Origin: Mobula hypostoma | Taxonomy: Eukaryota | Reading direction: 5' to 3' | Length of the DNA stretch: 64,000 nucleotides | NCBI RefSeq assembly: GCF_963921235.1 | Contig: NC_086097.1 | Coordinates: 128,652,001 to 128,716,000, forward strand | Part shown: one piece after another, positions 1-64,000 of the stretch | Layout: the number at the start of each line of letters is the position of its first letter | Position numbering within the stretch: position 1 is the stretch's first letter | The notes under the pieces: generated by a model | The model's database searches: none | What the model was told of the DNA's origin: nothing | What the model saw: the letters and a program-made list of their open reading frames with translations, nothing else | Made by a program: the position numbers and the translations under genes

Positions 1-642
1 TCCCACCACCCCACTAGGAATAGGGTTCCCCTGGTCCTCACCTACCACCCCACCAGCCTCCGGGTCCAACATATTATTCTCCGTAACTTCCGCCACCTCC
101 AACGGGATCCCACCACTAAGCACATCTTTCCCTCCCCCCCTCTCTCTGCATTCCGCAGGGATCGCTCCCTACACAACTCCCTTGTCCATTCGTCCCCCCC
201 ATCCCTCCCCACTGATCTCCCTCCTGGCACTTATCTGTGTAAGCGGAACAAGTGCTACACATGCCCTTACACTTCCTCCCTTACCACCATTCAGGGCCCC
301 AAACAGTCCTTCCAGGTGAGGCATCACTTCACCTGTGAGTCAACTGGGGTGATATACTGCGTCCGGTGCTCCCGATGTGGCCTTTTATATATTGGTGAGA
401 CCCGACGCAGACTGGGAGACCGCTTTGCTGAACATCTACGCTCTGTCCGCCAGAGAAAGCAGGATCTCCCAGTGGCCACACATTTTAATTCCACATCCCA
501 TTCCCATTCTGACATGTCTATCCACGGCCTCCTCTACTGTAAAGATGAAGCCACACTCAGGTTGGAGGAACAACACCTTATATTCCGTCTGGGTAGCCTC
601 CAACCTGATGGCATGAACATCGACTTCTCTAACTTCCGCTAG
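1..642 (+). CDS. PLE RT-GIY-YIG polyprotein, C-terminal 213 aa (partial, no stops or frameshifts)
   Basis: Manual translation of frame 1 is open from base 1 (SHHPTRNRVPLVLTYHP...FRRDRSL...CKRNKCYTC) into ORF 316..642. Confidence 0.88.
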   Translation, partial: SHHPTRNRVPLVLTYHPTSLRVQHIILRNFRHLQRDPTTKHIFPSPPLSAFRRDRSLHNSLVHSSPPSLPTDLPPGTYLCKRNKCYTCPYTSSLTTIQGPKQSFQVRHHFTCESTGVIYCVRCSRCGLLYIGETRRRLGDRFAEHLRSVRQRKQDLPVATHFNSTSHSHSDMSIHGLLYCKDEATLRLEEQHLIFRLGSLQPDGMNIDFSNFR

Positions 643-934
643 GCCCCACCTCCCCCTCGTACCCCATCTGTTACTCATTTTTATGCACACATTCTTTCTC
701 TCACTCTCCTTTTTCTCCCTCTGTCCCTCTGAATATACCTCTTGCCCATCCTCTGGGTCACCCCCCCCCTGTCTTTCTTCCCGGACCTCCTGTCCCATGA
801 TCCTCTCGTATCCCCTTTTGCCTATCACCTGTCCAGCTCTCGGCTCTATCCCTCCCCCTCCTGTCTTCTCCTATCATTTTGCATCTCGCCCTCCCCCTCC
901 TGCTTTCAAATCCCTTACTCACTCTTTCTTCAGT

Positions 935-972
935 TAGTCCTGACGAAGGGTCTCGGCCTGAAACGTCGACTG
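935..972 (+). ncRNA. Minimal type I hammerhead ribozyme in PLE pseudo-LTR
   Basis: Stem I AGTC(936-939)/GACT(968-971); core CTGACGA 940-946; stem II AGG..CCT; GAAA 960-963; GTC cleavage triplet 965-967. Confidence 0.85.
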
Positions 973-1022
973 CACCTCTTCCTATAGATGCTGCTTGGCC
1001 TGCTGCGTTCACCAGCAACTTT

Positions 1023-1660
1023 GAATTGAATTGACTTTATTTCTTACGTCCCTCACATGCATGAGGAGTAAAAATATCTACGTTACGTCTCCCTCTGAAT
1101 GTGCAATGTGCAAATTATGGTAATTTGTAATAAATAGTATATACGGTAAGATAAACAACAGATCAGTCAATATCGCTTAGAAATACGATTGTGTTGGCAT
1201 GAATTAATCAGTCTGATGGCCTGGTGGAAGAAATTATCCTGGAGCCTGTTGGTCCTGGCTATTATGCTGCAGTACTGTTTCCCGGGATGGTAGCAGCTGG
1301 AAAAGTTTGTGGTTGGGGTGACACGGGCCCCAGTGATCCTTCGGGCTCTTTTTACGCACCTGTTGCTGTAAATGTCCTGAATAGTGGGAAGTTCACAGAA
1401 GCGCTGGGCTGGCCACACTACTCCTGCAATTGAGGGAAGTACAGTTCCCATACAACCAGTCAGGATGCTCTTAATTGTGCCCCTGTAGAAAGTCCTTAAG
1501 ATTTGGGGACTTATGCCGAACTTTAACCAGCTGAGGTGAAAGAGGCACGGTGTGCTTTTTCTCGCCACACAGCCGGTACGTACAGACCAAGTGAGGTCCT
1601 CAGTGATGTGTATAATGAGGAACTTAAAGTTGTTCATCCTCTCAACCCCAGATCCATTGG
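1023..1660 (-). mobile_element. Rex1/Babar-clade LINE 3' fragment
   Basis: ORF 1167..1637 FKFL.IHITEDLTWS...LRTFYRGTIKSILTGC...RTNRLQDNFFHQAIRLIN; short-repeat tail near 1023. Confidence 0.8.
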
Positions 1661-2799
1661 TGTGCTTTTCACTTCTTGATTTGTTGACGGAGAATGCTCT
1701 TTAATGATATTGACCAGTTTGACATTCCAGCTGTCAGACGCTAAGGATGCCTGAGAGTGACAGCCATCAGGACAAGAAAAATCCTCTTGGATATCATAGA
1801 GTATAATTCAGAGCTTTCTTTGAGGTCAGCGGGGAGTGGCATTACTTTGCAAATTACACGCAAATATCATTTGCAACCAACAGGTAATTTGTTTAATTCT
1901 GCACCCTAAAAACAAGACAAAGATTAAAATAGTCATGAAGAATAAAATCAAGTTGTCCATCACTACACTGAGCTAAACTTACCCTCAGGGAAACTATGTT
2001 ATGTATGATCAGTATTTTTAATTGACCACATCATACTTTTTGCATGGTAATGACTTCCCACAAAGTTGTTTCCTCTTATAAATAAGCTATGTTTAATAAT
2101 TACTGCATCCCTCTAAAAGATAAATGATTGAAAAGTAAATTATTTCAAATTTGCAATAATATGATATCTTAAGGTAATGTAAAGGTACCAAAGAACAGAC
2201 TCTGATCATGAGTTATGAGATGTTAAACTTACCCATTTACAAGAACAATTAACAGATGAGAATTTCCAGCAATGAAAATAGGATCGATTAATCTACAGTA
2301 CCATGTGTGTATGCAGTGCAAATTATCCTTATTATTATACGTGTGAAGGAACAGGTTTCCACAATGATTGAGAGGGAAATTGTACTTCCGAGAACCTTTA
2401 CACGCCAGCCTGCTTAATTCACAGATAAGTATGTGCTTAAAGAGAGATTCACACCATCAGCTGCATTAAGGAACAGATCACAATTAATGTCAGAATGCTT
2501 CTTAATCCTTTCTTCTCTCTGTTTTATATACTAAAGAATAAATGAATAATCTTGGAAGTGGATAGGAGGCCAGCTGGCTAAAGAAGAGGATGGTTAACAT
2601 CGCCAGGCTCTTTATCAGATCTGTAGTGTTCAGGATGCAGAATTCTTCATTGAAAACTAACAAAGAAAGGAGGGAGAGAAAATATCTGCTCATCCAAAAT
2701 ACTTTTGGGGATTGATGTAGTTATTGACTGCTGCACTGTCAGGATTATTTGAGTAGGTTATTTAAAGAATCATTTAAATAATGAAAAGTTACTGTATTT

Positions 2800-3060
2800 A
2801 TTAAACAGCCCTCACAATCCCAGAGATACTTTTCGGCCAGCCCTTCTAAGTTACACTCTATTGTAACGTACAAAACAGCTCACTCCCACAATACAACAAT
2901 GACAGATAATTTCCTTCTCACTGATGTTGAGTGAGGGATAATATAGGCACCTGGGGAGAGTAATGTCTCCAGATCCTTTATTTCCTCCAAGAACAAATGG
3001 GAACCCTAGATTAATCCTGCATCTGAAATATTTCTTCTGTTCTGCACTAGATTTATACTC
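2800..3060 (-). mobile_element. Degenerate Deu-domain SINE (SacSINE1-like)
   Basis: Reverse complement resembles the copies at 47290 and 61930 (TATCCCTCA..CAACATCA...ATTATCTG...TGTGGGAG). Confidence 0.5.
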
Positions 3061-3130
3061 ACTCCATGGGGATTGGGTGAGGGAAGTGGGGAACAAGATT
3101 TTACCAAGTTAGGTACTGCTTCCAAATCAA

Positions 3131-3453
3131 TGCACAAATATTGCTGGAGGAACTCAGCAGGTCAGACAGGATCTATGGAGGAAAATGAACTGTCAATGTT
3201 TTGGCTGAGACGCCTCATCAGGACTGGAAAAACGTGAGGCAGAAGACACGGTAAAAGAGTGGGTGGAGGGGAAAGAGCAGGAGCTGGCAGATGATACCTG
3301 AATCAAGAGGAGGAAGGGGAAGCGGGAGGGTGGGGGAAGGGAAGAAAGAAGAATAACCTTTTCTTACATAGAAACCGCTGGGCTGCTGACGTACTCCAGC
3401 ATTTTGTGTGTATTGATCCAGATTTACAACATCTGCAGCCTCTCTTGTGTCAA
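3131..3453. mobile_element. Fold-back PLE pseudo-LTR insertion with decayed hammerhead (minus strand, ~3188-3226)
   Basis: PLE tail in opposite orientations at both ends; TSD tgcttccaaatcaa 3117-3130 / tgcttctaaatgaa 3454-3467. Confidence 0.75.
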
Positions 3454-3479
3454 TGCTTCTAAATGAAGGGAACATAAAA

Positions 3480-4180
3480 ACCACAAGACCGTAAGATATG
3501 GAAACAGAATTAGGTCATTTGGCCCATCAAGTCTGCTCCATCATTCCATCATGGTTGATCCATTGCCCTCTCAGCCCCAATCTCCCACCTTCTCCCCATA
3601 TCCCTTCAATCCCTGACTAATCAAGAATCTGTCAACCTCTGCCTTAAGTATACCCAATGATTTGGCCTTGACAGTTGCCTGTGACAATGAATTCCACAGA
3701 TTCACCACTCTCTGGCTAATGAAATTCCTCCTCCTCCTCTGCATGCTAAATGGACTTCCTTCTATTCTGAGGCCATGCCCTCTGGTCCTAGACTCACCAC
3801 TATAGGAAACAACTACTCTATCGACACTTTTCAATATTTGAAAAGTTTCAATCAGATCACTCCTCATTCTTCTAAATTCCGGCAAGTAAAGGGCCAAAGC
3901 CATCCATCAATTGTTCCTCATGCGATAAGCCTTTCATTCCCAGAATCATTCTCGTGAACTTCCTTTAAATTCTCTCCAATGTCATCACATCCTTTCTTAG
4001 GTAAGGCACCTAAAACTGCTCACAATACTGAAAGTGAGGCCTTACCAGTGCCTTATAAAGCCTCAACAGTACATCCTTGCTTTTATATTTTAGTCCTCTT
4101 GAAATTAATGCTAACATTGCATTTGCCTTCCTCACCACCAAATCAACCTGCAAATTAACCTTTAGGGAAACCTGCATGGC
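3480..4180 (-). mobile_element. CR1 LINE 3' fragment
   Basis: ORF 3571..3903 EFRRMRSDLIETFQIL...RTRGHGL...FISQRVVNLWNSL. Confidence 0.88.
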
Positions 4181-4305
4181 TCATGCGGTATCTTGTCCTT
4201 TCACATGGGTGAGAAGAGGATTCGGACCGTCAATCTGTGAGTTATTCCTGGAACTAATATGGTGGGATTACTCAACCCAATGGCTGCCTTTCAGCATTAC
4301 CAAAG

Positions 4306-4592
4306 AGGGGCACCTCAGTAGCATAGTGGTTAGTGTGACACTATTACAGCTCGGGGCATCAAAGTTCAGAGATCAATTCTGCCGTCCTCCTTAAGCAAGT
4401 TTGTACGTTCCTTGTGTGCTCGCAGGTTTCCTCAGGGTGCTCCGGTTTCCTCCCACGCTCCAATTGGCCACCGCAGGTTGTCCCGTCATTAGGCTAAGGT
4501 TAAATCGTGTTAAGTCAGTGGGTTTGCTGGGCAGTGCAGCTCGGGGGCCGGAAGGTCCTATTCCAAGCTGTATCTCCAAATAATTAAATAAG
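4306..4592 (+). mobile_element. tRNA-derived V-SINE-type element
   Basis: A-box TAGCATAGTGG; V-domain GGTTTCCTCAGGGTGCTCCGGTTTCCTCCCAC; CR1-like tail and A-rich end. Confidence 0.75.
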
Positions 4593-4614
4593 TAATGAGT
4601 CGATAGTATTTATT

Positions 4615-4852
4615 TTTTTAATTTAGAGATACAGCACATTAAAAGCCCAATGAGCCTGCTCTGCTCAACTACACCAATGTGACCTACTAACCCATACATC
4701 TTTGGAATATGGGAGGAAACTGGAGCACCCAGAGGACACCTGTGCAATCATGGTGAGAATATACAAGCTCCTTACAAACAGCAGCAGAAATGAACATGGG
4801 TTGCTGCCACCCTCACAGCGAAAACCAAAATGGTATGCTGCCTTGCTGCCCC
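4615..4852 (-). mobile_element. V-SINE-type element
   Basis: TGGGAGGAAACTGGAGCACCCAGAGGA is the reverse complement of the V-domain. Confidence 0.7.
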
Positions 4853-4984
4853 CATTTGTTGTTATGTGGACTGGTGAAGAGAATAGCATTAACATCTCAA
4901 TGAAAAAGCTGCCTACATACATAAAAGGGAAAAGAAAAGAGAGTTATGTTGATAAAACAACATGAAGTGAGATGGGAGATCATT

Positions 4985-5125
4985 CTGTTTGTAAAAGGGC
5001 ATGAAGGGATATGGGAAGAAGGCAGGAGGTTGGGCCTGAGAGGGAAATGGATCAGCCATGATGAAATGGCAGAGCAGACTCGATGGGCCAAATGGCCTAA
5101 TTCTGCTCCTGTATCTTATGGTCTA
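4985..5125 (+). mobile_element. CR1 3' UTR fragment
   Basis: GATGGGCCAAATGGCCTAATTCTGCTCCTGTATCTTATGGTCT, matching the CR1 end at ~55030-55075. Confidence 0.75.
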
Positions 5126-5157
5126 AACTACAGCTTCTTCATGTTAGTATTTTGACT

Positions 5158-5288
5158 CTGTGTGTGTGTGTATGTGTGTGAGAGAGAGAGAGAGAGAAAT
5201 AGAAAGTACATGATTGTGTGTGAGTGTGTATGTTTGCACATCTATGTGTGTGTTTGTCAGTGTATGTCTTTGTAAATGTTTGTATGAG

Positions 5289-5320
<32 letters not shown>

Positions 5321-5460
5321 GGGGGGGATTGGGTGTGTGTGTTAATGGGTCTTTGTTCTTGTGCTAGCTTGTGTGCATGTGCATGCATGTGCACACATGC
5401 ATATGTGGGTTTGTGTGTCTATGCATGTGTATATGGAATTGAGAGTGCGTGTAAGTGTAG
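5158..5460. repeat. Compound (TG)n/(GA)n microsatellite, degenerate
   Basis: Runs of tgtgtg and gagaga. Confidence 0.9.
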
Positions 5461-6059
5461 ATGGCTGAATGCAGACATGTGTGAATTTACATCCATTACA
5501 AAGTGTTAGTTTCATCTGGCTAGTGGCTAGAATATTGGGGATGATCTCCCCATAACAGCTGCTCTGAGGAAATACTTAACCTGCATCCTGAGCATCTGTT
5601 TCTGTTTTACTTCGTTCTCTTGCATTCAGCTTTTCATTACGTCTTCATGAAGATCAAATGTCCTCTTCTTAGAAGAATATCTAGTTTCTCCAACAATTAA
5701 CTAATCATTAATAAAACACTTTCCTTTGAATAATTTGACTCCTAACCACACATTACATAACTTTGTTAGTATATCATTAATTTTGAAGCAAGACTAGAAA
5801 TTTTAGTTCATCTAGTGACAGAGCCTTTAATCCTGAGACTTGTATTGCATGTGTCAGAAGAAACCACTTTTGACAGATTCACAGATCCAGACACTCTTGC
5901 TATTACTACTGCATGCTTCTGAGTTAACCATCATCTCCCTCAATGTCAACTATCAGAGATGTTTCCTTTTCAATGTTACTTTGCCAAAATTACGGCATTT
6001 CAAGTAAACAAAATGTACGTTTCTCTGGAATCTTCAATGCAGCAAAGCCCTCCTGAGAC

Positions 6060-6260
6060 AAATAAGGCATATGGCTAAAGATTTGCCCAAAGAAGTAGCA
6101 AGAGTAAACTTCATGGGAGTAGAGTGAGATAATGAGGCAGAGAAGATTAAGGAGGAAACTCCAGACCTTGGGCCCCTAATAACTGAAGGAATAACTATCA
6201 GAGCATGAGGAATTTATTTCACATGACCAAGAAATGGAATTAAAAGGGCATATATTTTTA
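6060..6260 (-). mobile_element. Old L2-like LINE 3' fragment
   Basis: Approximate reverse complement of the 18470-18790 repeat. Confidence 0.4.
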
Positions 6261-6379
6261 AGATTCTGAGACAGGAAGTGGATTGTAAGAGATGTCATGG
6301 GAAATTATATGATAATTGAGTCACTTTCCTGAGACAATTTTCCCCGAATATATAACATATGGTCTAATTAACATCTAAG

Positions 6380-7082
6380 TACACTCAGTGTCCACTTTAT
6401 AAGGTAGCTACACACATCAAATGCTGGTGAACGCAACTCTTAGGCTGAGCCTTTGGCGTGCCGAGCAACGGCCAGTTATGGAACCCCGAGAGTGGCTCCT
6501 GCAAAGAACCGCAGTCAGCGTGTTACTCCAGGTCAGGGTCTTCAAAATAACCCTGAAAGGGTAAAATAGAGATATTCATCATTATTATTAAGTACCATGT
6601 TGTTTGACATACAGTAGGTGATCATGGTCTAGGACCTTGATCATTCTTGGCAAATGTAATTCTTGGTAAATATAAGGTAGCTCCTGGCCACGGACTGTAT
6701 GTTCAAGGACTACTGCCTTCCTGTCAGCTTGAACCACTCTGGCCATTCTCCTCTCACTTCTCTCATTAACAAGGTGTTTTCACCCACAGAACTGCCACAC
6801 ACTGGATTTTTGTTTTGTTTTGTTTTTTGCACCATTCTTTGTAAACTCTGGAGATTGTTGTGCATGAAAATCCTAGTAGATCTGCAGTTTTTGAGGTATT
6901 CATACCACTCTGTTTTGCACCACAGCAAAGCCACTTGGATCGCATTTATTCCCCATTCTGATGTTTGGTCCAAACAACTAAACCCCTTGACCAGGTCTGC
7001 ATGTTTTCATGCATTGAGTTTCTGACACATGATTAGATATTTGCATTAAGTAGCAGATGTACAGGTGTACCTAATAAAGTAC
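6380..7082. mobile_element. Non-autonomous Tc1/mariner element (interrupted at 6410-6670)
   Basis: Left end TA|CACTCAGTGTCCACTTTATAAGGTA; right end GGTGTACCTAATAAAGT (inverted repeat); Tc1-type internal sequence. Confidence 0.72.
6410..6670 (-). other. Chimeric insertion: 26-nt PLE tail plus inverted copy of 7663-7884, with 12-bp TSD
   Basis: TSD tataaggtagct 6398-6409 / 6671-6682; 6436-6657 is the reverse complement of 7663-7884 (10 mismatches in 222 by hand count). Confidence 0.88.
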
Positions 7083-7284
7083 ACCCAAGCACCATGGGTG
7101 ACCATTCGAATGGACTTGTAATCTAAGAATAATTGTGAATTTGAGAATTAACTATGGTTTATAATCACAAATGTGCTCGTTTGGAAAAGTTTTCTCCTAT
7201 GGTAAAAGTTTCTTAATTGTCTACCAGTATTTAGTGAAGCTTAATTTACACCATTATATTGTTCTTTGTCCTTTCACATAATTA

Positions 7285-7744
7285 AGGTGGTTGGGGGACA
7301 ACTTCAACCCCTGCCGTATAAACTATCCTCATTTTTAATGAAACTAACATAGAACCAGGGTGGAGATACATCTCTCCCAAAAGAAGTGTAAGGTGCTCCT
7401 TCCCTCCGCTAGCCTGTATGTAACCCTTGGGCAAGGTGTAGCACCTGCTTAGCTCCCCCACCACACCCACAGATCAGGGTCATTTGAAGCCATGGGGGCA
7501 GGTGGTGGATGGTCGTATAAGCCCCTAGTTCATATCACGTCTTGGTTGCTTGACTACTGATTTCAGGCAGAATATCTCTGAAGAGCATTGAAAATGGATG
7601 GGGTCACCCATCTTGTAAAGACACTGCCCAGAAGAAGGCAATGGCAAGCCACTTCTGTGGAAACATTTGCTAAGAATGATCAAGGTCATAGACCATGATC
7701 ACCTACTGTATGTCAAACAACATGGCACTTAATAATAATGATGA
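7285..7744 (+). mobile_element. RTE-related non-autonomous retroelement/SINE
   Basis: GAAGGCAATGGCAAGCCACTTCTG resembles the RTE/BovB UTR motif; (AAT/GAT)n tail at 7730-7744. Confidence 0.55.
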
Positions 7745-8490
7745 ATATCTCTATTTTACCCTTTCAGGGTTCTTTTGAAGACCCCGGCCTGGAGTAATAC
7801 GCTGACTGCGGTTCTTTGCAGGAGCCGCTCTCCGGGTTCCATAACTGGCCGTTGCTCGGCATGCCAAAGGCTCAGCCTAAGAGTCCGGCTCGAATGCGGA
7901 AGTCTAGGATCTCGGGGCTCTGGAGACGGGTGGCTCGAGGCTTGGTGTCACTTCAGGAGACCCGTGTGTCATCGGGAGAGTCGGAATATCTGCTGTGTGC
8001 CTGGAGACCCTGGATCTTTGCGATCTTCAGGCACAGAGCTTGTAAAGAGCGAAGTAATAGACTTTTAACATCGTAAACCAATGAGTTGTTTCTTATGTCT
8101 CCCCGCTCGCTGGGAAAATGGAGACACCTCCTTCACCCTTATTAGGGAGAGAGAGAACCTGCGTATGTTGAACACCGGGTGAAACGCGAAGTCTTTAGGG
8201 TAATTGCAATTCTGTGTCTTTGCTGTTGCTTTGCTCACACTTGAGTGCTCGGTGACGGTGCTGATGCTTTTTTTTGCCGGTGGGGGGAGGGGGGATTGTT
8301 GCTCGCTGCCGCTTACGCGCAGGGGGAGGGAGAGCTGCGGGGGGGGGGCTTTGGGCTTCTACCATTTAACTGTTGTTCATTCTTTGGAACACACCTCTGT
8401 TTTCGTGGATGGTTGCAAAGAAAAAGCATTTCATGATGTATATTGTTTACATTTCTCTGCCATTAAATTGTACATTTGAACCTTTGAAGA
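7745..8490 (+). mobile_element. GC/CpG-rich non-coding retroelement with Rex1-like 3' end (family unassigned)
   Basis: CpG-rich body; ends ...tgtttacatttctctgccattaaa...ttgaacctttgaa like Rex1-type tails; no credible ORF. Confidence 0.45.
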
Positions 8491-8504
8491 GAAAACATAA
8501 AACG

Positions 8505-8672
8505 AAGAAAATAGAATGCCACAGCACAGTACAGGCTTTTCAATCTTTTAAGCTACTCTAAGATCTTTCTAACACTTCTGTCCTACATAGCCCTACATTT
8601 TTCTATCATCCATGTGTCTATCTAAGAGTTTCTTTAATGCCCCTAATGTATTTGCCTCTACTACCACCCTGA
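8505..8672 (-). mobile_element. CR1 3' end fragment
   Basis: acagcacagtacaggc...gcctctactaccaccctg, homologous to 9840-10010. Confidence 0.7.
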
Positions 8673-9574
8673 CAATTTTATAAACGTTTAAGGGTTTGCA
8701 CTGGCCAGGCGATACTATTTACCAGCTCCAAATGTGTAAAAAGCCCATAACTACAGAGCTCTCTAGTCTTACAAGTAGGATTTGAATCTAAAACCTTGAG
8801 ATTTAGAAAATGATTTTAATAAATAGTTAACTTCAGTACTTGTAAAAACATATTTTCCGTCAAGAAGTCATTTTAACAGAGAAGCCTTGCATCCAATGCT
8901 GGACACCTTACACAGACTGTCTACCCTTATCAAAAGGGTTTTATTGAATTGATTCCAAGAATAAAAAAATCACTAACATAGACCAACTGGGATTCTTGCT
9001 TTCAGAATAGAGGTAGTTAAAACAAGATCTAATGGCAGTGTTCAAATTTGTGATAGATTTTGACAGAATAAAGAAGGGAAACCTGCTTCTGCAGGAAATT
9101 GGGTGGGAATCAGACGAAGTAACTAGAAAAGAACCAAAGTTCCAGGCAGAGCTTTGAAGATCCTGGCATGAACTGAACAATATTCAATGACAAGTTTTAG
9201 AGAAAATTGCATCTGCCACGTCAGGGATAGGAATGGATTGCTCTTGAAACAAACTAGCATTGACTAAATAGGTTCTTTATCCAAAGTGGAATATTAATAG
9301 AAACAAATGCACAATAAGTAATCTTAAATCTCAAAATACTAATTAGAACATTTATGGATTTGCCCATAGTAGCCTCTTACCAGTTCAGCAGGTGAAAGAG
9401 TAACATTAACGGCTCTGCAAACTTTTAGTATTGGGAAGTCCTTCTTTCAGTTATGTTGGGTCTAAAACTTTTGGGCCTTGATGTTTCCCAAATGTTACAT
9501 CCTACATTCCAAAAATGGAACTGAATAAAAAAAAACATTCAGTCTGATTAGTCCATGACAGTATTTATACTCCA

Positions 9575-9790
9575 CACAGAGTGGATGGTGTCTATGTGAA
9601 TTAGCTGTCAGAGGAAGTAGCTGAAACACATACTAAAACAATTTTTGCATATCAGTTGGACAAGTATACGAATATTAAATACTTAGAATGTAATGGGCCA
9701 AATCTAGGCAAATGAGTCTAGCTTGGACAGGCATCTCAATCAGCATAGACCAGTGGGCTGAATGGCGTTTTTCCATGCTATATGACTCTA
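9575..9790 (+). mobile_element. CR1 3' end fragment
   Basis: cacacagagtgg...gggctgaatggc...tatgactcta. Confidence 0.65.
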
Positions 9791-9816
9791 GGCTCCAATA
9801 CTTTCTCCATCATCTA

Positions 9817-12800
9817 CATAGAACATAAAACATAGAAAACCTACAGTACAATACAGGCCCTTCGGCCCACAAAGCTGTGACAAACATGTCCTTACCCTAG
9901 AACTCACGAGGCTTACCCATAGCCCTCTATTTTCCTAAGCTCCATGTACCTATCCAGGAGCCTCTGAAAAGACCCTATCGTGTCCGCCTCCACCACTATC
10001 ACTGGCAGCCCATTCCACATACTCACCACTCTCTGTGTAAAAAAATTACCCCCGACATCTCCTCTGTACCTACTTCCAAACACCTTAAAACTATACCCTT
10101 TGGTGCTAGCTAGTTCAGTCCTGGGAAAAAGCCTCTGAATATCGACATGATCAATGTCTCTCATTATCTTGTACACCTCCATCAGGTCACTTCTCGTCCT
10201 CCGTCACTCCAAGGAGAAAACGCCGAGTTCACTCAACCTATTCTCATAAGGCATGCTCCCCAATCCAGGCAACATCCTTGTAAATCTCCTCTGCACCCTT
10301 TCTATGGTTTCCACGTCCTTCCTGTAGAGCGGCGACCAGAATTGAGCACAGTACTCCAAGTGGGGTCTAACCAGGGTTCTATATAGCTGCAACATTATGT
10401 CCCGGCACTTAAACTTAATCCCACAATTGATGAAGACCAATGCACCGTATGCCTTCTTAACCACAGAGTCAACCTGCGCAGCAGCTTTGAGTGTCCTATA
10501 GACTCAGACCCCAAGATCCCTCTGATCCTCCACACTGCCAAGAGTCTTACCATTAATGCTGTATTCTGACCTACCAAAATGAACCACCTCACACTTATCT
10601 GGGTTGAACTCCATCTGCCACTTCTCAGCCCAGTTTTGCATCCTATCAATGTCCTGCTATATCCTCTGATGGCACTCCACACTATCCACAACACCCCCAA
10701 CCTTGGTTTCATCAACAAATTTTCTAACCCATACCTTCACTTCCTCATCCAGGTCATTTATAAAAATTATGAAGAGTAGGGTGTCCCAGAACAGATCCCT
10801 GAGGAACACCACTGGACACCGACCCCCATGCAGAATATGACCCATCTATAGCCACTCCTTGCCTTCTGTGGGCAAGCCAGTTCTGGATCCACAAAGGAAT
10901 ATCCCCTTGGATCCCATGCCTCCTTACTTTCTCAATAAGCCTTGCATGGGGTACCTTATCAAATGCCTTGCTGAAATCTATATACATTACACCTACGGCT
11001 CTACCGTGTGTTTAGACACATCCTCAAAAAATTCAATCAGGCCTGTAAGGCACAATCTGTCTTTGAGAAAGCCATGCTGACTATTCCTAATCATATAATG
11101 CCTCTCCAACTGTTCATAAATTCTGCCTCTCAGGATCTTCTCCATCAATTTACCAACCACTGAAGTAAGACTCACTGGCAGATAATTTCCTTTTTGAATA
11201 AGGGAACAAAATCCGCAACCCTCCAATCCTCCAGGATCTCCCCCATCCTCATTGGCGATGCAAGGATCATTGCTAGAGGCTCAGCAATCTCTTCCCTCGC
11301 TTCCCACAGTAGCCTAGGGTACATCCCGTCCGGTCCTGGTGACTTATCGAACTTCATGCTTTCCAAAAACTCCAGCACATCCTCTTCCTTAATATCTACA
11401 TGCTCAAGCTTTTCAGTCTCCTGCAAGTCATCCTTACTATTGCCAAGATCCTTTTCCATAGTGAATACTGAAGCAAAGTGTGCATTCTCCTCTGATTCCA
11501 TACACACTTTTCCACTGTCACACTTGATTGGTCTTATTCTTTCACGTCTTATCCTCTTGCTCTTCACATACTTGTAGAATGTGTTTCTTGGGGTTTTCCT
11601 TAATCCTGCTCACCAAGGCCTTCTCATGTCCCCTTCTGGCTCTCCTAATTTCATTCTTAAGCTCCTTCTTGCTAGCATTATAACCTTCTAGATCTCAATC
11701 ATTACTTAGTTTTTTGAACCTTTCGTAAGCTCTTCTTTTCTTCTTGACTAGATTTACAACAGCCTTTGTACAACAAAGTTCCTGTACCCTACCATCCGTT
11801 CCCTGTCACATTGGAACGTACCTATGCAGAACACCATGCAAATATCCCCTGAACATTTGCCACATTTCTTCCCTATGTTTCCCTGATAACATCTGTTTCC
11901 AGTTTATGCTTCCAAGTTCCTGCCTGATAGCCTCATATTTCCCCTTACTCCAATTAAACGTTTCCCTAACTTGTCTGTTCCTATCCCTCTCCAATGCTAT
12001 GGTAAAGGAGATAGAATTGTGATCAGTATCTCCAAAATGCTCTCCTACTGAGAGTCCTGACACCTGACCAGGTTCATTTCCCAATATTGGATCAAGCACA
12101 GCCTATCCTCTTGTAGGCTTATCTACATATTGTGTCAAGAAACCTTCCTGAACACACCTAACAAACTCCACCCCATCTAAACCCCTCACTCTAGGGAGAT
12201 GCCAATCAGTATTTTTTTTAGATTAAAATTTAAAATCTCCCATCACAACAACCCTATTATTATTACACATTTTCAGAATCTGTCTCCCTATCTGCTCCTC
12301 GATGTCCCTGTTACTATTGGGTGGTCTAGAAAAAACACCCAGTAGAGTTATAGACCCCTTCCTATTCCTAACTTCCACCCACAGAGACTCCGTTGACAAT
12401 CCCTCTATGACTTCCTCTTTTTCTGCAGCTGTGACACTATCTCTGGTCAACCCACCTCTTTTGCCTCCCTCCCATGGCCTCTCATGGCCCCACCTCTTTT
12501 GCCTCCCTCCCTGTCCTTTCTGAAACATCTAAAGCCTGGCACTTGAAGTAGCCATTCCTGTCCCTGTACCATCCAAGTCACTCTAGTGGCCACAACATCA
12601 TTGCTCCAAGTGCTGATCCACGCTCTAAGCTCATTTGCTTTGTTCATAATACTCCTTGCATTAAAATAGACACATCTCAAACCATCGGTCTGAGTACGTC
12701 CCTTCTCTATCACCTGCTTAGCCTCCCTTTCGAACTGTCTCCAAGCTTTCTCTATTTGTGAGCCAACCTCCCTTTCCTCTGTCACATCAGTTTGGTTCCC

Positions 12801-13250
12801 ACCCCCCAGCAATTCTAGTTTAAACTCTCCCCAATAGCCTTAGCAAACCTCTCCGCCAGGATATTGATTCCCCTCGGATTCAAGTGCAACCCGTCCTTTT
12901 TGTACAATTCACACCTGCCCCAAAAGAAGTCCCAATGACCTAGAAATCTGAATCCCTGCCCCCTGCTCCAATCCCTCAGCCACGCATTTATCCTACACCT
13001 CTTTCTATTCCTATACTCGCTGTCACGTGGCACAGGCAGTAATCCCAAGATTACTGCCTTTGTGGTCCTGCTTCTTACCTTCCTTCCGAACTCCCCGTAG
13101 TCTGCTTTCAGGACCTCCTCCCTTTTCCTGTCTATGTCGTTCGTACCAATATGTACCACAACCTCTGGCTGTTCTCCTTCCCACTTCAAGATATCATGGA
13201 TGTGATCAGAAACATCCCAGACCCGGCACCTGGGAGGCAAACTACCATCC
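9817..13250 (-). mobile_element. Long disrupted CR1 LINE: ORF1 SGNH esterase, ORF2 APE endonuclease and RT, 3' UTR
   Basis: 12815..13267 VVVHIGTNDI...KDGLHLN; CVYFNARSIMNK; VMGDF; KSPGPDGMYPRLL; YIDFSKAFDKVPH; SGVPQGSVLG; YRTLVRPHLEYC; (catagaa)n tail; many frameshifts. Confidence 0.95.
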
Positions 13251-13544
13251 GCAATATCGAAACCCAATTACAGAAGAAAGGCAAGACTCCAATGAAGAGA
13301 CGGTGACAAGAGTTTATTGATAATAATTCCAAAAGTACATCGGTCAAGCAACAGTGCAAGAAGTAACCAGGAGATTATCGTTAATTGGACATCGGCTCAA
13401 ATAGAAGGAACACGGAATTGTTGAGCCTATCAAAATAAACCAGGAGACCGCTTACAAAGAGTGAGTTGCTTCAGAAAAACACAAAGAACTCAAAGAACGA
13501 TTCTTTCAAAGAAAGCATGCTCTCCAGTGCCTCCAACAGGCCTT

Positions 13545-14075
13545 GAGAACTCATTACTGGAACATTGCATTCAGTTCTGTTTGAATCATTATTGGACGGA
13601 TATAGAAGCTTTAAAGAGGGCGCAGATGAAATTTACCAGGATGCTGCCTTGATTAGAGAGAGGGCCTCATGACGATAGGTTGAGCGAGTTAGGGCTTTTC
13701 TTTCTGGTGAGGATGATGAGTGGTGACTTTATGGAGGTATACAAGATAATTAAAGTCATAGATAGAGTGGACAGTTGCCTACTGTTCGCCAGAGAAAATG
13801 GCTAATTCAAGGGAAATTATAGGGTGGTGGGGGATTCAGAGGTTTTACTTTTACACACAGAGCATGGCAGATGCGTGGGACACACTGTTAAGGGTGGTGG
13901 TTGAGGAAGGTACATTATATACACTTATAAGACTCAGATGGACACAAGTATAAAATAACAATGGAGGGCTATGTGGGCTGGAAGAGTTAAGATTTATTTT
14001 CGAGTGGGTTAAAAGGATAGCACCACACTGTGGGTGAATGGCCTACATTGTGCTGTACTTCTCTCTGTTGTATGT
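13545..14075 (+). mobile_element. CR1 3' fragment
   Basis: LEHCIQF...DIEALKRAQMKFTRMLP followed by 3' UTR. Confidence 0.8.
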
Positions 14076-14094
14076 TCCAGAATGAGGCCATACC

Positions 14095-14410
14095 AGTAAA
14101 TAGAATGGTTACAGTGTTTGACATAGCTGTCTTTATTGGTTGGAGCAGTCATCACAAGATCAAAGGACTCCTATTGCAGTTTCATGAAAGATTGCTGAGC
14201 CACACTTGGAGTAAAGTGTGCAATTCTGATCCCCCTATTACAGTCAGGACGGTGTCACAAGATACAGGTACGACTTACCAGGATGCTGCGTATATTAAGG
14301 CTTATGAGCAGAAGTGACAGCTTGAACAATCATGGGTTGTCATTGGAATTCCAGGACTGAGGGGGAACTTAACAGAAGTTTGTAAAGTTATGGGGCATTG
14401 ATACTAATCT
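14095..14410 (+). mobile_element. Degenerate CR1 RT fragment
   Basis: ccacacttggagta..tgtgcaattctg...ttaccaggatgctg. Confidence 0.6.
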
Positions 14411-15859
14411 ACCTTTTATCTTATATTCTTCTCCCACCCAATATTCAGTGCAACCGTTCTTGGTGCAACCTCTTGCTGGGTGAATAAGCCTCCCTGTGTT
14501 TCCTTACTGTGGTTATCCTTCCATTTGCAGATCATCAGTGTTAAGACATTGACCTTTCAAGGGCATGTCTTTTTGATTTACGAATCCATTTCTCAAGGTA
14601 ATGAACAGCCTGCCATGGAAGCACACTGAACCAAAGTATCCAATGTTGTATTTCACTGAGCCTTGCTAATTTACCAAATTTCAGTGCATGAAATTTTTCT
14701 CAGGAATCTATCCTTTTCATGTGCCGAGGAATAGCTGTACATGTATTGCCTATTATATAAACAAGAGATTCTTGCCAAATACCAAACTGGTTTTGCCTTT
14801 TGGCCTACATCAGCAGAAAACAATGCAGCTCACCCGGGGAAAGTGCTTGCATTTATTAGGACGGTAGCCACTTTATTAAATATCGATTTGTATCACAGTC
14901 TTTAATCAAATCTAAGAGGAGCTCTCTTCATCTCTTCCACCCCCTGCCCTTCTGCAGGCCCCACAATCACTTTCATAGGCTGATGAGAGAGGGAACCAGG
15001 AATGAACAGTTTAGCAAGCATTCTTTTCAACAGTAATGAGGCTTTTGTGATAATCGAGTGATGAAATTTGAATGGGCAGTAATGATCCCAATTACATCCA
15101 CCGGGGAACAATCAAAGCAGTCTCTCTCTGCACACATACATGGGCACGTCGGATATGATTGTTCCTGCTGTCGGTAGTCATCATTGCTCTTCTCTGAGGA
15201 CACAGGGGAGGAATTATTTTATTTTAAAACGGCACAGCATACAAAAGAACAAGGTCACCGACTGCGGCTACCAAAAGGTGGATGACTTTAATCCACCTTG
15301 GATTGTTATCCCAACTTCTAAAATTGATTTGATCTGCCCTGATGTTTGAATATTGCCTCATCATGATAACAAGATTAAGTAAAGCTTCTGTCAGCTTGGT
15401 TACGCAGGAAATTTGCTGGGTGGCTGACATTAGTTGGATTCAAGAGAATGGGCCAGTTGCCAGGTAACAGTCAGAGCTCCTGCTCACTCTGTCTATGCAA
15501 GCCCTCACTGTAGCAAGATTCGTCCAGACAACATTTACTTTGCTCCATTACCCAAGTTTTCTCTGAAGTTTCTTTTACTTTGACCCAAACGGAATATTCG
15601 ACTGCCAGCCAAGATACTTGCAGATGTTGGGACGTTGGGGGTGGGGGGGAGTTGTGGTGGAGGGGGAATGATTTGGGATCTGTATGTGACCGAGTTGGTG
15701 ATTAGTGAAGTCAGCCACTGTTTAGTGGTTCAGCATTAATTGTGGTCAATATTTGCTGATGGCCTCTGTCACATGCAGAGGAACTAGGTCGGTAGCACTT
15801 AACCCAGGGTAATCTATTACCAAAGGTCCCCATCATCTGGGCCATGGGACTTTATTTCA

Positions 15860-16470
15860 GCTACCATTGGACAGGAGTACAGAATTCTGAAGTCCCACAC
15901 CATCACTGAAACGTTCCCACAACCAATTATTTCACTTCCAAGGACTCTTTCTCTCAATATCTCATGTTCCCATTATTTATTGCTATTTATTTATATCTGC
16001 ATTTGCAGTTTGTCATCTTCTGTACTCTGCTCGATCTTTCATTGACCGTGTTATAGTTACCATCCTATAGATTTGCTGAGTATGCCCGCAAGAAAATGTA
16101 TCTCAGGTTTGTACATGGTGGTATACGTGTACTTTGATAATAAAATTTACTTTGAACTCTGAACCCCAGGTTCAAGAACAGCTATTTGCCTTCAACCACT
16201 CACTTCTTAAACCTGCTTGCACAGTCCTAACACTACCTCTGTAACACTGACAACCTTAATCACTTTGCAAACATAATGGACTTTGTTTTGTTCTAATTGT
16301 GTACTTTCTTGGTAAAAACTGTATATGTTATATATAATTTATGGAGTTTTTCTTGTGAAAGCTGCTTATATGATGTTATGAGCCTGTGATGCTGCTGCAG
16401 GTTACGTTTTCCATCACATCTGCACATACACGTGCAGTACTTGTGCATAAACTTGACTTTGACTATGAAT
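15860..16470 (+). mobile_element. Nested Rex1-type 3' fragments
   Basis: aggagtacagaa..ctgaagtcccacacca|...|ccaggttcaagaacagcta split by a second 3' UTR ending tgataataaa..tttactttgaact. Confidence 0.6.
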
Positions 16471-16634
16471 TTGACCTCGTAAATTTTATTCTCCAGATAT
16501 GCCAGGCAGGGAAAAGTGGGGAATCAGCAGAGTAATGCCTTCCTGGCATCTCCTGTTGCCTGCAGATATGCAGACCACTGGGAGGGTAAGGTTTCAGTAC
16601 CTATGATACTTCACATTTGTATTTGCTGTGGTAC

Positions 16635-16895
16635 TTGTGAGAAGCATGGATAGGGTAGATAGTAAGGAATTTATCCCCCTGGCAGAAGTTTCTAAAATCA
16701 GAGGTCTACAATGAAGAAAAAACGTTTAAAGAGGATCTGAGGGAGAATTTATTCTCCCAGAGTGCGGCTGATATCTGGAATACACTGCCCGAGAAAGTAT
16801 TAGAGGTGGACGACTCTAACAAGTATCTGGGGTGAGCAATTGAATCACCAAGGCATAGTTAGCTATGAACCTAGTATCAGTAAAGTGGGTTTAAT
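16635..16895 (+). mobile_element. CR1 3' fragment
   Basis: gcatggatagggtagat...gatctgaggg..aatttattctcccagagtg. Confidence 0.7.
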
Positions 16896-16989
16896 GTCAT
16901 AGCCTTCATTTTCCCACTGAGCAGAGCAAAAAGCACCCAACAGCACACTATTGATCTGAAGTACTAAGTACTTAACCAAAACATGTTTG

Positions 16990-17120
16990 CAGCGTAGTGA
17001 TGCTGCACGGTGGAGCTACTGTCTCACTGCTTTAGTGTCAAGGGTTCGATCCTGGCCTCTGGTACCGTACGTGTAGAGTTTCCGTGCTCTCCCTGTGACT
17101 GCGTGGGTTTCCTCTGGATC
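16990..17120 (+). mobile_element. V-SINE 5' fragment
   Basis: B-box GGGTTCGATCC; GCGTGGGTTTCCTCTGG. Confidence 0.7.
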
Positions 17121-17924
17121 TTAAAGAGTGTACACCACAGAAACAGATCCTTCAGTCCACCAACTCCATGCGAACCATTATATCTGCCTTTACTAATCAG
17201 ATTTACAGCAAAAATTAGTGAAAGACTGGAATTACTCTGACATCTTTCTATGTCATAGGCAGGTATGGAAAACGTTAATGTGTGAAACCTTCTGTGAGGC
17301 CTGTGGTAGAAAAGGTAGAGACAGCAGTGAAAGTGATGACAAGGTTTGGATTTTGCTGTTAATTTGCCTTTTACCTTGAGGGAACTTCATCCTTACTGTC
17401 GACATTTACCTTTTCACCTCGGGAGTACAAAATAAAGTGATCACAGGTACTCTGGTGCTGCTTTTAGCACGGCCAGTTCCAAATTAGAGAACAGTCTGTA
17501 ATTTGCTTTAATTGTAATTGACAGTCCCACTTAGCAAGGCTATAAGGCTAGCTACTGTGGGAAAGTCACAATGGGGTCACAGAGTATAGACTTCTGCTGT
17601 TACGATAAAGGCATATTGTGAATTCAAAGAAGCAGTTTAACTTTTCTCTGAACCACGTTACAACTGACCTGGGAGCACTTAATGTTGACCCAATACAGCA
17701 GTAGAAAAGTATTCCACTGCTGCCAGAGAATGCTTTAGTTTAATGAGCATTAAAACAATCAGTGGAATTGAAAATAATTTTTCATTTTGTTCTAAAAACT
17801 TTGAACCTTGGACAGGGTGGGAATGACAGAGGGATGGTGATATTAACTTGGTCCAAATTATTGATCATGCCCCTTCCCATAGATTCAGTGTTTAGCACCA
17901 GACTGCCAGCAGGTAGCAAGACAT

Positions 17925-18300
17925 TCCACCCACTGTTTCTTCTGCAATCTTCCCATCTGCTATCACCATCTCCCTCACTTCATATTATGTTCCACCTTCC
18001 TCTCCTGTCAGATTACATCATATTTAGCCTTTGTCATCTCCACTATTTTTTCACTCCCCCCCCCCCACATCTCCCCATTACCCCTCCCCACTTGGATCCA
18101 CCTATTACTTCCCAGCCCTTTCTCCTCCCTCTTCCACACACCATTTTATACTCGCCATATCCTCTCTATATCTCAGTCCAGATGAAGGGCCTTGACCCAA
18201 AACATCAACTGTCCATTTTCCTCCCTAGACGACTTGTTGTGTTCCTCCAGCACTTTGTGTGCTGTTCCAGGTTTAAAAATCTGCAGTATCTTGTGACTCC
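17925..18300 (+). mobile_element. Old PLE pseudo-LTR with decayed hammerhead (~18174-18211)
   Basis: cagtccagatgaagggccttgacccaaaacatcaactg followed by tail gagttcctccagcactttgtgtg. Confidence 0.72.
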
Positions 18301-18469
18301 AGTAGTACCACTTTACCCAGGATGCCATTTCCCAATGTCTACAAAATAAAGAATCAGATTATACCACACACCTTGAGTCATGTGATAGTGGAAGTTCTGG
18401 AAGTTCTGTGTGTGTAACTGGTTACCAATGTGTAGGTTAGGGAGCATATGAGCCAGTACTTACAACCAT

Positions 18470-18785
18470 ATTGACTTACCTCTGCCATCTATAACCCTTT
18501 GAAGTCCCAGCAATCCTCTATATCCGCTTATTGAAAATCCTTAAACTTAATTGCTGCATCATTAGTAGTCAGTGCTCCTACTGATTTGGTTCCAAGCTTT
18601 TAACCTTTCTACCTCTCTTTTCTTTAAGGAACTCCTTAAAACTTAAATATTTGCCTAAGCTTTTGGTCACTTGTCCTAAGATCTTCTAACTTGGCTCAGT
18701 GCTGATTTTGTTCATGGTCTTGTGGAGAGCCTTGGGACGTTTTCACCACATCAAAGGTCGGACGAGTATAAGTAGTTGCTGTCTT
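18470..18785 (+). mobile_element. L2-like LINE 3' end
   Basis: ctccttaaaac....tttg..taagcttttggtcac...gccttgggacgtttt. Confidence 0.5.
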
Positions 18786-18964
18786 TACACTGAATGCTCC
18801 TTTACTAAAGGCACAAGTTGGACAAGTCTTTAACTGAGGCTATGATAGCTATAACGGGTTGTTACCTTTAATATAAATCACGATCTTTTGGCTTGATTAC
18901 CTGGAGGGATCAAAGAGAAATTTCACATACATTTTCTCACATAATCAGTTTCCTACTGGCTTCT

Positions 18965-19213
18965 TCCTTAACACAAGAGGTTCTACAGATGTTTGAAATC
19001 CAGAGTAACGCATACAAAATTCTGGAGGACCCCTGAGGAAGGGTCTCAGGCCTAGGGGTTCCCAAGCTGGGATCCACGGACCTCTCAGTTACAGCTGGGG
19101 GTCCATGGCATAAAAAAGGTTGGGAACCCCTCCGCTCAAATGTCAACTCTTTACTCCTTTCCACAAATGCTGCCTGACTTGCTGAGTTCTTCCAACATTT
19201 TGTGTACATTTTT
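18965..19213. mobile_element. Fold-back PLE tail insertion carrying a nested MITE
   Basis: Inverted tails; candidate TSD ctggcttct 18956-18964 / 19214-19222. Confidence 0.7.
19053..19132. mobile_element. hAT (Charlie-like) MITE
   Basis: TIRs AGGGGTTCCCAA / TTGGGAACCCCT; internal GGGGTCCATGG; no clean 8-bp TSD seen. Confidence 0.7.
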
Positions 19214-19462
19214 CTGGCTTCTGTGATGGTAGATCTGAACCCCATTTGCCTCAATAACAAATATCTTTCCAAGTGCTTTCACCCAGCACTTGTTTCAGAA
19301 GCAATAGGTTATCAGGCTATTGCCCACATTCAGTAGTGGCAAGAATCAAAAGACCAGCTAGTTTGTTGAGCCTGCATCATACACTGTAATGACCTGAGCT
19401 CAGCACTAAAAACTGCTCATATTCTCCTTCTGAGTAGCCATGTAGGCTCTTGAGAAAGGTAA

Positions 19463-20262
19463 TTTTTTTTTATTTTAACAAAATATACTTTATTCAGAAA
19501 TAAAATTATGTCCAATAAACCATTCAATGACTGTCAATCCTTTACAGACGTTTCCACTACATTCTATACACAAAATAATCTGCAGATGCTGGGGTCAAAG
19601 CACCACTCACAACACGCTGGAGGAACTCAGCAGGTTGGGCAGCATCCGTGGAAACGATGAGTCGACGTTTCGGGCCGGAACACTTCGTCTTCCGGCTCGA
19701 AACGTCGAATCATCGTTTCCACGGATGCTGCCCGACCTGCTGAGTTCCTCCAGAGTGTTGTAAGTGTTCCACTACATTCTATACATTTCTACACTTTCAG
19801 CCACTCACGTGGCACTATGTTATTTCATCTTTACCCATCATTGTTGAGGGGTATACTCCCCGCCACCCGACCCCTCCCACTCCCCCGGGAAAAGGACCCT
19901 AAACAGTGGTCCTTCTCCACCGGGCCTTTGCTGTACCTGCACCAAGCTTCAGTGCGTCCCCCAGCACGTACTCCTGCAGCCGAGAATGTGCCAGTCGGCA
20001 GCATTCTCCCACGGACATCTCCATGTGCTGGTAGACCATCAAGTTTCGGGCCGACCAAAGAGTGTCTTTCACCGAGTTGACGATCTGCCAGCAGCACCGG
20101 ATGTTGGTCCCTGTGTGCGTCCCTGGGAACAGCCCGTAGATCAGAGAGTCCTCTGTTATGCAGCTGCTGGGGATGAAGCGTGACACTAGCCCGTCCATCC
20201 TCCTCCACACCTTCTCCACGAAACCACAGTGTGCAAAGAGGTGGGTCACAGACTCCTCCTCA
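19463..20262 (-). mobile_element. Tx1/L1-clade LINE, 5'-truncated 3' end
   Basis: EESVTHLFAHCGFVEKVW...LWSARNLMVY (ORF2 C-terminal zinc-finger region); AATAAA and poly(A) on the minus strand at ~19463-19495. Confidence 0.85.
19571..19766. mobile_element. Near-perfect palindromic PLE tail insertion
   Basis: Arms 19604-19680 / 19690-19766 (72/77 identical), 9-nt spacer; exact 19-bp TSD ttccactacattctataca 19552-19570 / 19767-19785. Confidence 0.9.
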
Positions 20263-20934
20263 CTGTAATAAATGTATAAAAACATACACGGGCCAACCGG
20301 GGAAATAGCAATTGGGTGCAAATGGGATCCTCGTGTCTTTACACATCGGGATCTTTATGTTTGTTATAACTTGCCCGAGGAGCAAAGTGATAGCCTGCTC
20401 CAGGTATACGTATTTACTGTTGGTCACTTTGTTTTCCAACATACTAACTTTTCAACGGCTCACCAACTGAACAAGACGTTATATACAACAGATTAGTGAG
20501 CTGTGAATGGCAGTAATTCGTTAGTTATGTTAATCTTAGATGCACAGATAAATGATGGAGTCAAATCATCATTTGCCATTCCCTACTGCACCTTCATTAT
20601 AAACCTCAGCCCCTCTTCACAATGGAATTCCATTAAGTTGGATACAAGTGAGTTCTCAACTGAATCACACCAACTGAATAGAGTTAACAATAATTCATGT
20701 GCCTTAAATAGACGTAATTAAGAATTTGGTTACTGCTTCATTTTGAACTTATTATTAAATTATTTCTATTGAAAACAATCTAACAATAATAGGTCATTTA
20801 ATTGTTTCAGTATTAATGAAAATGCAGTTTAACACAGCTATATTTTAATAGTTATATATCTTTTTTTCACATGGCATAAAGACTAAGATTAGAGTCTGTT
20901 ATAATTTTCTCCAACTGCTACCTCAGTTTAAAAA

Positions 20935-21285
20935 AGTCATGAGGGGAGAGATCACAGTCTTTTTCCAATAGAGAAGTCTAAAACTAGAGAGGCTTGGGCT
21001 TAAAGATAGTGGGCAACAATTTCACGGGGTCCTGAGGGGTACGTTTATTGTCCAGTATGTCCACGGTGGGTATATGGAGCAAACCTCCTGAAGAACTGGG
21101 GGAGGAGGCGGGTACAATTACAGCATTTAAAAGGCACTTGGAAAGGTACACAGATAGGAAGGGTTTAGAGGGACATGGGCCAATTGCAGGCAAATGGATC
21201 TGTCCCAGAAAAGCACCTTTGTTGGCATGGATGAGTTGGGCCCAAGAGCCTGTTTCTGTGTTGTACAGCTCTATGACCCTATAAT
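20935..21285 (+). mobile_element. CR1 3' fragment
   Basis: EEAGTITAFKRHLERY; CR1 3' UTR. Confidence 0.8.
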
Positions 21286-21394
21286 GTCAAAGTAAATAGT
21301 AGAATTATTTGGACAAAGTACATAGATTACAATAAAATCAAATTTGTGAAATTGTTACTAATATAAACACTGTTTTATTACAGACTGCCACCAT

Positions 21395-21630
21395 TGGGGG
21401 AGGGAGAGATCGTCAACTTAGGCCTAAGAGGCCAGTGTCTGGCATTTTCATGCCTTACAAGGCACGGATCTAAAGACCGTGTGGTGTGCCACTCCTCACA
21501 CAGACATAGAGCAATGTGTGGTTAAGTGCCTTGCTCAAGGACACAACACGTTGCTTCAGCTAAGACTCAAACTGGCCACCTTCGGATCACTAGACGAACG
21601 CCTCAACCACTTGGCCACATGCCCACACAA
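21395..21630 (-). mobile_element. tRNA-derived CORE-type SINE
   Basis: Minus strand A-box TGGCCAAGTGG and core GTGTCCTTGAGCAAGGCACTTAACC; TSD tgccaccat 21386-21394 / tgtcaccat 21631-21639. Confidence 0.75.
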
Positions 21631-21679
21631 TGTCACCATCAATTAAGGAGAAATAACCTGGCAAATGCTTCCTTTTAGG

Positions 21680-21930
21680 ACACATAAGAGACTGTGGATT
21701 CTGGAATCTGGGGTAATTCAGTGTTGGGGTGGGGGTTGGGGGAGTGGGAGGAACTGTTGATGTTTTGGTTTGATTAAGAGTGGAAGGGAAAGACGGTGAG
21801 TATAAAGAGGGGAAGGGGAGTGGTGGGACGGGAGCCTGAGGTGACTGATGATTGGTGGACTGAGGTAGGATGTAAAATGACAGGCATATTGTGACAGTTT
21901 AAGGAGGGGAGCGTGGGTGGAGTTGGGAAA
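21680..21930 (-). mobile_element. Old PLE pseudo-LTR fragment
   Basis: gacacataagagactgtggattctggaatctg matches the reverse complement of the PLE tail; purine-rich body. Confidence 0.55.
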
Positions 21931-22279
21931 TAGTTTTTTACTGCTGAGGGGTTAAGATTAAGTTTCTGTGATAAGGAAAAGGGTAATCACAGACTTTATA
22001 ATAACAGAGAGTAGAAATCTCTCTTCAGTCACGTTGCTACACTTGCATTATGATGATAGCTCTATGTTGTTGTGCTTTTAAAAGTTGCCCCCATTGAAAT
22101 CAGTGACACTGTCTGTTGGAAGCCAACACCCTATTGTGCATCTAGAATGTACAACATTTCTCCTGCTTAGACAATCTTGGTTGAAGCTGAGTCTGTTAGT
22201 ACTGCACAAGTACGAGCGCAATCAAGCCTTTGTAGCTCTGAATGAATTAATCCATGGCTTTCATGTGTGGGTGATGACT

Positions 22280-22585
22280 TTAAAGATTAAAAGTTTTGCT
22301 TTTATTTGTCACAGGTACATTGAAGCGTACAGTAAAATGTGTCGTTTTCGTTAATGACCAATGCAGTCCGAGGATGTGCTGGAGGCAGCCTGCAGATGCC
22401 ACCAAATGCCACCAACACAGCTTACTAAGCCTAACCTGTATTTCTTTGAACTGCGAGAGGAAACTGGAGCACCTAGAAGAAAGCCATGTGATCACTGGGA
22501 GAATGTGTAAACTCCTTGCCTAGAGCAGCAGGAATTGAATCCGGGTCACTGGTACTATGCTTACCACTGCACTCTCTTGCCACCT
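22280..22585 (-). mobile_element. V-SINE-type element with Rex1-like tail
   Basis: GAGGAAACTGGAGCACC; ggaattgaatcc B-box reverse complement; tttatttgtcac tail. Confidence 0.7.
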
Positions 22586-23304
22586 TTCTCCAGTGAATAA
22601 ATATTGTATTAGAAAACATTCTCACATCAGTGCGCGACTCATGAAATTTAGCTAAGGATCCTACTTGTGAATAAGTAACTACAATATGCAGCTTCTTAAA
22701 AATGTGCATATGTGTTTTGAGAATGTGGGCGGACGCATGAACACAGGACTTTGCAAACAGATCATTCCACTCATAGCCCATGTTCAGTATTTCTCCTGCA
22801 GATGCTGTGTGTGTCATAATTATGCCTTGCAGATGCAAGCAGGCATTAATTAAAACCATCTCTGACATTGGGGAATATGCTGGATAATGTAGGTCAAGTT
22901 TAAGAATGCAGAAGTATGGATCTGCCGCTGGCAGTGGACTTGGAGTGTGCACTGGCGCTGGCTGGGCTGTTATGAAGCAAGTGTTAGGCACACCCCCAGT
23001 ATTGCAGCAATGGTACATCGGTATATAGTAATCATGCTCATGCATGTCATCAGGACACCAATATTAGTAACACACTTCAGGCAAGGTATGTAACTTAATT
23101 GATCATAGACAACTTAGCAAAACTCAGCAATTGCTGCAAAAAATGAACAACAGTCTGTAGCTTCCAAGGACGGTTGCATCCAAGCTACAGCTGAAGGAAG
23201 ATTTTCAAAAGTTTGCTTTATCACTCAGCTAGTCAAAGATCAGAGATTCTGCCGTTTGACCATATTGTCGTATTACATGAGGAACAGTGGGTAAATTATT
23301 GGCA

Positions 23305-23440
23305 TCATAGAGTATTACAGTACAGAAATGTGCCCTCGAGTCCATGCTGACCTAAACTAGGCCGATTTGCTTGGGTTTGGCCTAGATATCTCTACACATT
23401 TCCTATAAATGTCCTTGTCCAAATACATCTTAATGTTGTT
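23305..23440 (-). mobile_element. CR1 3' UTR fragment
   Basis: catagagt..tacagtacagaaa..gccctcg.gtccatgctgacc. Confidence 0.6.
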
Positions 23441-23629
23441 ATTTAGGAGAGAGGACATCTGAGACATAGGTTATCATCCGGGGAAATTTTCTAGAAAAGT
23501 ATATTCAGTTCTAGCAGCTTGAGGTTTCTATTGTAATCTGACCTTACATTTGCATCAAGAATTCTTTTCCAACGAAGACCACAACAATTATAACGTAAGA
23601 CCATTTCAGCTGGAATCTATTATCTCATA

Positions 23630-23855
23630 AAGAAAGAAACTTTGTGCTTTTATGGCAATCAGGACATCCCTTTACTGGCGGTTCCAAAACCAGTAAACTG
23701 ACTGTCGGTGCAGTCATTGCTGCAATGGGGGAAACGTAGCAACCACGTAATGCACAGAAAGATTCCATAAATAAAACGTCTTTCTTCATCCAGCAGGCAG
23801 CTGTGCTCTGACACTGCAGCAGTTCTTCAGTAGTGCATTAGAGTGCCAGCACATT
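23630..23855 (-). mobile_element. Degenerate Deu-domain SINE
   Basis: Reverse complement of tgtgcattacgtggttgctacgtttcc.cattgcagcaatgactgcac and gctggcactctaatgcactactgaaga. Confidence 0.55.
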
Positions 23856-24469
23856 CATGTCGCTCTGGTCTGTGCTCTGATCCTTCAGCAGCACTATGTG
23901 GGCAGCTATACTTAAAGGAACGTCTTGTACCTGTAAATCAAATGATTACAATGCTGCTCTCAGTCTCCCAGCTTTCCAGTAGATGTTGCTTTCAAGTGAA
24001 TTTTCCACCACTGGCTGCGAATAATGGGACATTACACCAGTGGATATCACAGATATAATTCATGTAATTAAACAATAGTAATAATTACCTCATAAAACTT
24101 AAGCTATGTTCCAATTAAAAAGACAGTATCAAAAAGATTAAATTTGAATAAAATTCACGGAATCTGTGCCAGTGATACCAGCATGCCGCAAATTCATTGC
24201 CACACTAGGAATTACTGTCTAAGTGCATCTGTGATGTTCCATCATAAACAGCCTAGGAACTTCTGTGCACTTAACTGTCAACCAACCCACAGGTTTTAAG
24301 GAACAACGGGGAGACAATAACTATTAACAATTGTAATAGCTCAGTTACACATGACACTGACAAAATGATCACAAGGCAAGGAAAGCATTGAAAAAGCACT
24401 GAGCCAGACTTCTGCTTAATTCTGTATAATGCTTACTTGAAGGCAAGAGTGTAGAAAGGTGTGGTTTTA

Positions 24470-24765
24470 ATCCATAAAACCATAAGATATAGGAGCTGAA
24501 GTAGGCCATTCAGCCCGTCGAGTCTGCTCTGCCATTCAATCATGGGCTGATCCAATTCTTCCAGTCATCCCCACTTCCCTAGCTTTCACCCCATACCCTT
24601 TGATGCATTTTGAATTCTTTCCCCATCTAAATAATAGTCTGCCCATTTATTTTTTTCCACCAAAGTGCATGACCATACATTTTCCCACACTGTATTTCAT
24701 TTGCCACTTCTTTGCCCATTCTCCTAAACTATCTAAGTCTCTCTGCGGGCTTTCTGTTTCCCCAT
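24470..24765 (-). mobile_element. CR1 3' UTR joined to internal RT fragment
   Basis: ccataagatataggagc..taggccattcagccc; then ccaaagtgcatgaccatacattttccc (EKCMVMHFG). Confidence 0.75.
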
Positions 24766-26169
24766 TTCACTGTCCTTGCACGCTATTGGTCAAGCACCAA
24801 TACTCGCTGAGGATTGATTTATCCAGGTGAGAGGGTTTTGTTAGCCTCTGTAATTGGGAACTCTGATGTCAGCTGCAGGATACAGTTGATGCAAACAGAT
24901 ATTGTTGAAATAGAGCCTTCTTATATCCAGTTAGCTACCAGGAAAAAAAAACTGGTAAAACTGGAGTGAATGAGTAAAGTAGGTTTGGATCTAAGACAGC
25001 CACAAAAAAAATGCTACATAGATGACAGGCATCTTTATCAATTATGAAAAAACAAAAAAATCTCTACCAGTTAATGTTCTGGTGTTCTGGAAGTAATTTG
25101 GTTCCTAGAGATGTGGAAATACCCCCTAATCAGTTGATAGGACATAACCTAACCCACCTTAAGAAAATACCATGGTTTTTAATTGTAATGTCTGCTCTAA
25201 AAATAAAAGACTTTTTGGGTATTCCCCATTCTCCCAGTTTACAACAAGCATAAGAGAAGTTAAGGTCTTCCTCTAGATTAAGTCATACAGCAGGGAAACA
25301 GGACCTTTGGACTTTACAACTTTCATACTCAATGCCCTAAATGTTCCACTCAGCTGCTTCCCCCAACCTCATCCTCCCACTGCATTCTAGAAAGTGACAT
25401 CCATTCTTTATATTAGTTAGAAGATAGTGTACCCCCTTTCTTTACTGAAAATAGATGCAGTCCTCCAGTGCAGAAAAGTCTTCCATGCAACAGGTTTTCA
25501 CAAAATCAAAGAGACGCATCTTTGAACCTAAAAGCTAGCTCTGGATACCCAAATCATCATGCCCAGAGCTATGGTCAAAGCCTTCCAGTGACAGGGTTGA
25601 CTGACCAGTGCATTATTAAAGTAGAAATGTAAACTCATAACACCATCTGAACTTGGGCCATAATTACTACCAACTGTTAAAATTAGCACTTTTATTTAAC
25701 AACTCACACTTTGCTATGTTAAAGCCTTTGGCCTTGAAGTTGCAGGTATTTGTCAGGATTGTTAGATCTGGAGATTATATTTCAGAAAGTTCTTTGGAAG
25801 TCAAGAATGATGCAAAAAGATTGTGGTTACTGCCATTTTATTGGATGCTCATCATAGTATTGGTCATACAAATCAGCCTACACCAGCAAGCAAGACAAGT
25901 AAAGAAGTAACAACTTAAGCTCACGCTTTCCTTTTGCACTGCAAACTGGCCTGAACTGATGTAGATAACAAACCTTTGAACAGGTACCGGCTGAATCACA
26001 CTTTAGCTTTGCAGACAAAGAAACTACAGAAGCAGAGAGCCAAACATATTACAAGTTACCAAAAGTTTACAGAGAAACAGGTAATTATACAAACATACAA
26101 GCTAGCTTAAACTACAATGAAAAACACAATAAAAACAATTTCTTGATCCTAATCCAAAAGGATTTAATT

Positions 26170-26680
26170 TTACTTAAACCTGTTGGGAGTGTACTGTGTG
26201 TATTATGTAAGGTTCTGATAAAGGATATATCTGTGATCGAGGAACTGCAGCAAGGATCGTTGGATTAATTTCTGGGATGGTGGATTTGCAATATGCAGAG
26301 GCATTAAGCAGACATGATTGATGGTCTCTCCACTTTTAAACAATGAAAAGTGATCTCATTGAAACATTAAACATTCCCATGGGTCTTTACAGGCTAAATA
26401 TACCCTCTTGATGGAGTGTCTAAAATCAGGGAATATCACCTCAAAATAGGCCACACCTATTCAAGACTAAAATGAGACAACATTCTTCACCCTTGAGAGT
26501 GAATCTTTAGAATTCTCTACCATACGAAACTGTGGAGGTGCAGTCATTGAGTATATTTAATGCAGTGTTGATAGGTTTTTACATTTTAATTGAATCAAGA
26601 GGTATAGTGTACAGGGAAATAGCACTGAAATCTAAGTTCAGTTATCATCTTATTGATTGGCAGAGTATGGATGAAAGGCC
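26170..26680 (+). mobile_element. Degenerate CR1 3' fragment
   Basis: gagtactgtgtg...gtgatctcattgaaaca...gtgaatctttagaattctctacc. Confidence 0.7.
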
Positions 26681-27067
26681 CGGTCAAGTTCCTGGCCCTG
26701 ATGTTCCAATTCATTGTTGTGGGCAACAAGTGGTGCCGTTGATCACACAACTCATAAGTTGTGGCATCAACAATGTTCTGCAACAAAAAAGCAATGTTCT
26801 GCTTTTACACACAAGAGTATAATGAAAAAGCGTCAGCTCTCTTTCAGTGTACTCTAATGCTAGAATTTCAGGAACACTGTATGTTAAACTGAACTTCACA
26901 TGGAAAAATTTTGTTAATTGTGCTGAAATCGAGTGTACATAAGTGTTTGTGTTATTAAGTATTTCAGGTTAGCTTTTATATGTTATTTCATTTTAATTTT
27001 GATAGTTTTAGTAGATTTTAATAATATTGAATACTTCTGAATGTCAGAAACATTTATAATGTTGACA

Positions 27068-27165
27068 TCACACACAAAGTGCTGGAGGAACACAACAAGG
27101 CAGGCAACATTTATGGAAGGGATAAACAGATGATGTTTTGGGCTGAAGCCCTTCATCATTACTAG
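27068..27165 (-). mobile_element. PLE tail with decayed hammerhead
   Basis: cacacaaagtgctggaggaa...gttttgggctgaagcccttcatca. Confidence 0.7.
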
Positions 27166-27175
27166 AAGGGAAGGG

Positions 27176-29800
27176 GATAGAACAGTACAGCATAGGAACT
27201 GGCCCTTCAGCCCATTATGTGGTGCCAAACAAAATAAATTAGTAACCAAATGGATAACTAAGCTAATCGCTTAATCAGGTGGCCCTCCTCCATCAATGTG
27301 TCTATCTAAACATCTCTTAAAGATCTTTAATGTATCTGCCTCTACCACAACCCCAGGCAGCACATTCCAGGCACCCAGCACTCCCTCTGTAAAAAGCATG
27401 CTTGTCATGTCACTTTTAAAATTACCCCCTTTCATTTTAAACACATGCCCTCTGGTATTAGACATTTCAATCCTGGAGAAAGATACTCTCTGTCTACTCT
27501 ATATATGCCTCTCATAATCCTATAAACCTCTATTGGATCTCCCCTCAGCCACTGCCATTTCAGAGAAAACAACCCAAATTTGTCCAGCCTCTCGTTATAG
27601 CTCATGCCATCTAATCCAGGCAGCATCTTGGTAAACCACTTCCGCATCTTCTCCAAAGCCTCAACATCCCTCCTATAATGGGGTGACCAGAAATGTATGC
27701 AGTACTTCAGATGCAGCCTAATGAGAGTTTTATAAAGCTGCAACTTAACGTCCTAACTTTTGAACTCAAAGCCTCAACTAAAAAAGACAAGCATGTCATC
27801 TGCCTTCTTAGCGGTCTTATCAACTCGTGTAGCCACTTTCCAGGGAGCTATGAACTTGGACCCCAAGATCCCTCTGTTCATCAACACTTTTAAGGGTCTT
27901 GCACTTAACAGTATACTGTCTCTTTGCATTCAACCAACCAACGTGCAACACTTCACAGCTGGCCAGGTTAAATTCCATCTGCAACACATACAAAACACTG
28001 GAAGAACTCAGCAGGTCAAGCTGCATCTATGGAAATAAATAAAGTTGTTACTCTGTGCAGTTGATTTTTAAACATCCTCTAAATGTCCGATGTGGACTTG
28101 CCCATAAACTGCTGTTCCCAATTAACACTCCCTAGTTCTTGTCTAATGCTCTCATAATTTGCCCTGCACTAATTTAATACTCTCTCATTAGGTCCATACT
28201 TACTCTTATCTATAGTTATCTTAAAACTTAAGGAGTTGTGATCACTGTTCTCTAACTGTTCACCCACTGAGAGTCCAGTTACCTGGCTAGGCTCATTACC
28301 CAACACCAGATCCAGTACAGACCCTCCTCTTGTTGGACTATGCACATGGTGATTTAAGAAACCTCCTGGGTACACCTAGAAGATTCTGCCCCATCTAAAA
28401 TTCTTGCACTCAGAAGGTCCTAGTTTATATTAGGGAAGTTGAAGTTCCCCATGACAATGACCCTGTTGTTTTCACATCTTTCCTTAATCTGCCTGCATAT
28501 CTGTTCCTCAATGTCCCAGTGGGTACCAGGTCTGTAGTACAATCCCATCAGAGTGATTGCATCCTTCCTATTTTTGAATTCTACCCAAATAGATTCAGAG
28601 AGTGAGCCCTCCATTCTGTCTCCTCTGAGTGCATCTGTGATATTACTGCTGATCAGTATTGCGACTCTCCACCCAAACCCCCTTTTACCTCCCTCTCTAT
28701 CTTTTCTAAAACATCAAAATCCTGGGAAAGTAAGCATTCATTCCCATCCCTCTCGCAGCCAAAAATCTGTATTGGCCACAACATCATAGTACCACGTACT
28801 AATCAATGCTCTAAGTTCATCCCCCTTACCCATAATACTTGTAGGATTAAAATACACACATTTCAAACTATCCATCCTATCGTATCAATTATTTTTCTCC
28901 TGCCTGTTTTTACTGACCCTGACATCTACCTTCCTTTCCATCCCTCCACTTTTTGACCTGGTGCTTTGATTTCACTCCCCCCCCCCCACCCCCAACCCCC
29001 TGCCAAACTAGTTTAAGCCCTCTGGAGTCACACTAGTGAACCTCCTGGCCAGGATATTGGTTCACTTCCAGTTTAGGTGCAACCCGTCATTCTTGTACAG
29101 GTCACCCCTGCCCCAGAAACCATATCCCTCGACCAGTTCCTCAGCCACTCATTCATCTGTACTATCATCCCATTCCTATCCTGACTGGGAGTAATCCAGA
29201 GGTTACCACCTTGGAGGTCCTACTCTTCAGCCTCTTTCCTAATTCCATATACTCTCTGCGTAGGACCTCTTCCCCCGTTCTACCCACGTTATTAATGGCA
29301 TCATGACCTCTGGCTTCTCATGCTCCTCCTTGAGAATGTTCTGCAGCCGCTTTGAGACATCCTGGACCCCAGCACAATGGAAGGCAGCATACCATCCTGC
29401 CTGTCCATCCCCCTAATCCTGCCTGTCCATCACCCTAACTATCGAGTCTCCTATTCCTCTGCCTGACTTCACCTTCACTGCCGAACCTCTGAGCCAGCCA
29501 CAGTGCCACTCGGCTGACTGTTACTGCTGAACCCTGGTCATGCTCCTCCAGAAACCAAAGGGGAATTCTTGTTGCTGAGGGGAATGGCCACAGGGGAAAC
29601 CTGCATTAACTGCTTATTCTCTTTACTTCTCCTGGTGGTCATCCATGTTAAAGTTTCATATATGAGGTTTTCATCCTGCCAGCTCCAGTTCCTTGACCTT
29701 GTCAGTCTGGAGCTGAAGTTGGGTGCACCTCCTGCAGATGTAGTCATCAGGGACACTGCCAGGTGATCTGAAATCCCACATCTGAAAGGAAAAGCAGTCC
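27176..29800 (-). mobile_element. Second long, internally deleted CR1 LINE
   Basis: LYKTLIRLHLKYC; SPTRGGSVLDLVLGNEP; VMGNFNFPNIN; esterase region aagaatgacgggttgcacctaaac (~29070-29095); ORF1 N-terminal remnants to ~29800. Confidence 0.88.
27985..28040 (-). mobile_element. PLE tail fragment at a CR1 deletion junction
   Basis: cacatacaaaacactggaagaactcagcaggtcaagctgcatctatggaaa. Confidence 0.7.
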
Positions 29801-30094
29801 ACTGCCTGAACTATGTTGCCTACACGGATTTGAGGGCTAAGGATTTACAGACAATATAAAAAAAAAGCTTACCTCTTCTTACCTGTGGCTTCTGTCTGAA
29901 ACCTTTGAGTTTTGCAATCACCTACTAGGTCACTTACTCAGCATCCTCTCGCCAAGCTTGATATACCTTTGGCTCCAACTTCCCCAGCCCAAGTTCCACA
30001 ATCAAAATTAATGTGAACAAATGACCCAGCACCTTTTGCCTCCACCTGTTCTAGCCAAAGCCTAACACCAGCCCTCTCCAACAATGGCTACTTC

Positions 30095-31155
30095 CAAAAC
30101 GGACAGAAAAATAAGGTGGAGGAGGGCGGGTGAAGTAAAAAGCTGGGAGTTCACAGGTTGAAGAAGTGAAGGGCTAAGGAAGAAGGAATCTGAGAGGAGA
30201 GTGGACCGTGGAAGAAAGAGTAGGAGCAGGAGCACCTGGGGGTGGTGATGGGAAGGTGATGAGAAGAGAAGGGGTGCAAGGGGAACCAGAATGGGGAGTT
30301 GAAAAAGAGAGAAGGGAGAGGTAATGAAAGTTACTGGAAGTTAGAGAAATCAATGTTCATGCCATCAGATTGGCGGCTAACTAGACAAAAAAATGAGGTG
30401 TTGCTCCTCCAACCTGATTATGGTCTCATCATGACAGTAGAGAAGGATATGGACAAAAATGTTGGGAATGGGAATGGAAAGTCAAATTGAAATGGGTGGC
30501 CAACAGAGCAAAGATACCGGACAAAGCAGTCCACCAATTTACTTTGGGTCTCACCAATGTAGAGCTCACCTCCACAGGAGCACCATGTACAGTAGATGAC
30601 CACAACAGATTCACAACTGAAGTATTGTCTCACCTGGAAGGACTGTTTAGGATTCTGAATGGTGCTGAGGGAGGTGGTGTGGGGGTATGTATGGCACTTG
30701 TCCCATGTGCCGGGATAAGTACTTGGAGGGAGACAAGTGGGGATGGATGAGTGGATATGGGGGCCATGTAGAGAGTGTGGGTGAGGGAAAGAATTGTTCA
30801 GTAGTAGGATCCCATTGTAGATGGTGGAAGCTATGGAAAATTATGTGCTCTCCCATCAGATTCTTTCTTCTTCAGCCCTTCACCTCTTAAACCTATTGGC
30901 TTCCAGCTCCTTAATTAACTTTGCCCTCTCCACCCATCCTCCTTCCCCCTCACCTGGTTTTGCCAGTTATCTGCCGGCTTGTACTCCTTCCCCTCCCTCA
31001 GCCTTCTAATTCTGGATCCTGTCTCCTTCCTCTCCAGTCCTGATGAAGGAGCTCGGCCCAAATTGTTGACTGTTTACAGATGCTGCCAGAGTTCCTCCAG
31101 CACTTTATGTGTGTTGCTCAAGATTTCCAGGATCTGCAGAATCCCTTGTGTTTAT
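30095..31155. mobile_element. Old PLE: minus-strand EN/pLTR (30095-30848) joined to plus-strand pLTR with decayed hammerhead (~31036-31072)
   Basis: 30418..30633 FSCESVVVIYCTWCSCGGELYIGETQ; then ccagtcctgatgaaggagctcggccc. Confidence 0.8.
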
Positions 31156-31509
31156 AACCTTGACATCTTTGACAGCCATCCAGGACAGATGTGTGACCTA
31201 GTCAGCTACAACTGTTATTTTCTATTTTTGTTGGTGGGTGTTTTTTCCTTTCCTTTCCTTCCTGTCCACCCCAAACCCAGGATGCCTCATGGTGCCCCAT
31301 GGCAGTAGGTATCGATACCGCCTCGCTGTTCGAGTGATCCAGGTTCAGAGATCACTCACCTCCCAAAGAACACAAAAATTAAATTAACTTTAAATTCATA
31401 AACCTCTTATTTAGAAAAGAACATTTTCCTGGTTAAATTTAATTTACGTATGTTCAATCAGGCCACAAGATTGGAGTTTAGAGACTGTATACCCTTCCGA
31501 GAACCCTAA

Positions 31510-33270
31510 GTGTTTTCCCCAGTGCACTGGTTTGGTGAAAACCGAGTTGACATCAAACAACTCCTGGATGAAAAGCATCATCTTCAAAAGGTTTTCCTCA
31601 GAGATCCTAAATCCATGTCAAAGAAGGATGCCTTCACTAGCATCTTTTCCAGTCCCGCTGAAGGGTCTTGGCCCAAAACATCAACCGTTTCCTCTTTTCT
31701 GTAGATGCTGCCTGGTCTGCTGAGTTCCTCCGGCGTTTTGTGTGTGTAGTTCTGTGACAATTATCAGGGAATGTCCTTGCTGTCTATCACAGGCAAAATC
31801 TTCACCAGGCTTCTCCTCAACCATTCCACATATCACCTTGACTAGGGACTCCTACCAGAGAGCCAGTGTGGATTCTGGAAAGAGCATGGGATTATTGACA
31901 TGGCTTTTGCTTTAAGGCAGCTGCAAGAGAAATATCAAGAGCAAAACGCTGACCTGTTCTCCTGCTATGTCAATCAGACTAAGGCCTTCAATACTGTTAG
32001 CAGAGGGGGTCTGTAGAAGATCATGGTGAAGTATGGATCACCATGGTGCAGCAATTCCATGATGGCAGGCAAGCTAGAGTTCAGGACAATAGTGAGATAT
32101 CCAAGCTCTTCCCTGTCCCAAACTGGGTCAAGCAGGACGGCGTCTTACTGCCAATGCTGTTCATCGTGGTGTTTTCCTCCATGTTGACTGATGCCTTCAG
32201 ACCTGGTAGCATAGAGATTGGCAGTCAGATTCCTCACTGACGAGTAACTGTTCAACCTCAGGAGGCTCCAAGCAAAAAATGAATGTCAGACATCAGCAGA
32301 GACTTCCTTTTTGCTGATGACTGTGCCCTCAATGCTGGTTCAATAGTTGATATGCAGTGGAGCGTCGACAAGTTTTCTGATGTGTGTACCAACTTTGGGC
32401 TTAACGTGAGTACCAAGAAGATTGAAGTAATGCATCAGCCAGCTCCAGGGAAATGATACATTGAGTCAAACAGCACAATCAACAGTCTAAGAGAACAGGT
32501 TTGCATATCCCCATAACACACTGTCCTAGAATATCATCGTTGATGACGAAGTAAGTGCCTGGATCGCCAAAGAAAGTGATAGCCTTCGGCACACTTTATA
32601 CAAAGTTCTGGAACAGAAGAGACATAAATCTACAGATGAAGCTGAAGGTGTACAGGGCCACAGTACTTCCTACTCTACACCTGTGAAGCAGGGACACTGT
32701 ACCAACAGCATGCCAAGAAACGGAACCATTTCCAAACAGTCTGCCTCAGAGTTCTTCTCAACACTAAGTGGCAAGACTGAATTCCTGACACTGAGGTACT
32801 TCCCATGCCAGGCCTGCCCAGTATCTACATCATCCTGATGCAGTCCCATGCAGCTCATATGCCAGACCATTGGCTGCCTAAGAGACTGCTTTACAGAAAA
32901 CTACAGAGAGGAAAGCATTTCCTTGGAGGCCAAAGGAAACACTATAAAGCCACCCTGAAAACTTCACTAAAGGCCTTTGGCATCAACCCAGACATATGGG
33001 AACACAAGGATCAGGTTGAGTGGAGCGCCTCCCTCCAGAAGTGTGCAGTGACACGAGGCAGAAAGGGCAATTGCGGAAGAGAGACAGAGGCTGGCCAGAA
33101 AAGCCTGAGACAGCGACCCCTAACCCAATGTGGCTGCCATCTTTTGTCCTCTCTGCTAAAGAACTTCTCGAGCATGGATTAGCCCCTGCATGGATCTGGG
33201 TACCCACAGACCAGTCCAAGCCCAGCCCCTACAAATTGTGGATGACTAGTCATTGTTGCATGACGGACAA
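31510..33270 (+). mobile_element. RTE-clade (BovB-like) LINE, degenerate RT and C-terminus
   Basis: WFGEN..IKQLLDEK; NYQGMSLLSITGKIFTRLLLN; LPESQCGF; LRQLQEK; LFADDCAL; MPDHWLPKRLLY...GGQRKHYKATLK. Confidence 0.88.
31645..31750 (+). mobile_element. PLE hammerhead and tail fragment inside the RTE
   Basis: ccagtcccgctgaagggtcttggcccaaaacatcaacc...gatgctgcctggtctgctgagttcctcc. Confidence 0.78.
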
Positions 33271-33279
33271 ACAAACAAT

Positions 33280-33500
33280 GTGTTTTTCCCAGTACTCCGG
33301 TTTCCACGTACACCCCTAAGGCCTGCAGGTTAGCAGGCTTAAATATTGTCACCCATGTAGGCCGACAACAGGAAACTCAGGGTTTTTGATGAGCACGTGT
33401 GAGAGAATAGGTTACAGGGAAAATGTGGGTTACTTGGATTATTGTGATTACTCTGAGAGCCACCGTAAACTCTGTGGGTTGAATATGCTTTGCCTATTTC
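33280..33500 (+). mobile_element. V-SINE 3' fragment
   Basis: gtactccggtttccac...aaggcctgcaggttag. Confidence 0.5.
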
Positions 33501-35349
33501 GTAAAGAAATATAAGCGTATAAGAATAGTCCGAACTAGCCTATTACATTGTAGAAGGCTCTCTGCTATGAAGAGACGGCGCCAGCTCCAGAAAGCAAGCT
33601 CAGGCTAAAGGGTATCATCCTGGTTAAATCTAAACATTAATTGTTGGCCAGAAGCAAGAATGGATGGTTCATTGCTAAATGCATGTTTGGACCATTATTT
33701 AAATATATTGTAATGTGCCAATGTCATTTACTGAAAGCCCTGAGAAAACTCTTTAATAAGTTCAGAAATATATACTGTTGGGTAATCTTTGAACCAATAG
33801 TTTTTCATCTCAGACAGGATATACAATTGAACAATCAAAATGTTCATGAAAAATAGACGAGAATTCATTTTAATTTCTTTAGGCATCAATTATTCTCCCA
33901 ATTCCTTTACATCAAGTTTATAAAAAGATCTGTTAGTTTTCTGAATGCATTATATCAGTTAAAAGCTCAAATGAAAGAATGGTTTATGAATAAAGGATAA
34001 TACTGTCTTGATTCTGTCCGTCACAGAATGTGCCCATTTCTGTCGTGAAGTGTGGATATGAGCAGCATGGCCATTATCTATTACCTTTTCTGAATGAATT
34101 GTATTGCAATGGGCAGTTCAGAAATAACCACATTGCTGAGGCTTTTGAAATTACAAGTGGTCCAGGTTAAAATCAATTAAAACGTACCTTGAACTAATCT
34201 GTATTATTTTATACAGATGATTAAAACAAAAATCGAAATGAACTTGCAGTTCATTTTAAATTCAATCCATAAAGCTCTTTGTGTTGCAGCATGGGCACCT
34301 TGTGGAGCTTCAATTCAGACTGGAGATATTTTTGAAACTTGAAATTAATTTTGTTGCTCTCTGTTGTAAAAGTAATGGTATATGCAAATATTATTGCACT
34401 TTATAGTGCAATATTTGAAATACAAACATTTGTAGCTATACATGAAGAAAATCTAGGTCCACATTTGCAAAGCAGACATTGTAATTTATGCTTTTGATGT
34501 TGTTTAACAACCAGCCAAGAGTTAAGGGACATTCTTCCAAAATCACACTGGGGTGCTGTTCACACAGACCATCGTGCCTGTGACAATGGCAAAGAAATGA
34601 ATTCAACATTTTGTCTTAAGAGTCAAGTGAGAATATTTGTCCTTGCAAAGTGTTTACCAGCTCATTTTATAGTTTATTATTAGTCTTTTTTGAAAGATAT
34701 TCAAGGATATGTCACAACAAAATAACTTGCCTGGCACAGAATCTGACATTCATGTGTTTATGGAAGATTTAATACACAGCACAGATGATATGCGGACAGA
34801 TGGATGAAGATCTGCATTAACACCAGACAAGAATTGGATGCATGAATATCATGACCTATACAAAAATCATTGGATAAACAGTAAAATAACATAATGCATA
34901 TTCAACAGAGAATAAAATACTGACAGTGTCTGACTCAGTTTTCTGAATCTCCTGTAATAAATTGTTAATGGGAGGTGCAATGGATACTTTAGATTCCCAG
35001 GAATATGTTCCACATTTTGGTTTATTTTGTTCACATTATCATAGTTATATTATTAGAGCATATCTGATATGTCTGATAATTCAAATGGGTTTCAAGCTGA
35101 CCAGTGTTATACTTGATAACAGGAAAATAGGGCTTATGGGAGTCATGATGTTGGATCCAGTTAAAAAGGGAAGCGTCAAATCTTGTTGCTGAGAGTGGAA
35201 CAGGAGATAAATATGTAGGTAGACTGGAGATATTTAAAGAACAGTTGGATGGATATCTGACTTGCCAATAATTTGCAGTGTTTTCTTTATGCATTTTTTT
35301 CTGGATCTGTGCCCCATTTGAAAGGCTATCATTTACTGTCTACCACTAA

Positions 35350-35930
35350 TTAACCTTGAGAAGATTGTGGTGAGATATTTGCATGACCAATCAGTCCGAC
35401 TGACAAAGGTGCACCAGTGCTGTGCTTGGAAAAGGAGCTCCGTGATTTTGACTCACTGCAATGAAGGAATCTATTGTATTTCCAAGACAGGATGGTGAAG
35501 AAAACCTGCACACTGGGGTGATTCCTTGCACTTGTTGCCCTTGACCTTCCTTGCAAGTTTTGGGAGGTGATGTTTGAGTGGCCTAGGTAACTGCATGCAT
35601 TTTATGAAAGAAAACACTGCAGGCACAGTGGAGAAAATGCAATAAATGATTAGGGTGGTGAATGGGATACCAATCTAATGAGCTGCTTCGTCACAGATGA
35701 TGTTGAACTTTGAGTCTGACCGGCCTTGCACTCATCCAGAAGAGTGGGGATTTTTCCCTTACACTCCTGATCTGCCTTAACAGAAAAAGCAGGAAGAGTG
35801 TCGGCATCCAGAGATGAATCACTTGCCGTGCTTTAACCTTCTTTTGTAGCTACTGTGCTTATGTGTCTGATCCAGTTGATGGTGGGATATGCAAAATCAT
35901 TGAATGTCAAAATATTGTGGGTAAACTCCC
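35350..35930 (-). mobile_element. Old CR1-clade LINE 3' fragment (distinct family)
   Basis: Reverse complement encodes degenerate NW..HI.TVA...QVRSV.E.SPL.W; homologous to 60330-61470. Confidence 0.55.
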
Positions 35931-36489
35931 TAGTTGGAAGCAATCAAAGTTACTTGTCCATACAACCATGTTTCAATATTTCTGACTGAATACTTTGATT
36001 AAATATCTGCCTTGCATTAACAGCATATACAGTGTAACCACACTATAACAGCTGTTAGGGACAACTGTAGCACACACAATAAAAACGACCCACAGAAGAA
36101 GTAAAACTAATATTTACCTAGTTCTGGAATAATCTTTCTTTATGCTTTAAGATATAGTACAATGAATGCTCACACTTTGAATAGATTTCCCCATTGCCTC
36201 CCCCATACTTCCCATTCAATCCCCACCATTGTATCCTGCATCACATAGATCACTATTGTCGAATTGGCAATCCTTTTCCAGATTCTATTACATCTTCCAG
36301 ATGTGGGAAATAGTACTGCCAGCATCGGGACAGTGGTTAGAAGTGCTCATTTTATGTTTGAATGTGCACTGTCCGGGAGGCACTCACAAAATGAAGGTCC
36401 GTAACATTCTGATGGGAATATGATTGATTTCCTGTGATCCTGTAATGAAAGCTCATTCTGGCCCCATGGCACATCATAAACCACAACAC

Positions 36490-37045
36490 AATGTACAATG
36501 TATTGTACAAGACATTGGTAAGACCACACTTGGAGCGTTCCTTACAGTTTTGGTCGCCTTGTTATAGGAAGGACGTCATTAAGCTGAAAAGAGTACAGAG
36601 AAGGTTAACAAGGATGCTGTCAGGACTTGAAGGTCTGGGTTATATAGAGAGATTGGGAAGACTAAAACTTTACTCCCTGGAATCTAAGAAATTGAGGCGT
36701 GACCTTATAGAAGTGTATAAAATCATGAGGGGTATAGATAGGTTGAATGCACAGCTAGGGGAACTAAAACTAGAGGCATAGGTTTAAGATGAGAGGTGAA
36801 GGATTTAAGGGAGATCTGAGGGGTAACTTCTTCATCCAGATGATGGTCAGTAGATGGAATAAGCTGCCAGAGGACGAGGTTGAGGCAAGTCCAGCAACAA
36901 CATTTAAAAGACATTCGGATAAGTACACAGAAAGGAAGTGTTTAGAGGGATATGGGACAAATGGGACAAGCTTAATGGACACCATGGTCAACATGGAAGA
37001 GATGGGTCAAAAGGCTATGGTAATCCATGAATCTATGACTCTATG
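36490..37045 (+). mobile_element. CR1 3' fragment
   Basis: LYKTLVRPHLE..QFWSPCYRKDVIKLKRVQRR...RRDLIEVYKIMRG. Confidence 0.9.
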
Positions 37046-37240
37046 GCAACAAGAGGCATCATATTAAGGTTGTGCTTTATGCAGAGTCCTCCCACCATCT
37101 TCATGTGCAATCAGATTCTATTGTAGAGTGATGGGAAAGTCGAAACTGAGAGACGTAGAAGATATCTTCCAACATCTCTGTGACACGACTTCCAATATGG
37201 ATGGTACCCTTTCCTCAAGAGGATGTTATATACCATATGC

Positions 37241-37353
37241 AACACACATAAACACTGGAGGAACTCAGCAAGTCAGGCAGCATCTGACCTTCCTGTGTTT
37301 TATGTGTGTTGCTTTGGATTTTCAGCATCTGCAGCCTGTTTCATTTTTATTAA
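37241..37353. mobile_element. Tiny fold-back PLE tail insertion
   Basis: aacacacataaacactggaggaactcagc...ttttatgtgtgttgc...cagcatctgcag; TSD ataccatatgc 37230-37240 / ataccacgtgc 37354-37364. Confidence 0.7.
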
Positions 37354-37989
37354 ATACCACGTGCCATGGCACCACCATTCTCAACTGTTGCTCACTGAAG
37401 GTATCAGCTGTGCGCCATGAGGTCATGAAGTCTGTCTATGCGTATCATTGATGTAATGGCATGATGTTCCTATATGGTTGAATGACTGACAATGGGTGTA
37501 GTGTTAGAGGTCTGTTTGCAAGATTTAAGGCGTGGAAAGTGTGTTGATAGTGGGTGATGAAATGTTAGCAGGGAACGGGAATGCATCTGGTGGGATATGT
37601 GATATTAAGTTATATGTGTTGAACACAGCATTTTGCTCACTGACGTTGCATCCACAGGCTTGAAGCTTGATTTCTCACATTGAGTGTCACAGTCCTCTGC
37701 CTTTACCTAGTGGTTCTCCGGACTCTTCACACATAAAAGACCTCTCTCTTACCTTCCTTTTTGTCTGTCAATGCTCACCGAGTCAATTGGAAGACTCTGG
37801 GCCCCTTCTCTCAGCTGTGAACTTCCAATAAGCATGAAAGACCATTGGAAAAACTTCCACCTATTCTCAGCCACGGTACCTCACTTCCTTAGCAGGTACA
37901 GCTTGATGCAGAAAAGATTGCCATGGATCCTGTGTAGTGATCACACTCAGATTCATGAAGCTGTCTCTATCCATTGCACCAAGTTGCCT

Positions 37990-39025
37990 GCCACCTCCAA
38001 CGAACATATAATTCTCTGTAACTTCTGCCACCTCCAACGGGATCCCACCACTAAGCACATCTTTCCCTCCCCCCCCTCACTGCTTTCCGCAGGGATCGCT
38101 CCCTACACGACTCCCTTGTCCATTCATCCCCCCCCATCTCTTCCCACCGATCTTCCTCCTGGCATTTATCCTTGTAAGTGGAACAAGTGCTACACATGCC
38201 CTTACACTTCCTCCCTTACCACCATTCAGGGCCCCAGACAGTCCTTCCAGGTGAGGCGACACTTCACCTGTGAGTTGGCTGGGGTGATATACTGCATCCG
38301 GTGTTCCCGATGTGGCCTTCTATATATTGGCGAGACCCGACGCAGACTGGGAGACCATTTCGCTGAACACCTACATTCTGTCCACTGGAGAAAGCAGGAT
38401 CTCCCAGTGGCCACACATTTTAATTCCACGTCCCATTCCCATTCTGATATGTCTATCCATGGCCTCCTCTACTGTCAAGATGAAGTCACACTCAGGTTGG
38501 AGGAACAATACCTTATATTCCGTCTGGGTAGCCTCCAACCTGATGGCATGAACATTGACTTCTCTAACTTCCATTAATGCCCCACCTCCCCTTTGTACCC
38601 CATCCGCTATTTATTATTATTACTTTTTTCCCTGTTTTTTCTCTCTCTCTTTTTTCTCCCTCTGTCCCTCTCACTATACCCCTTGCCCATCCTCTGGGCT
38701 CCCCTCCCCCTTTCTTTCTCCCTAGGCTTCCTTTCCCATGATCCTCTCCTTTCTCCAGCCTCATATCCCCTTTGCCAATCAACTTTCCAGCTCTTAGCTC
38801 CATCCCTCCCCCTCCTGTCTTTTCCTGTCATTTCGGATCTCCCCCTCCCCCTCCCACTTTCAAATTTCTTACTATCTCTTCTTTCGGTTAGTCCTGACGA
38901 AGCGTCTCGGCCCGAAACATCAACTGTACCTCTCCCTATCGATGCTGCCTGGCCTGCTGCATTCACCAGCATTTTTTTGTGTGTGTTGCTTGAATTTCCA
39001 GCATCTGCAGATTTCCTTGTGCTTG
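37990..39025 (+). mobile_element. 5'-truncated PLE: linker, GIY-YIG, pLTR, hammerhead (38890-38925), complete tail
   Basis: CKWNKCYTC...GVIYCIRCSRCGLLYIGETRRRL; agtcctgacgaagcgtctcggcccgaaacatc. Confidence 0.93.
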
Positions 39026-39409
39026 TGCTTCTATTTCCTACATCATTTTGAGTAAGCCAGTTGCATCAAGATTCACGAATCCAGCCTCAAGAGGTGTATT
39101 GGAAAATCACCACCCACCCCCTACCCCAAGATTAATTCAGAGAGCTGCTAAGAGTCAGTCATTTTGCTGTGTGTTGTGTCCCACATAGAAAAGGATAAGG
39201 AATGATTGGCAGATTTCCTTTCCTGAACAACAAACCTAAACGAGACAGGCTTTTGTAGCAAAAGTTTCAAGACCGCAACCAATTTTAAATCCAGTTTGCA
39301 ACTTTAATAGTTCCAAATGTCTCAATAGGATCTGAAATCATTACTTTACACCAATAGTCCAGGATTTTAGACAACAGCCCAGTCACTTTATCCAAGGCAA
39401 ACATTCTTT

Positions 39410-39960
39410 TTTTTCTAGTTTGAAGTGGATGTACAATTTGACAACTGACGTACAGTGAAAAACTTTGATTTGTTTGTTAAAGTGCAAGGCAGGCAGACAA
39501 TAAAATGTAAGACCATGACAAAGCAAAGGTCAAGACTCCTTCATATTGTGCAAGATTCTGTTTTATAATCTTATAGCAGTGGGATTAAAGTTGTCCTTGA
39601 GTTTGGTGGTATGTGCTTTTATATCTTCAGTTCATAGGAGTTGGGGGCGGGGAAGGTAGAATGTCAGAGGTGTGAGGGTTATTTGATTACATCAGCTGCT
39701 TTTTTGGGTCTGTGAGATGTATTCCAAATTCCATAAAGGGAAGGCTAGTTTTCATGATGTCCTGAGCTCAGCGATCTGCAGTTTTTGTGGTCTCGGGTAG
39801 CACACCTGCTGTACCAGGATCGAAAGCTTTCTATGATGTTTTTATAAAAATTCATGAAGGTCAATGCAGTCATGTTGAATTCCCTTCACCTCCTGAAGAA
39901 GTAGAGGCACTGGTATGCTTTTTGGCCATGGCATTTATATGGTTGGTCCAGGACAATCTA
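39410..39960 (-). mobile_element. Rex1-type 3' fragment
   Basis: tcctgaagaagtagaggcactgg (QCLYFFR); tacagtgaaaaac tail. Confidence 0.65.
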
Positions 39961-42900
39961 TAGGCTTTCCAGCATACTGCCTGGTTTGTGTGGCCGTGTT
40001 TCTCTCCTCACAGATGGGCCCTGAGCTGTTGTTGAGCATTCCCAGCATTTTCTGTTCTTCTGTGGCTTGTGTAAAACTAATTCCAGATTTATCAGTAAAA
40101 CTCTGATGATTCTCTTCAAATCTGTGTCTCATTTCATCCCTAAGACTCTACGGCAACAGAAAAGCTTCAGCTCCCTTTCAGTCAAGACTAAGTTATCTTG
40201 TGAAAGTTTTGCAAATAGCAAGAATATTAATTGCGAGGTACTCAAGAGTGGTTGAAGTTCCCAGAGTAGCACAATGTTGAAATTAACAATGTCAGTTTCA
40301 GCACAACATTCTCTGCTGGTCTGGGATCAGTTGATCAGGACTCTGAAGACAATGTCCTTAAGGAAATTAGGTGGAAGAATCAGAGTCTAGAGTATTGTTG
40401 CTATTTTCACCAGATCCCCAACCACCATTCCTCTTCAGGTACCTGAAATACAAACTTACTTCTCCGATTTTTACGGAGCACAGATAATTTTTTTGTGCAA
40501 AGTCTGCACCATACTTGATCTGCCAGAATCTCTGTGTTTAGGGTATTCATCTTTCACAAGATTACTGCGCTGATTTTTTGCTACGAGTCAAATTGCCTTA
40601 ATGAAAGCTCCCAAATTACATTTAATGCCGCTGCTAAGTTTTGAAATATAATCAGTTTTACAAATTTTATCAGATTTACTAATGAAGCTTGCCCTGAGCA
40701 ATTGTTCTGTGTGTTCTTTGGAGAACAGTGCGTGTCATAACTATGGAGATTAATCTTGATTATTCTAGTCTGGGATAAGTAGCTACGAAAGCCCTATTTG
40801 CACAAGAAATTGCACTAATGCATGTAGATGATGCAATTTTGGGCTCCGTTCCCTGCTTCATTGGCTGTGATAATTAAAAAAATACAGAGGTAAGCTGCAA
40901 TAACTGACAGTATGAATAAGGCAATAATATCCAAAAGCATTACGGGCTTGTGGAAATAACATGGAACTAAAGTAGATATCTGTCATATGGGAAGACTATG
41001 CTTACATCATCTCCAAGGCTGTTGTCATTTTGCATTTTATGTCCTTCATTCTTGGTACTTTATATGCTTGTCACATCCTCTTAACTGTGAGAGGCATAGT
41101 ATCCAAGACCACTAGCATACTGTGTATTAATAGAATAATGATAGCAACAGAATCATTTGGGGATTTATCATTTAGTAAATCCTCAGACGTTCTCAATCAT
41201 CCACTTCAGTTTTACAGAATAGTTTAATTAGTAGTTTTATAACCTCACCCTCTCTTTAAATTAATTAATAATTAAGTTAAATATAGGAATGTTTAATGTG
41301 GTAATTAGTTATCAGTTTTATGGCCATTAGACTTCAGGTCTTTTACATTTTCTTATGAGCCAATAAAGTGTGTGCCACATTAAGAAGCAGAGATGACACA
41401 GCCACACGTGGTATGCCGTTTGATAATCTGTTTTTTAAAGGGCATTTGAGTCAGGAGGAACATTAGGCTTTGCAGGGGGGAATATGCTGTTTATGATTAA
41501 TCTTATATCAGTCATTTGGAGACAAGTAACAGATAACAATGACTTCTGATTAATATGAATCTACTGTCTGTGAGAAGATAGCAATGATATTAGAGTAATG
41601 ATAACTGGACTGCTTGATATCAGTGTGTGGGAATACTCTTCCTTTTTCATTGTCAAATTTCAGGGGGGAAAGGGTACAATAAGCTATTCCCAATGGTATA
41701 TTTAAGTAAAAGGCCAATCTTTGAGGCTAAAGTGATATTAAATCAGTAAAACCTATTGCAGGTATAAGTAAGCCCTTTCTTCGCTCTCTTCAATATCCCT
41801 CATCAACCTGTTTAAAATAAACTGACCACGGTCTCCAGAAAATTAGCAAAGTGACGAGTTTCTCAAGAGCGCATCAGGAGATTGTGTACTGATATAACCT
41901 TGCAGCATGTTAAAGGGTCTGTGCGCAGTCAATCAAAAAGTTAACTGCAGCAAGCTCCCAAGTGTTAGAGTCAAGTGTTTACCGACGTTCTGCTGGATTA
42001 GTGGAGTCAGAAGCACTACGGGTGATTTTTATTGTATCACCAAGCATCAACTGCCAAGATAAAAAAGGGAAAAAAAAAGGTCAATTTAGTAGCTGCAAAG
42101 TAAATAATTTAAGAGGCCATGCAATCTCTTTGCTTCAATGAATGTTAAATGGTACTTATTGGGATTAATAACAATGCTTTGCATCTCATTAATATATGTA
42201 CTGAATACAGAACTGCTGTATGCCAGCACAATGACTATTGCTCTCCCCTTTACTCTCCCCAGTATTTGCCTTCCTTGAACACTGGGACATAATTGCTTCC
42301 ATATTTAACATGCACACACACCTCCCGACATTGGAACTATCTGCAACTATTTTCAATAATTGATTCCCAGCTTTAATTGAACAGCAGGACTGACTGACAT
42401 AGCTCATTACTTTACTCGTTAGTTAATTATCAAGAAGTGGGACAAGTCAATAAAACTGAAGGCAGTAAATTCAAATACTAATTAGGACAGTTTCCTCAGA
42501 GACACATTCAAAGGCAGATTGGTTACCTGAATGTCCTGAGACCTTGTGAATGGAGGCACGATCTAGATTACAACCAGCGGAACCATAAACAGATGTGCTC
42601 AGGAAATCAGGAATTTACATGTACATCCTGGTCAATGCTACTAGATTAGGTGAATATTTTATTGTACTGTGGAAGCATTGTTTCATGATTATTATTTTGA
42701 CTCTTCTTCATCCTTGTTAATTTTGTTGTCTTTAAGTGGTGAGGAATCTATGTGACAGTTGTAGAGTGCTCAGGAGCACAGGACTTACATTTGCACGGCA
42801 TTTCCTGAACTCCTCTCCAGTCACTGAGAGCTCTCTTAAAAACTGCATTTAAAAGATATGAACAGACAATGATGGAAACGTTCAGCAAGTTGGAGAGAGG

Positions 42901-43164
42901 AACAAATTTCAGATCAATGGCTTTTTGTTCCCATTTCTTTCAAGCGTTTTTGTCCAGGTTTCACTGGCTGAAACATGGTGTTAATAGATGACCTTGCAGA
43001 ATCTACAGGGGTCAGGCCTCCTCACCGTGAGACCACCTATACTTTGGAAAGGGGTGTCCCTCCTCTGTCCCACAGCAGTTACTTCCGTAAAAAAGACCGA
43101 GTACTGCAGGCAGTTTTAAAGTTCAAATTAAATTTATTATCATTCCGAATCTTCACAAATCTCC

Positions 43165-43830
43165 GTGGAAGTAGAGGTGCTGCTATGTTTTCTTTGTAAT
43201 TGCACTTACACAATGGGCCAGGAAAAGTCCTCTGAAATGATAACACTGAGGAATTTAAAGTTGCTGTCACACCCCCACCTCCGATCCCCCAGTGAGGACT
43301 GGCTCATAGTCTTCCGGTTTCCTCCTCCTGAAGTCAATAATCAGCTCCTTGGTCTTGCTGAATTTGAGTAAGAGGTTGTTGTTGTGGCACTGCTCAGCCA
43401 GATTTTCAATCTCCCTCACTTAGGCTGAATCATCACCACCTCTGATTTGGCCAACAACAGTGATGTCATCTGAAAACTTAAATATGGCATGGAAGCTGAG
43501 CTTAAACTCACAGTTATGAGTATAGGGTGAGTAGAACAGTGGGGGGGGGTGTAAGCCCATAGCCTTGCCGTGTATCTGTGCTGATGGAGATTGTGGAGGA
43601 CATTTTGTTGTTAATCTGAACTGACTGGGATTTGCAGGTGAGGAAATCGAGGATCCAATTGCAAAAGTAGGTACTGAGGCCAAGGTCTTGAAGCTTGTGA
43701 TTAATTTTGAAGGGATGCTAGTATTGAGTGCCGAGCTGTAATCAATAAAAAGCATCCTGATATATACATCTTTGCTGATCAGGTGTTCCAGGGTTGAGTG
43801 AAGAGCCAACAAAATGGCATCTGCTGCCTT
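43165..43830 (-). mobile_element. Rex1/Babar RT fragment
   Basis: [14 protein letters not shown]...[20 protein letters not shown]...[14 protein letters not shown]. Confidence 0.88.
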
Positions 43831-44237
43831 GGGCATAAATTGAACTGAAAGAAGGTAGATGTTAGCCTGGTTTTGAACAAGTTTTCATTGTCAAAGGGGT
43901 TAGAGAGGCTTTAGAGTAATACAACAGCCCCAGCATGCTCAACCTCCCTTCATAGCTCTGTCATTCAAGTCAGGGCAACCAAAGCTGAAAACAAATACGG
44001 TTTCATTAACATCTTGTACAACTGCAACATAGCATCCCAAATTCTCTACTCAATGCCCTAATTAACTAGCTTTTTATTTTCCCAAACATATCTGAATGGT
44101 CCAATTAGGCATTTCTGCCTCTGTTATGACTCTGGGCAGAATGGGATTGCAGAGAATATTGCTGCATCTGTGAGAAAGGTTGAATAAATCAGTTTGTTGA
44201 AACCGGTTGTTCGCTCTGCCTTACATTGGGAAATTGA

Positions 44238-44725
44238 TAGATTGATTTATTATTGTCACATTTTCTGAGGTACAGTAAAAAAAACCTGTTTGGAATACTG
44301 TTAATACTGATCAATTCATAGCAACATCACACTGAGGTAGTACAACGTAAAACAATAACAAAATGCAGAATAAAGAATTACAGAGAAAGTGCAGTGCAGA
44401 TGGACAATAAAGGTAGACCCTGAGGTCAAGAGTCTATCTTATTGTACAAGGGGACCACGCAATAGTCATATAACAATGGAATAGAAACTGTCCTTGTGCC
44501 TGGTAGTGTGTTCTTTCAGGCTTTTGTATCTTCTGCCTGATGGAAGTGGGAGGACAGAGAATGTTGAGGGAGGGTGGGGTTTTTGATTATGCTGGGTGCT
44601 TTACAGATGTAGGAAGAAGTGTAGACAGAGTCCATGGAGGAGAGGCTGGTTTCTGTGATGTGCGGAGCTGTGCTCACAACTCTGCAGTTTTTTGCAGTCA
44701 CAGCTGGGGCTGTTACCATACCAAG
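44238..44725 (-). mobile_element. Rex1-type 3' fragment
   Basis: AWYGN.S...ITETSL.SMDSVY..KA.SIIK.P; tttattattgtcacat tail. Confidence 0.75.
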
Positions 44726-45199
44726 CCAAGGTGCATTCAGATAATGCATCCATTCCAACTGTGACCGCACTTCAAAGGCTTAAGCAAACCTTCAGTCTGG
44801 CAGAACTCATCCATGTGTCCTTAATGTTATGAGGGGAGCTTGGTAACTAGTTCATGATTTTCTCTTGCAATGAAATACAGTGAAAAACCTTTGTATGTTA
44901 TGTATATTCACCTTCAAGAACTCACATGAGATGTATTTTTTGACGCTATGGTTGGAGGCATCTCTGATACTCCTGTCACTTCCCAGCCACAACCCGCCTC
45001 GCCCTTCCACCACACACTCAAACACACATCCCTGACTTCACAAACTCATTTAATGGTCATAAAATATTTTTCAATTTCATGAATGGCAACATTTAAATAG
45101 AAGTCATTCTTTCTCTTTGAAGCCTGCTTTTCAATATGGTTTTAGATTGGTCACACCTAACCTCACCTCAACCATTCAGCCTGTTCCGGCACCTGTTGT

Positions 45200-45500
45200 C
45201 ATTTGCCGCTTCTGTCATCTTCCTGTCTCTATCATAAATTCCACTCTCCCCTTCTCTATTTGTGAATCACCTCTCCTCATCTGGATCAAACCATCAGCTG
45301 TCAGTTCATGCTATACCCTTTCCCTTCATCCCTTTCCACAAACTCTCCCCCCTCTATCCTTCAGTCTGGGGATGAAGGGTCTAGACCTGAAATATTGACT
45401 GTCCGTGTTCCTCAACAGATGCTGCCTGACCCACTGTGTCCCTCCACTAACTGGTTTGTTGCTTCAGATTCCAGCATCTGTCATCTCTTGTGTCTCCAGA
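45200..45500 (+). mobile_element. Old PLE pLTR with decayed hammerhead (~45361-45401)
   Basis: gatgaagggtctagacctgaaatattgactg...cagatgctgcctgacc...ccagcatctg. Confidence 0.72.
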
Positions 45501-46189
45501 TATTAATCTAACAACGATGAAGCACTGGGACCTTTTTTAACTTGGTTAAACCAGAATGCAAATGAAATCAAATGCATTCAGGTTACACATGACTTCTCAT
45601 AGATGAATCTGTTAATCAAAGTTGATAAACAGAACAGGGAGATCATTCACTGACCCCGGGTGTCATTCAGTGCCTGCACATGAGCCATACCCTTTCTTCC
45701 AGTAGGATGCCAGTCTTCCAGTGTGATGCCAGCTCTCAACACATCCATCTCCACCAGCACTGTGAGGTGTAGGGCCTGAGGTTGGCTGCTCTCCTAGAAA
45801 GATTCTGACAGCTGGTGAGGCCCCACCTCCAACTTCACCAGCTGTCAAGGCTATCAGCAAAACTGAATGTGACATGCATTCAAAAGCACCTGGCAAGTTT
45901 AAAAAAAGAAGAAAATAAAATTATAAAATTTCAGAAAATAAAAACACAATAAAACACTCAAAGGTTGCTGTTTAAACAAATCAAGAAAGCCAACTTGCCA
46001 TTCTCCTGGCAACTGTTTTGTTTTCCCCCCACCAATATCATGGAGACTGCTGAACTTGTGGTAGGTTTACCCAGAGAACAGATTGCCCATACAAGAGCAG
46101 AAATCTCTGTGAAAATCTATGCTTTCTCATTGTACTCTTGGACAGAGGAAGTCACTGCTGGTTTTAAACCACACTAGCACTGAATAAAG

Positions 46190-46615
46190 GACAGAAAAAC
46201 CCAGAATTTTGAAAGAACTCAACGGTCAAGCAGCATCTGCAGAGGTGTAGGTGTAAGCTGAGAGTTCTTGTGGAGACCTTGTAACACCCTTCTGCCCCGC
46301 CACAGTTCTCCTTCAACACACACTCACGTGTCCACCTAGTTTTTTCTCTTTTTATTCACCTTCCTATCGCCCCCACCCCCAACCTGGTTCCATCCGCCTA
46401 TCATTTCCTCCCCGTCTGGTTCAGCCTATCACTCTCCAGCCTTTATCTCCCTCCCTATTTCTCTGCTGTATACAGGCGATGTTTGCTCCACGCTCTCAGT
46501 TCTGAAGTGGAGTCTCAGCTTGAGTGGGAAACTTACACCTTTTGCCTCCACAGATGCTGCTTGACCCGCTGAGTTTTATAAGTGTTGTTTTCTTTTCTTG
46601 TTCCAGATTTCAGCG
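46190..46615. mobile_element. Old fold-back PLE pLTR
   Basis: aactcaacggtcaagcagcatctgcagagg / cctccacagatgctgcttgacccgctgagtt. Confidence 0.65.
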
Positions 46616-47294
46616 AACAAAAATACTTCCAACAAAATGTGGGGCAAGTCTGACAGAAGAACCCATGCCTGGGCAGAAGATCGAACACTCCATTTTATAT
46701 TCAAAAACAAGGGTCAGGAGCATCCAGTGTCACAGTTAATCCACCACTATCACTCTTAACCTAGTTTTAATTGGCATGCCTGGGAAAAGGAAGGAATGTG
46801 TGGGAGAAGAGAAAGATATTTGCAAGGACGAAGCTCATGATCCCCCGAGTTTATAGCACAGTCACTTTTCCTTTCCAGTCAATTTGCTTCCACAGGCAAA
46901 GTTACCAAACAAAATGTTCCCGAGGCCCCAGGGAGGAAGTGACAGAAGGCTTGCTTTATTTACCTTAGCAGCCATATCGTGTCATCTGCTTAATCATGTG
47001 GCTAATCGACATCATCATGTATCCTCTCATACTGTGCTCAACAATAAATACTCATTCATATTTAATACAATGGAAGTGTTTAAGCCTTTCCTTGCTGCTT
47101 TTGATAAGATATTACTTTCCATTGTGTTGGGAGGCTGGAACAAGCCTCTCCGGAGACCGAGAGGGCATATGTTCCGATTATGCCAGTCGGGAGCAGGTTG
47201 CTGTGCAGCTGCTGTGGGTCACTTGGGAGGGAGAGAGGGAAGGGAAAGGGAAAAAAAAAGCAAAGCACAGCATTGCAATTGACGATCTGCAATG

Positions 47295-47685
47295 TCAGCT
47301 GGGCCTCAGTGAGTAACACTCTTGCCTTTGAGTCAGAAGGCTGTGAGTTCAAGACCCGCTCTAGTGGGCCCATGCGCAGCAGTCCAGTGAGATGCTCCAC
47401 TGCAGCTCTGAGGAAGAGCTGAAGCGTCACAGGGTGATGTCTTTAGATGTGACATTAGTTGCTTGTGAATCATCCAAGGATGTTACTTTGAAGAAGCGTG
47501 GGGGAGTTATTCCACATCAATGCAAAGAGACAGATAATCTACTTATTAATTCTTCTTATGGGAGCTAATTGTGCACAAATTGATTGATGTCAAGCCAGTA
47601 GCCACACACCACAAGTATTTCTTTGGCTGCAAAGTGATTCCAGCTGCTGTGAAACTGTTTCAGAAATGTAAGTTTTCTCTTCTTT
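47295..47685 (+). mobile_element. Deu-domain SINE (SacSINE1/AmnSINE superfamily)
   Basis: tRNA head CTCAGTGAGTAACACTCTTGCCTTTGAGTCAGAAGGCTGTGAGTTCAAG; TTTGAAGAAG..GGGGAGTTAT; TGGGAGCT...TGTGCACAAATTG. Confidence 0.72.
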
Positions 47686-47757
47686 CATAAAATTATAACT
47701 TTATCACATTTTAGTACAAGAAGTAAGAAGTCCATTTCTAGTTATAAATGAAAATGA

Positions 47758-47950
47758 AACACAAATTCTGCAGTTACTGGACATCTGAAACTAAAACAGA
47801 AAATGTTAGAAGTACTCAGTAGGTCAGGCAGCATCTGTGGATAGAGAAAACAGAGTTAACGTTTGAGGTCAAAGACCCTTCAGCAGAGTGAGAAAGAGCA
47901 AAAACCAGTTGGTTTTAAATTGCTGAGAAAGCAGGAGAAAGTTGAGTAGG
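47758..47950 (-). mobile_element. PLE tail of a different subfamily with hammerhead-like motif (~47851-47890)
   Basis: Reverse complement ctctgctgaagggtctttgacctcaaacgttaactctg...acagatgctgcctgacc. Confidence 0.68.
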
Positions 47951-48277
47951 ACAAAAGTTCAGGATCTAACCTGGGATGCCATTGCTTTGAGGCAATGGAT
48001 CTACTGGCTGCACGATTGTCAATGTTGTGTCTTCCATTGTTGCTTTTACTCCCTGTGCTATTATTCTCTCTCTTTTTCAGCCACTTCTCCCTCACCTTAC
48101 TTCCTTTCTTCTTTCCTTCATTTGGAAGGAAGCTCCACAGCCATTTGTAACTTGTCTGTCCCCTTCTGAGTTCTGGCACATCTATAACTCTGCAATCACC
48201 CATATGGCCAATATTGGTCAATTACACTCAAGCTCCTGTAGAAGCACAAATTGACAGTTGCTGTCATATTCTTTTAA

Positions 48278-49010
48278 GGATTAGAGATTAACTTTATTTA
48301 TTGTATGTATATTGAAACATGTACAGTGAAAAGTGCCGATTACATTAATAATCAATACAGTCCAAGGATGTTCTGGGGTCAGCCCAGAGTGATGCCATGC
48401 TTCCAACACCAAAATAGCATGCCCACAACTTACTAACCCTAATCCTAACCCATATCTCTTATCAATGTGGGAAGAAATCAGAGCACCAGAAGGTTCCCAC
48501 TGCTGCCTGTAAGAAGCTTGTATGTTCTCCCCGTGACCACATGGGATACCTCCTGGTGCTATAGGTTCCTCCCACAGTCCAAAGACATCACAGCTGGTTG
48601 GTTATTTGGAGATTGTAAACTGTCCCGTGATTAGGCTAGGATTAAATTGAGGGATTGCTGGGCAGCGTGGCTCAAAGGGCCAGGTGGGCCTACTCCACAC
48701 TGTACCTCAATAAATAAACAAACTAAACCCACGCGGTCAGTGGAGAACCTTACAGACAGTGGTAGGAATTCAACTCTGACTGCTTATAATATGAGCCTTT
48801 CAGTATGTTGAGTTAATGCCAGCTCTCATCTCACTGTCACATGCTTACCATCTCTTCACTGGTTCTCCTACTACCCACCTACAGCAAAGGTACTTTACAG
48901 CGACTAATTAACCTCCTTGCATGCCTTTGGGATTTGGGAGGAAACCAGAGCACCCGGAAAAGAGCGCACTGTCAGGGGAAGAATGTGCAAACCCCACACC
49001 CTCAGTACAC
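48278..49010. mobile_element. Cluster of nested V-SINE-type elements
   Basis: V-domain on minus (48467-48490, 48935-48960) and plus (48540-48580) strands. Confidence 0.65.
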
Positions 49011-49531
49011 ACCTGCGCCACAGGAGCTCCTCGACCTTCCTCCATCTTCCTCCTCCGATACGACCTTGCAGAGACATCGTTGGAGAATAACAGTGCTGCA
49101 TAAATTGCCATCAGAGTAAAAATTGTGACATCTTCAACACAATGCAGTCAAGAGAGTGTTTGAAATGTATGCAATCATGCAAAACTATTTAAGCCAGCGA
49201 ATTGGTCCTGTAACGTTGTAAAATTGACAACAAAATGGGTAATCATTGTGTCCAGGTACACTGAGTATTTTGTATGAAAGGATCCACTCACGCCTGCCAG
49301 ATTTCGCAATGTGAAAGAGGATTTGACTCTCACCACCCTCCTACAAAACAAGCTGTATTTAGTAATGTTCTGCGTAGTTCTTTCATCCCAATTGCCTCCA
49401 ATGGGAAGCAGTGCTTGCTGCAGATGTAACAGTGCCTCATCCTTGTCTGCATCCCACAAAGCTTAGTTTAGATGAGAACAGCTTCTTCCCTGCTGTTGTC
49501 TGATTCCTAAATGGTCACTGAACCCATGAAC

Positions 49532-50350
49532 GCACACAAAATGCTGGAGGTACTCAGCAGGGCAGGCAGCATCTATGGAAAAAAATGTACATCTGACGTT
49601 CTGGGCTGAAACCCTTCGGCAGTACTGGAGAAAAAAAGCTGAGGAGTAGATTTAAAAGGTGGGGGGAGGGGAGAGAGATCCCCCTGGTGATAGGTGAAAC
49701 CTGGAGGGGGAGGGATGAAGTAAAGATCTGGGAAGTTGATTGGTAAGACGAGGTGAGAGAGGGAAAAGTGGATGGGAAATGGAGAAGGGAGGGGGTTGGG
49801 GGTTATCGCCGGAAGTTTGAGAAATCAATGTTTATGCCATCAGGTTGGAGGCTACCCAAGCAGAGTATAAAATGTTGTTCCTCTAGCCTAAGTGTGGTCT
49901 CATCACGATAGTGGAGGAGGCCATGGATGGATATATCGGAATTGGGAATGGGAACTGGGAGATCCCGCCTGTTCTGGCGGACGGAGCATAGATGCTCGGC
50001 GAAGCGGTCTCCCAATCTACGTCAGGTCTCACCGATGTACAGGAGAACTGAACACAGTATATGACTCAAACAGACTCACAGGTGAAGTGTTGCCTCAGCT
50101 GGAAGGACTGTTTAGGGTTGTGGATGGTAGTGAGGGAGGAGGTGTAGCACTTATTCCAGTTGCAAGGACAAGTGCCAGGAGGGAGATCAGTGGGGAGGGA
50201 TGCATGGACAAGGGAGTGATCCCTGTGGAAAGCAGAAAGTGGGGGGGCGGAGGGAAAGATGTGCTTGGTGGTAGGATCCCATTGGAGGTGGCGGAAGTTT
50301 CAGAGAATTATGTGCTGGACATGAAGGCGAAGGCTGGTGGGGTGGTAGGT
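49532..50350 (-). mobile_element. Degenerate PLE (linker, EN, pLTR, variant hammerhead ~49591-49628) inside a Rex1 3' end
   Basis: GDRFAEHLCSVRQ...LGSLQPDGINIDFSNFR. Confidence 0.88.
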
Positions 50351-50431
50351 TCCTCCACCGGATCCATTGACCTGCGAACACTACCTCACTTTTTTACATA
50401 GATTATTTCTGTTTTTGTTCTTGTAACACAC

Positions 50432-51006
50432 TGTAAGGTTTTACTGCTAATGTAATGGCTTCTCAGTAATGTTCCACTGCTGAGGTAATGGTTTCTCTGT
50501 AGCAGCAATGTTTGGGTTATGACTAGAGATAACGGGGCATGTTAGCCAATGAGCGGGATGTTGTTCTTTCTTGTGCGTCTGGGAGCCAGGAATTTGCGGG
50601 TCTTTTGCCAGGGAGAGATGAGGAGAGAAGACGCGAATGGAGAGAGTTAGTAGACACTGGACGGAGTGGACTTGGAGTGAGGATCCGAAGGTCAGTGATG
50701 ATCAGAGGAGGTCGATGGTGGACGAACGGCCTTATCAGTGAGCTCCAACAATGTGCGTTAGACTGTTTCATGAGAATGGGCCATTTTTCTTCTTTTTGTT
50801 TTCTTTACTAACCATATAGTCAAACTAAGAATTATAAAGCTCAATCGTTTAATCACACATTGTGTACTGTTTGTTATTTCATGGTACTGATTTGTAACAG
50901 GGGACACACAGCACACAGCATCCACCCAAATGAGATTTCTTAAGTTTGGCTGGGCCGGGGGTCTATCATCCCCTAGATTAAGCCGCTAGCCGAAGCGAGA
51001 GTTACA
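50432..51006 (+). mobile_element. Putative solo LTR
   Basis: TGTAA...TTACA termini, ~575 bp, interrupts a Rex1-type 3' UTR that resumes at 51007; only a 3-bp flank match (cac). Confidence 0.55.
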
Positions 51007-51399
51007 CACCAATTTTAATTTAACTATTTAATATACATATGCATACAGTACTTACTCTAATTGAGTTACTTATTTATTTTTTCTTCTACGTTATCATCTA
51101 TTGCATTGTACTGCTGCTGCTATGTTATCAAATTTCATGACCTATGCCAGTGATATTATACCTTATTCTGATTCTGATTCTGAATTGTTTGGTATAAAAC
51201 AAATTCCCCACCAAACAATTTTTTCCAGAGCTCCCATCCATTCTAGAGATCCTACATAGACGTGAAAGCTTTCATTTCATAACAATAACTTCAATTTAAA
51301 TGACACCTGTAACAAAATTGACACCGTTAAAAATTGAAAAATACCATAAGAGTGCCTTTAAGTCAAAATTTGAGACAGTAATTCTAATTGGATGAGTAT

Positions 51400-51820
51400 T
51401 GGTTTCTATCATCATATGTACTGAGATAGCTTTTGCTTTACATGCTATCCAGACAAATCATTCAATGCACAGTTATATTGAGGTAGTTAAAAAAAAACCG
51501 AATGCAAAATATAGCATCGCAACTACAGAGAAAGTGTTGTCCAGATAGATAACATGCAACAGCCTTGCTGGAGTAGACTGAGAGATCAAGAATTCATTTT
51601 AAATCTTTAACTTATTGGAGATCCATTCAAGGGTCTGATGGCAGTGGTAGAGAAGCTATCCTTAAATCTGATGGTGCATGCTCTCATGTTTTTCCATCTT
51701 CCATCTGATGGAAGAAGAGAGAATAACTAGGGTGGAGTGGTCCTTGCTTGAAGTGTAGATGGAGTCCTTGGAGGGGAGGCTGTTTTCGTTGTGATCACAA
51801 TTCTCTGCAATTTCTTGTGG
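51400..51820 (-). mobile_element. Rex1-type 3' fragment
   Basis: Homologous to 44238-44725. Confidence 0.65.
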
Positions 51821-52544
51821 AGGGCATTCCAGAGCTGAGAGCCTTTTGGCAGCCCAAAATGTGGCTGTCCGTTACAGAGCCATTAAACTAAATAGATTCA
51901 CAAAAAATCTATTTCATGAAGTTTTGAAAATTATACAACACAGAATACTTATCAATACACATTGTGCTAAGATGATGATCTTCCAGTTGATGTTTACATC
52001 AGCATCATGATTACATTTGCATACAATATTTATATTATCTCCATAGGCCATCAATTTCTCATTCCATTAATGCTAAGTCTGGAAGGTTATTATAGAGGAT
52101 TCTTGTCCTCAGGGGTCCCGTGGCAAATCGCCCTGTTCAGTAGCCTTTGTGATTGTTGCACTTCTGCATCTTGGAGAATCCAAGAGGGCAGCTTCAGTTG
52201 TCGATACTTCCTGCACTCTAAAAGTGACCAATGTGTACCTTTCATCAAAGTTTCAGCTCTCTGGTTCAGGATGCATCCCGAGGAATAACCCAGAGAACAC
52301 AAGGTACCATATAATGTGAAGCTGGATGAGATGAACCTCAACAAATACTGTTGCATTCTTTCCCAGACCTGCCTGGCCAAGACAGATTTCATTCCAAGAA
52401 CTATGCACAATGAGATCAAGACTCCAACTGTACACAAGGGCCTTTATCAGCACCAGCCAAGCAAGGTTTGCTGTTTGTTCAAAAATTCTGGTTATGAGGA
52501 ATTCTGCCTAATGACCTTGATTATCTGCTTTGGGAACTGGATCC

Positions 52545-53152
52545 GCCCCATGCCTCTACTTCCTCAGAAAGCTAAGTAAATTCAGTATGTCACCATTGAC
52601 TCTTATCAGTTCTTATAGATGCATAATTAATGGATCTGGATGGGTCACCGCAACTGTCCTGCCCAAGTCCACAAGAAATTCAGAGAACTGTGGGCACAAC
52701 TCAATCCATCATAAAATGCAGACTCCTCTCCAGGGACTGTGCCTATACTACATAGTGCCTCAGAAAACCAGCCAGCATAATCAAAGACACTTCCAGCCCA
52801 GACATTTTCAGTTCTCTGCTCTCCCATTGAGATACAAAACCTTGAAAACATGCCTCAAGGACAGCTTCTATCCTGCTGATATCAGACTTTTGAATGTCCT
52901 ATTTGTATGCTATAGATGAACTTTTGAACTTACAGTCTACCTCACCAAAGCCTTTGTGCTTTATTGTCCTCCTGCACTGACGTTCTTTGGAACTATAACT
53001 GTAACACTCTATTTTGTACTATGCTATTACTTTTTCCATGTATCCCTTACTATATTTATGATTGATATGATCTGTATGGATGGCATACAAAACTATTGTT
53101 TTTCACTGTGTCTTGGTACATGTGATAATAATAAAACAGTTCCAATTCCAAT
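52545..53152 (+). mobile_element. Rex1-type 3' fragment
   Basis: CLYFLRKLSKFSMSPLTLISSYRC...LKDSFYPADIRLLN; (ccaatt)n tail. Confidence 0.82.
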
Positions 53153-53457
53153 CTCTCCTTTTCTTGCTGGGCTGATAGACTTGTGTTCAAAGATTTTTCT
53201 CATTCTTAAGTTGCCCGCGATCAGAGAGGGAATCATTGAGTCATTAGCCAGCTCACTGACTAATCCCATCAATACCACTTATTCCCACTATCCCATTTTC
53301 TTTCACATGCACAACCTTTGAAGTTCCTTAGCACAAACCATTTTATGAGGAACTAGTAGTGTGACATGGCCCAGCTAAGGGGAACATTCTGGGATGACTT
53401 GGCCAGACTCATGTTTCATTACACTAGGGGTAGGTAGAACCTTAGAATCTAGTGACA

Positions 53458-53676
53458 CTAGACACAAGGGATTCTGCATTTGCTGGAAATCTTGAGCAAC
53501 GAAATGTTGGACGAACTCAGCAGGTCAGGAAAATTCTATGGAGGGGAACAAATATGATATTCCAGGCCGAGATCCTTCATCTGTCCTGGGCCTTGGCCAG
53601 AAATGTCACTGTTTATTCCCCTCCACAGATGCTACATGATCTGCTGACTTCCTCTTGTTTTTTCATGTTTTGACCC
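53458..53676. mobile_element. Fold-back PLE tail insertion
   Basis: gaactcagcaggtcagg...cttcatc / cagatgct...tctgctgacttcctc; candidate TSD agtgaca 53451-53457 / 53677-53683. Confidence 0.68.
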
Positions 53677-54449
53677 AGTGACATCTGGTTACATATCCAA
53701 GCTCTATGCACAAGGTAATGCAGCCATACTTACACAAGGATGAGGGCAAAAATTTCTCCCCTTTCTCTTGAGATTTCTACATCATATCACAGTGAATGCC
53801 ATCTATTTGTAGATGCAGATGAAATGGAGGATGTCATGCCACAGGAGTGTTCATGAGCCACACCAGTACAGTGTACACAGCACCAAAGGGACACAGTTCC
53901 CATATTCCCAGTTTCCATTTCAGTTTGGCAATCCACTCTGGTCGATCCTTACAACATATCCCGCTCCTCTGAGCCCGATTCCCAGCACATTTCAGGGAAT
54001 TAGAACGGACACTGAAAGAAACAGAGAGTTGGTTAAGTTAGTTATAAAAGAACATGACATTGCTTTTGCTGTGATTGACTTTGGCCCCCAAGGCCAGTTC
54101 AAACCAGACTCAGATACTGATCAATCTGTGAACCAACCGTGAACCTGAGCAGGAGATGATTGTGTAATCCATGTACAGGGTGTCTTTGATCTGAGTGCCT
54201 CAGCTGCTTGAAATTCTGTTTTTCTCCATGTCCCTCCTCATGGGATCTGACGAAAGATTCCATACAACACGTGAACATGACAGAAAACAAGCCATACTCC
54301 AGACGTGATATCTATTTCCCATCCATCGAATCGGACTGTGCTGCTAATGTCTGTGTGGAACAGTAGTATCCGATTACAAATCCCCTCCCCAATCCTGATT
54401 TTGGAGAGCAGGTTCATCGTGGACACATGCAGTGTTCATCAAAGTTCAT

Positions 54450-55075
54450 GTCCTCGGACTAGAATATAAAAACAAGGATGTAATGTTGAGGTTTTATAAA
54501 GCACTGGTGAGACCTCACTCAGAGTATTGTGAGCAGTTTTGGGCTCCTTACCTAACAAAGGATGTATTGACATTGAAGACGGTTCAAAGGAGGTTCATGA
54601 AAATGATTCTGGGATTGAAAGGCTTGTCACATGAAGAGTGTTTGATGGCATTGGGTCTCTACTCATTGGAATTCAGAAGAATGAGAGGTGACCTTATTGA
54701 AACCTATCCAATGTTGAAAGGCCCTGATACTGTGGATATGGAAAGGATGTTCCTATGGTGGCAGAATCTTAGGCCAGAGGACACAGCCTCAGAATAGAGG
54801 GGTGTCCTTTTAGAATGGAGATGAAGGGGAACTTCTTTAGCCAGAGAGTGGTGAATCTGTGGAATTTGTTGCCACGGGCAGCTGTGGAGGGCAACTCATT
54901 GGGTATATTTAAGGCAGAGGTTGGTAGATCTTGAGTAGTCAGGAAGTGAAGGGATATGGGAAGAAAGCAGGAGATTAGGGTTGAGAAGGAAAATAGATCA
55001 AACATGATGAAATGTCAGTGCAGTCTCAATGGACCAAATGGCCCAATTCTGGTCCTGTATCTTTTGGTCTTATGC
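54450..55075 (+). mobile_element. CR1 3' fragment
   Basis: GLEYKNKDVMLRFYKALVRPHSEYC...EFRRMRGDLIET. Confidence 0.9.
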
Positions 55076-55734
55076 CCTGGTTTAAGAGGACCAAATAAAT
55101 CTCCACCTCCCTGCTCTACGCATTGTCTGTCATAGGTTGTCAGATGAATTTTACTCAAGTATTGCATTTTTCTGGTCTCCTGGAATTACATTCCCCAAAG
55201 CAAACTTGACTCATTCGGCAATGCCTTTGAACAGAATCTTACAATCCATATTTAATAGTGAGATGTGTCACAAATTTCTAATCTCTTCCTTCTTCCCCTT
55301 ATGCCCATAGGTGAGAGTGACGGTGGTCTACGTCATGTCATGTGTGGGTGATGACACCCTTCCTCATGTAATGGGTTCTGACTTGATGCCAGTGAGAACT
55401 CTTGCTGTAGGCTTTCCAGTAGATTGGAGCCAATTAAACTCAGAGTTAAGGATCTGAACAGAATTACAGGAATTTTGAGGGATTATCAGGTTGGATATTA
55501 CAGAGACAGGGAAGAGTGAGGGAGTTTCACTCTCTAATCCTATCTTCATTGATTTTAATTGGAATAACGGAGGTTCAACCCTTAATTTTGGGAAAATGTT
55601 TCCAGTATCACTTTCAACAATCACCAACAAAAAATTTTTATCCAGGGTTTCAGTATCAATTCATACAGCACCACAACTGCCAGTGCAATGAAATCAGATT
55701 GGAGACTGCCCCTAGAATCAATATCAGTTTATTA

Positions 55735-56418
55735 TCATGAGAAGGGGGCATGTTCTAGATGGTCAGAGTCCTAATGATGATGATGATGCATCTTGAAGAT
55801 GACCTCTCTGGTGGGAAGGCTTGTGCCTGGGATAGAGTTGGTTGAGTCAATAAACCTCTGTGCCCTCTTTCGATCCTGTACATCGAAGCCTCCAAAACAG
55901 GCTGTGATTACAGTAGTCAGAATGCTCTCCACGGTACATCTGTAGAAATTTTCTAGAGCCTTTGGTGACATACCAAATCTCCTAAGACTTCTAATGAGGT
56001 AGAGTGGTTGGCGTGCCTTCATTGTGATTGCATCAATATGTTGAGTCCAGTCTCGATCCTCTGAGATGTTGATGCCCAGGAACTTGAAACTGCTCATGCT
56101 TTTAACAGCTGACCCCCTCAAAAACAACTGTGTATGTTTGCTCGGCTTCCCTTTCCCAAAGTTCACAATCAGTTCCTTGATCTTGCTGACGTCAATTGCA
56201 AGGTTATTGTTGTGAACTGTACATCTGAAATTCAGCCAACAGCAGTGGTGTTATTAGCATATTTATGGATGGTTTTTGACCTGTGTTTGATGGTGTAGAG
56301 GGAGAAGAGCAGTGGCTAAGCATGTATCCTTGAGGTGTGTCTGTATTAATTGTCAGTGAGGAGGAGATGTTATTACAGATCCGCACTGACTGTGGTCTCC
56401 AGATGAAGAGACCCAGGA
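55735..56418 (-). mobile_element. Rex1/Babar RT and C-terminal fragment
   Basis: SFKFLGINISED..WTQHID...LRRFGMSPKALENFYRCTVESILT; ISSSLTINTDTPQG. Confidence 0.87.
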
Positions 56419-56599
56419 TCCAGCTGCAGAGGGAGATACATGAAAATCAAAGTATGTTGGCAGATCCAGGGAAATTGTTCAATAATCAAGAGTTGGATTT
56501 ACATGTACAGTTGTCATTTCCCAACATCCCAATTGCACCTATTTATGGTTACTTAGCAAAAGGCAGAAAGAAGGATTTCAGCTCCATACCAGCACCTAT

Positions 56600-58550
56600 C
56601 AGTCATATTCCCACCTCCTACCCAAGATTCACAAACTCGCTAGTCAAGGTACACCCATTGTTTCAGCTTGTTCCTGCCTTACTGAACTCATATCTGCACA
56701 CCTCCACTCTGTTTTACCTTCCCACTTCAGTCCCTTCCTACCTACATCCATGACACTTCACACGCCCTGGATCTTTTCAATGATTTCAGGTTCCTTGGCC
56801 ACCATCATCTTACTTTTACTATGGATGTCCAGTCCCTATACACCCCTCTCCCCCACCAGGAAGGCCTCAAAGCTCTCTGTTTTCTTCTGGACACCAGACC
56901 TAACCACTCTCCTCCGTCTAGTGGAACTTGCCCTCACTCTCAATAATTTCTCCTTTGGCTCCTCCCACTTCCTTCAAACAAAAGGTGTAGCCGTGGGCAC
57001 TCACATGGGTCCCAGTTTTGCCTGCCTGTTTGTCAGCTACGTGGAACAGTCTATGTTCCAAGCCTACACTGGTGACTGTCCTGCATTTTTCCTACGCTAC
57101 ATCAACGACTGCATTGGTGCTGCTTACTGCACCCATGCTGAACTCGTCCACTACATCTACTTTACCTCCAAATTCCACCCTGCCTTCAAATTTACCTGGT
57201 TCATTTCTGACACCTCCCTCCCCTTAAATTTACCTGGTCCATTTCTGACACCTCCCTCCCCTTTCTCGATCTCACTGTCTCTATCTCTGGAAACAGCTTA
57301 TCCACTGATGTCTATTATAAACCCATGGACTCTTACAACTACCTGGACTATACCTTGTCCTACCCTGTTACTTGTAAAAACACCATCTGATTCTCTCAAT
57401 TCCTCCGTCTCCACTGCAACTTCTCTCAGGATGAGGCTTCTCATTCTAGAATGAAGGAGATGTCCTCCTTTTTCAAAGAAAAGGGCTTCCCTTCCTCCAC
57501 CATCAACGTTGCCCTCAACAACATTTCTTCCATTTCATGCATGTCTGCTCTTACCCCTCCCTCCCGCCACCATACAAGGGATAGGGTTCCTCTTATCCTC
57601 ACCTACCACCCCATCTGCCTCCGCATCCAGCACATAATGCTCCAAAACTTCCACCACCTCCAACGGGATACCACCACCAAGTACATCTTTCCCTCCCCCC
57701 CACTTTCTGCTTTCCATAGGGATCGCTCCCTATGCTACTCCCTTCATCCCTCCCCACTGATCTCCCTCCTGGCACTTACCCTTGCAAGTGGAACAAGTGC
57801 TACACCTACCCCTACACCTCCTCCCTCACTACCATTCAGGGCCCTAAACAGTCCTTCCAGGTGAGGTGACACTTCACCTGTGAGTCTGCTGGGGTCATAT
57901 ACTGTATCTGGTGCTCCCAGTGTAGCCTCCTGTATATGGGTGAGACCCAACATAGATTGGGAGACTGCTTTGCCGAGCCTGAAAATGCAGGATCTCCCAG
58001 TGGCCACCTATTTTAATTCCAATTCCCATTCCTATTCTGATATGTCCATCCATGGCCTCCTACACCTGTCATGATGAGGCCACATTTAGGTTGGAGGTGC
58101 AACACCTTATATTCCGTTTGGGTAGCCTCCAACTTGATGGCATGAACATTGATTTCTCAAACTTCTGGGAAAGCCCCCCAACCCCCCCTTCACCATTTCC
58201 CATCCCCTTTTTCCACTCTCACCTTATTCTCTGCCCACCCATCACCTCCATCTGGTGCTTTTCACCCCATTACTTTCTTCCAGAGCCTTCTGTCTTTTTC
58301 ACCAGTCAGCTTCCCAGCTCTTTACTTCATCCCTCCCCCTCCAAGTTTCAGCTATCACCTGGTGCTTCTCTCTCCCCTCCACCCTCCTTTTAAATCTACC
58401 CCTCAGATTTTTTTCTCCAGTCCTGCCGAAGGGTTTCAGCCGGAAACGTCAACTGTACTCTTTTCCATAGATGCTGCCTGGCCTGCTGAGTTCCTCTAGC
58501 ACTTTGTACGCATTACTTAGATTTCTAGCATCTGCAGATTTTCTCTTGTT
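56600..58550 (+). mobile_element. Longest PLE copy: degenerate RT, linker, GIY-YIG, pLTR with variant hammerhead (58418-58455)
   Basis: LLPKIHK...PIVS; TMDVQSLYT; NNFSF.SSHFLQTKGVAVGTHMGPSFACLF; FLRYINDC; frameshifts including a 38-bp tandem duplication 57188-57263. Confidence 0.92.
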
Positions 58551-58599
58551 AGTCTCATTTCCATGCTCTTATTTCACTGTAATCCTTCAGTTTATTTAC

Positions 58600-58815
58600 C
58601 ATCACATGCCCATCAACTTCCTTTTGATACTTTGACCTCTTACTTATATTCTGAGATGATTTACAGTAGCCAATTAACCTGCGAAGTGGATGGAAACAAT
58701 GGCACCAGGAAGTAACACATGCTATCACAGGAAGAACTTGCAAACTCCACACACGCAGCACCTGAGGAACCCAGATACCTGGAGCTGGCAGGCAGCGGCC
58801 ACTCTGTCATTGTGC
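58600..58815 (-). mobile_element. V-SINE-type element
   Basis: ggaagaacttgcaaactccacac...ctggagctg. Confidence 0.6.
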
Positions 58816-59062
58816 CATAAGACCATCAGACCAAAAGACATAGAAGCAGAATAAGGTCATTCGGTCCCGCGAGTCTGCTCGACCATTCCATCATGGCTGA
58901 TTTATTATCTCTCTCAACCTCATTCTCTTATCTTCTCTCTGTAACCTTTGAAGCCCTTATTAATCAAGGCCCTATCAACCTCCACTTTAAGTCTGGCCAA
59001 TGACGGCCTTCGCAGTTATCTGTGGTAATGAATTCCACAGATTTACCACCCTCTGGTCAAAG
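58816..59062 (-). mobile_element. CR1 3' end
   Basis: DQRVVNLWNSLPQ; homologous to 3480-3720. Confidence 0.8.
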
Positions 59063-59318
59063 AGATTTAAGCCATCCTGTAGCAAGGCATGGCATTCAGA
59101 TGCATCTAACCTACTGGGAACGCAATAGTTTGTGTCTTCACAATCTTGATTGAGAAAGTATGACCCGGGGGAAGAATTGAAAGTGGAACTATCGGATATT
59201 TTAACTCTCCCTTGATTTATAGAGGTGATCCAAATGAGATTATCTTTATTTTGTGATGGAAGAGTCAGTCTCAACATATGTGTCCAAGCCTGTGCAACTT
59301 CAGCCCATATCCTCACTC

Positions 59319-59439
59319 ACAAACATGAGAAACTCTTCAGGTGTTGGAGGTCCAAGCAACACACACAAAATGCTGCAGGAACTCAGCAGGCCAGGCAGCA
59401 TCTATGGAAAAGAGTACAGTCGACGTGTCAGGGTGCGTC
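59319..59439 (-). mobile_element. PLE tail truncated within the hammerhead
   Basis: gcaacacacacaaaatgctgcaggaactcagcaggccaggcagcatctatggaaaagagtacagtcgacgt; TSD cctcactc 59311-59318 / 59440-59447. Confidence 0.78.
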
Positions 59440-60489
59440 CCTCACTCCACAGGTTGAGCCAGAGCTAATGTAAGTTTGAGTTAAACAGAGGCAGATCGTT
59501 CTGCCATCCGAAACAGAGCCCGTCCCCTGAGCAGAGGCAGCAGAAATGACAAACCGCACACAACATTCTGAATAGGGCTCCTTGTAGGAGCACAGTGGGA
59601 GTCAAATCCTCTTTCACGTCATATTATCTGACAGATGTAGGCAGACCCCTGTCAGACAAAAAGCTTCCTGCACCTGGATACAATGAGCTGCCATTTTGCT
59701 GTCTTTTTCACAGTGTTGTGAAGCCAATTGGCCAGCTTAAATAGCATTACATGATTTTAAAAACGTTCTCTTGTATGCAAAAAAAAAAGTCAGCTGCAAC
59801 AGCATTGCTACCGTTTGCAAGGCAGAAGTTGCACAACGTCACCAGTGGCAAAGAAAACAACAATGACAATGGCATTATAATTTTCAGATCAAAGCAAAGT
59901 ATGTCTACCAGGTAAAAAGGATTACTTTCCCAATTAACATTCCAACTGTACTGGATCAAAGAGAGGGCTCTTCTGCGAAGATTCCTACAACGGCAGTCCC
60001 ATCAAACACCCACAGCCCACCGATTTTACTGAAGCTGTACTACTGACTACACCTTGCTCATTTGAAGTAGTATTACAGTGAAAACATTTTATTGTTCAGT
60101 CTTGGAATAATAAAAAATTTGTGGCAGGGAATTATGCCCATTCAACCATGCCAGCAAGAATAGTCTACCAACGTTATTGAGCTCCCATTTCCTAGTCTTG
60201 CTGGTTAGTTTCACATGGACTGAGATACAGTGAAGAGCTTTTGTTTGCATGGCATCAAGACAGATCATTCCATGATTAAGTAGATCACGGTCGTATAAAA
60301 ATAATAACTGAATGTGTGTCTTCTTTATGTTTGCTTCAATTTGCTGGTATAGCCCGGGCAAGTTCTGTGGATGGCACAGCTTGCAGCCACTGTGTCTCTG
60401 TGATGGATGGGGTACAGTCAAATGGGACGGTGTAGAAGTTCTCCAGCGCTGTAGGATCAGTACACATCCAAGCAAGTGAGGAATATTCC

Positions 60490-61232
60490 ATTCAGGGCCC
60501 CAAACAGTCCTTCCAGGTGAGGCATCACTTCACCTGTGAGTCGACTGGGGTGATATACTGCGTCCGGTGCTCCCGATGTGGCCTTTTATATATTGGTGAG
60601 ACCCGACGCAGACTGGGAGACCGCTTTGCTGAACATCTACGCTCTGTCCGCCAGAGAAAGCAGGATCTCCCAGTGGCCACACATTTTAATTCCACATCCC
60701 ATTCCCATTCTGACATGTCTATCCACGGCCTCCTCTACTGTAAAGATGAAGCCACACTCAGGTTGGAGGAACAACACCTTATATTCCGTCTGGGTAGCCT
60801 CCAACCTGATGGCATGAACATTGACTTCTCTAACTTCCGCTAGGCCCCACCTCCCCCTCGTACCCCATCTGTTACTCATTTTTATGCACACATTCTTTCT
60901 CTCACTCTCCTTTTCCTCCCTCTGTCCCTCTGAATATACCTCTTGCCCATCCTCTGGGTCACCCCCCCCCCGTCTTTCTTCCCGGACCTCCTGTCCCATG
61001 ATCCTCTCGTATCCCCTTTTGCCTATCACCTGTCCAGCTCTCGGCTCTATCCCTCCCCCTCCTGTCTTCTCCTATCATTTTGCATCTCCCCCTCCCCCTC
61101 CAGCTTTCAAATCCCTTACTCACTCTTCCTTCAGTTAGTCCTGACGAAGGGTCTCGGCCTGAAACGTCGACTGCGCCTCTTCCTACAGATGCTGCTTGGC
61201 CTGCTGCGTTCACCAGCAACTTGGATGTATGT
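60490..61232 (+). mobile_element. Young 5'-truncated PLE (GIY-YIG and pLTR)
   Basis: ORF 60517..60843 has the same protein as 316..642; exact 13-bp TSD tgaggaatattcc 60477-60489 / 61233-61245. Confidence 0.95.
61136..61173 (+). ncRNA. Minimal type I hammerhead ribozyme (intact)
   Basis: tagtc CTGACGA agggtctcggcct GAAA CGTC gactg, identical to 935-972. Confidence 0.85.
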
Positions 61233-62092
61233 TGAGGAATATTCCTTTACACTTCTAACTTTTGTCTTGTGGGTGGTGGACGAGGTCTGAGGTGACAGAA
61301 GCTGAGTTACTCACTACAGGGTATCCAAATCTGACCTACTCTTATAGTCATGGGATCTACGTGGTTAGTCCAGTTCACCAGTTCAGTTTCTGGTCAATTG
61401 TGACTCCCCCCCCCCCCCGCGGATATAAATGGTGGGGTAAATTAGTGATAATAGTGCCCTATTTAATTTAACTCGAGTGCTGTTGCTAGGTGACTAGAGT
61501 AGGCACTCTTGCCCCTCAATCAGAACATTCAGTCTGACACTTGAAATCAAACATGTGAGTTACATTGCATCTCGCTTTTGGAGGTCGTGTTATTCACGTG
61601 AAACATTACACTGTCACCACACCCTCTTAGATGGAAACAAGCATCAGAGTATAGGCCTCTCAGGTTACAAATACGTTCAGTTTTTACAGAGTCCATCAGT
61701 CTATTTTGCCTGTAAGTAGGAAAATACACAAAATTTTTTTGATTTGGTAACCATACCTCCATAGTATTTATCAAACACACATAAGATAAATAAGAAAGCA
61801 TTACTAATAAAAGCAGGAACAAAAGGATCTGCCATTTGTCTGAATGAAGTTATGCTTATCAGACTTTTGAACAGAGTATCATGCGATCTTGCCCCTATGA
61901 AGGGGCATCTATAATTTGGGTGTTCATAACCTGGGGATGGCCTGCACACTATTTGAAGAAGAGTGGGAGAGTGATCTTTGGAGTGTTGTCCGACCCAGTA
62001 TCTATCTTCCAAATGATATTGAGAAGTTATTATTTGTTACAATCATAATGCCAATTGTGGGAGCTTGCTGTGCACAAATTGGCAACTGCATT

Positions 62093-62358
62093 TATCTCAC
62101 TGTTGTAAGACTATTGAACAGTCCCCTTGTACAATAAGATGGACTGTTGTCCTCACAATCTACCTTGCACCTTATTGTGTGCCAGCACTGTACTTTCTCT
62201 CTAACTGTAACACTTTATTCTGCATTCTGTTGTTGCTTTCCCCTTGTACTACCTCGCTGGACTGATGTGTTGTAATGATCTGTATAGGTGGAATGCAAAA
62301 GAACGGTTTTGTCTGGACCTCGGCATATTTGGCAACAACAAATCAATTTACCAACTTA
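62093..62358 (+). mobile_element. Rex1-type 3' UTR
   Basis: tatctcactgttgtaagactattgaac...caatttaccaa tail, homologous to 52860-53150. Confidence 0.7.
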
Positions 62359-63126
62359 TCAACAGGAATTCTGCAGATGCTGGAAATTCAAGCAACACAC
62401 ATAAAAGTTGCTGGTGAACGCAGCAGGCCAGGCAGCATCTCTAGGAAGAGGTGCAGTCGACGTTTCAGGCCGAGACCCTTCGTCAGGACTAACTGATGGA
62501 AGAGTGAGTAAGGGATTTGAAAGTGGGAGGGGGAGGGGGAGATCCAAAATGATAGGAGAAGACAGGAGGGGGAGGGATAGAGCCAAGAGCTGGACAGGTG
62601 ATAGGCAAAAGGGATACGAGAGGATCATGGGACAGGAGGTCCGGGAAGAAAGACAAGCGGGGGGGACCCAGAGGATGGGCAAGGGGTATATTCAGAGGGA
62701 CAGAGGGAGAAAAAGACCTCCTGTCCACGGCCTCCTCTATTGTAAAGATGAAGCCACACTCAGGTTGGAGGAACAACACCTTATATTCTGTCTGGGTAGC
62801 CTCCAACCTGATGGCATGAACATCGACTTCTCTAACTTCCGCTAATGCCCCACCTCCCCCTCATACCCCATCTGTTACTTATTTTTATACATACATTCTT
62901 TCTCTCACTCTCCTTTTTCTCCCTCTGTCCCTCTGAATATACCCCTTGCCCATCCTCTGGGTCCCCCCCCCACCCCTTGTCTTTCTTCCCGGACCTCCTG
63001 TCCCATGATCCTCTCATATCCCTTTTGCCTATCACCCGTCCAGCTCTTGGCTCCATCCCTCCCCCTCCTGTCTTCTCCTATCATTTTGGATCTCCCCCTC
63101 CTCCTCCAACTTTCAAATCCCTTACT
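62359..63126. mobile_element. Young PLE inversion insertion: minus pLTR (62359-62715) plus plus-strand EN end/pLTR (62722-63126)
   Basis: Exact 14-bp TSD aatttaccaactta 62345-62358 / 63127-63140; 6-nt filler acctcc at the junction. Confidence 0.92.
62454..62491 (-). ncRNA. Minimal type I hammerhead ribozyme (intact)
   Basis: cagtcgacgtttcaggccgagacccttcgtcaggacta is the exact reverse complement of 935-972. Confidence 0.85.
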
Positions 63127-63194
63127 AATTTACCAACTTACCAATTTTCCTCTATGACAGTGACTGCTGTTCAAAAGTACTGTTTTGGTTGTGG

Positions 63195-63426
63195 ATTTAA
63201 AAACGTAAACACGAGGAATTCTGCAGATGCTGGAAATTCAAGCAACACACCTCAAATTTGCTGGTGAATGCAGCAGATTCGGGCCGAGAGCCTTCGTCAG
63301 GACTGACTGATAGCTCTTCCTTCAGTTAGTCCTGACGAAGGGTCTCGGCCCGAAACATCGACTGTACCTCTTCCGAGAGATGCTGTCTGGCCTGCTGCAT
63401 TCACCAGCAAATTTGAGGTGTGTTGC
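63195..63426. mobile_element. Fold-back PLE tail insertion with divergent hammerhead motifs (63278-63304 minus, partial; 63327-63364 plus)
   Basis: gcaacacacctcaaatttgctggtgaatgcagcag / ctgctgcattcaccagcaaatttgaggtgtgttgc; TSD tttggttgtgg 63184-63194 / 63427-63437. Confidence 0.88.
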
Positions 63427-64000
63427 TTTGGTTGTGGGGTGCTATCGGATATACTAAGATTGTGAAAGCTACTGATTCTTCTTTTCATAGTGTGAAAGTT
63501 GGAATTGATCAAAACACTAAACTTGACTGGACATTGTGCTAAGGAGCCTCTGTACGCTCTTAAAGAGAAGGGATTTCTGTCTGCTTCATTTTCCAATTTC
63601 CTGCATGATTATCATTTATTTTATGGATTGATTTAAATCTCATCATTTCATCGTCATTAATTCTCACCATTTTACGAGCCCAGCATATCTGTCCTCGAAA
63701 CTGTCTGCTTACTTTCCCACCAGCTTCTGACATTTTACAGTTATAGAGCTATACAGTTTTGCTGATGCATAAGAACATTATGAGATTTCCTGTCATTCTT
63801 CTGCACACTGAGAGTACACAAATAATCTGTTTCTTTCTTCAAGCAGCCTGGGTGATAAGTAAAGCCCACTATGCATCTTGATTTTGATGAGGGAAATCAT
63901 TCCATATCTTTTTTAGCCAGAAATGATTTTCCATTTGGTAAAAAAACACCTGCAAAAGCCAGAATCATTCAGTTGTCCACAGATGCACTGTTGATTTACT

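Follow-up and report, generated by a model that had tools for sequence, protein, structure and literature searches.

A minimal type I hammerhead motif sits in the pseudo-LTR (pLTR) of a hugely amplified Penelope-like element (PLE) of Mobula hypostoma, and on balance we favour the reading that it would cut after C967 only weakly, as a protein-aided dimer of two motifs in full-length partial tandems. The motif was noticed in a sequence-only reading of the window, by which we mean the whole 64,000-nt stretch of DNA that was analysed. That reading had proposed a hammerhead without helix III that acts as a dimer. The motif fits this proposal, which is not new: both the form and the dimer model appear in an earlier paper by Cervera and De la Pena (2014, PMC4209133).

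The motif and its host element

The layout of the motif (Table 1) includes the core CUGANGA...GAAA...NUH of the published minimal hammerheads (min-HHRs) at 940-946, 960-963 and 965-967. GAAAC (960-964) runs directly into GUC (965-967), so that helix III cannot close within one motif, as had been pointed out, and ACGU (963-966) provides the palindrome at 15.1-16.1 of members of the class that have no helix III. C17 is position 967, and the predicted cut stays after it, where the earlier reading had put it. Helix I falls within the 2-5 bp range of the class, and its strands are paired in the minimum free energy (MFE) structure. The register of helix II had to be moved; the helix is better read as an extra A947 between 9 and 10.1 followed by GGGU/GCC(C/U) with a 4-nt loop. 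This register is preferred by 1.4 kcal/mol (-6.0 versus -4.6 kcal/mol) and matches the published layout.

Table 1. Features of the window; positions are counted from its first nucleotide.
Feature	Position	Strand	Remarks
3' end of Penelope-like ORF	1-642	+	thumb/linker with CX4CxxC zinc-finger motif, GIY-YIG; frame 1 open, stop 640-642
Pyrimidine-rich 3' UTR	643-935	+	part of pseudo-LTR
Predicted masking hairpin	921-951	+	921-933 with 940-951; young subfamily only
Initiator-like YYANWYY with A936	934-940	+	likely transcription start, inferred
Minimal type I hammerhead motif	936-971	+	sequence, published consensus, folding
Helix I; CUGACGA; extra A	936-939/968-971; 940-946; 947	+	hammerhead parts
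Helix II; GAAA; palindrome ACGU	948-951/956-959; 960-963; 963-966	+	hammerhead parts; predicted cut after C967
Linker and conserved downstream block	972-1021	+	to short tail-less 3' end of window arm
Related C6 copy	31650-31687	+	
Older copy, C at 11.1	38889-38926	+	87% identical
Related C6 copy	49590-49627	-	
Older-subfamily copy, C at core position 6	58418-58455	+	joined to about 2 kb of RT/EN sequence
Second young copy, 5'-truncated	60488-61222	+	98.8% identical; motif 61136-61173
Third young copy, left arm of head-to-head pair	62405-62715	-	motif 62454-62491
Right arm of third copy's pair	62721-63126		breaks off before own motif
Small head-to-head pair	63268-63364		motifs 63327-63364 (+) and 63268-63305 (-, partial)

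The three identical 38-mers listed by the earlier reading (935-972 and 61136-61173 on the + strand, 62454-62491 on the - strand) are all exact, and its estimate of some ten decayed copies held up, with nine window sites that carry 2-11 mismatches and about six gapped or partial relics (blastn). In a pattern search of the 3.48-Gb genome, the 36-mer 936-971 gave 32,886 exact matches (16,386 + 16,500) and the reversed 36-mer, as a control, 0 + 0. The neighbouring 20-mers at 941-960 and 975-994 gave 67,451 and 116,330 matches. Related Penelope-like sequence covers about 6% of 484 kb sampled (random regions L155-L194, together with L011, L012 and the window).

The placement in a PLE pLTR was borne out. 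GIY-YIG lies in 1-642 (PF01541, E 8.5e-5, 23.2 bits against a cut-off of 22.6), and the ORF of this copy continues upstream of the window, where RT sequence is found (region L011) and the copy is 5'-truncated inside RT. At a longer locus (L046), one frame that is open for 1,043 codons from stop to stop holds RT (RVT_1, E 4e-5) plus, C-terminally, GIY-YIG (E 0.0042), each below its curated cut-off, which is the single-ORF organization of EN+ PLEs. Within 4011-7139 of this locus about 330 N-terminal codons precede the GxxF motif, and Pfam gave no match to them at E<=0.1. A CX2-5CxxC linker between RT and EN, here CX4CxxC, was read from the translation. Because this linker marks the Neptune and Nematis clades (PMC8557442, available part) and vertebrate PLEs are classed as Neptune or Poseidon (preprint 10.64898/2026.07.22.740005, available part), the element likely belongs to the Neptune clade, a placement drawn from motifs and host range.

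Direct tandems, with two motifs on one strand, had been claimed and were found. Among 39 long loci, taken as regions around matches to the N-terminal part of RT and so chosen for length, 8 have same-strand motifs 3,511-3,517 nt apart (about 3,514 nt, or 3.5 kb), with the motif in both pLTRs and the 5' motif about 170 nt ahead of the likely ATG; these tandems were identified from DNA searches and fetched regions. At another locus (L064, G000:C1:5927971 and 5928431), two exact same-strand motifs lie only 460 bp apart and are a possible natural short dimer.

The window copy is of another kind. Here the insertion is head-to-head and 3.36 kb long (L011 7669 to window 1024), with arms that are 97% identical and truncated inside RT; the window copy forms its right arm, and the partner motif is therefore antisense. 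Two motifs had been expected to pair; the 10 kb upstream of this copy contain no partner on its own strand and, being 5'-truncated with an antisense partner, the copy is probably inert. Solo and head-to-head copies in general are likely inert as well. The suggestion that the genome is seeded with latent ribozymes found no support: solo copies and copies with an antisense partner make up most of the sample, and misfolding is predicted for the monomer.

Head-to-head pairs are common, and long double-stranded RNA would result if a near-perfect inverted repeat such as this one of 3.36 kb were read through. In 57 of 60 pairs, which are not a random sample of loci, one end lies near 1034 and the other near 1069. 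Partial tandems, an inverted 5' copy and an optional tail at one end are thus all present, as in EN+ PLEs, for which inverted partners and a one-sided tail have been described (PMC8557442 and PMC3846280, available parts). Two simple origins for the pairs were considered. The arms might have come from two different RNAs and so preserve the trace of an RNA dimer; they disagree at 24 of 349 diagnostic sites (random pairs: 43%; other sites: 2.3%), which lends this origin no support, although two RNAs of one source locus would look alike. Alternatively, a single cDNA might have folded back; the short-tail arm extends further 5' in 21 of 57 pairs, and simple fold-back is therefore insufficient as the only origin.

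Conservation and natural variants

The sequence-only reading had named, as an outcome that would refute it, a lack of excess conservation of the core across subfamilies. Conservation was examined in 348 copies found by the downstream block, 214 of them unselected on motif letters. From these, 90 were classed by their flanks alone into five subfamilies (n=59, 7, 8, 11 and 5); the other 124, being truncated or unclassed, were set aside. Within the 36 nt the five majorities differ only at CpG sites, at N7, at two loop II bases, at 11.1 and by one A6C. The 80 nt upstream are 56-80% identical among the five subfamilies (56-64% between young and older), and at fourfold EN sites one young and one older copy match at 50 of 72. 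The 36 nt have therefore been kept while the flanks drifted, and the prediction was upheld. The ACGU palindrome is likewise retained in all five, CpG decay aside. The stems show no covariation within the Mobula hypostoma genome, and therefore constraint on structure is inseparable here from constraint on sequence.

An Infernal scan, which had been proposed as a check, gave 12 Rfam matches at E<=10, none of the 12 to a hammerhead family, and the folding z-score of the 38-mer is only -1.24. Both results would suit a chance look-alike that hitchhikes in a young repeat. That explanation is largely refuted, and we regard it as very improbable: the position, the 9.1 nucleotide, the palindrome and the core are all as in published PLE motifs, and the subfamilies have kept the motif although their flanks diverged. 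One of the weak matches from such searches, to U6 snRNA at 37877-37974 (+; 21.6 bits, E 0.58, under the gathering score), lies just upstream of a PLE copy at 38003 and is possibly a U6 relic or chance.

Two of the natural variants bear on function. The window copy, like 80 of 100 young-lineage copies among the matches listed, has U at 11.1 (G.U), and so has lost the G10.1-C11.1 pair that is conserved in more than 80% of the published consensus. C at 11.1 is the majority in two older subfamilies and is blurred by CpG decay in the other two. The second variant, A6C, marks an older coding subfamily: its pattern has 1,364 matches in the genome, and 2,307 when A stands in place of C. The change is present in 8 of 8 flank-classed copies of this subfamily, which share their flanks and have coding sequence attached. 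Among titles and abstract openings in the literature we found no A6C hammerhead in PLEs, and saw the variant reported only for a phage and an engineered hammerhead. The departures at U11.1 and A6C count against a strict need for catalysis.

This brings forward a lesser, though real, possibility: that the motif derives from a hammerhead but that its present job is non-catalytic (as a promoter-proximal element, in binding protein or in shaping the template end), cleavage playing no part in the spread. The amplification of the A6C subfamily with its coding sequence, the loss of G10.1-C11.1 in the youngest lineage, and loop and stem letters almost as fixed as those of the core are what such a job predicts. 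However, apart from A6C and CpG, the variation sits at N7, loop II and 11.1, where hammerheads tolerate variation. Moreover, in another hammerhead the A6C change took kobs at 0.3 mM Mg down from 0.30 to 3.6e-6 per min and spared activity in Mn; given Mn or high Mg, such hammerheads still cut (PMC7151607). From other elements, the spread of Naiad PLEs without the motif (PMC8557442, available part) speaks for the non-catalytic reading, and cleavage of related PLE motifs in vitro (PMC4209133 and PMC11167929, available parts) speaks against it.

Inspection of the matches listed also revealed copies that lack the entire hammerhead body between the two GUC repeats (3 of 100, e.g. G000:C1:50360383, 98170412 and 103023575). 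These deletions probably arose from template switching across the hairpin.

Folding, copy ends and the proposed cut

ACGU had been described as self-complementary, and it does permit a double hammerhead fold that is nested, with no crossing pairs. With ACGU paired to ACGU and helix I strands exchanged, this structure has a predicted energy of -9.5 kcal/mol, or -14.7 kcal/mol for a natural copy with C959. The MFE structure of the monomer (-10.0 kcal/mol) is an inactive rod in which the core (942-945) pairs with the region of the cut triplet (964-967), and two strands fold best into an inactive duplex (-28.3 kcal/mol) that is far stronger than the active dimer. These values come from a nearest-neighbour model, in which the tertiary energy of the core is ignored. 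Dimer cleavage of minimal hammerheads was reportedly described by Lunse et al. in 2017 (PMC5785218), to go by the title and by the reviews PMC6765202 and PMC6466107. In the young subfamily a predicted masking hairpin removes helices I and II, the probability of helix I being 0.0-0.03 with the upstream context and 0.12-0.91 without it. As a general switch this hairpin was rejected, since it is predicted for the young subfamily (4 of 60 shuffles folded as low) and not for the other four.

The 5' ends of copies were located with patterns that required a break in the sequence upstream of a fixed 20-mer. Breaks in 928-941 gave 5,113 matches, compared with 1,530 and 1,405 in the control windows 915-928 and 908-921. 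Among the matches listed for 928-941, about 40 of 100 start at 936-937 when counted by eye, and the same peak appears in a second set (about 33 and 35 of 100 among the matches listed, by eye). We estimate a 4-9-fold enrichment per base, accounting for about 10% of copies, with denominators estimated from small samples. The sequence upstream of these starts is target DNA with duplications, or an inverted arm, and has no common exon. YAG stands at 935-937 in all five subfamily majorities, and 934-940 resembles an initiator (consensus YYANWYY). The likeliest cause of the peak is transcription that would start at A936, the first base of helix I. We favour a transcription start because of the target DNA upstream, the initiator-like context of A936 and the internal promoter of D. 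virilis Penelope (PMC2377424, available part); in the literature we found no report of a start at the first base of helix I. A full-length copy on the - strand (L027, G000:C76:21267018-21275018) starts at 936-938 of the upstream motif, has end repeats that are 100% identical and a 9-bp target-site repeat, and has the appearance of a transcript that began at helix I and was copied completely.

A splice acceptor at AG 936-937 was considered as the cause of the peak and rejected: no sense exon-1 recurs in 100 listed junctions (by eye), there is no peak at the branch-like A921, and target-site duplications abut several of the ends. All subfamilies do have a branch-point-like motif, a polypyrimidine tract and YAG at 912-937, ahead of the motif, and in D. 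virilis an intron ends at helix I (PMC4209133, available part). The segment could serve as a cryptic splice acceptor in host transcripts, and some transcripts may contain an intron. We saw no spliced genomic copies, and contigs of four presumed-RNA runs had no usable ends or splice joints.

At the predicted cut site the signal is smaller. Breaks in 963-975 number 2,968 of 116,330, and 329 copies start at 968, against 69 at 967 and 82 at 969, a 4-fold excess over the neighbours that amounts to about 1% of copies after correction for capture. Starts at 963-965 are equally common (10-16 of 100 each among the matches listed, by eye). An inverted partner was present in 27 of 30 of the 968 starts that were examined (L315-L344). 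In 9 of the 30 the 4-nt helix I repeat links an arm starting at 968 to an arm that ends at 936, so that the same tiny head-to-head insertion recurs, and in another 8 the join lies in recurrent overlaps of 2-3 nt. The excess at 968 is compatible with rare cleavage and also with joining by microhomology, and the two are confounded. The peak at the foot of helix I, away from the cut, is what a non-catalytic motif would be expected to leave, whereas the 4-fold excess at 968 counts against that reading.

As a whole, we prefer the following scheme of weak dimer cleavage. Transcription would start near A936 in the upstream pLTR of a tandem, placing one motif at the extreme 5' end of the RNA and a second one unit further on. 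The 5' and 3' motifs, or those of two RNAs, could then pair through ACGU/ACGU and swapped helix I strands, forming two active sites, each of which would cut the other strand after C967, probably with help from the element's protein. The double cut would release a unit-length RNA. Cutting would occur in a minority of molecules and uncut RNA would be the usual template; since the site was intact in most templates that underwent reverse transcription, cutting appears to be minor or optional. A further step, which we hold to be rather doubtful, is that in an RNA starting at A936 the hammerhead would act as a 5'-terminal switch on a capped leader, cutting few templates in vivo, as the 968 excess might record; from the spread of A6C, catalysis would tune Penelope mobility and not be required for it.

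Frequent cleavage might instead be hidden. If the dimer cut efficiently, the unit RNA were circularised, and rolling reverse transcription passed over the religated site, partial tandems would result and the read-through would conceal the cuts. Such circles were proposed in PMC4209133 (available part), and the spacing of the tandems is exactly one unit. Religation would restore the sequence, and read-through alone therefore does not tell against this model. We nevertheless consider it unlikely: about a tenth of copies end at 936-937, including the full-length L027 with its target-site repeat, which points to a linear uncut template; the folding energies are unfavourable; and no RNA-seq ends were detected at the cut site of the anole element (PMC11167929).

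Comparison with known systems

Judged by its sequence, the motif is another case of the described PLE min-HHR class. In the available part of PMC4209133 this class is defined as type I hammerheads that lack helix III and loop 3, carry an additional base at 9.1, have G10.1-C11.1 and a palindromic 15.2-16.2, and are expected to act as dimers; the PLE motif of S. mansoni is inactive as a monomer and weakly active as dimers and trimers, and the rows for X. tropicalis(2), S. purpuratus and Ixodes(1) have CUGACGA-N and C-GU-H without loop III. The Mobula motif fits the published CUGANGAH-G..C-GAAAN-palindrome-NUH, with CUGACGA-N and C-GU-H as in those rows. It shares with the class the type I topology, the absence of helix III, the palindrome, the 9.1 base, the short helix I and the pLTR location, as well as solo and opposite-strand copies genome-wide and the dimer model. 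It differs in its shorter helix II (4 bp with wobbles), in U11.1 in the youngest lineage and in the A6C subfamily. There are at least 32,886 exact copies here compared with about 4,000 in coelacanth and about 9,000 in Xenopus as published, and the chordate rows in the available part of the paper include no cartilaginous fish (PMC4209133). One chondrichthyan genome with hammerhead repeats appears in the available part of a preprint (10.64898/2026.07.22.740005); we found no dedicated report of this motif in sharks or Chondrichthyes in the literature.

The hammerhead of the anole Poseidon element (PAc) needs the element's protein to cleave. Insertion in vitro does not require this hammerhead, and catalytic mutants leave it unaffected, a further point in favour of a non-catalytic job (Frangieh et al. 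2024, PMC11167929). Both elements have a weak motif at the junction of pLTR and ORF and two neighbouring 3' ends that give an optional tail (about 1034 and about 1069 in the Mobula element). In contrast to PAc, the Mobula element has the CX2-5CxxC linker, which Penelope and Poseidon lack, and about 170 nt separate its motif from the likely ATG downstream, whereas the motif of PAc overlaps the ATG. With Neptune-clade EN+ PLEs (Craig et al. 2021, PMC8557442; Arkhipova et al. 2013, PMC3846280) it shares the C-terminal GIY-YIG, the DKG and GxxF motifs, the zinc-finger linker, partial tandems, an adjacent inverted 5'-truncated copy, a 30-40 bp tail at one end and target-site duplications. It differs in its long open frame (1,043 codons), and the clade has here been set by motifs and host range. 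The role of the hammerhead in PLEs is treated as open, in words or by implication, in PMC8557442 and PMC11167929. A young family of more than 100,000 copies with intact tandems and the natural core variants U11.1 and A6C is a convenient system in which cleavage in vivo, and the need for it, could be tested.

Finally, the retrozymes of newt and axolotl (Cervera and De la Pena 2020, PMC7229834, available part) are also vertebrate type I hammerheads at very high copy number, and their hammerheads cleave better as dimers. The copy number in Mobula is no record, because axolotl has 126,247 type I motifs according to the same source. Retrozyme hammerheads still possess a short helix III, capped by a palindromic loop, and lie in non-coding tandem repeats of 330-350 nt, whereas the Mobula motif has no loop III and lies inside an autonomous element.

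Follow-up and report, generated by a model that had tools for sequence, protein, structure and literature searches.

Known inverted insertions of Penelope-like elements

Insertions that combine an inverted truncated copy, a 30–40-bp tail on one end and a target-site duplication (TSD) of 8–10 bp are already described for Penelope-like elements (PLEs). They are represented by the inverted-pLTR insertions of Pen2a_Av and Pen2_Av of Adineta vaga (PMC3846280), and the legend to Figure 2 of Craig et al. 2021 gives the general inverted-pLTR scheme (PMC8557442). The insertions analyzed here, from 64,000 nucleotides of the genome of the ray Mobula hypostoma (hereafter, the window), resemble both in several respects: an inverted 5'-truncated copy adjoins the 5' end head to head; a tail of this kind is present at one end only; a TSD surrounds the whole unit; and the junctions are palindromic. 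They differ in that the arms are mostly very short (45–400 nt), the TSDs reach up to 19 bp and the host is a ray. In their relevant sections, these two papers attribute the structure to self-priming or to resolution by the endonuclease, whereas the nesting of the ray arms favors two primings; PMC8557442 itself calls the way in which PLEs form inverted ends undefined.

A mechanistic counterpart is provided by PAc, the Poseidon element of Anolis carolinensis, for which both target strands are nicked and extended in vitro (Frangieh et al. 2024, PMC11167929). The PAc RNA has two adjacent start sites whose spacing equals the genomic tail, and ribozyme mutants leave insertion unchanged. The likeness to the ray family thus lies in two start sites bounding the tail, extension of both strands, a predicted dimer and a hammerhead dispensable for insertion. 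However, PAc belongs to a clade other than that of the ray family, and the main-text sections of PMC11167929 concerned discuss neither inverted insertions nor a pairing of start sites between nicks, and saw no strand difference in the start site.

Minimal hammerheads of metazoan PLEs, Neptune of fishes included, were reported by Cervera and de la Pena 2014 (PMC4209133), and the ray motif shares with them a short helix I, an unpaired base before helix II and a loopless palindromic helix III. Opposite-strand motif pairs 100–700 bp apart are already noted there for Schistosoma; in contrast to the present analysis, the corresponding sections do not treat these pairs as TSD-bounded single events, and rays go unmentioned in them. 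We found nothing in the freely available literature on PLEs inserted in inverted form in sharks or rays, nor on the paired use of two start sites. The ray pairs, which an earlier note on this DNA had presented as a recurring class, do recur, but such pairs are already published as the standard form in which endonuclease-bearing PLEs insert, and that label was an overstatement. The catalogue itself is not news; new here are the nesting test, the one-arm tail rule, the positions of the breakpoints relative to the ribozyme cut and the survival of hairpins and ribozymes.

The ray element

The family is an endonuclease-bearing PLE with a GIY-YIG domain, a cysteine linker and a putative minimal hammerhead. 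The linker is of the Neptune/Nematis type, and the closest proteins come from rays. The longest copy of the parent element (56486..58553, plus strand) is broken and retains RT fragments, linker, GIY-YIG endonuclease, hammerhead region and tail; its disrupted RT motifs (56861-57205) match RVT_1 at E = 0.058, below the cut-off, and ray and shark proteins align over both the RT-side and endonuclease regions of 56821-58171. The GIY-YIG profile PF01541 is matched above the cut-off by 60436-60840 (E = 3.5e-5), with a stop and the 3' repeat following; 37711-38574 matches it at E = 0.0035. A single-arm copy on the plus strand (38002..39028) combines an open endonuclease frame (38002-38574), a C-X4-C-X2-C linker, a cysteine pair inside GIY-YIG, a hammerhead and a tail. 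The linker in this frame fits the CX2-5CxxC pattern, between RT and endonuclease, by which PMC8557442 defines Neptune/Nematis; likewise, the CCHH configuration read in the translations, two cysteines lying between the GIY motif and the YIG motif plus downstream histidines, is one that PMC8557442 employs as a criterion.

The full minimal-hammerhead pattern was recovered in 5 of 29 arms tested. A search of Rfam at E up to 1 returned five matches, none of them a hammerhead, and the microRNA and RRE matches are hairpin look-alikes far under the gathering score. A 24-letter degenerate pattern found no stretch in viral or metagenome contigs. The window holds neither a tandem nor a full-length copy. 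The family is very abundant, with 148,427 contigs of run X1 matching the 1477 bases at 61240-62716.

Nine head-to-head pairs with private junctions

Using a profile made from the window's own copies, which gave no match on the reversed window, we recovered two opposite-strand arms at all nine loci (A to I below) where inverted PLE 3' pairs had been claimed. At each of them the arms are 5'-truncated, with their 5' ends adjoining and their 3' ends facing outward, a uniformity with a chance of 4e-6 under random orientation. No abutting tail-to-tail or tandem pair was found in the window, the nearest approach being that of pairs F and G, which lie ~60–75 nt apart, each with its own TSD. About 9 of the 21 scorable insertions in the 64 kb are inverted. 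The earlier note's view of the pairs as repeated independent products with junctions differing each time is borne out: all nine junction pairs are distinct rather than collapsing into a few amplified families, and they are single insertion events of several subfamilies and ages. These counts pertain to nine loci in a single window, five of which are old (arms ~75–83% alike where measurable), with breakpoints uncertain by several nucleotides.

The TSDs were assessed at boundaries near the profile ends against 600 random and 72 mis-paired controls. The exact duplications at C (19 bp), F (14 bp) and G (11 bp) were each matched at that exact length by 0 of the 600 random controls; B has 9 bp exact (p = 0.015) and A 14 bp with two mismatches (p = 0.010). 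Borderline cases are E, with 7 bp exact (p = 0.12 in a loose search window, 0.01 in a tight one), and D, with a candidate read by eye (p about 0.04–0.07). The duplications of 7–19 bp claimed previously are therefore beyond chance at five loci (9–19 bp) and borderline at two; H and I, described from the outset as lacking a clear TSD, indeed have none (p 0.12–0.96). Taken together, exact repeats of at least 9 bp at no fewer than four of the nine loci have a chance of 6e-6, well removed from chance frequency. One TSD encloses both arms clearly at 5/9 loci. Single-arm copies may likewise lie within a TSD, as do 2 of 11 tested: a young plus-strand copy (60478..61245; arm ~60491-61234) with a clipped 3' end, a 12–13-bp TSD, a GIY-YIG frame and a whole hammerhead, which shares 98.6% identity with another copy, at 287-1024, and a tailed minus-strand copy (59311..59447; arm ~59319-59439) with an 8-bp TSD.

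At five of the seven TSD-bounded loci, no arm contains its partner. In the following, arm starts are counted from the ribozyme cut, and left arms are on the minus strand and right arms on the plus strand. Locus A (3117..3467; TSD 3117-3130/3454-3467) joins a clipped left arm (3131-~3354), whose 5' end lies ~147 nt upstream of the cut, to a tailed right arm (~3356-3453) starting at about +8. Locus B (18956..19222; TSD 18956-18964/19214-19222) has a tailed left arm (18965-~19030, start about +44) and a clipped right arm (~19032-19213, start about -29), in which an ~80-bp terminal-inverted-repeat element (~19053-19131) is nested. Locus D (37230..37364) is bounded by its 11-bp candidate TSD (37230-37240/37354-37364, two mismatches at one CpG), with a clipped left arm (37241-37285, start about +21) and a tailed right arm (~37284-37353, start +38 to +49). 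The clearest case is locus F (62345..63144; TSD 62345-62358/63127-63140, extending to 18 bp with one mismatch). Its left arm (~62363-62715) is tailed, has a whole hammerhead and starts at about -256; its right arm (~62720-63126) starts at about -448 and ends at -46, directly abutting the TSD, and hence carries neither ribozyme nor tail. The staggered arms of F are 97% alike over 209 nt; at least one of the six differing sites matches a between-subfamily difference, and the differences are compatible with one or two RNA molecules. Among the listed contigs of runs X1, X5, X9 and X13 matched to 61240-62716, none runs over its left junction, and they showed no empty target site in relatives. In locus G (63184..63437; TSD 63184-63194/63427-63437), the left arm (63195-63310, start about -38) has the full tail and an internal 36-nt deletion over the cut site, and the clipped right arm (63311-63426, start -49) a whole hammerhead; the two are non-nested by ~10 nt.

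The arms are nested at locus C (19552..19785; TSD 19552-19570/19767-19785), where a tailed left arm (19571-19689, start -26) and a clipped right arm (~19687/19691-19766, start about -17) form a near-perfect palindrome with 80-nt arms, a 3-nt turn and a 2–3-nt overlap at the turn, the only fold-back-like junction of the set. Locus E (53451..53683), whose candidate TSD (53451-53457/53677-53683) abuts both ends, is nested or ambiguous, with a tailed left arm (53458-~53589, start about -34) and a clipped right arm (~53588-53676, start about -20). Both pairs without a TSD are old: H (30095..31155) has a left arm (30095-~30853) that includes the endonuclease region and ends ~25 nt before the cut, possibly through erosion, and a tailed right arm (~30855-31155); in I (46190..46615), a clipped left arm (46190-~46276, start about -17) is nested with a right arm (~46290-46615) bearing a partial tail.

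Similarity between arms varies. At C and G, the arms are 93% and 96% alike, respectively, whereas none of 11 further copies in the window exceeds ~85% identity to those of C or ~91% to those of G; the arms of G have common letters that are absent from the other copies. Since these arms are nearest to each other, the two templates derive from a single source or from sources very close to each other. At A (75% alike) and E (76%), there is no sign of gene conversion between arms, their identity not exceeding that to other copies. Read by eye at the four loci where they are clear, the junctions have 4–5 extra nucleotides at F, no overlap at G and 2–3 shared nucleotides at C and D, so that microhomology is not a rule.

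One further event, absent from the earlier note, lies at 6398..6682 on the minus strand, within a 12-bp exact TSD (6398-6409/6671-6682). Its interior (6410-6670) consists of a lone 26-nt clipped element tip directly at the TSD (6410-6435), a 222-nt stretch that repeats window positions 7663-7884 in inverted orientation (95.5%) and 13 nt of filler; here, the element apparently switched onto neighboring host DNA. We rejected a DNA transposon as the source of the 222-nt inverted repeat (6436/7884): the one frame tested has no Pfam match and the TSD lies elsewhere.

How the pairs arise

We propose, with a probability of roughly 0.7, that the pairs are single insertions in which both staggered target nicks prime reverse transcription of the element RNA, likely one per 3' start site. 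Nicks staggered by 7–19 bp would yield the TSD, and each 3'-OH would start one cDNA, either at the tail site or the clip site or, in one case, internally. The two cDNAs would end early, with host repair joining them through 0–3 nucleotides in common or as many as 5 additional ones, and the resulting hairpin would thereafter decay neutrally. In L1 twin priming, too, both target nicks prime and the head-to-head junction lies within one TSD; the second primer there pairs with a distant upstream site and the arms share hardly any sequence, whereas in the ray family each of the two arms is a copy of one and the same 3' end. Priming from both nicks, one of the two origins proposed in the earlier note, is compatible with all loci. 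Two quantities were not significant: arm lengths are correlated at a Spearman coefficient of 0.4 (p = 0.29), and the non-tailed arm is, as predicted, the one reaching further 5' at only 6 of 9 loci.

Under the other proposed origin, cDNA fold-back, priming takes place at a single nick; the end of the cDNA turns back on itself to copy the cDNA's start, and opening and joining of the hairpin follow. At A, B, D, F and G, the arm extending furthest 5' is without 3' sequence present in the other arm; therefore, neither was copied from the other, and simple target-primed fold-back is excluded at these loci. Because no arm is a sub-copy at 5/7 TSD-bounded loci, fold-back is unsupported as a general mechanism, and we consider it unlikely, even though PMC3846280 takes junction palindromes as self-priming. 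True fold-back is possible at the nested loci C, E and I; the palindrome and overlap of C, the nested or ambiguous arms of E and I, and the private letters common to both arms at C and G all speak for it. Against fold-back stand the extra letters at F and the lack of overlap at G. Moreover, the non-tailed arm of the nested loci stops at the clip site also used by single copies, for which fold-back offers no reason.

This clip site is one of the two places where 3' ends cluster, roughly +59 to +72 and +97 to +108 from the cut, ~35–40 nt apart. A tail is present on exactly one arm in 9/9 pairs, two of them doubtful (the left end of H perhaps eroded, the tail of I partial), against six tailed and six clipped among 12 single copies (p = 0.002; p = 0.008 with the seven TSD loci). 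Given this contrast, the two primings look coupled. The strict one-sidedness would also be accounted for if a free intermediate, hairpin or double-stranded, formed first with both arms complete and the endonuclease then clipped one of them before integration, giving non-nesting after fold-back; PMC8557442 suggests, in the part concerned, that the tail stems from endonuclease-mediated resolution of an intermediate. We find this improbable: the main text of PMC11167929 places both tail ends at reverse-transcription start sites in target-primed reactions, the right arm of F ends ~115 nt short of the clip site, and the 6410-6670 event bears a clipped tip without a partner arm.

That the ribozyme cut determines where the RNA ends, and thereby where the pair turns, is highly improbable. 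Breakpoints do lie 15–50 nt upstream of the cut in 8 of 18 cases (5/9 loci), an excess over simple length models (p 0.01–0.03) for an interval picked after the data were seen, and the alignment of an old single copy without a TSD (27981-28047) begins at -1. However, a tie to the cut is unsupported, as 0/18 junction breakpoints are within 5 nt of it, the nearest being at +8; 14/18 arms reach 5' of it, and therefore their template was uncut; and the PAc ribozyme mutants insert normally. The whole minimal-hammerhead pattern survives in 2/18 arms and never in both arms of one locus; the ribozyme would be a passenger in the junction, its cut not setting the breakpoints.

A few amplified palindromic mini-elements, or chance neighbors from two insertions, can practically be dismissed despite the family's abundance and a few unexplained joints at ~20 times single-copy depth, since the nine junction pairs all differ and belong to different subfamilies, with no MITE-like sharing of junction and length among them, a single TSD spans both arms, and the 15 best-supported joints listed (326 further) include 3 with a strand change, in 1–3 contigs each by incomplete counts.

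Returning to the priming of both nicks, a tentative extension, to which we give less than an even chance, is that one dimeric Penelope ribonucleoprotein hands the two start sites of one RNA to the two nicks, one each, in a fixed way. Early stops would then concentrate immediately 5' of where the hammerhead cuts, at the transcript 5' end or a protein-bound ribozyme fold, and the complex could switch to neighboring host DNA to produce small inverted duplications. If true, such staggered twin priming would account at once for the inversion of the pseudo-LTR, the presence of a tail on one side, the length of the TSD and the private letters common to both arms.

Implications

Simple counts of nesting, tail pairing and breakpoint positions separate the models, and the ray family is a very large sample from nature on which to make them; the nine loci already favor both-nick priming over fold-back. 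As for the proposal that the family is a source of short palindromes, a strong hairpin persists in three of the eight loci folded and not in the other five. If about 4 in 10 insertions are inverted, as in the window, the family would continually add short hairpins to the genome and, now and then, duplicate host DNA in inverted form, with most of these products decaying.

Identity of the Element Family

Self-comparison of the window recovered a single abundant repeat family with several subfamilies. The translated frames match the GIY-YIG endonuclease domain PF01541 (60436–60840, E = 3.5e-5); the GIY and YIG motifs enclose cysteines, and a C-X4-C-X2-C linker precedes the domain. According to the excerpted text of PMC8557442, a linker of this kind is characteristic of two clades of Penelope-like elements (PLEs), Neptune and Nematis. 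In the longest copy (56486–58553) the reverse-transcriptase motifs are broken, and its RVT_1 match (E = 0.058) falls below the cut-off. Related proteins number 12 among 414 candidates, the closest coming, by name, from Mobula and Hypanus rays at 77–81% identity; only the proteins P0001 and P0002 reach 87–94%, against the young copy at 1–636 or 60487–60837. A myliobatiform ray is thus the probable host. Five ray gene models (P0004, P0006, P0008, P0011 and P0012), named as kinase, mucin, chitinase-domain, receptor and NLR genes, contain pieces of the PLE frame, probably reflecting annotation run-through or exonisation. The 3' part of the family carries a minimal hammerhead ribozyme of the type described in PMC4209133 (as excerpted), which an Rfam search missed. 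The youngest subfamily in the window comprises the single-arm copies 287–1024 and 60488–61225, 98.6% identical, with a whole hammerhead and an open endonuclease frame.

Other repeats share the window. A second high-copy, non-PLE repeat (62098–62357 and 44231–44478; summed contig depth up to 165,000) lies directly left of the pair at 62359. Fragments at 1167–1700, 43420–43884, 55771–56250, 12815–13267, 19899–20354 and 32781–33182 resemble non-LTR retrotransposons of several other families, and the Pfam matches among these putative fragments are to ALKBH8_N and GDSL-esterase. A weak U6 snRNA match at 37877–37974 (21.6 bits, gathering threshold 44; E = 0.58), just 5' of a single-arm copy starting near 38000, is probably due to chance.

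Head-to-Head Pairs and Their Target-Site Duplications

Profiles built from window copies resolved 30 arms (5'-truncated PLE copies), of which 18 form nine abutting pairs on opposite strands and 12 stand singly; the same profiles had no match in the reversed window. All nine pairs stand head to head with their 3' ends outward (4e-6 under random orientation). That these are insertions bounded by target-site duplications (TSDs), as the earlier note had it, was correctly seen, the TSDs being more frequent than chance. Those of pairs C (19571; 19 bp), F (62359; 14 bp) and G (63195; 11 bp) are exact and were equalled by 0/600 random pairs; B (18965) has an exact 9-bp TSD (p = 0.015) and A (3131) one of 14 bp with two mismatches (p = 0.010), while E (53458; 7 bp, exact) and D (37241; 11 bp, two mismatches) are borderline (p = 0.01–0.12 by window size). 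At H (30095) and I (46190), already named as lacking clear TSDs, the same test found none. Mis-paired controls numbered 72, one of which scored 30 as a flank was compared with itself. The TSD of F may extend to 18 bp with one mismatch. In the loose ends of aligned contigs the tail continues into the letters opening the left arm of G, so that G's TSD adjoins the true tail end. Single copies also carry TSDs (2 of 11 examined; 12–13 bp and 8 bp); hence, the duplications go with the family's insertion and not with the inversion. Inspection by eye of clipped 3' ends (3130, 37240, 61234 and 63426) showed the TSD sharing 2–3 letters with the element continuation at most of them, which suggests short primer-template pairing.

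One Tail per Pair

Counted from the predicted hammerhead cut, and with profile ends that overshot into the TSD corrected by eye, the 3' ends form two groups, a clipped one at about +59 to +72 and a tailed one at +97 to +108. Single copies divide into six tailed and six clipped. In each pair the tail is present on one arm only (9/9, the tail of I being partial and the other end of H perhaps eroded), with p = 0.002 if ends were independent and p = 0.008 for the seven TSD loci. The two primings look coupled.

Within C (71/76 alike) and within G (66/69), the two arms resemble each other more than either resembles 11 other window copies, which suggests a common source, whether a single transcript or a pool of transcripts. 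At F the arms differ at 6/209 sites, one or more of which coincide with a difference between subfamilies, and they may derive from two RNAs. Two observations speak against a simple one-RNA model: only 6/9 loci have the non-tailed arm extending further 5', and arm lengths show no significant correlation across pairs.

Fold-Back or Two Primings

If a target-primed cDNA folded back, it would template the second arm from its own sequence, and one arm would have to sit within the other. Among the eight scorable loci (all but H), the nested arms of C, with a fold-back-like turn, those of I, and those of E, nested or ambiguous, fit this expectation. However, five loci (A, B, D, F and G) depart from it: the arm reaching furthest 5' lacks the tail, its partner is tailed, and neither is contained in the other; the strongest case is F, where the arms run from about −256 to the tail and from −448 to −46, with the TSD adjoining both. 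Thus, five of the seven TSD-bounded loci need two priming events, and the "fold-back" in the title of the earlier note is wrong for most loci.

We advance the following likely mechanism. The endonuclease would nick both strands 7–19 bp apart; each 3'-OH would then prime cDNA synthesis, one at the tail site and the other either at the clip site or at a more internal position; both cDNAs would stop early, and their ends would be joined and filled in by host repair. The scheme follows in vitro findings on the anole element PAc in the excerpted text of PMC11167929: both strands are cleaved and extended, two adjacent start sites bound the tail, a dimer is predicted, and ribozyme cleavage is dispensable. 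The pairing of start sites between the two nicks is what we infer here, and does not feature in that excerpt.

Breakpoints and the Ribozyme

The 18 hand-curated junction ends, counted from the predicted cut and uncertain by several nt or more at old loci, lie at −851, −448, −256, −255, −170, −147, −49, −38, −34, −29, −26, −20, −17, −17, +8, +21, +38 and +44. The breakpoint pair differs at each of the nine pairs, bearing out the claim of private junctions within the window; the genome-wide evidence is only weak. None of the 18 falls within 5 nt of the predicted cut. Eight, from five loci, lie 15–50 nt upstream of it (p = 0.01–0.03 against simple length models, for an interval picked after seeing the data). 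Among the 15 contig joints listed (with 326 more beyond the list), two strand-change joints inside the element map to +22/−15 and +12/−31, and one old single copy without a TSD aligns from −1. Read by eye at four loci, the junction of G shows no overlap and that of F has 4–5 extra letters instead, while the overlap at C and D is 2–3 nt.

The whole hammerhead pattern is kept in 2/18 arms. Relative to their partners, the left arms of G (63277; 36 nt) and I (~46255–46262; about 7–13 nt) have internal deletions across the 3' half of the hammerhead region, and the right arm of B has an ~80-bp element with terminal inverted repeats, its own TSD not clear, nested in that region (~19053–19131).

A Tenth Event and the Fate of Palindromes

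The interval 6410–6670 is enclosed by an exact 12-bp TSD (6398–6409 and 6671–6682; chance 1 of 3000). It combines a 26-nt PLE tip that stops at the clip site (blast E = 0.001), 13 nt of filler and 222 nt that repeat, in inverted orientation and at 95.5% identity, the sequence lying 1 kb further downstream at 7663–7884. A PLE-primed cDNA likely switched template here onto neighboring host sequence; possibly, the 222-nt copy was instead drawn from a source elsewhere in the genome.

Folded as DNA against 12–40 shuffles (eight loci, H left out), C, G and F form strong hairpins (z = −22, −22 and −27), whereas A, B, D, E and I form weak ones or none (z = −0.9 to −3.0). The family thus generates palindromes, which then decay.

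Relation to Known Forms

As excerpted, PMC3846280 reports inverted pseudo-LTRs (pLTRs) with 9- and 10-bp TSDs and a 31-bp tail on one side only, head-to-head being the commonest arrangement and junction palindromes being taken as self-priming; PMC4209133 describes hammerhead pairs on opposite strands, 100–700 bp apart; PMC8969392 lists inverted pLTRs and 3' extensions among curation features; and bioRxiv 10.64898/2026.07.22.740005 finds Neptune and Poseidon widespread in vertebrates. The pairs in the window are an instance of this standard PLE insertion form, in a very abundant ray family; what merits a genome-wide count is the apparent coupling of the two start sites.

What the first reader, a model, noticed from the sequence alone, without database searches (positions are those of the whole stretch)
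6398..6682. PLE-primed capture of neighbouring DNA: 26-nt Penelope tail fused to an inverted copy of sequence about 1 kb away
Seen: an exact 12-bp TSD (tataaggtagct) in the left end of a Tc1 element flanks three parts. 6410-6435 is the reverse complement of the PLE tail (tgcgttcaccagcatttgatgtgtgt, compare 61205-61232). 6436-6657 is the reverse complement of 7663-7884 (about 95% identical, colinear). A 13-nt filler repeats adjacent sequence. The copied segment appears to span the junction of two different elements at 7744/7745, which points to this locus as donor. Inference: the PLE RT began target-primed reverse transcription on its own RNA, then jumped onto nearby plus-strand DNA or nascent RNA. 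This would be a PLE route to local inverted duplication and sequence shuffling.
Basis: partly seen in the sequence, partly recalled or inferred. Interest (0 to 1): 0.85.

Follow-up and report, generated by a model that had tools for sequence, protein, structure and literature searches.

The report
Penelope insertion that copied neighbouring DNA
A tiny, ancient insertion made by a Penelope-like jumping gene holds only 26 bases of the jumping gene and, in their place, a back-to-front copy of 222 bases from 1 kb away: a rare accident that shows how such elements can shuffle nearby DNA.

Summary
An exact 12-bp duplication (6398-6409, 6671-6682) brackets three parts. First come 26 nt of a Penelope-like element (PLE). 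Then comes a gapless 212/222 inverted copy of 7663-7884. Last is a 13-nt stutter. The copied stretch spans the joint of two high-copy repeats, and that joint occurs only twice in the 3.48-Gb assembly, both times here. The donor is therefore this locus.

The 26 nt are not the PLE "tail". They begin at the upstream of the family's two reverse-transcription start sites.

Of 80 other insertions broken at the same PLE base, 53 are two-armed, 14 plain, 3 internal jumps and 10 unresolved. None captured local DNA, so the event is rare.

Assembled short-read contigs (unitigs) from two differently labelled organisms carry the left junctions, so the insert is old and real.

I read it as one aberrant PLE integration. 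My preferred mechanism (0.45): one cut end made 26 nt of PLE cDNA, while the other end folded back and copied its own strand 1 kb away.

Comparable events are published for LINE-1, not for PLEs. This scan noted similar cases in other shark genomes (e1-7858584, e1-7789363).

The parts
6398..6409 (.). Left copy of the 12-bp target-site duplication, TATAAGGTAGCT
   Evidence: Exact match to 6671-6682. It lies inside the left terminal inverted repeat of a Tc1-like element.
6410..6435 (-). 26 nt of PLE 3' region (sense on the minus strand), beginning at the upstream (no-tail) reverse-transcription start site ...GATGTGTGT
   Evidence: Other PLE arms start at the same place, right against their TSDs (L041; 32 of 80 arms lack the tail). 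The motif lies about 360 nt downstream of GIY-YIG ORFs in three window copies.
6436..6576 (-). Inverted copy of the first 141 nt of repeat X (donor 7744-7884)
   Evidence: The joint to the PLE piece is blunt, with no shared bases and no filler.
6577..6657 (-). Inverted copy of the last 81 nt of repeat Y (donor 7663-7743)
   Evidence: A 92-nt contig of organism B (X5, record 19) covers 6532-6623 with 2 differences.
6658..6670 (.). 13-nt filler that imperfectly repeats the adjacent end of the copy (a stutter)
6671..6682 (.). Right copy of the target-site duplication
7663..7884 (+). Donor stretch, spanning the Y|X junction at 7743/7744
   Evidence: junction unique in the genome; 4 shared private states.
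7744..8488 (+). Repeat X, a full copy of about 745 bp from a family with more than 2000 candidate copies, unclassified
7356..7743 (+). 3' part of repeat Y (more than 4000 candidate copies; ends in an AATAAT-type tail), unclassified
   Evidence: No tRNA-like head was found.
6383..7092 (-). Internally deleted element with Tc1/mariner-like terminal inverted repeats; it hosts the insertion
   Evidence: Terminal inverted repeat alignment and paralog ends TACACTCAGTGGCCACTTTATTAGGTACA. Pfam gives only weak HTH hits below the cut-off, so the class is inferred from the repeats.

Best explanation
This is one aberrant integration by a Penelope-like element, resolved as a two-armed insert whose second arm is local DNA instead of PLE. 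Step 1 (shown by the sequence): the PLE endonuclease made a staggered cut in a Tc1-like terminal repeat, which left the 12-bp duplication. Step 2 (shown): the upper-strand 3' end primed reverse transcription of PLE RNA at the family's upstream start site, and only 26 nt were made. Step 3 (inferred): the other 3' end, on the lower strand to the right of the cut, did not copy PLE RNA. After its partner strand was unwound or resected, it folded back on its own strand about 1 kb away. It made a short abortive copy (the 13-nt stutter), started again 2-3 nt away, and copied 7663 to 7884. Step 4 (inferred): the two new 3' tails were joined without homology, either by a template jump of the reverse transcriptase onto the end of the other arm or by end joining. 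Fill-in synthesis then restored the duplex. The polymerase of step 3 is unknown; it could be the PLE RT or a host enzyme. I put about 0.8 on the wider claim, which is a single PLE-initiated event that filled its gap from a local template. The figure below is for this two-armed fold-back version.
For: The TSD brackets all parts. The PLE piece starts at a canonical start site against the TSD, as in L041, which carries the near-identical TSD TATAATGTAGCT, and as in the 32 of 80 surveyed arms that lack the tail. Two-armed resolution is the norm here: 53 of 80 breaks at this same PLE base are followed by a PLE arm in direct sense. This matches the in-vitro finding that a PLE protein cleaves and extends both strands from internal start sites without homology to the primer (PMC11167929, main text read). 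The geometry is what a fold-back of the right-hand 3'-ending strand requires. The donor lies to the right, the copy is inverted, and the donor end nearest the cut (7663) abuts the right TSD (coordinates). The stutter lies where synthesis of that arm would begin. A re-initiation stutter at the start of a PLE arm is seen in L118/L119. The 1005-nt distance is plausible for resection; this is my own knowledge and was not tested. Local inverted duplications and templated genomic insertions at LINE-1 insertion sites are in print (PMC11702581, passages read).
Against: There is only one example. None of 80 other breaks shows local capture. Local donors were only searched within ±1.5 kb for 3 of the unresolved loci, and within 0.65 kb for 6 more of the 10. 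Microhomology at the presumed fold-back priming site is weak (2 of 3 nt). Nothing in the sequence says whether the template was DNA or RNA, or which end made the 222 nt. A single cDNA that switched templates gives the same final sequence. The right junction (6657-6682) is covered by reads at single-copy depth, but no bridging contig was listed.
Confidence: 0.45

Rival explanations
1. One cDNA primed from the upper strand copied 26 nt of PLE RNA and then jumped, without homology, onto a plus-sense local template. That template would be nascent RNA of a transcript running left to right, or DNA displaced in an R-loop. The cDNA entered at 7884, ran to 7663, re-copied 12 nt, and was joined to the right side of the cut.
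For: Template switching by retroelement reverse transcriptases is well known (my knowledge; search listings). Jumps within PLE RNA in the same orientation occur in 3 of 80 surveyed breaks (L091, L121, L127). Single-armed inserts that join directly to the far TSD make up 14 of 80. The PLE-to-copy joint is blunt, as expected for an end-to-end jump. [quoted passage not shown]
Against: It needs plus-strand transcription across 7663-7884, which I could not test. It does not predict which side the donor lies on, its orientation, or the 1-kb distance. A stutter at the end of synthesis is harder to explain than one at the start. A Pol III read-through from Y would stop at the TTTT at 7755-7758 (inference).
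Confidence: 0.35
2. Two separate events. A plain 26-nt PLE mini-insert with its TSD came first. A later break at its right edge was then repaired with an inverted copy of nearby DNA.
For: Plain mini-inserts of 30-77 nt are common (14 of 80). The duplicated target could be cut again.
Against: The second break would have to fall exactly between the PLE piece and the right TSD, and leave no new duplication or deletion. Both TSD copies are intact at 12/12. Organisms A and B both carry the PLE-to-copy joint, so no intermediate form is seen.
Confidence: 0.07
3. The template was one chimeric RNA, a read-through transcript running through Y and X into a downstream PLE copy. The reverse transcriptase skipped from the PLE 3' region back to 7884 on the same molecule, giving an internally deleted retrocopy with 5' flank.
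For: It would give both parts from one RNA and would fit cis preference.
Against: No plus-strand PLE 3' end lies downstream nearby. The next motif matches on the plus strand are at 19953 (2 mismatches, not PLE-like in context), 31629 (2 mismatches), 38958 and 61205. It also does not explain landing 1 kb upstream of the donor.
Confidence: 0.04
4. Assembly artefact or chance resemblance.
For: PLE-rich regions are hard to assemble (PMC8557442, passage read).
Against: Contigs of two samples (X1/X2: 6200-6530 with 0 differences; X5/X6, another organism label: 6200-6492 with 3 differences) bridge the TSD/PLE and PLE/copy joints. X5 also covers 6532-6623. A gapless 212/222 match and an exact 12-mer at the expected places are far beyond chance (arithmetic: 4^-12 for the 12-mer).
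Confidence: 0.02

Closest known systems
Complex insertions of endonuclease-bearing Penelope-like elements: 5'-truncated copies, an adjacent inverted copy, an optional 30-40-bp tail, and internal start of reverse transcription on both cleaved strands (Craig et al. 2021, PMC8557442, passages read; Frangieh et al. 2024, PMC11167929, main text read)
   Same: There is a TSD. The arm starts at one of two internal start sites right against the TSD. Truncation is extreme. The overall layout is 'inverted arm, then something, then TSD'.
   Different: The second part is not PLE but a copy of unique local DNA. I found no paper describing that for PLEs.
Local rearrangements and templated genomic insertions at LINE-1 insertion sites (Mendez-Dorantes et al. 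preprint, PMC11702581, passages read)
   Same: DNA ends made by a retrotransposon are processed into inverted duplications or templated insertions next to a short reverse-transcribed piece, with the TSD kept.
   Different: That work concerns another class of element (an APE endonuclease and poly(A) priming), in experimental human cells. Here the case is a germline fossil made by a GIY-YIG PLE.
Chimeric retrocopies made by LINE RT template switching (U6/L1-type; the tripartite Magnaporthe pseudogene, PMC2104539, seen in a search listing only; otherwise recalled)
   Same: The 3' end of the element is fused head-on to a copy of another template inside one TSD.
   Different: Those partners are abundant processed RNAs from elsewhere in the genome. 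Here the partner is unprocessed sequence across two repeats, 1 kb from the target.
Fold-back (inverted) templated insertions and fold-back inversions at double-strand breaks (PMC11724301 and PMC3907307, abstracts in a search listing only)
   Same: An inverted copy of nearby sequence from the same molecule, on the side of the 3'-ending strand, with a spacer of about 1 kb.
   Different: The yeast insertions are mostly 5-34 bp and rely on microhomology. Here the copy is 222 bp, has little microhomology, and is joined to a reverse-transcribed piece.
LINE-1 twin priming (Ostertag and Kazazian 2001; recalled, not read here)
   Same: Both cut strands are used as primers, which gives an inverted arm.
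   Different: In twin priming both arms copy the same element RNA.

Membership tests
Insertion made by an endonuclease-bearing Penelope-like element | Element sequence abuts a target-site duplication and begins at an internal reverse-transcription start site (tail optional) | tested here: met
   6410 lies directly against the TSD. The arm begins ACACACATC..., as in the no-tail arms of L041, L057 and L072. In the survey 48 of 80 arms carry the tail and 32 of 80 do not.
Insertion made by an endonuclease-bearing Penelope-like element | The source family encodes a GIY-YIG endonuclease fused to the RT ORF | tested here: met
   PF01541 hits in the ORFs at 1-642 (23.2 bits, cut-off 22.6) and 60436-60843 (24.5 bits), and a weaker one at 37711-38577 (18 bits, below cut-off). 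Each lies about 360 nt upstream of the TGCGTTCACCAGCA motif. The RT domain itself gave no Pfam hit.
Insertion made by an endonuclease-bearing Penelope-like element | Hammerhead ribozyme motif in the pseudo-LTR | tested here: inconclusive
   CTGACGA...GAAAC is seen by eye just upstream of the motif in window copies. Rfam at gathering threshold gave 0 hits in the window. The motif is not part of the 26-nt piece.
Two-armed (inverted plus direct) PLE insertion | Both arms are PLE sequence, each ending at a start site next to a TSD | tested here: not met
   The right-hand 235 nt are a copy of 7663-7884 plus filler, not PLE.
Chimeric retrocopy by RT template switch to a cellular RNA | The partner shows marks of an RNA origin (processed, spliced, or the discrete ends of a known RNA) | tested here: not met
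   The partner begins and ends inside two repeats and crosses their genomic junction. No RNA mark is present, but an unprocessed nascent RNA cannot be excluded.
Fold-back templated insertion at a double-strand break | An inverted copy of nearby DNA from the same molecule, with the donor on the side of the 3'-ending strand and its near end next to the break | tested here: met
   The donor lies 1005 nt to the right. The 7663 end abuts the right TSD and the copy is inverted.
Fold-back templated insertion at a double-strand break | Microhomology at the priming site | tested here: inconclusive
   The primer end ...ATA faces the donor's ACA (2 of 3), and the restart shows no clear match.
Tc1/mariner element (the host of the insertion) | Terminal inverted repeats and a DDE transposase | tested here: inconclusive
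   Terminal repeats align at 16 of 19 columns with a 2-nt gap, and paralog ends are flanked by TA. Pfam gives only HTH_23 at 17 bits, below its cut-off. ORFs of paralog L082 gave no hit.

The most novel reading that the evidence does not exclude
PLE integration complexes, which cut and extend both strands, now and then load the second 3' end onto the target's own DNA about 1 kb away instead of onto PLE RNA. This would make small local inverted duplications as a regular, if rare, by-product. In genomes with hundreds of thousands of PLE copies that would be a measurable source of kb-scale sequence shuffling. Such fossils would also record how the two arms of a PLE insertion are joined. Three cases at 0.7-1.1 kb in this scan (this one, plus e1-7858584 and e1-7789363, neither of which I checked) hint at a preferred distance.
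Probability: 0.2. Interest if true: 0.65.

Novelty: new variant of a known kind. Interest (0 to 1): 0.45.

Why it matters
The way Penelope-like elements integrate is still poorly understood. The first in-vitro system dates from 2024, and it showed cutting and extension of both strands from internal start sites. This insert is a natural record of such an event gone wrong. It has a clean TSD, a canonical start, a blunt joint, and a gap filled from DNA 1 kb away. It gives a concrete signature to mine for: a short PLE arm, a non-PLE fill and a TSD. It also gives a simple rule, based on donor side and orientation, that would tell a DNA fold-back from an RNA template. For genome evolution it shows that PLEs, like LINE-1, can duplicate and invert nearby sequence. 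The survey indicates that this is uncommon (0 of 80).

Tried and rejected
1. Hammerhead cleavage as the cause of the break: by eye the predicted cut (GAAACGTC|GAC) lies 37 nt upstream of the 26-nt piece, so a run-off on ribozyme-cut RNA would give 63 nt, not 26. Rejected.

2. Is PLE base 26 a hot spot for breaks? Patterns for breaks 6 nt earlier and 7 nt later gave 170 and 176 hits against 88. However, the comparators are polluted by 1-nt indel variants. There is no evidence for a hot spot.

I then fetched 651-nt stretches for the 58 loci that had none, as the message allowed. As a result, donors beyond 0.5-1.5 kb could not be sought.

4. TSD search in the 10 unresolved survey loci found no repeat of at least 8 nt (one 8-mer, in L052, fell inside another PLE copy). 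Self-BLAST found no local donor in L052, L060 and L063, nor in L096, L097, L108, L113 and L122. L139 gave only a 17-nt hit.

5. L095 looked like a PLE/non-PLE chimera, but its partner is a repeat with more than 1400 candidate copies whose own end sits at the joint. It is probably a nested later insertion.

6. Expression: no RNA holder was listed, so the direction of transcription is unknown.

7. Empty site: none was seen. Both organism labels hold the filled site. The exact 27-mer of the right flank has no paralog within 3 mismatches.

8. Rfam at gathering threshold gave 0 hits in the window. ARAGORN on 7000-8600 found 0 genes.

9. Pfam on the Tc1-like remnant and on a paralog gave nothing above the cut-off.

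10. An unbiased sample of PLE ends in 192 kb of fetched DNA yielded 22 ends. That is too few to find a second capture.

11. Loci for the Y family could not be cut out because the machine was busy, and I did not repeat the request. The three differences in the Y part are therefore not polarised.

Full report
**What is there.** The window lies in a 3.48-Gb, 200-contig animal assembly. Earlier notes of this scan call it a cartilaginous fish; I did not check that.

At 6398-6409 and 6671-6682 the 12-mer TATAAGGTAGCT is repeated exactly. Three parts lie between the two copies:
- **PLE piece:** 26 nt whose reverse complement is TGCGTTCACCAGCATTTGATGTGTGT.
- **Inverted copy:** 222 nt that are the reverse complement of 7663-7884, at 212/222 with no gaps. 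The repeat finder lists this as pair I1 with 1005 nt between the arms. It is the only high-identity local inverted pair in the window that is not PLE against PLE.
- **Filler:** 13 nt, AATTCTTGGTAAA, that imperfectly repeat the neighbouring ATTCTTGGCAAA. Read on the lower strand the filler is a 15-nt tandem (13/15) that overlaps the TSD by 3 nt.

**The target.** The target is the left terminal inverted repeat of an internally deleted Tc1-like element (about 6383-7092). The reverse complement of that element's right end aligns to the sequence on both sides of the TSD as one continuous stretch. Paralog ends read TACACTCAGTGGCCACTTTATTAGGTACA. The pre-insertion site is therefore reconstructed, and the 12-mer is a true target-site duplication. 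The Tc1 label rests on these terminal repeats only. Pfam gave just sub-threshold HTH hits.

**The donor is this locus.**
- From 7744 to 8488 runs a complete copy of a repeat of about 745 bp, which I call X. It has 2018 candidate matches in the genome. All 38 non-window matches that were scored start at query base 82, which is 7744, at 84-87% identity. One search shows the full 745-bp extent in the 28 loci fetched.
- Up to about 7743 runs the 3' end of another repeat, Y, with 4258 candidates.
- Only the two window copies span the joint.
- A 30-mer across the joint, searched with up to 3 mismatches, occurs exactly twice in the whole assembly, both times here, with none for the reversed control.
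- Both X and Y continue beyond 7663-7884, so that stretch is the source and 6436-6657 is the copy.
- In the X part, donor and copy share 4 states that are rare among 36-38 paralogs. Of their 7 differences, 5 are derived in the donor and 2 in the copy. This is ordinary divergence after the event, not error-prone copying.
- The joint between X base 141 and the PLE piece is unique in the genome.

**The 26 nt are PLE, but not the "tail".**
- TGCGTTCACCAGCA occurs 9 times in the window within 2 mismatches, where 0.42 would be expected.
- In three copies it lies about 360 nt downstream of an ORF with a GIY-YIG domain. A CTGACGA...GAAAC hammerhead-like motif lies just upstream of it, seen by eye; Rfam at gathering threshold found nothing.
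- Many copies run on past ...GTGTGT for about 47 more nt (TGCTTGAATTTCCAGCATCTGCAG...).
- This matches published work. A purified PLE protein cleaves and extends both DNA strands. It starts reverse transcription at two adjacent internal sites that need no homology to the primer. The optional 30-40-bp "tail" is the stretch between those two sites (PMC11167929, main text read; PMC8557442, passages read).
- The insert therefore begins at the upstream, no-tail start.
- In the laid contigs about half of the paralog depth at 6421 has 2 extra nt and the rest matches the insert's form (table 4).

**Survey: what normally follows a break at this PLE base.** The pattern TGCTGGTGAACGCA followed by five bases that each differ from the PLE continuation gave 88 genome hits, and none for the control. 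The window's own site does not fit this filter.

I examined all 88. Thirty had ±1.5 kb of flank and 58 were 651-nt stretches.

| Class | Count |
|---|---|
| Chance matches | 4 |
| Continuous PLE with a small indel | 4 |
| Real breaks | 80 |

The 80 real breaks divide as follows:

| Class of real break | Count |
|---|---|
| Two-armed (inverted arm followed by PLE in direct sense) | 53 |
| Plain mini-inserts of 30-77 nt with TSDs of 7-14 nt | 14 |
| Same-orientation jumps within PLE | 3 |
| Unresolved | 10 |

- One unresolved case, L095, abuts the end of another high-copy repeat.
- L065 and L066 are one duplicated locus, and L118 and L119 are one locus.
- None of the 80 is a TSD-bounded capture of local non-PLE DNA.
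- 48 arms carry the tail and 32 do not.

Two-armed resolution is therefore the rule in this genome, and capture of foreign sequence is rare.

**Independent support and age.**
- Contigs of runs X1 and X2 (organism A, possibly the assembly's own sample) cover 6200-6530 with 0 differences.
- Contigs of X5 and X6 (a differently labelled organism B) cover 6200-6492 with 3 differences and 6532-6623 with 2.
- The TSD/PLE joint, the PLE/copy joint and the inverted Y|X joint therefore exist in both organisms.
- The contig over the donor joint in B (7697-7773) has only 30 nt on one side, one short of the tool's bridging rule.
- The right junction has single-copy depth, but no bridging piece was listed.
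- No empty allele was seen.
- The copy and the donor differ by 4.5%, while A and B differ by about 1-2% over the unique stretches. The event therefore predates their split.

**Mechanism.** What is shown is a single staggered cut, a PLE-primed start on one strand that stopped after 26 nt, a blunt joint, and a gap filled from a template 1 kb away. What is inferred is who copied the 222 nt, and from what template.

I prefer a two-armed reading (0.45). In it the lower-strand 3' end on the right of the cut folded back on its own strand and copied 7663 to 7884 after a short false start. The two arms were then joined. My reasons are:
- A second primed arm is the norm here (53 of 80).
- The donor's side, its inversion, and the placing of its near end at the right TSD are exactly what a fold-back of that strand demands. 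An RNA template predicts none of these.
- The stutter lies where that arm would begin, and a re-initiation stutter is seen in L118/L119.
- The distance fits a resected tract (my knowledge, not tested).

It is backed by same-orientation jumps (3 of 80) and by plain single-armed inserts (14 of 80). Without expression data or more cases the two models cannot be separated.

The remaining readings are unlikely:
- **Two separate events (0.07):** this needs a second break at the exact edge of the PLE piece with both TSDs left intact.
- **One chimeric read-through RNA (0.04):** the nearest plus-strand motif matches downstream are at 19953 and 31629, each with 2 mismatches and not PLE-like in context, then 38958.
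- **Artefact (0.02):** this is contradicted.

**Comparison with what is known.** PLE insertions with inverted arms and tails are described, as are both-strand extension and trans-mobilisation of intron-bearing host genes (PMC8557442, PMC11167929). My searches found no paper on a PLE insert that captured local genomic sequence.

For LINE-1, local inverted duplications, template-switching RT and templated genomic insertions at insertion sites are reported (PMC11702581, passages read). Fold-back templated insertions at breaks are known from yeast (PMC11724301, abstract seen in a search listing only).

This scan has noted two similar local borrowings in PLE inserts of other shark genomes, at 1.1 kb and 0.7 kb (e1-7858584, e1-7789363). 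I could not check them.

**Verdict.** The event is a real, old and rare by-product of PLE integration. It is a new variant of a known kind of accident, not a new system. Its value is as a natural record of how PLE intermediates are resolved, and as a template for a mining study. Interest is moderate.

Noticed in passing
L041:560-830 (G000 C40:48704560-48704830): A two-armed PLE mini-insert has the TSD TATAATGTAGCT, which is 11 of 12 identical to the TSD here, and its flank is similar over about 19 nt. TSDs in L090 (ATAGGTAACA) and L103 (TGTAGGTATGAGGG) also contain AGGTA. This may be a target preference of the PLE endonuclease. It may also be search bias, because L041 was found with a query that included the TSD.
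   Followed up: partly
L118/L119 (G000 C52:79011038-79011083): The first 27 nt of a PLE arm are copied twice in tandem before the insert turns into the direct arm. This looks like a re-initiation stutter at the reverse-transcription start site.
   Followed up: no
L127 (G000 C66:33339129): A TSD-flanked insert (TSD TTCTTCTGG) has a 30-nt arm from start site 1 followed, in the same orientation, by 23 nt of the tail. This is a jump between the two start regions of one RNA.
   Followed up: no
survey loci L046-L075 and L085-L142: Of 80 short PLE arms, 48 start with the tail of about 47 nt and 32 start without it. Both start sites are used at comparable rates in vivo, which agrees with the two in-vitro start sites reported for an Anolis PLE.
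   Followed up: yes
window 19604-19766: An 80-nt inverted pair with a 3-nt spacer (93% complementary) matches the PLE 3' reference at only about 75%. It is probably a two-armed mini-insert of a diverged PLE family.
   Followed up: no
L065 and L066 (G000 C5:123943873 and C5:124074194): The same PLE insert with the same flanks occurs twice, 130 kb apart. This points to a segmental duplication.
   Followed up: no
window 7744-8488: Repeat X (about 745 bp, more than 2000 candidate copies, discrete ends, a G-rich internal tract) is unclassified. It gave no coding or tRNA signal.
   Followed up: partly
L095:260-507 (G000 C21:103571364-103571611): A repeat of about 241 nt starting CAGTTGGGGCTG has more than 1400 candidate copies at 93-94% identity, so it is a young family. 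One copy sits inside a PLE arm exactly after PLE base 26.
   Followed up: partly
window 6200-7415, laid contigs: Organism B, which carries a different label, shares the insert and differs from the window by about 1-2% over unique stretches (3/293, 6/380, 8/396).
   Followed up: partly
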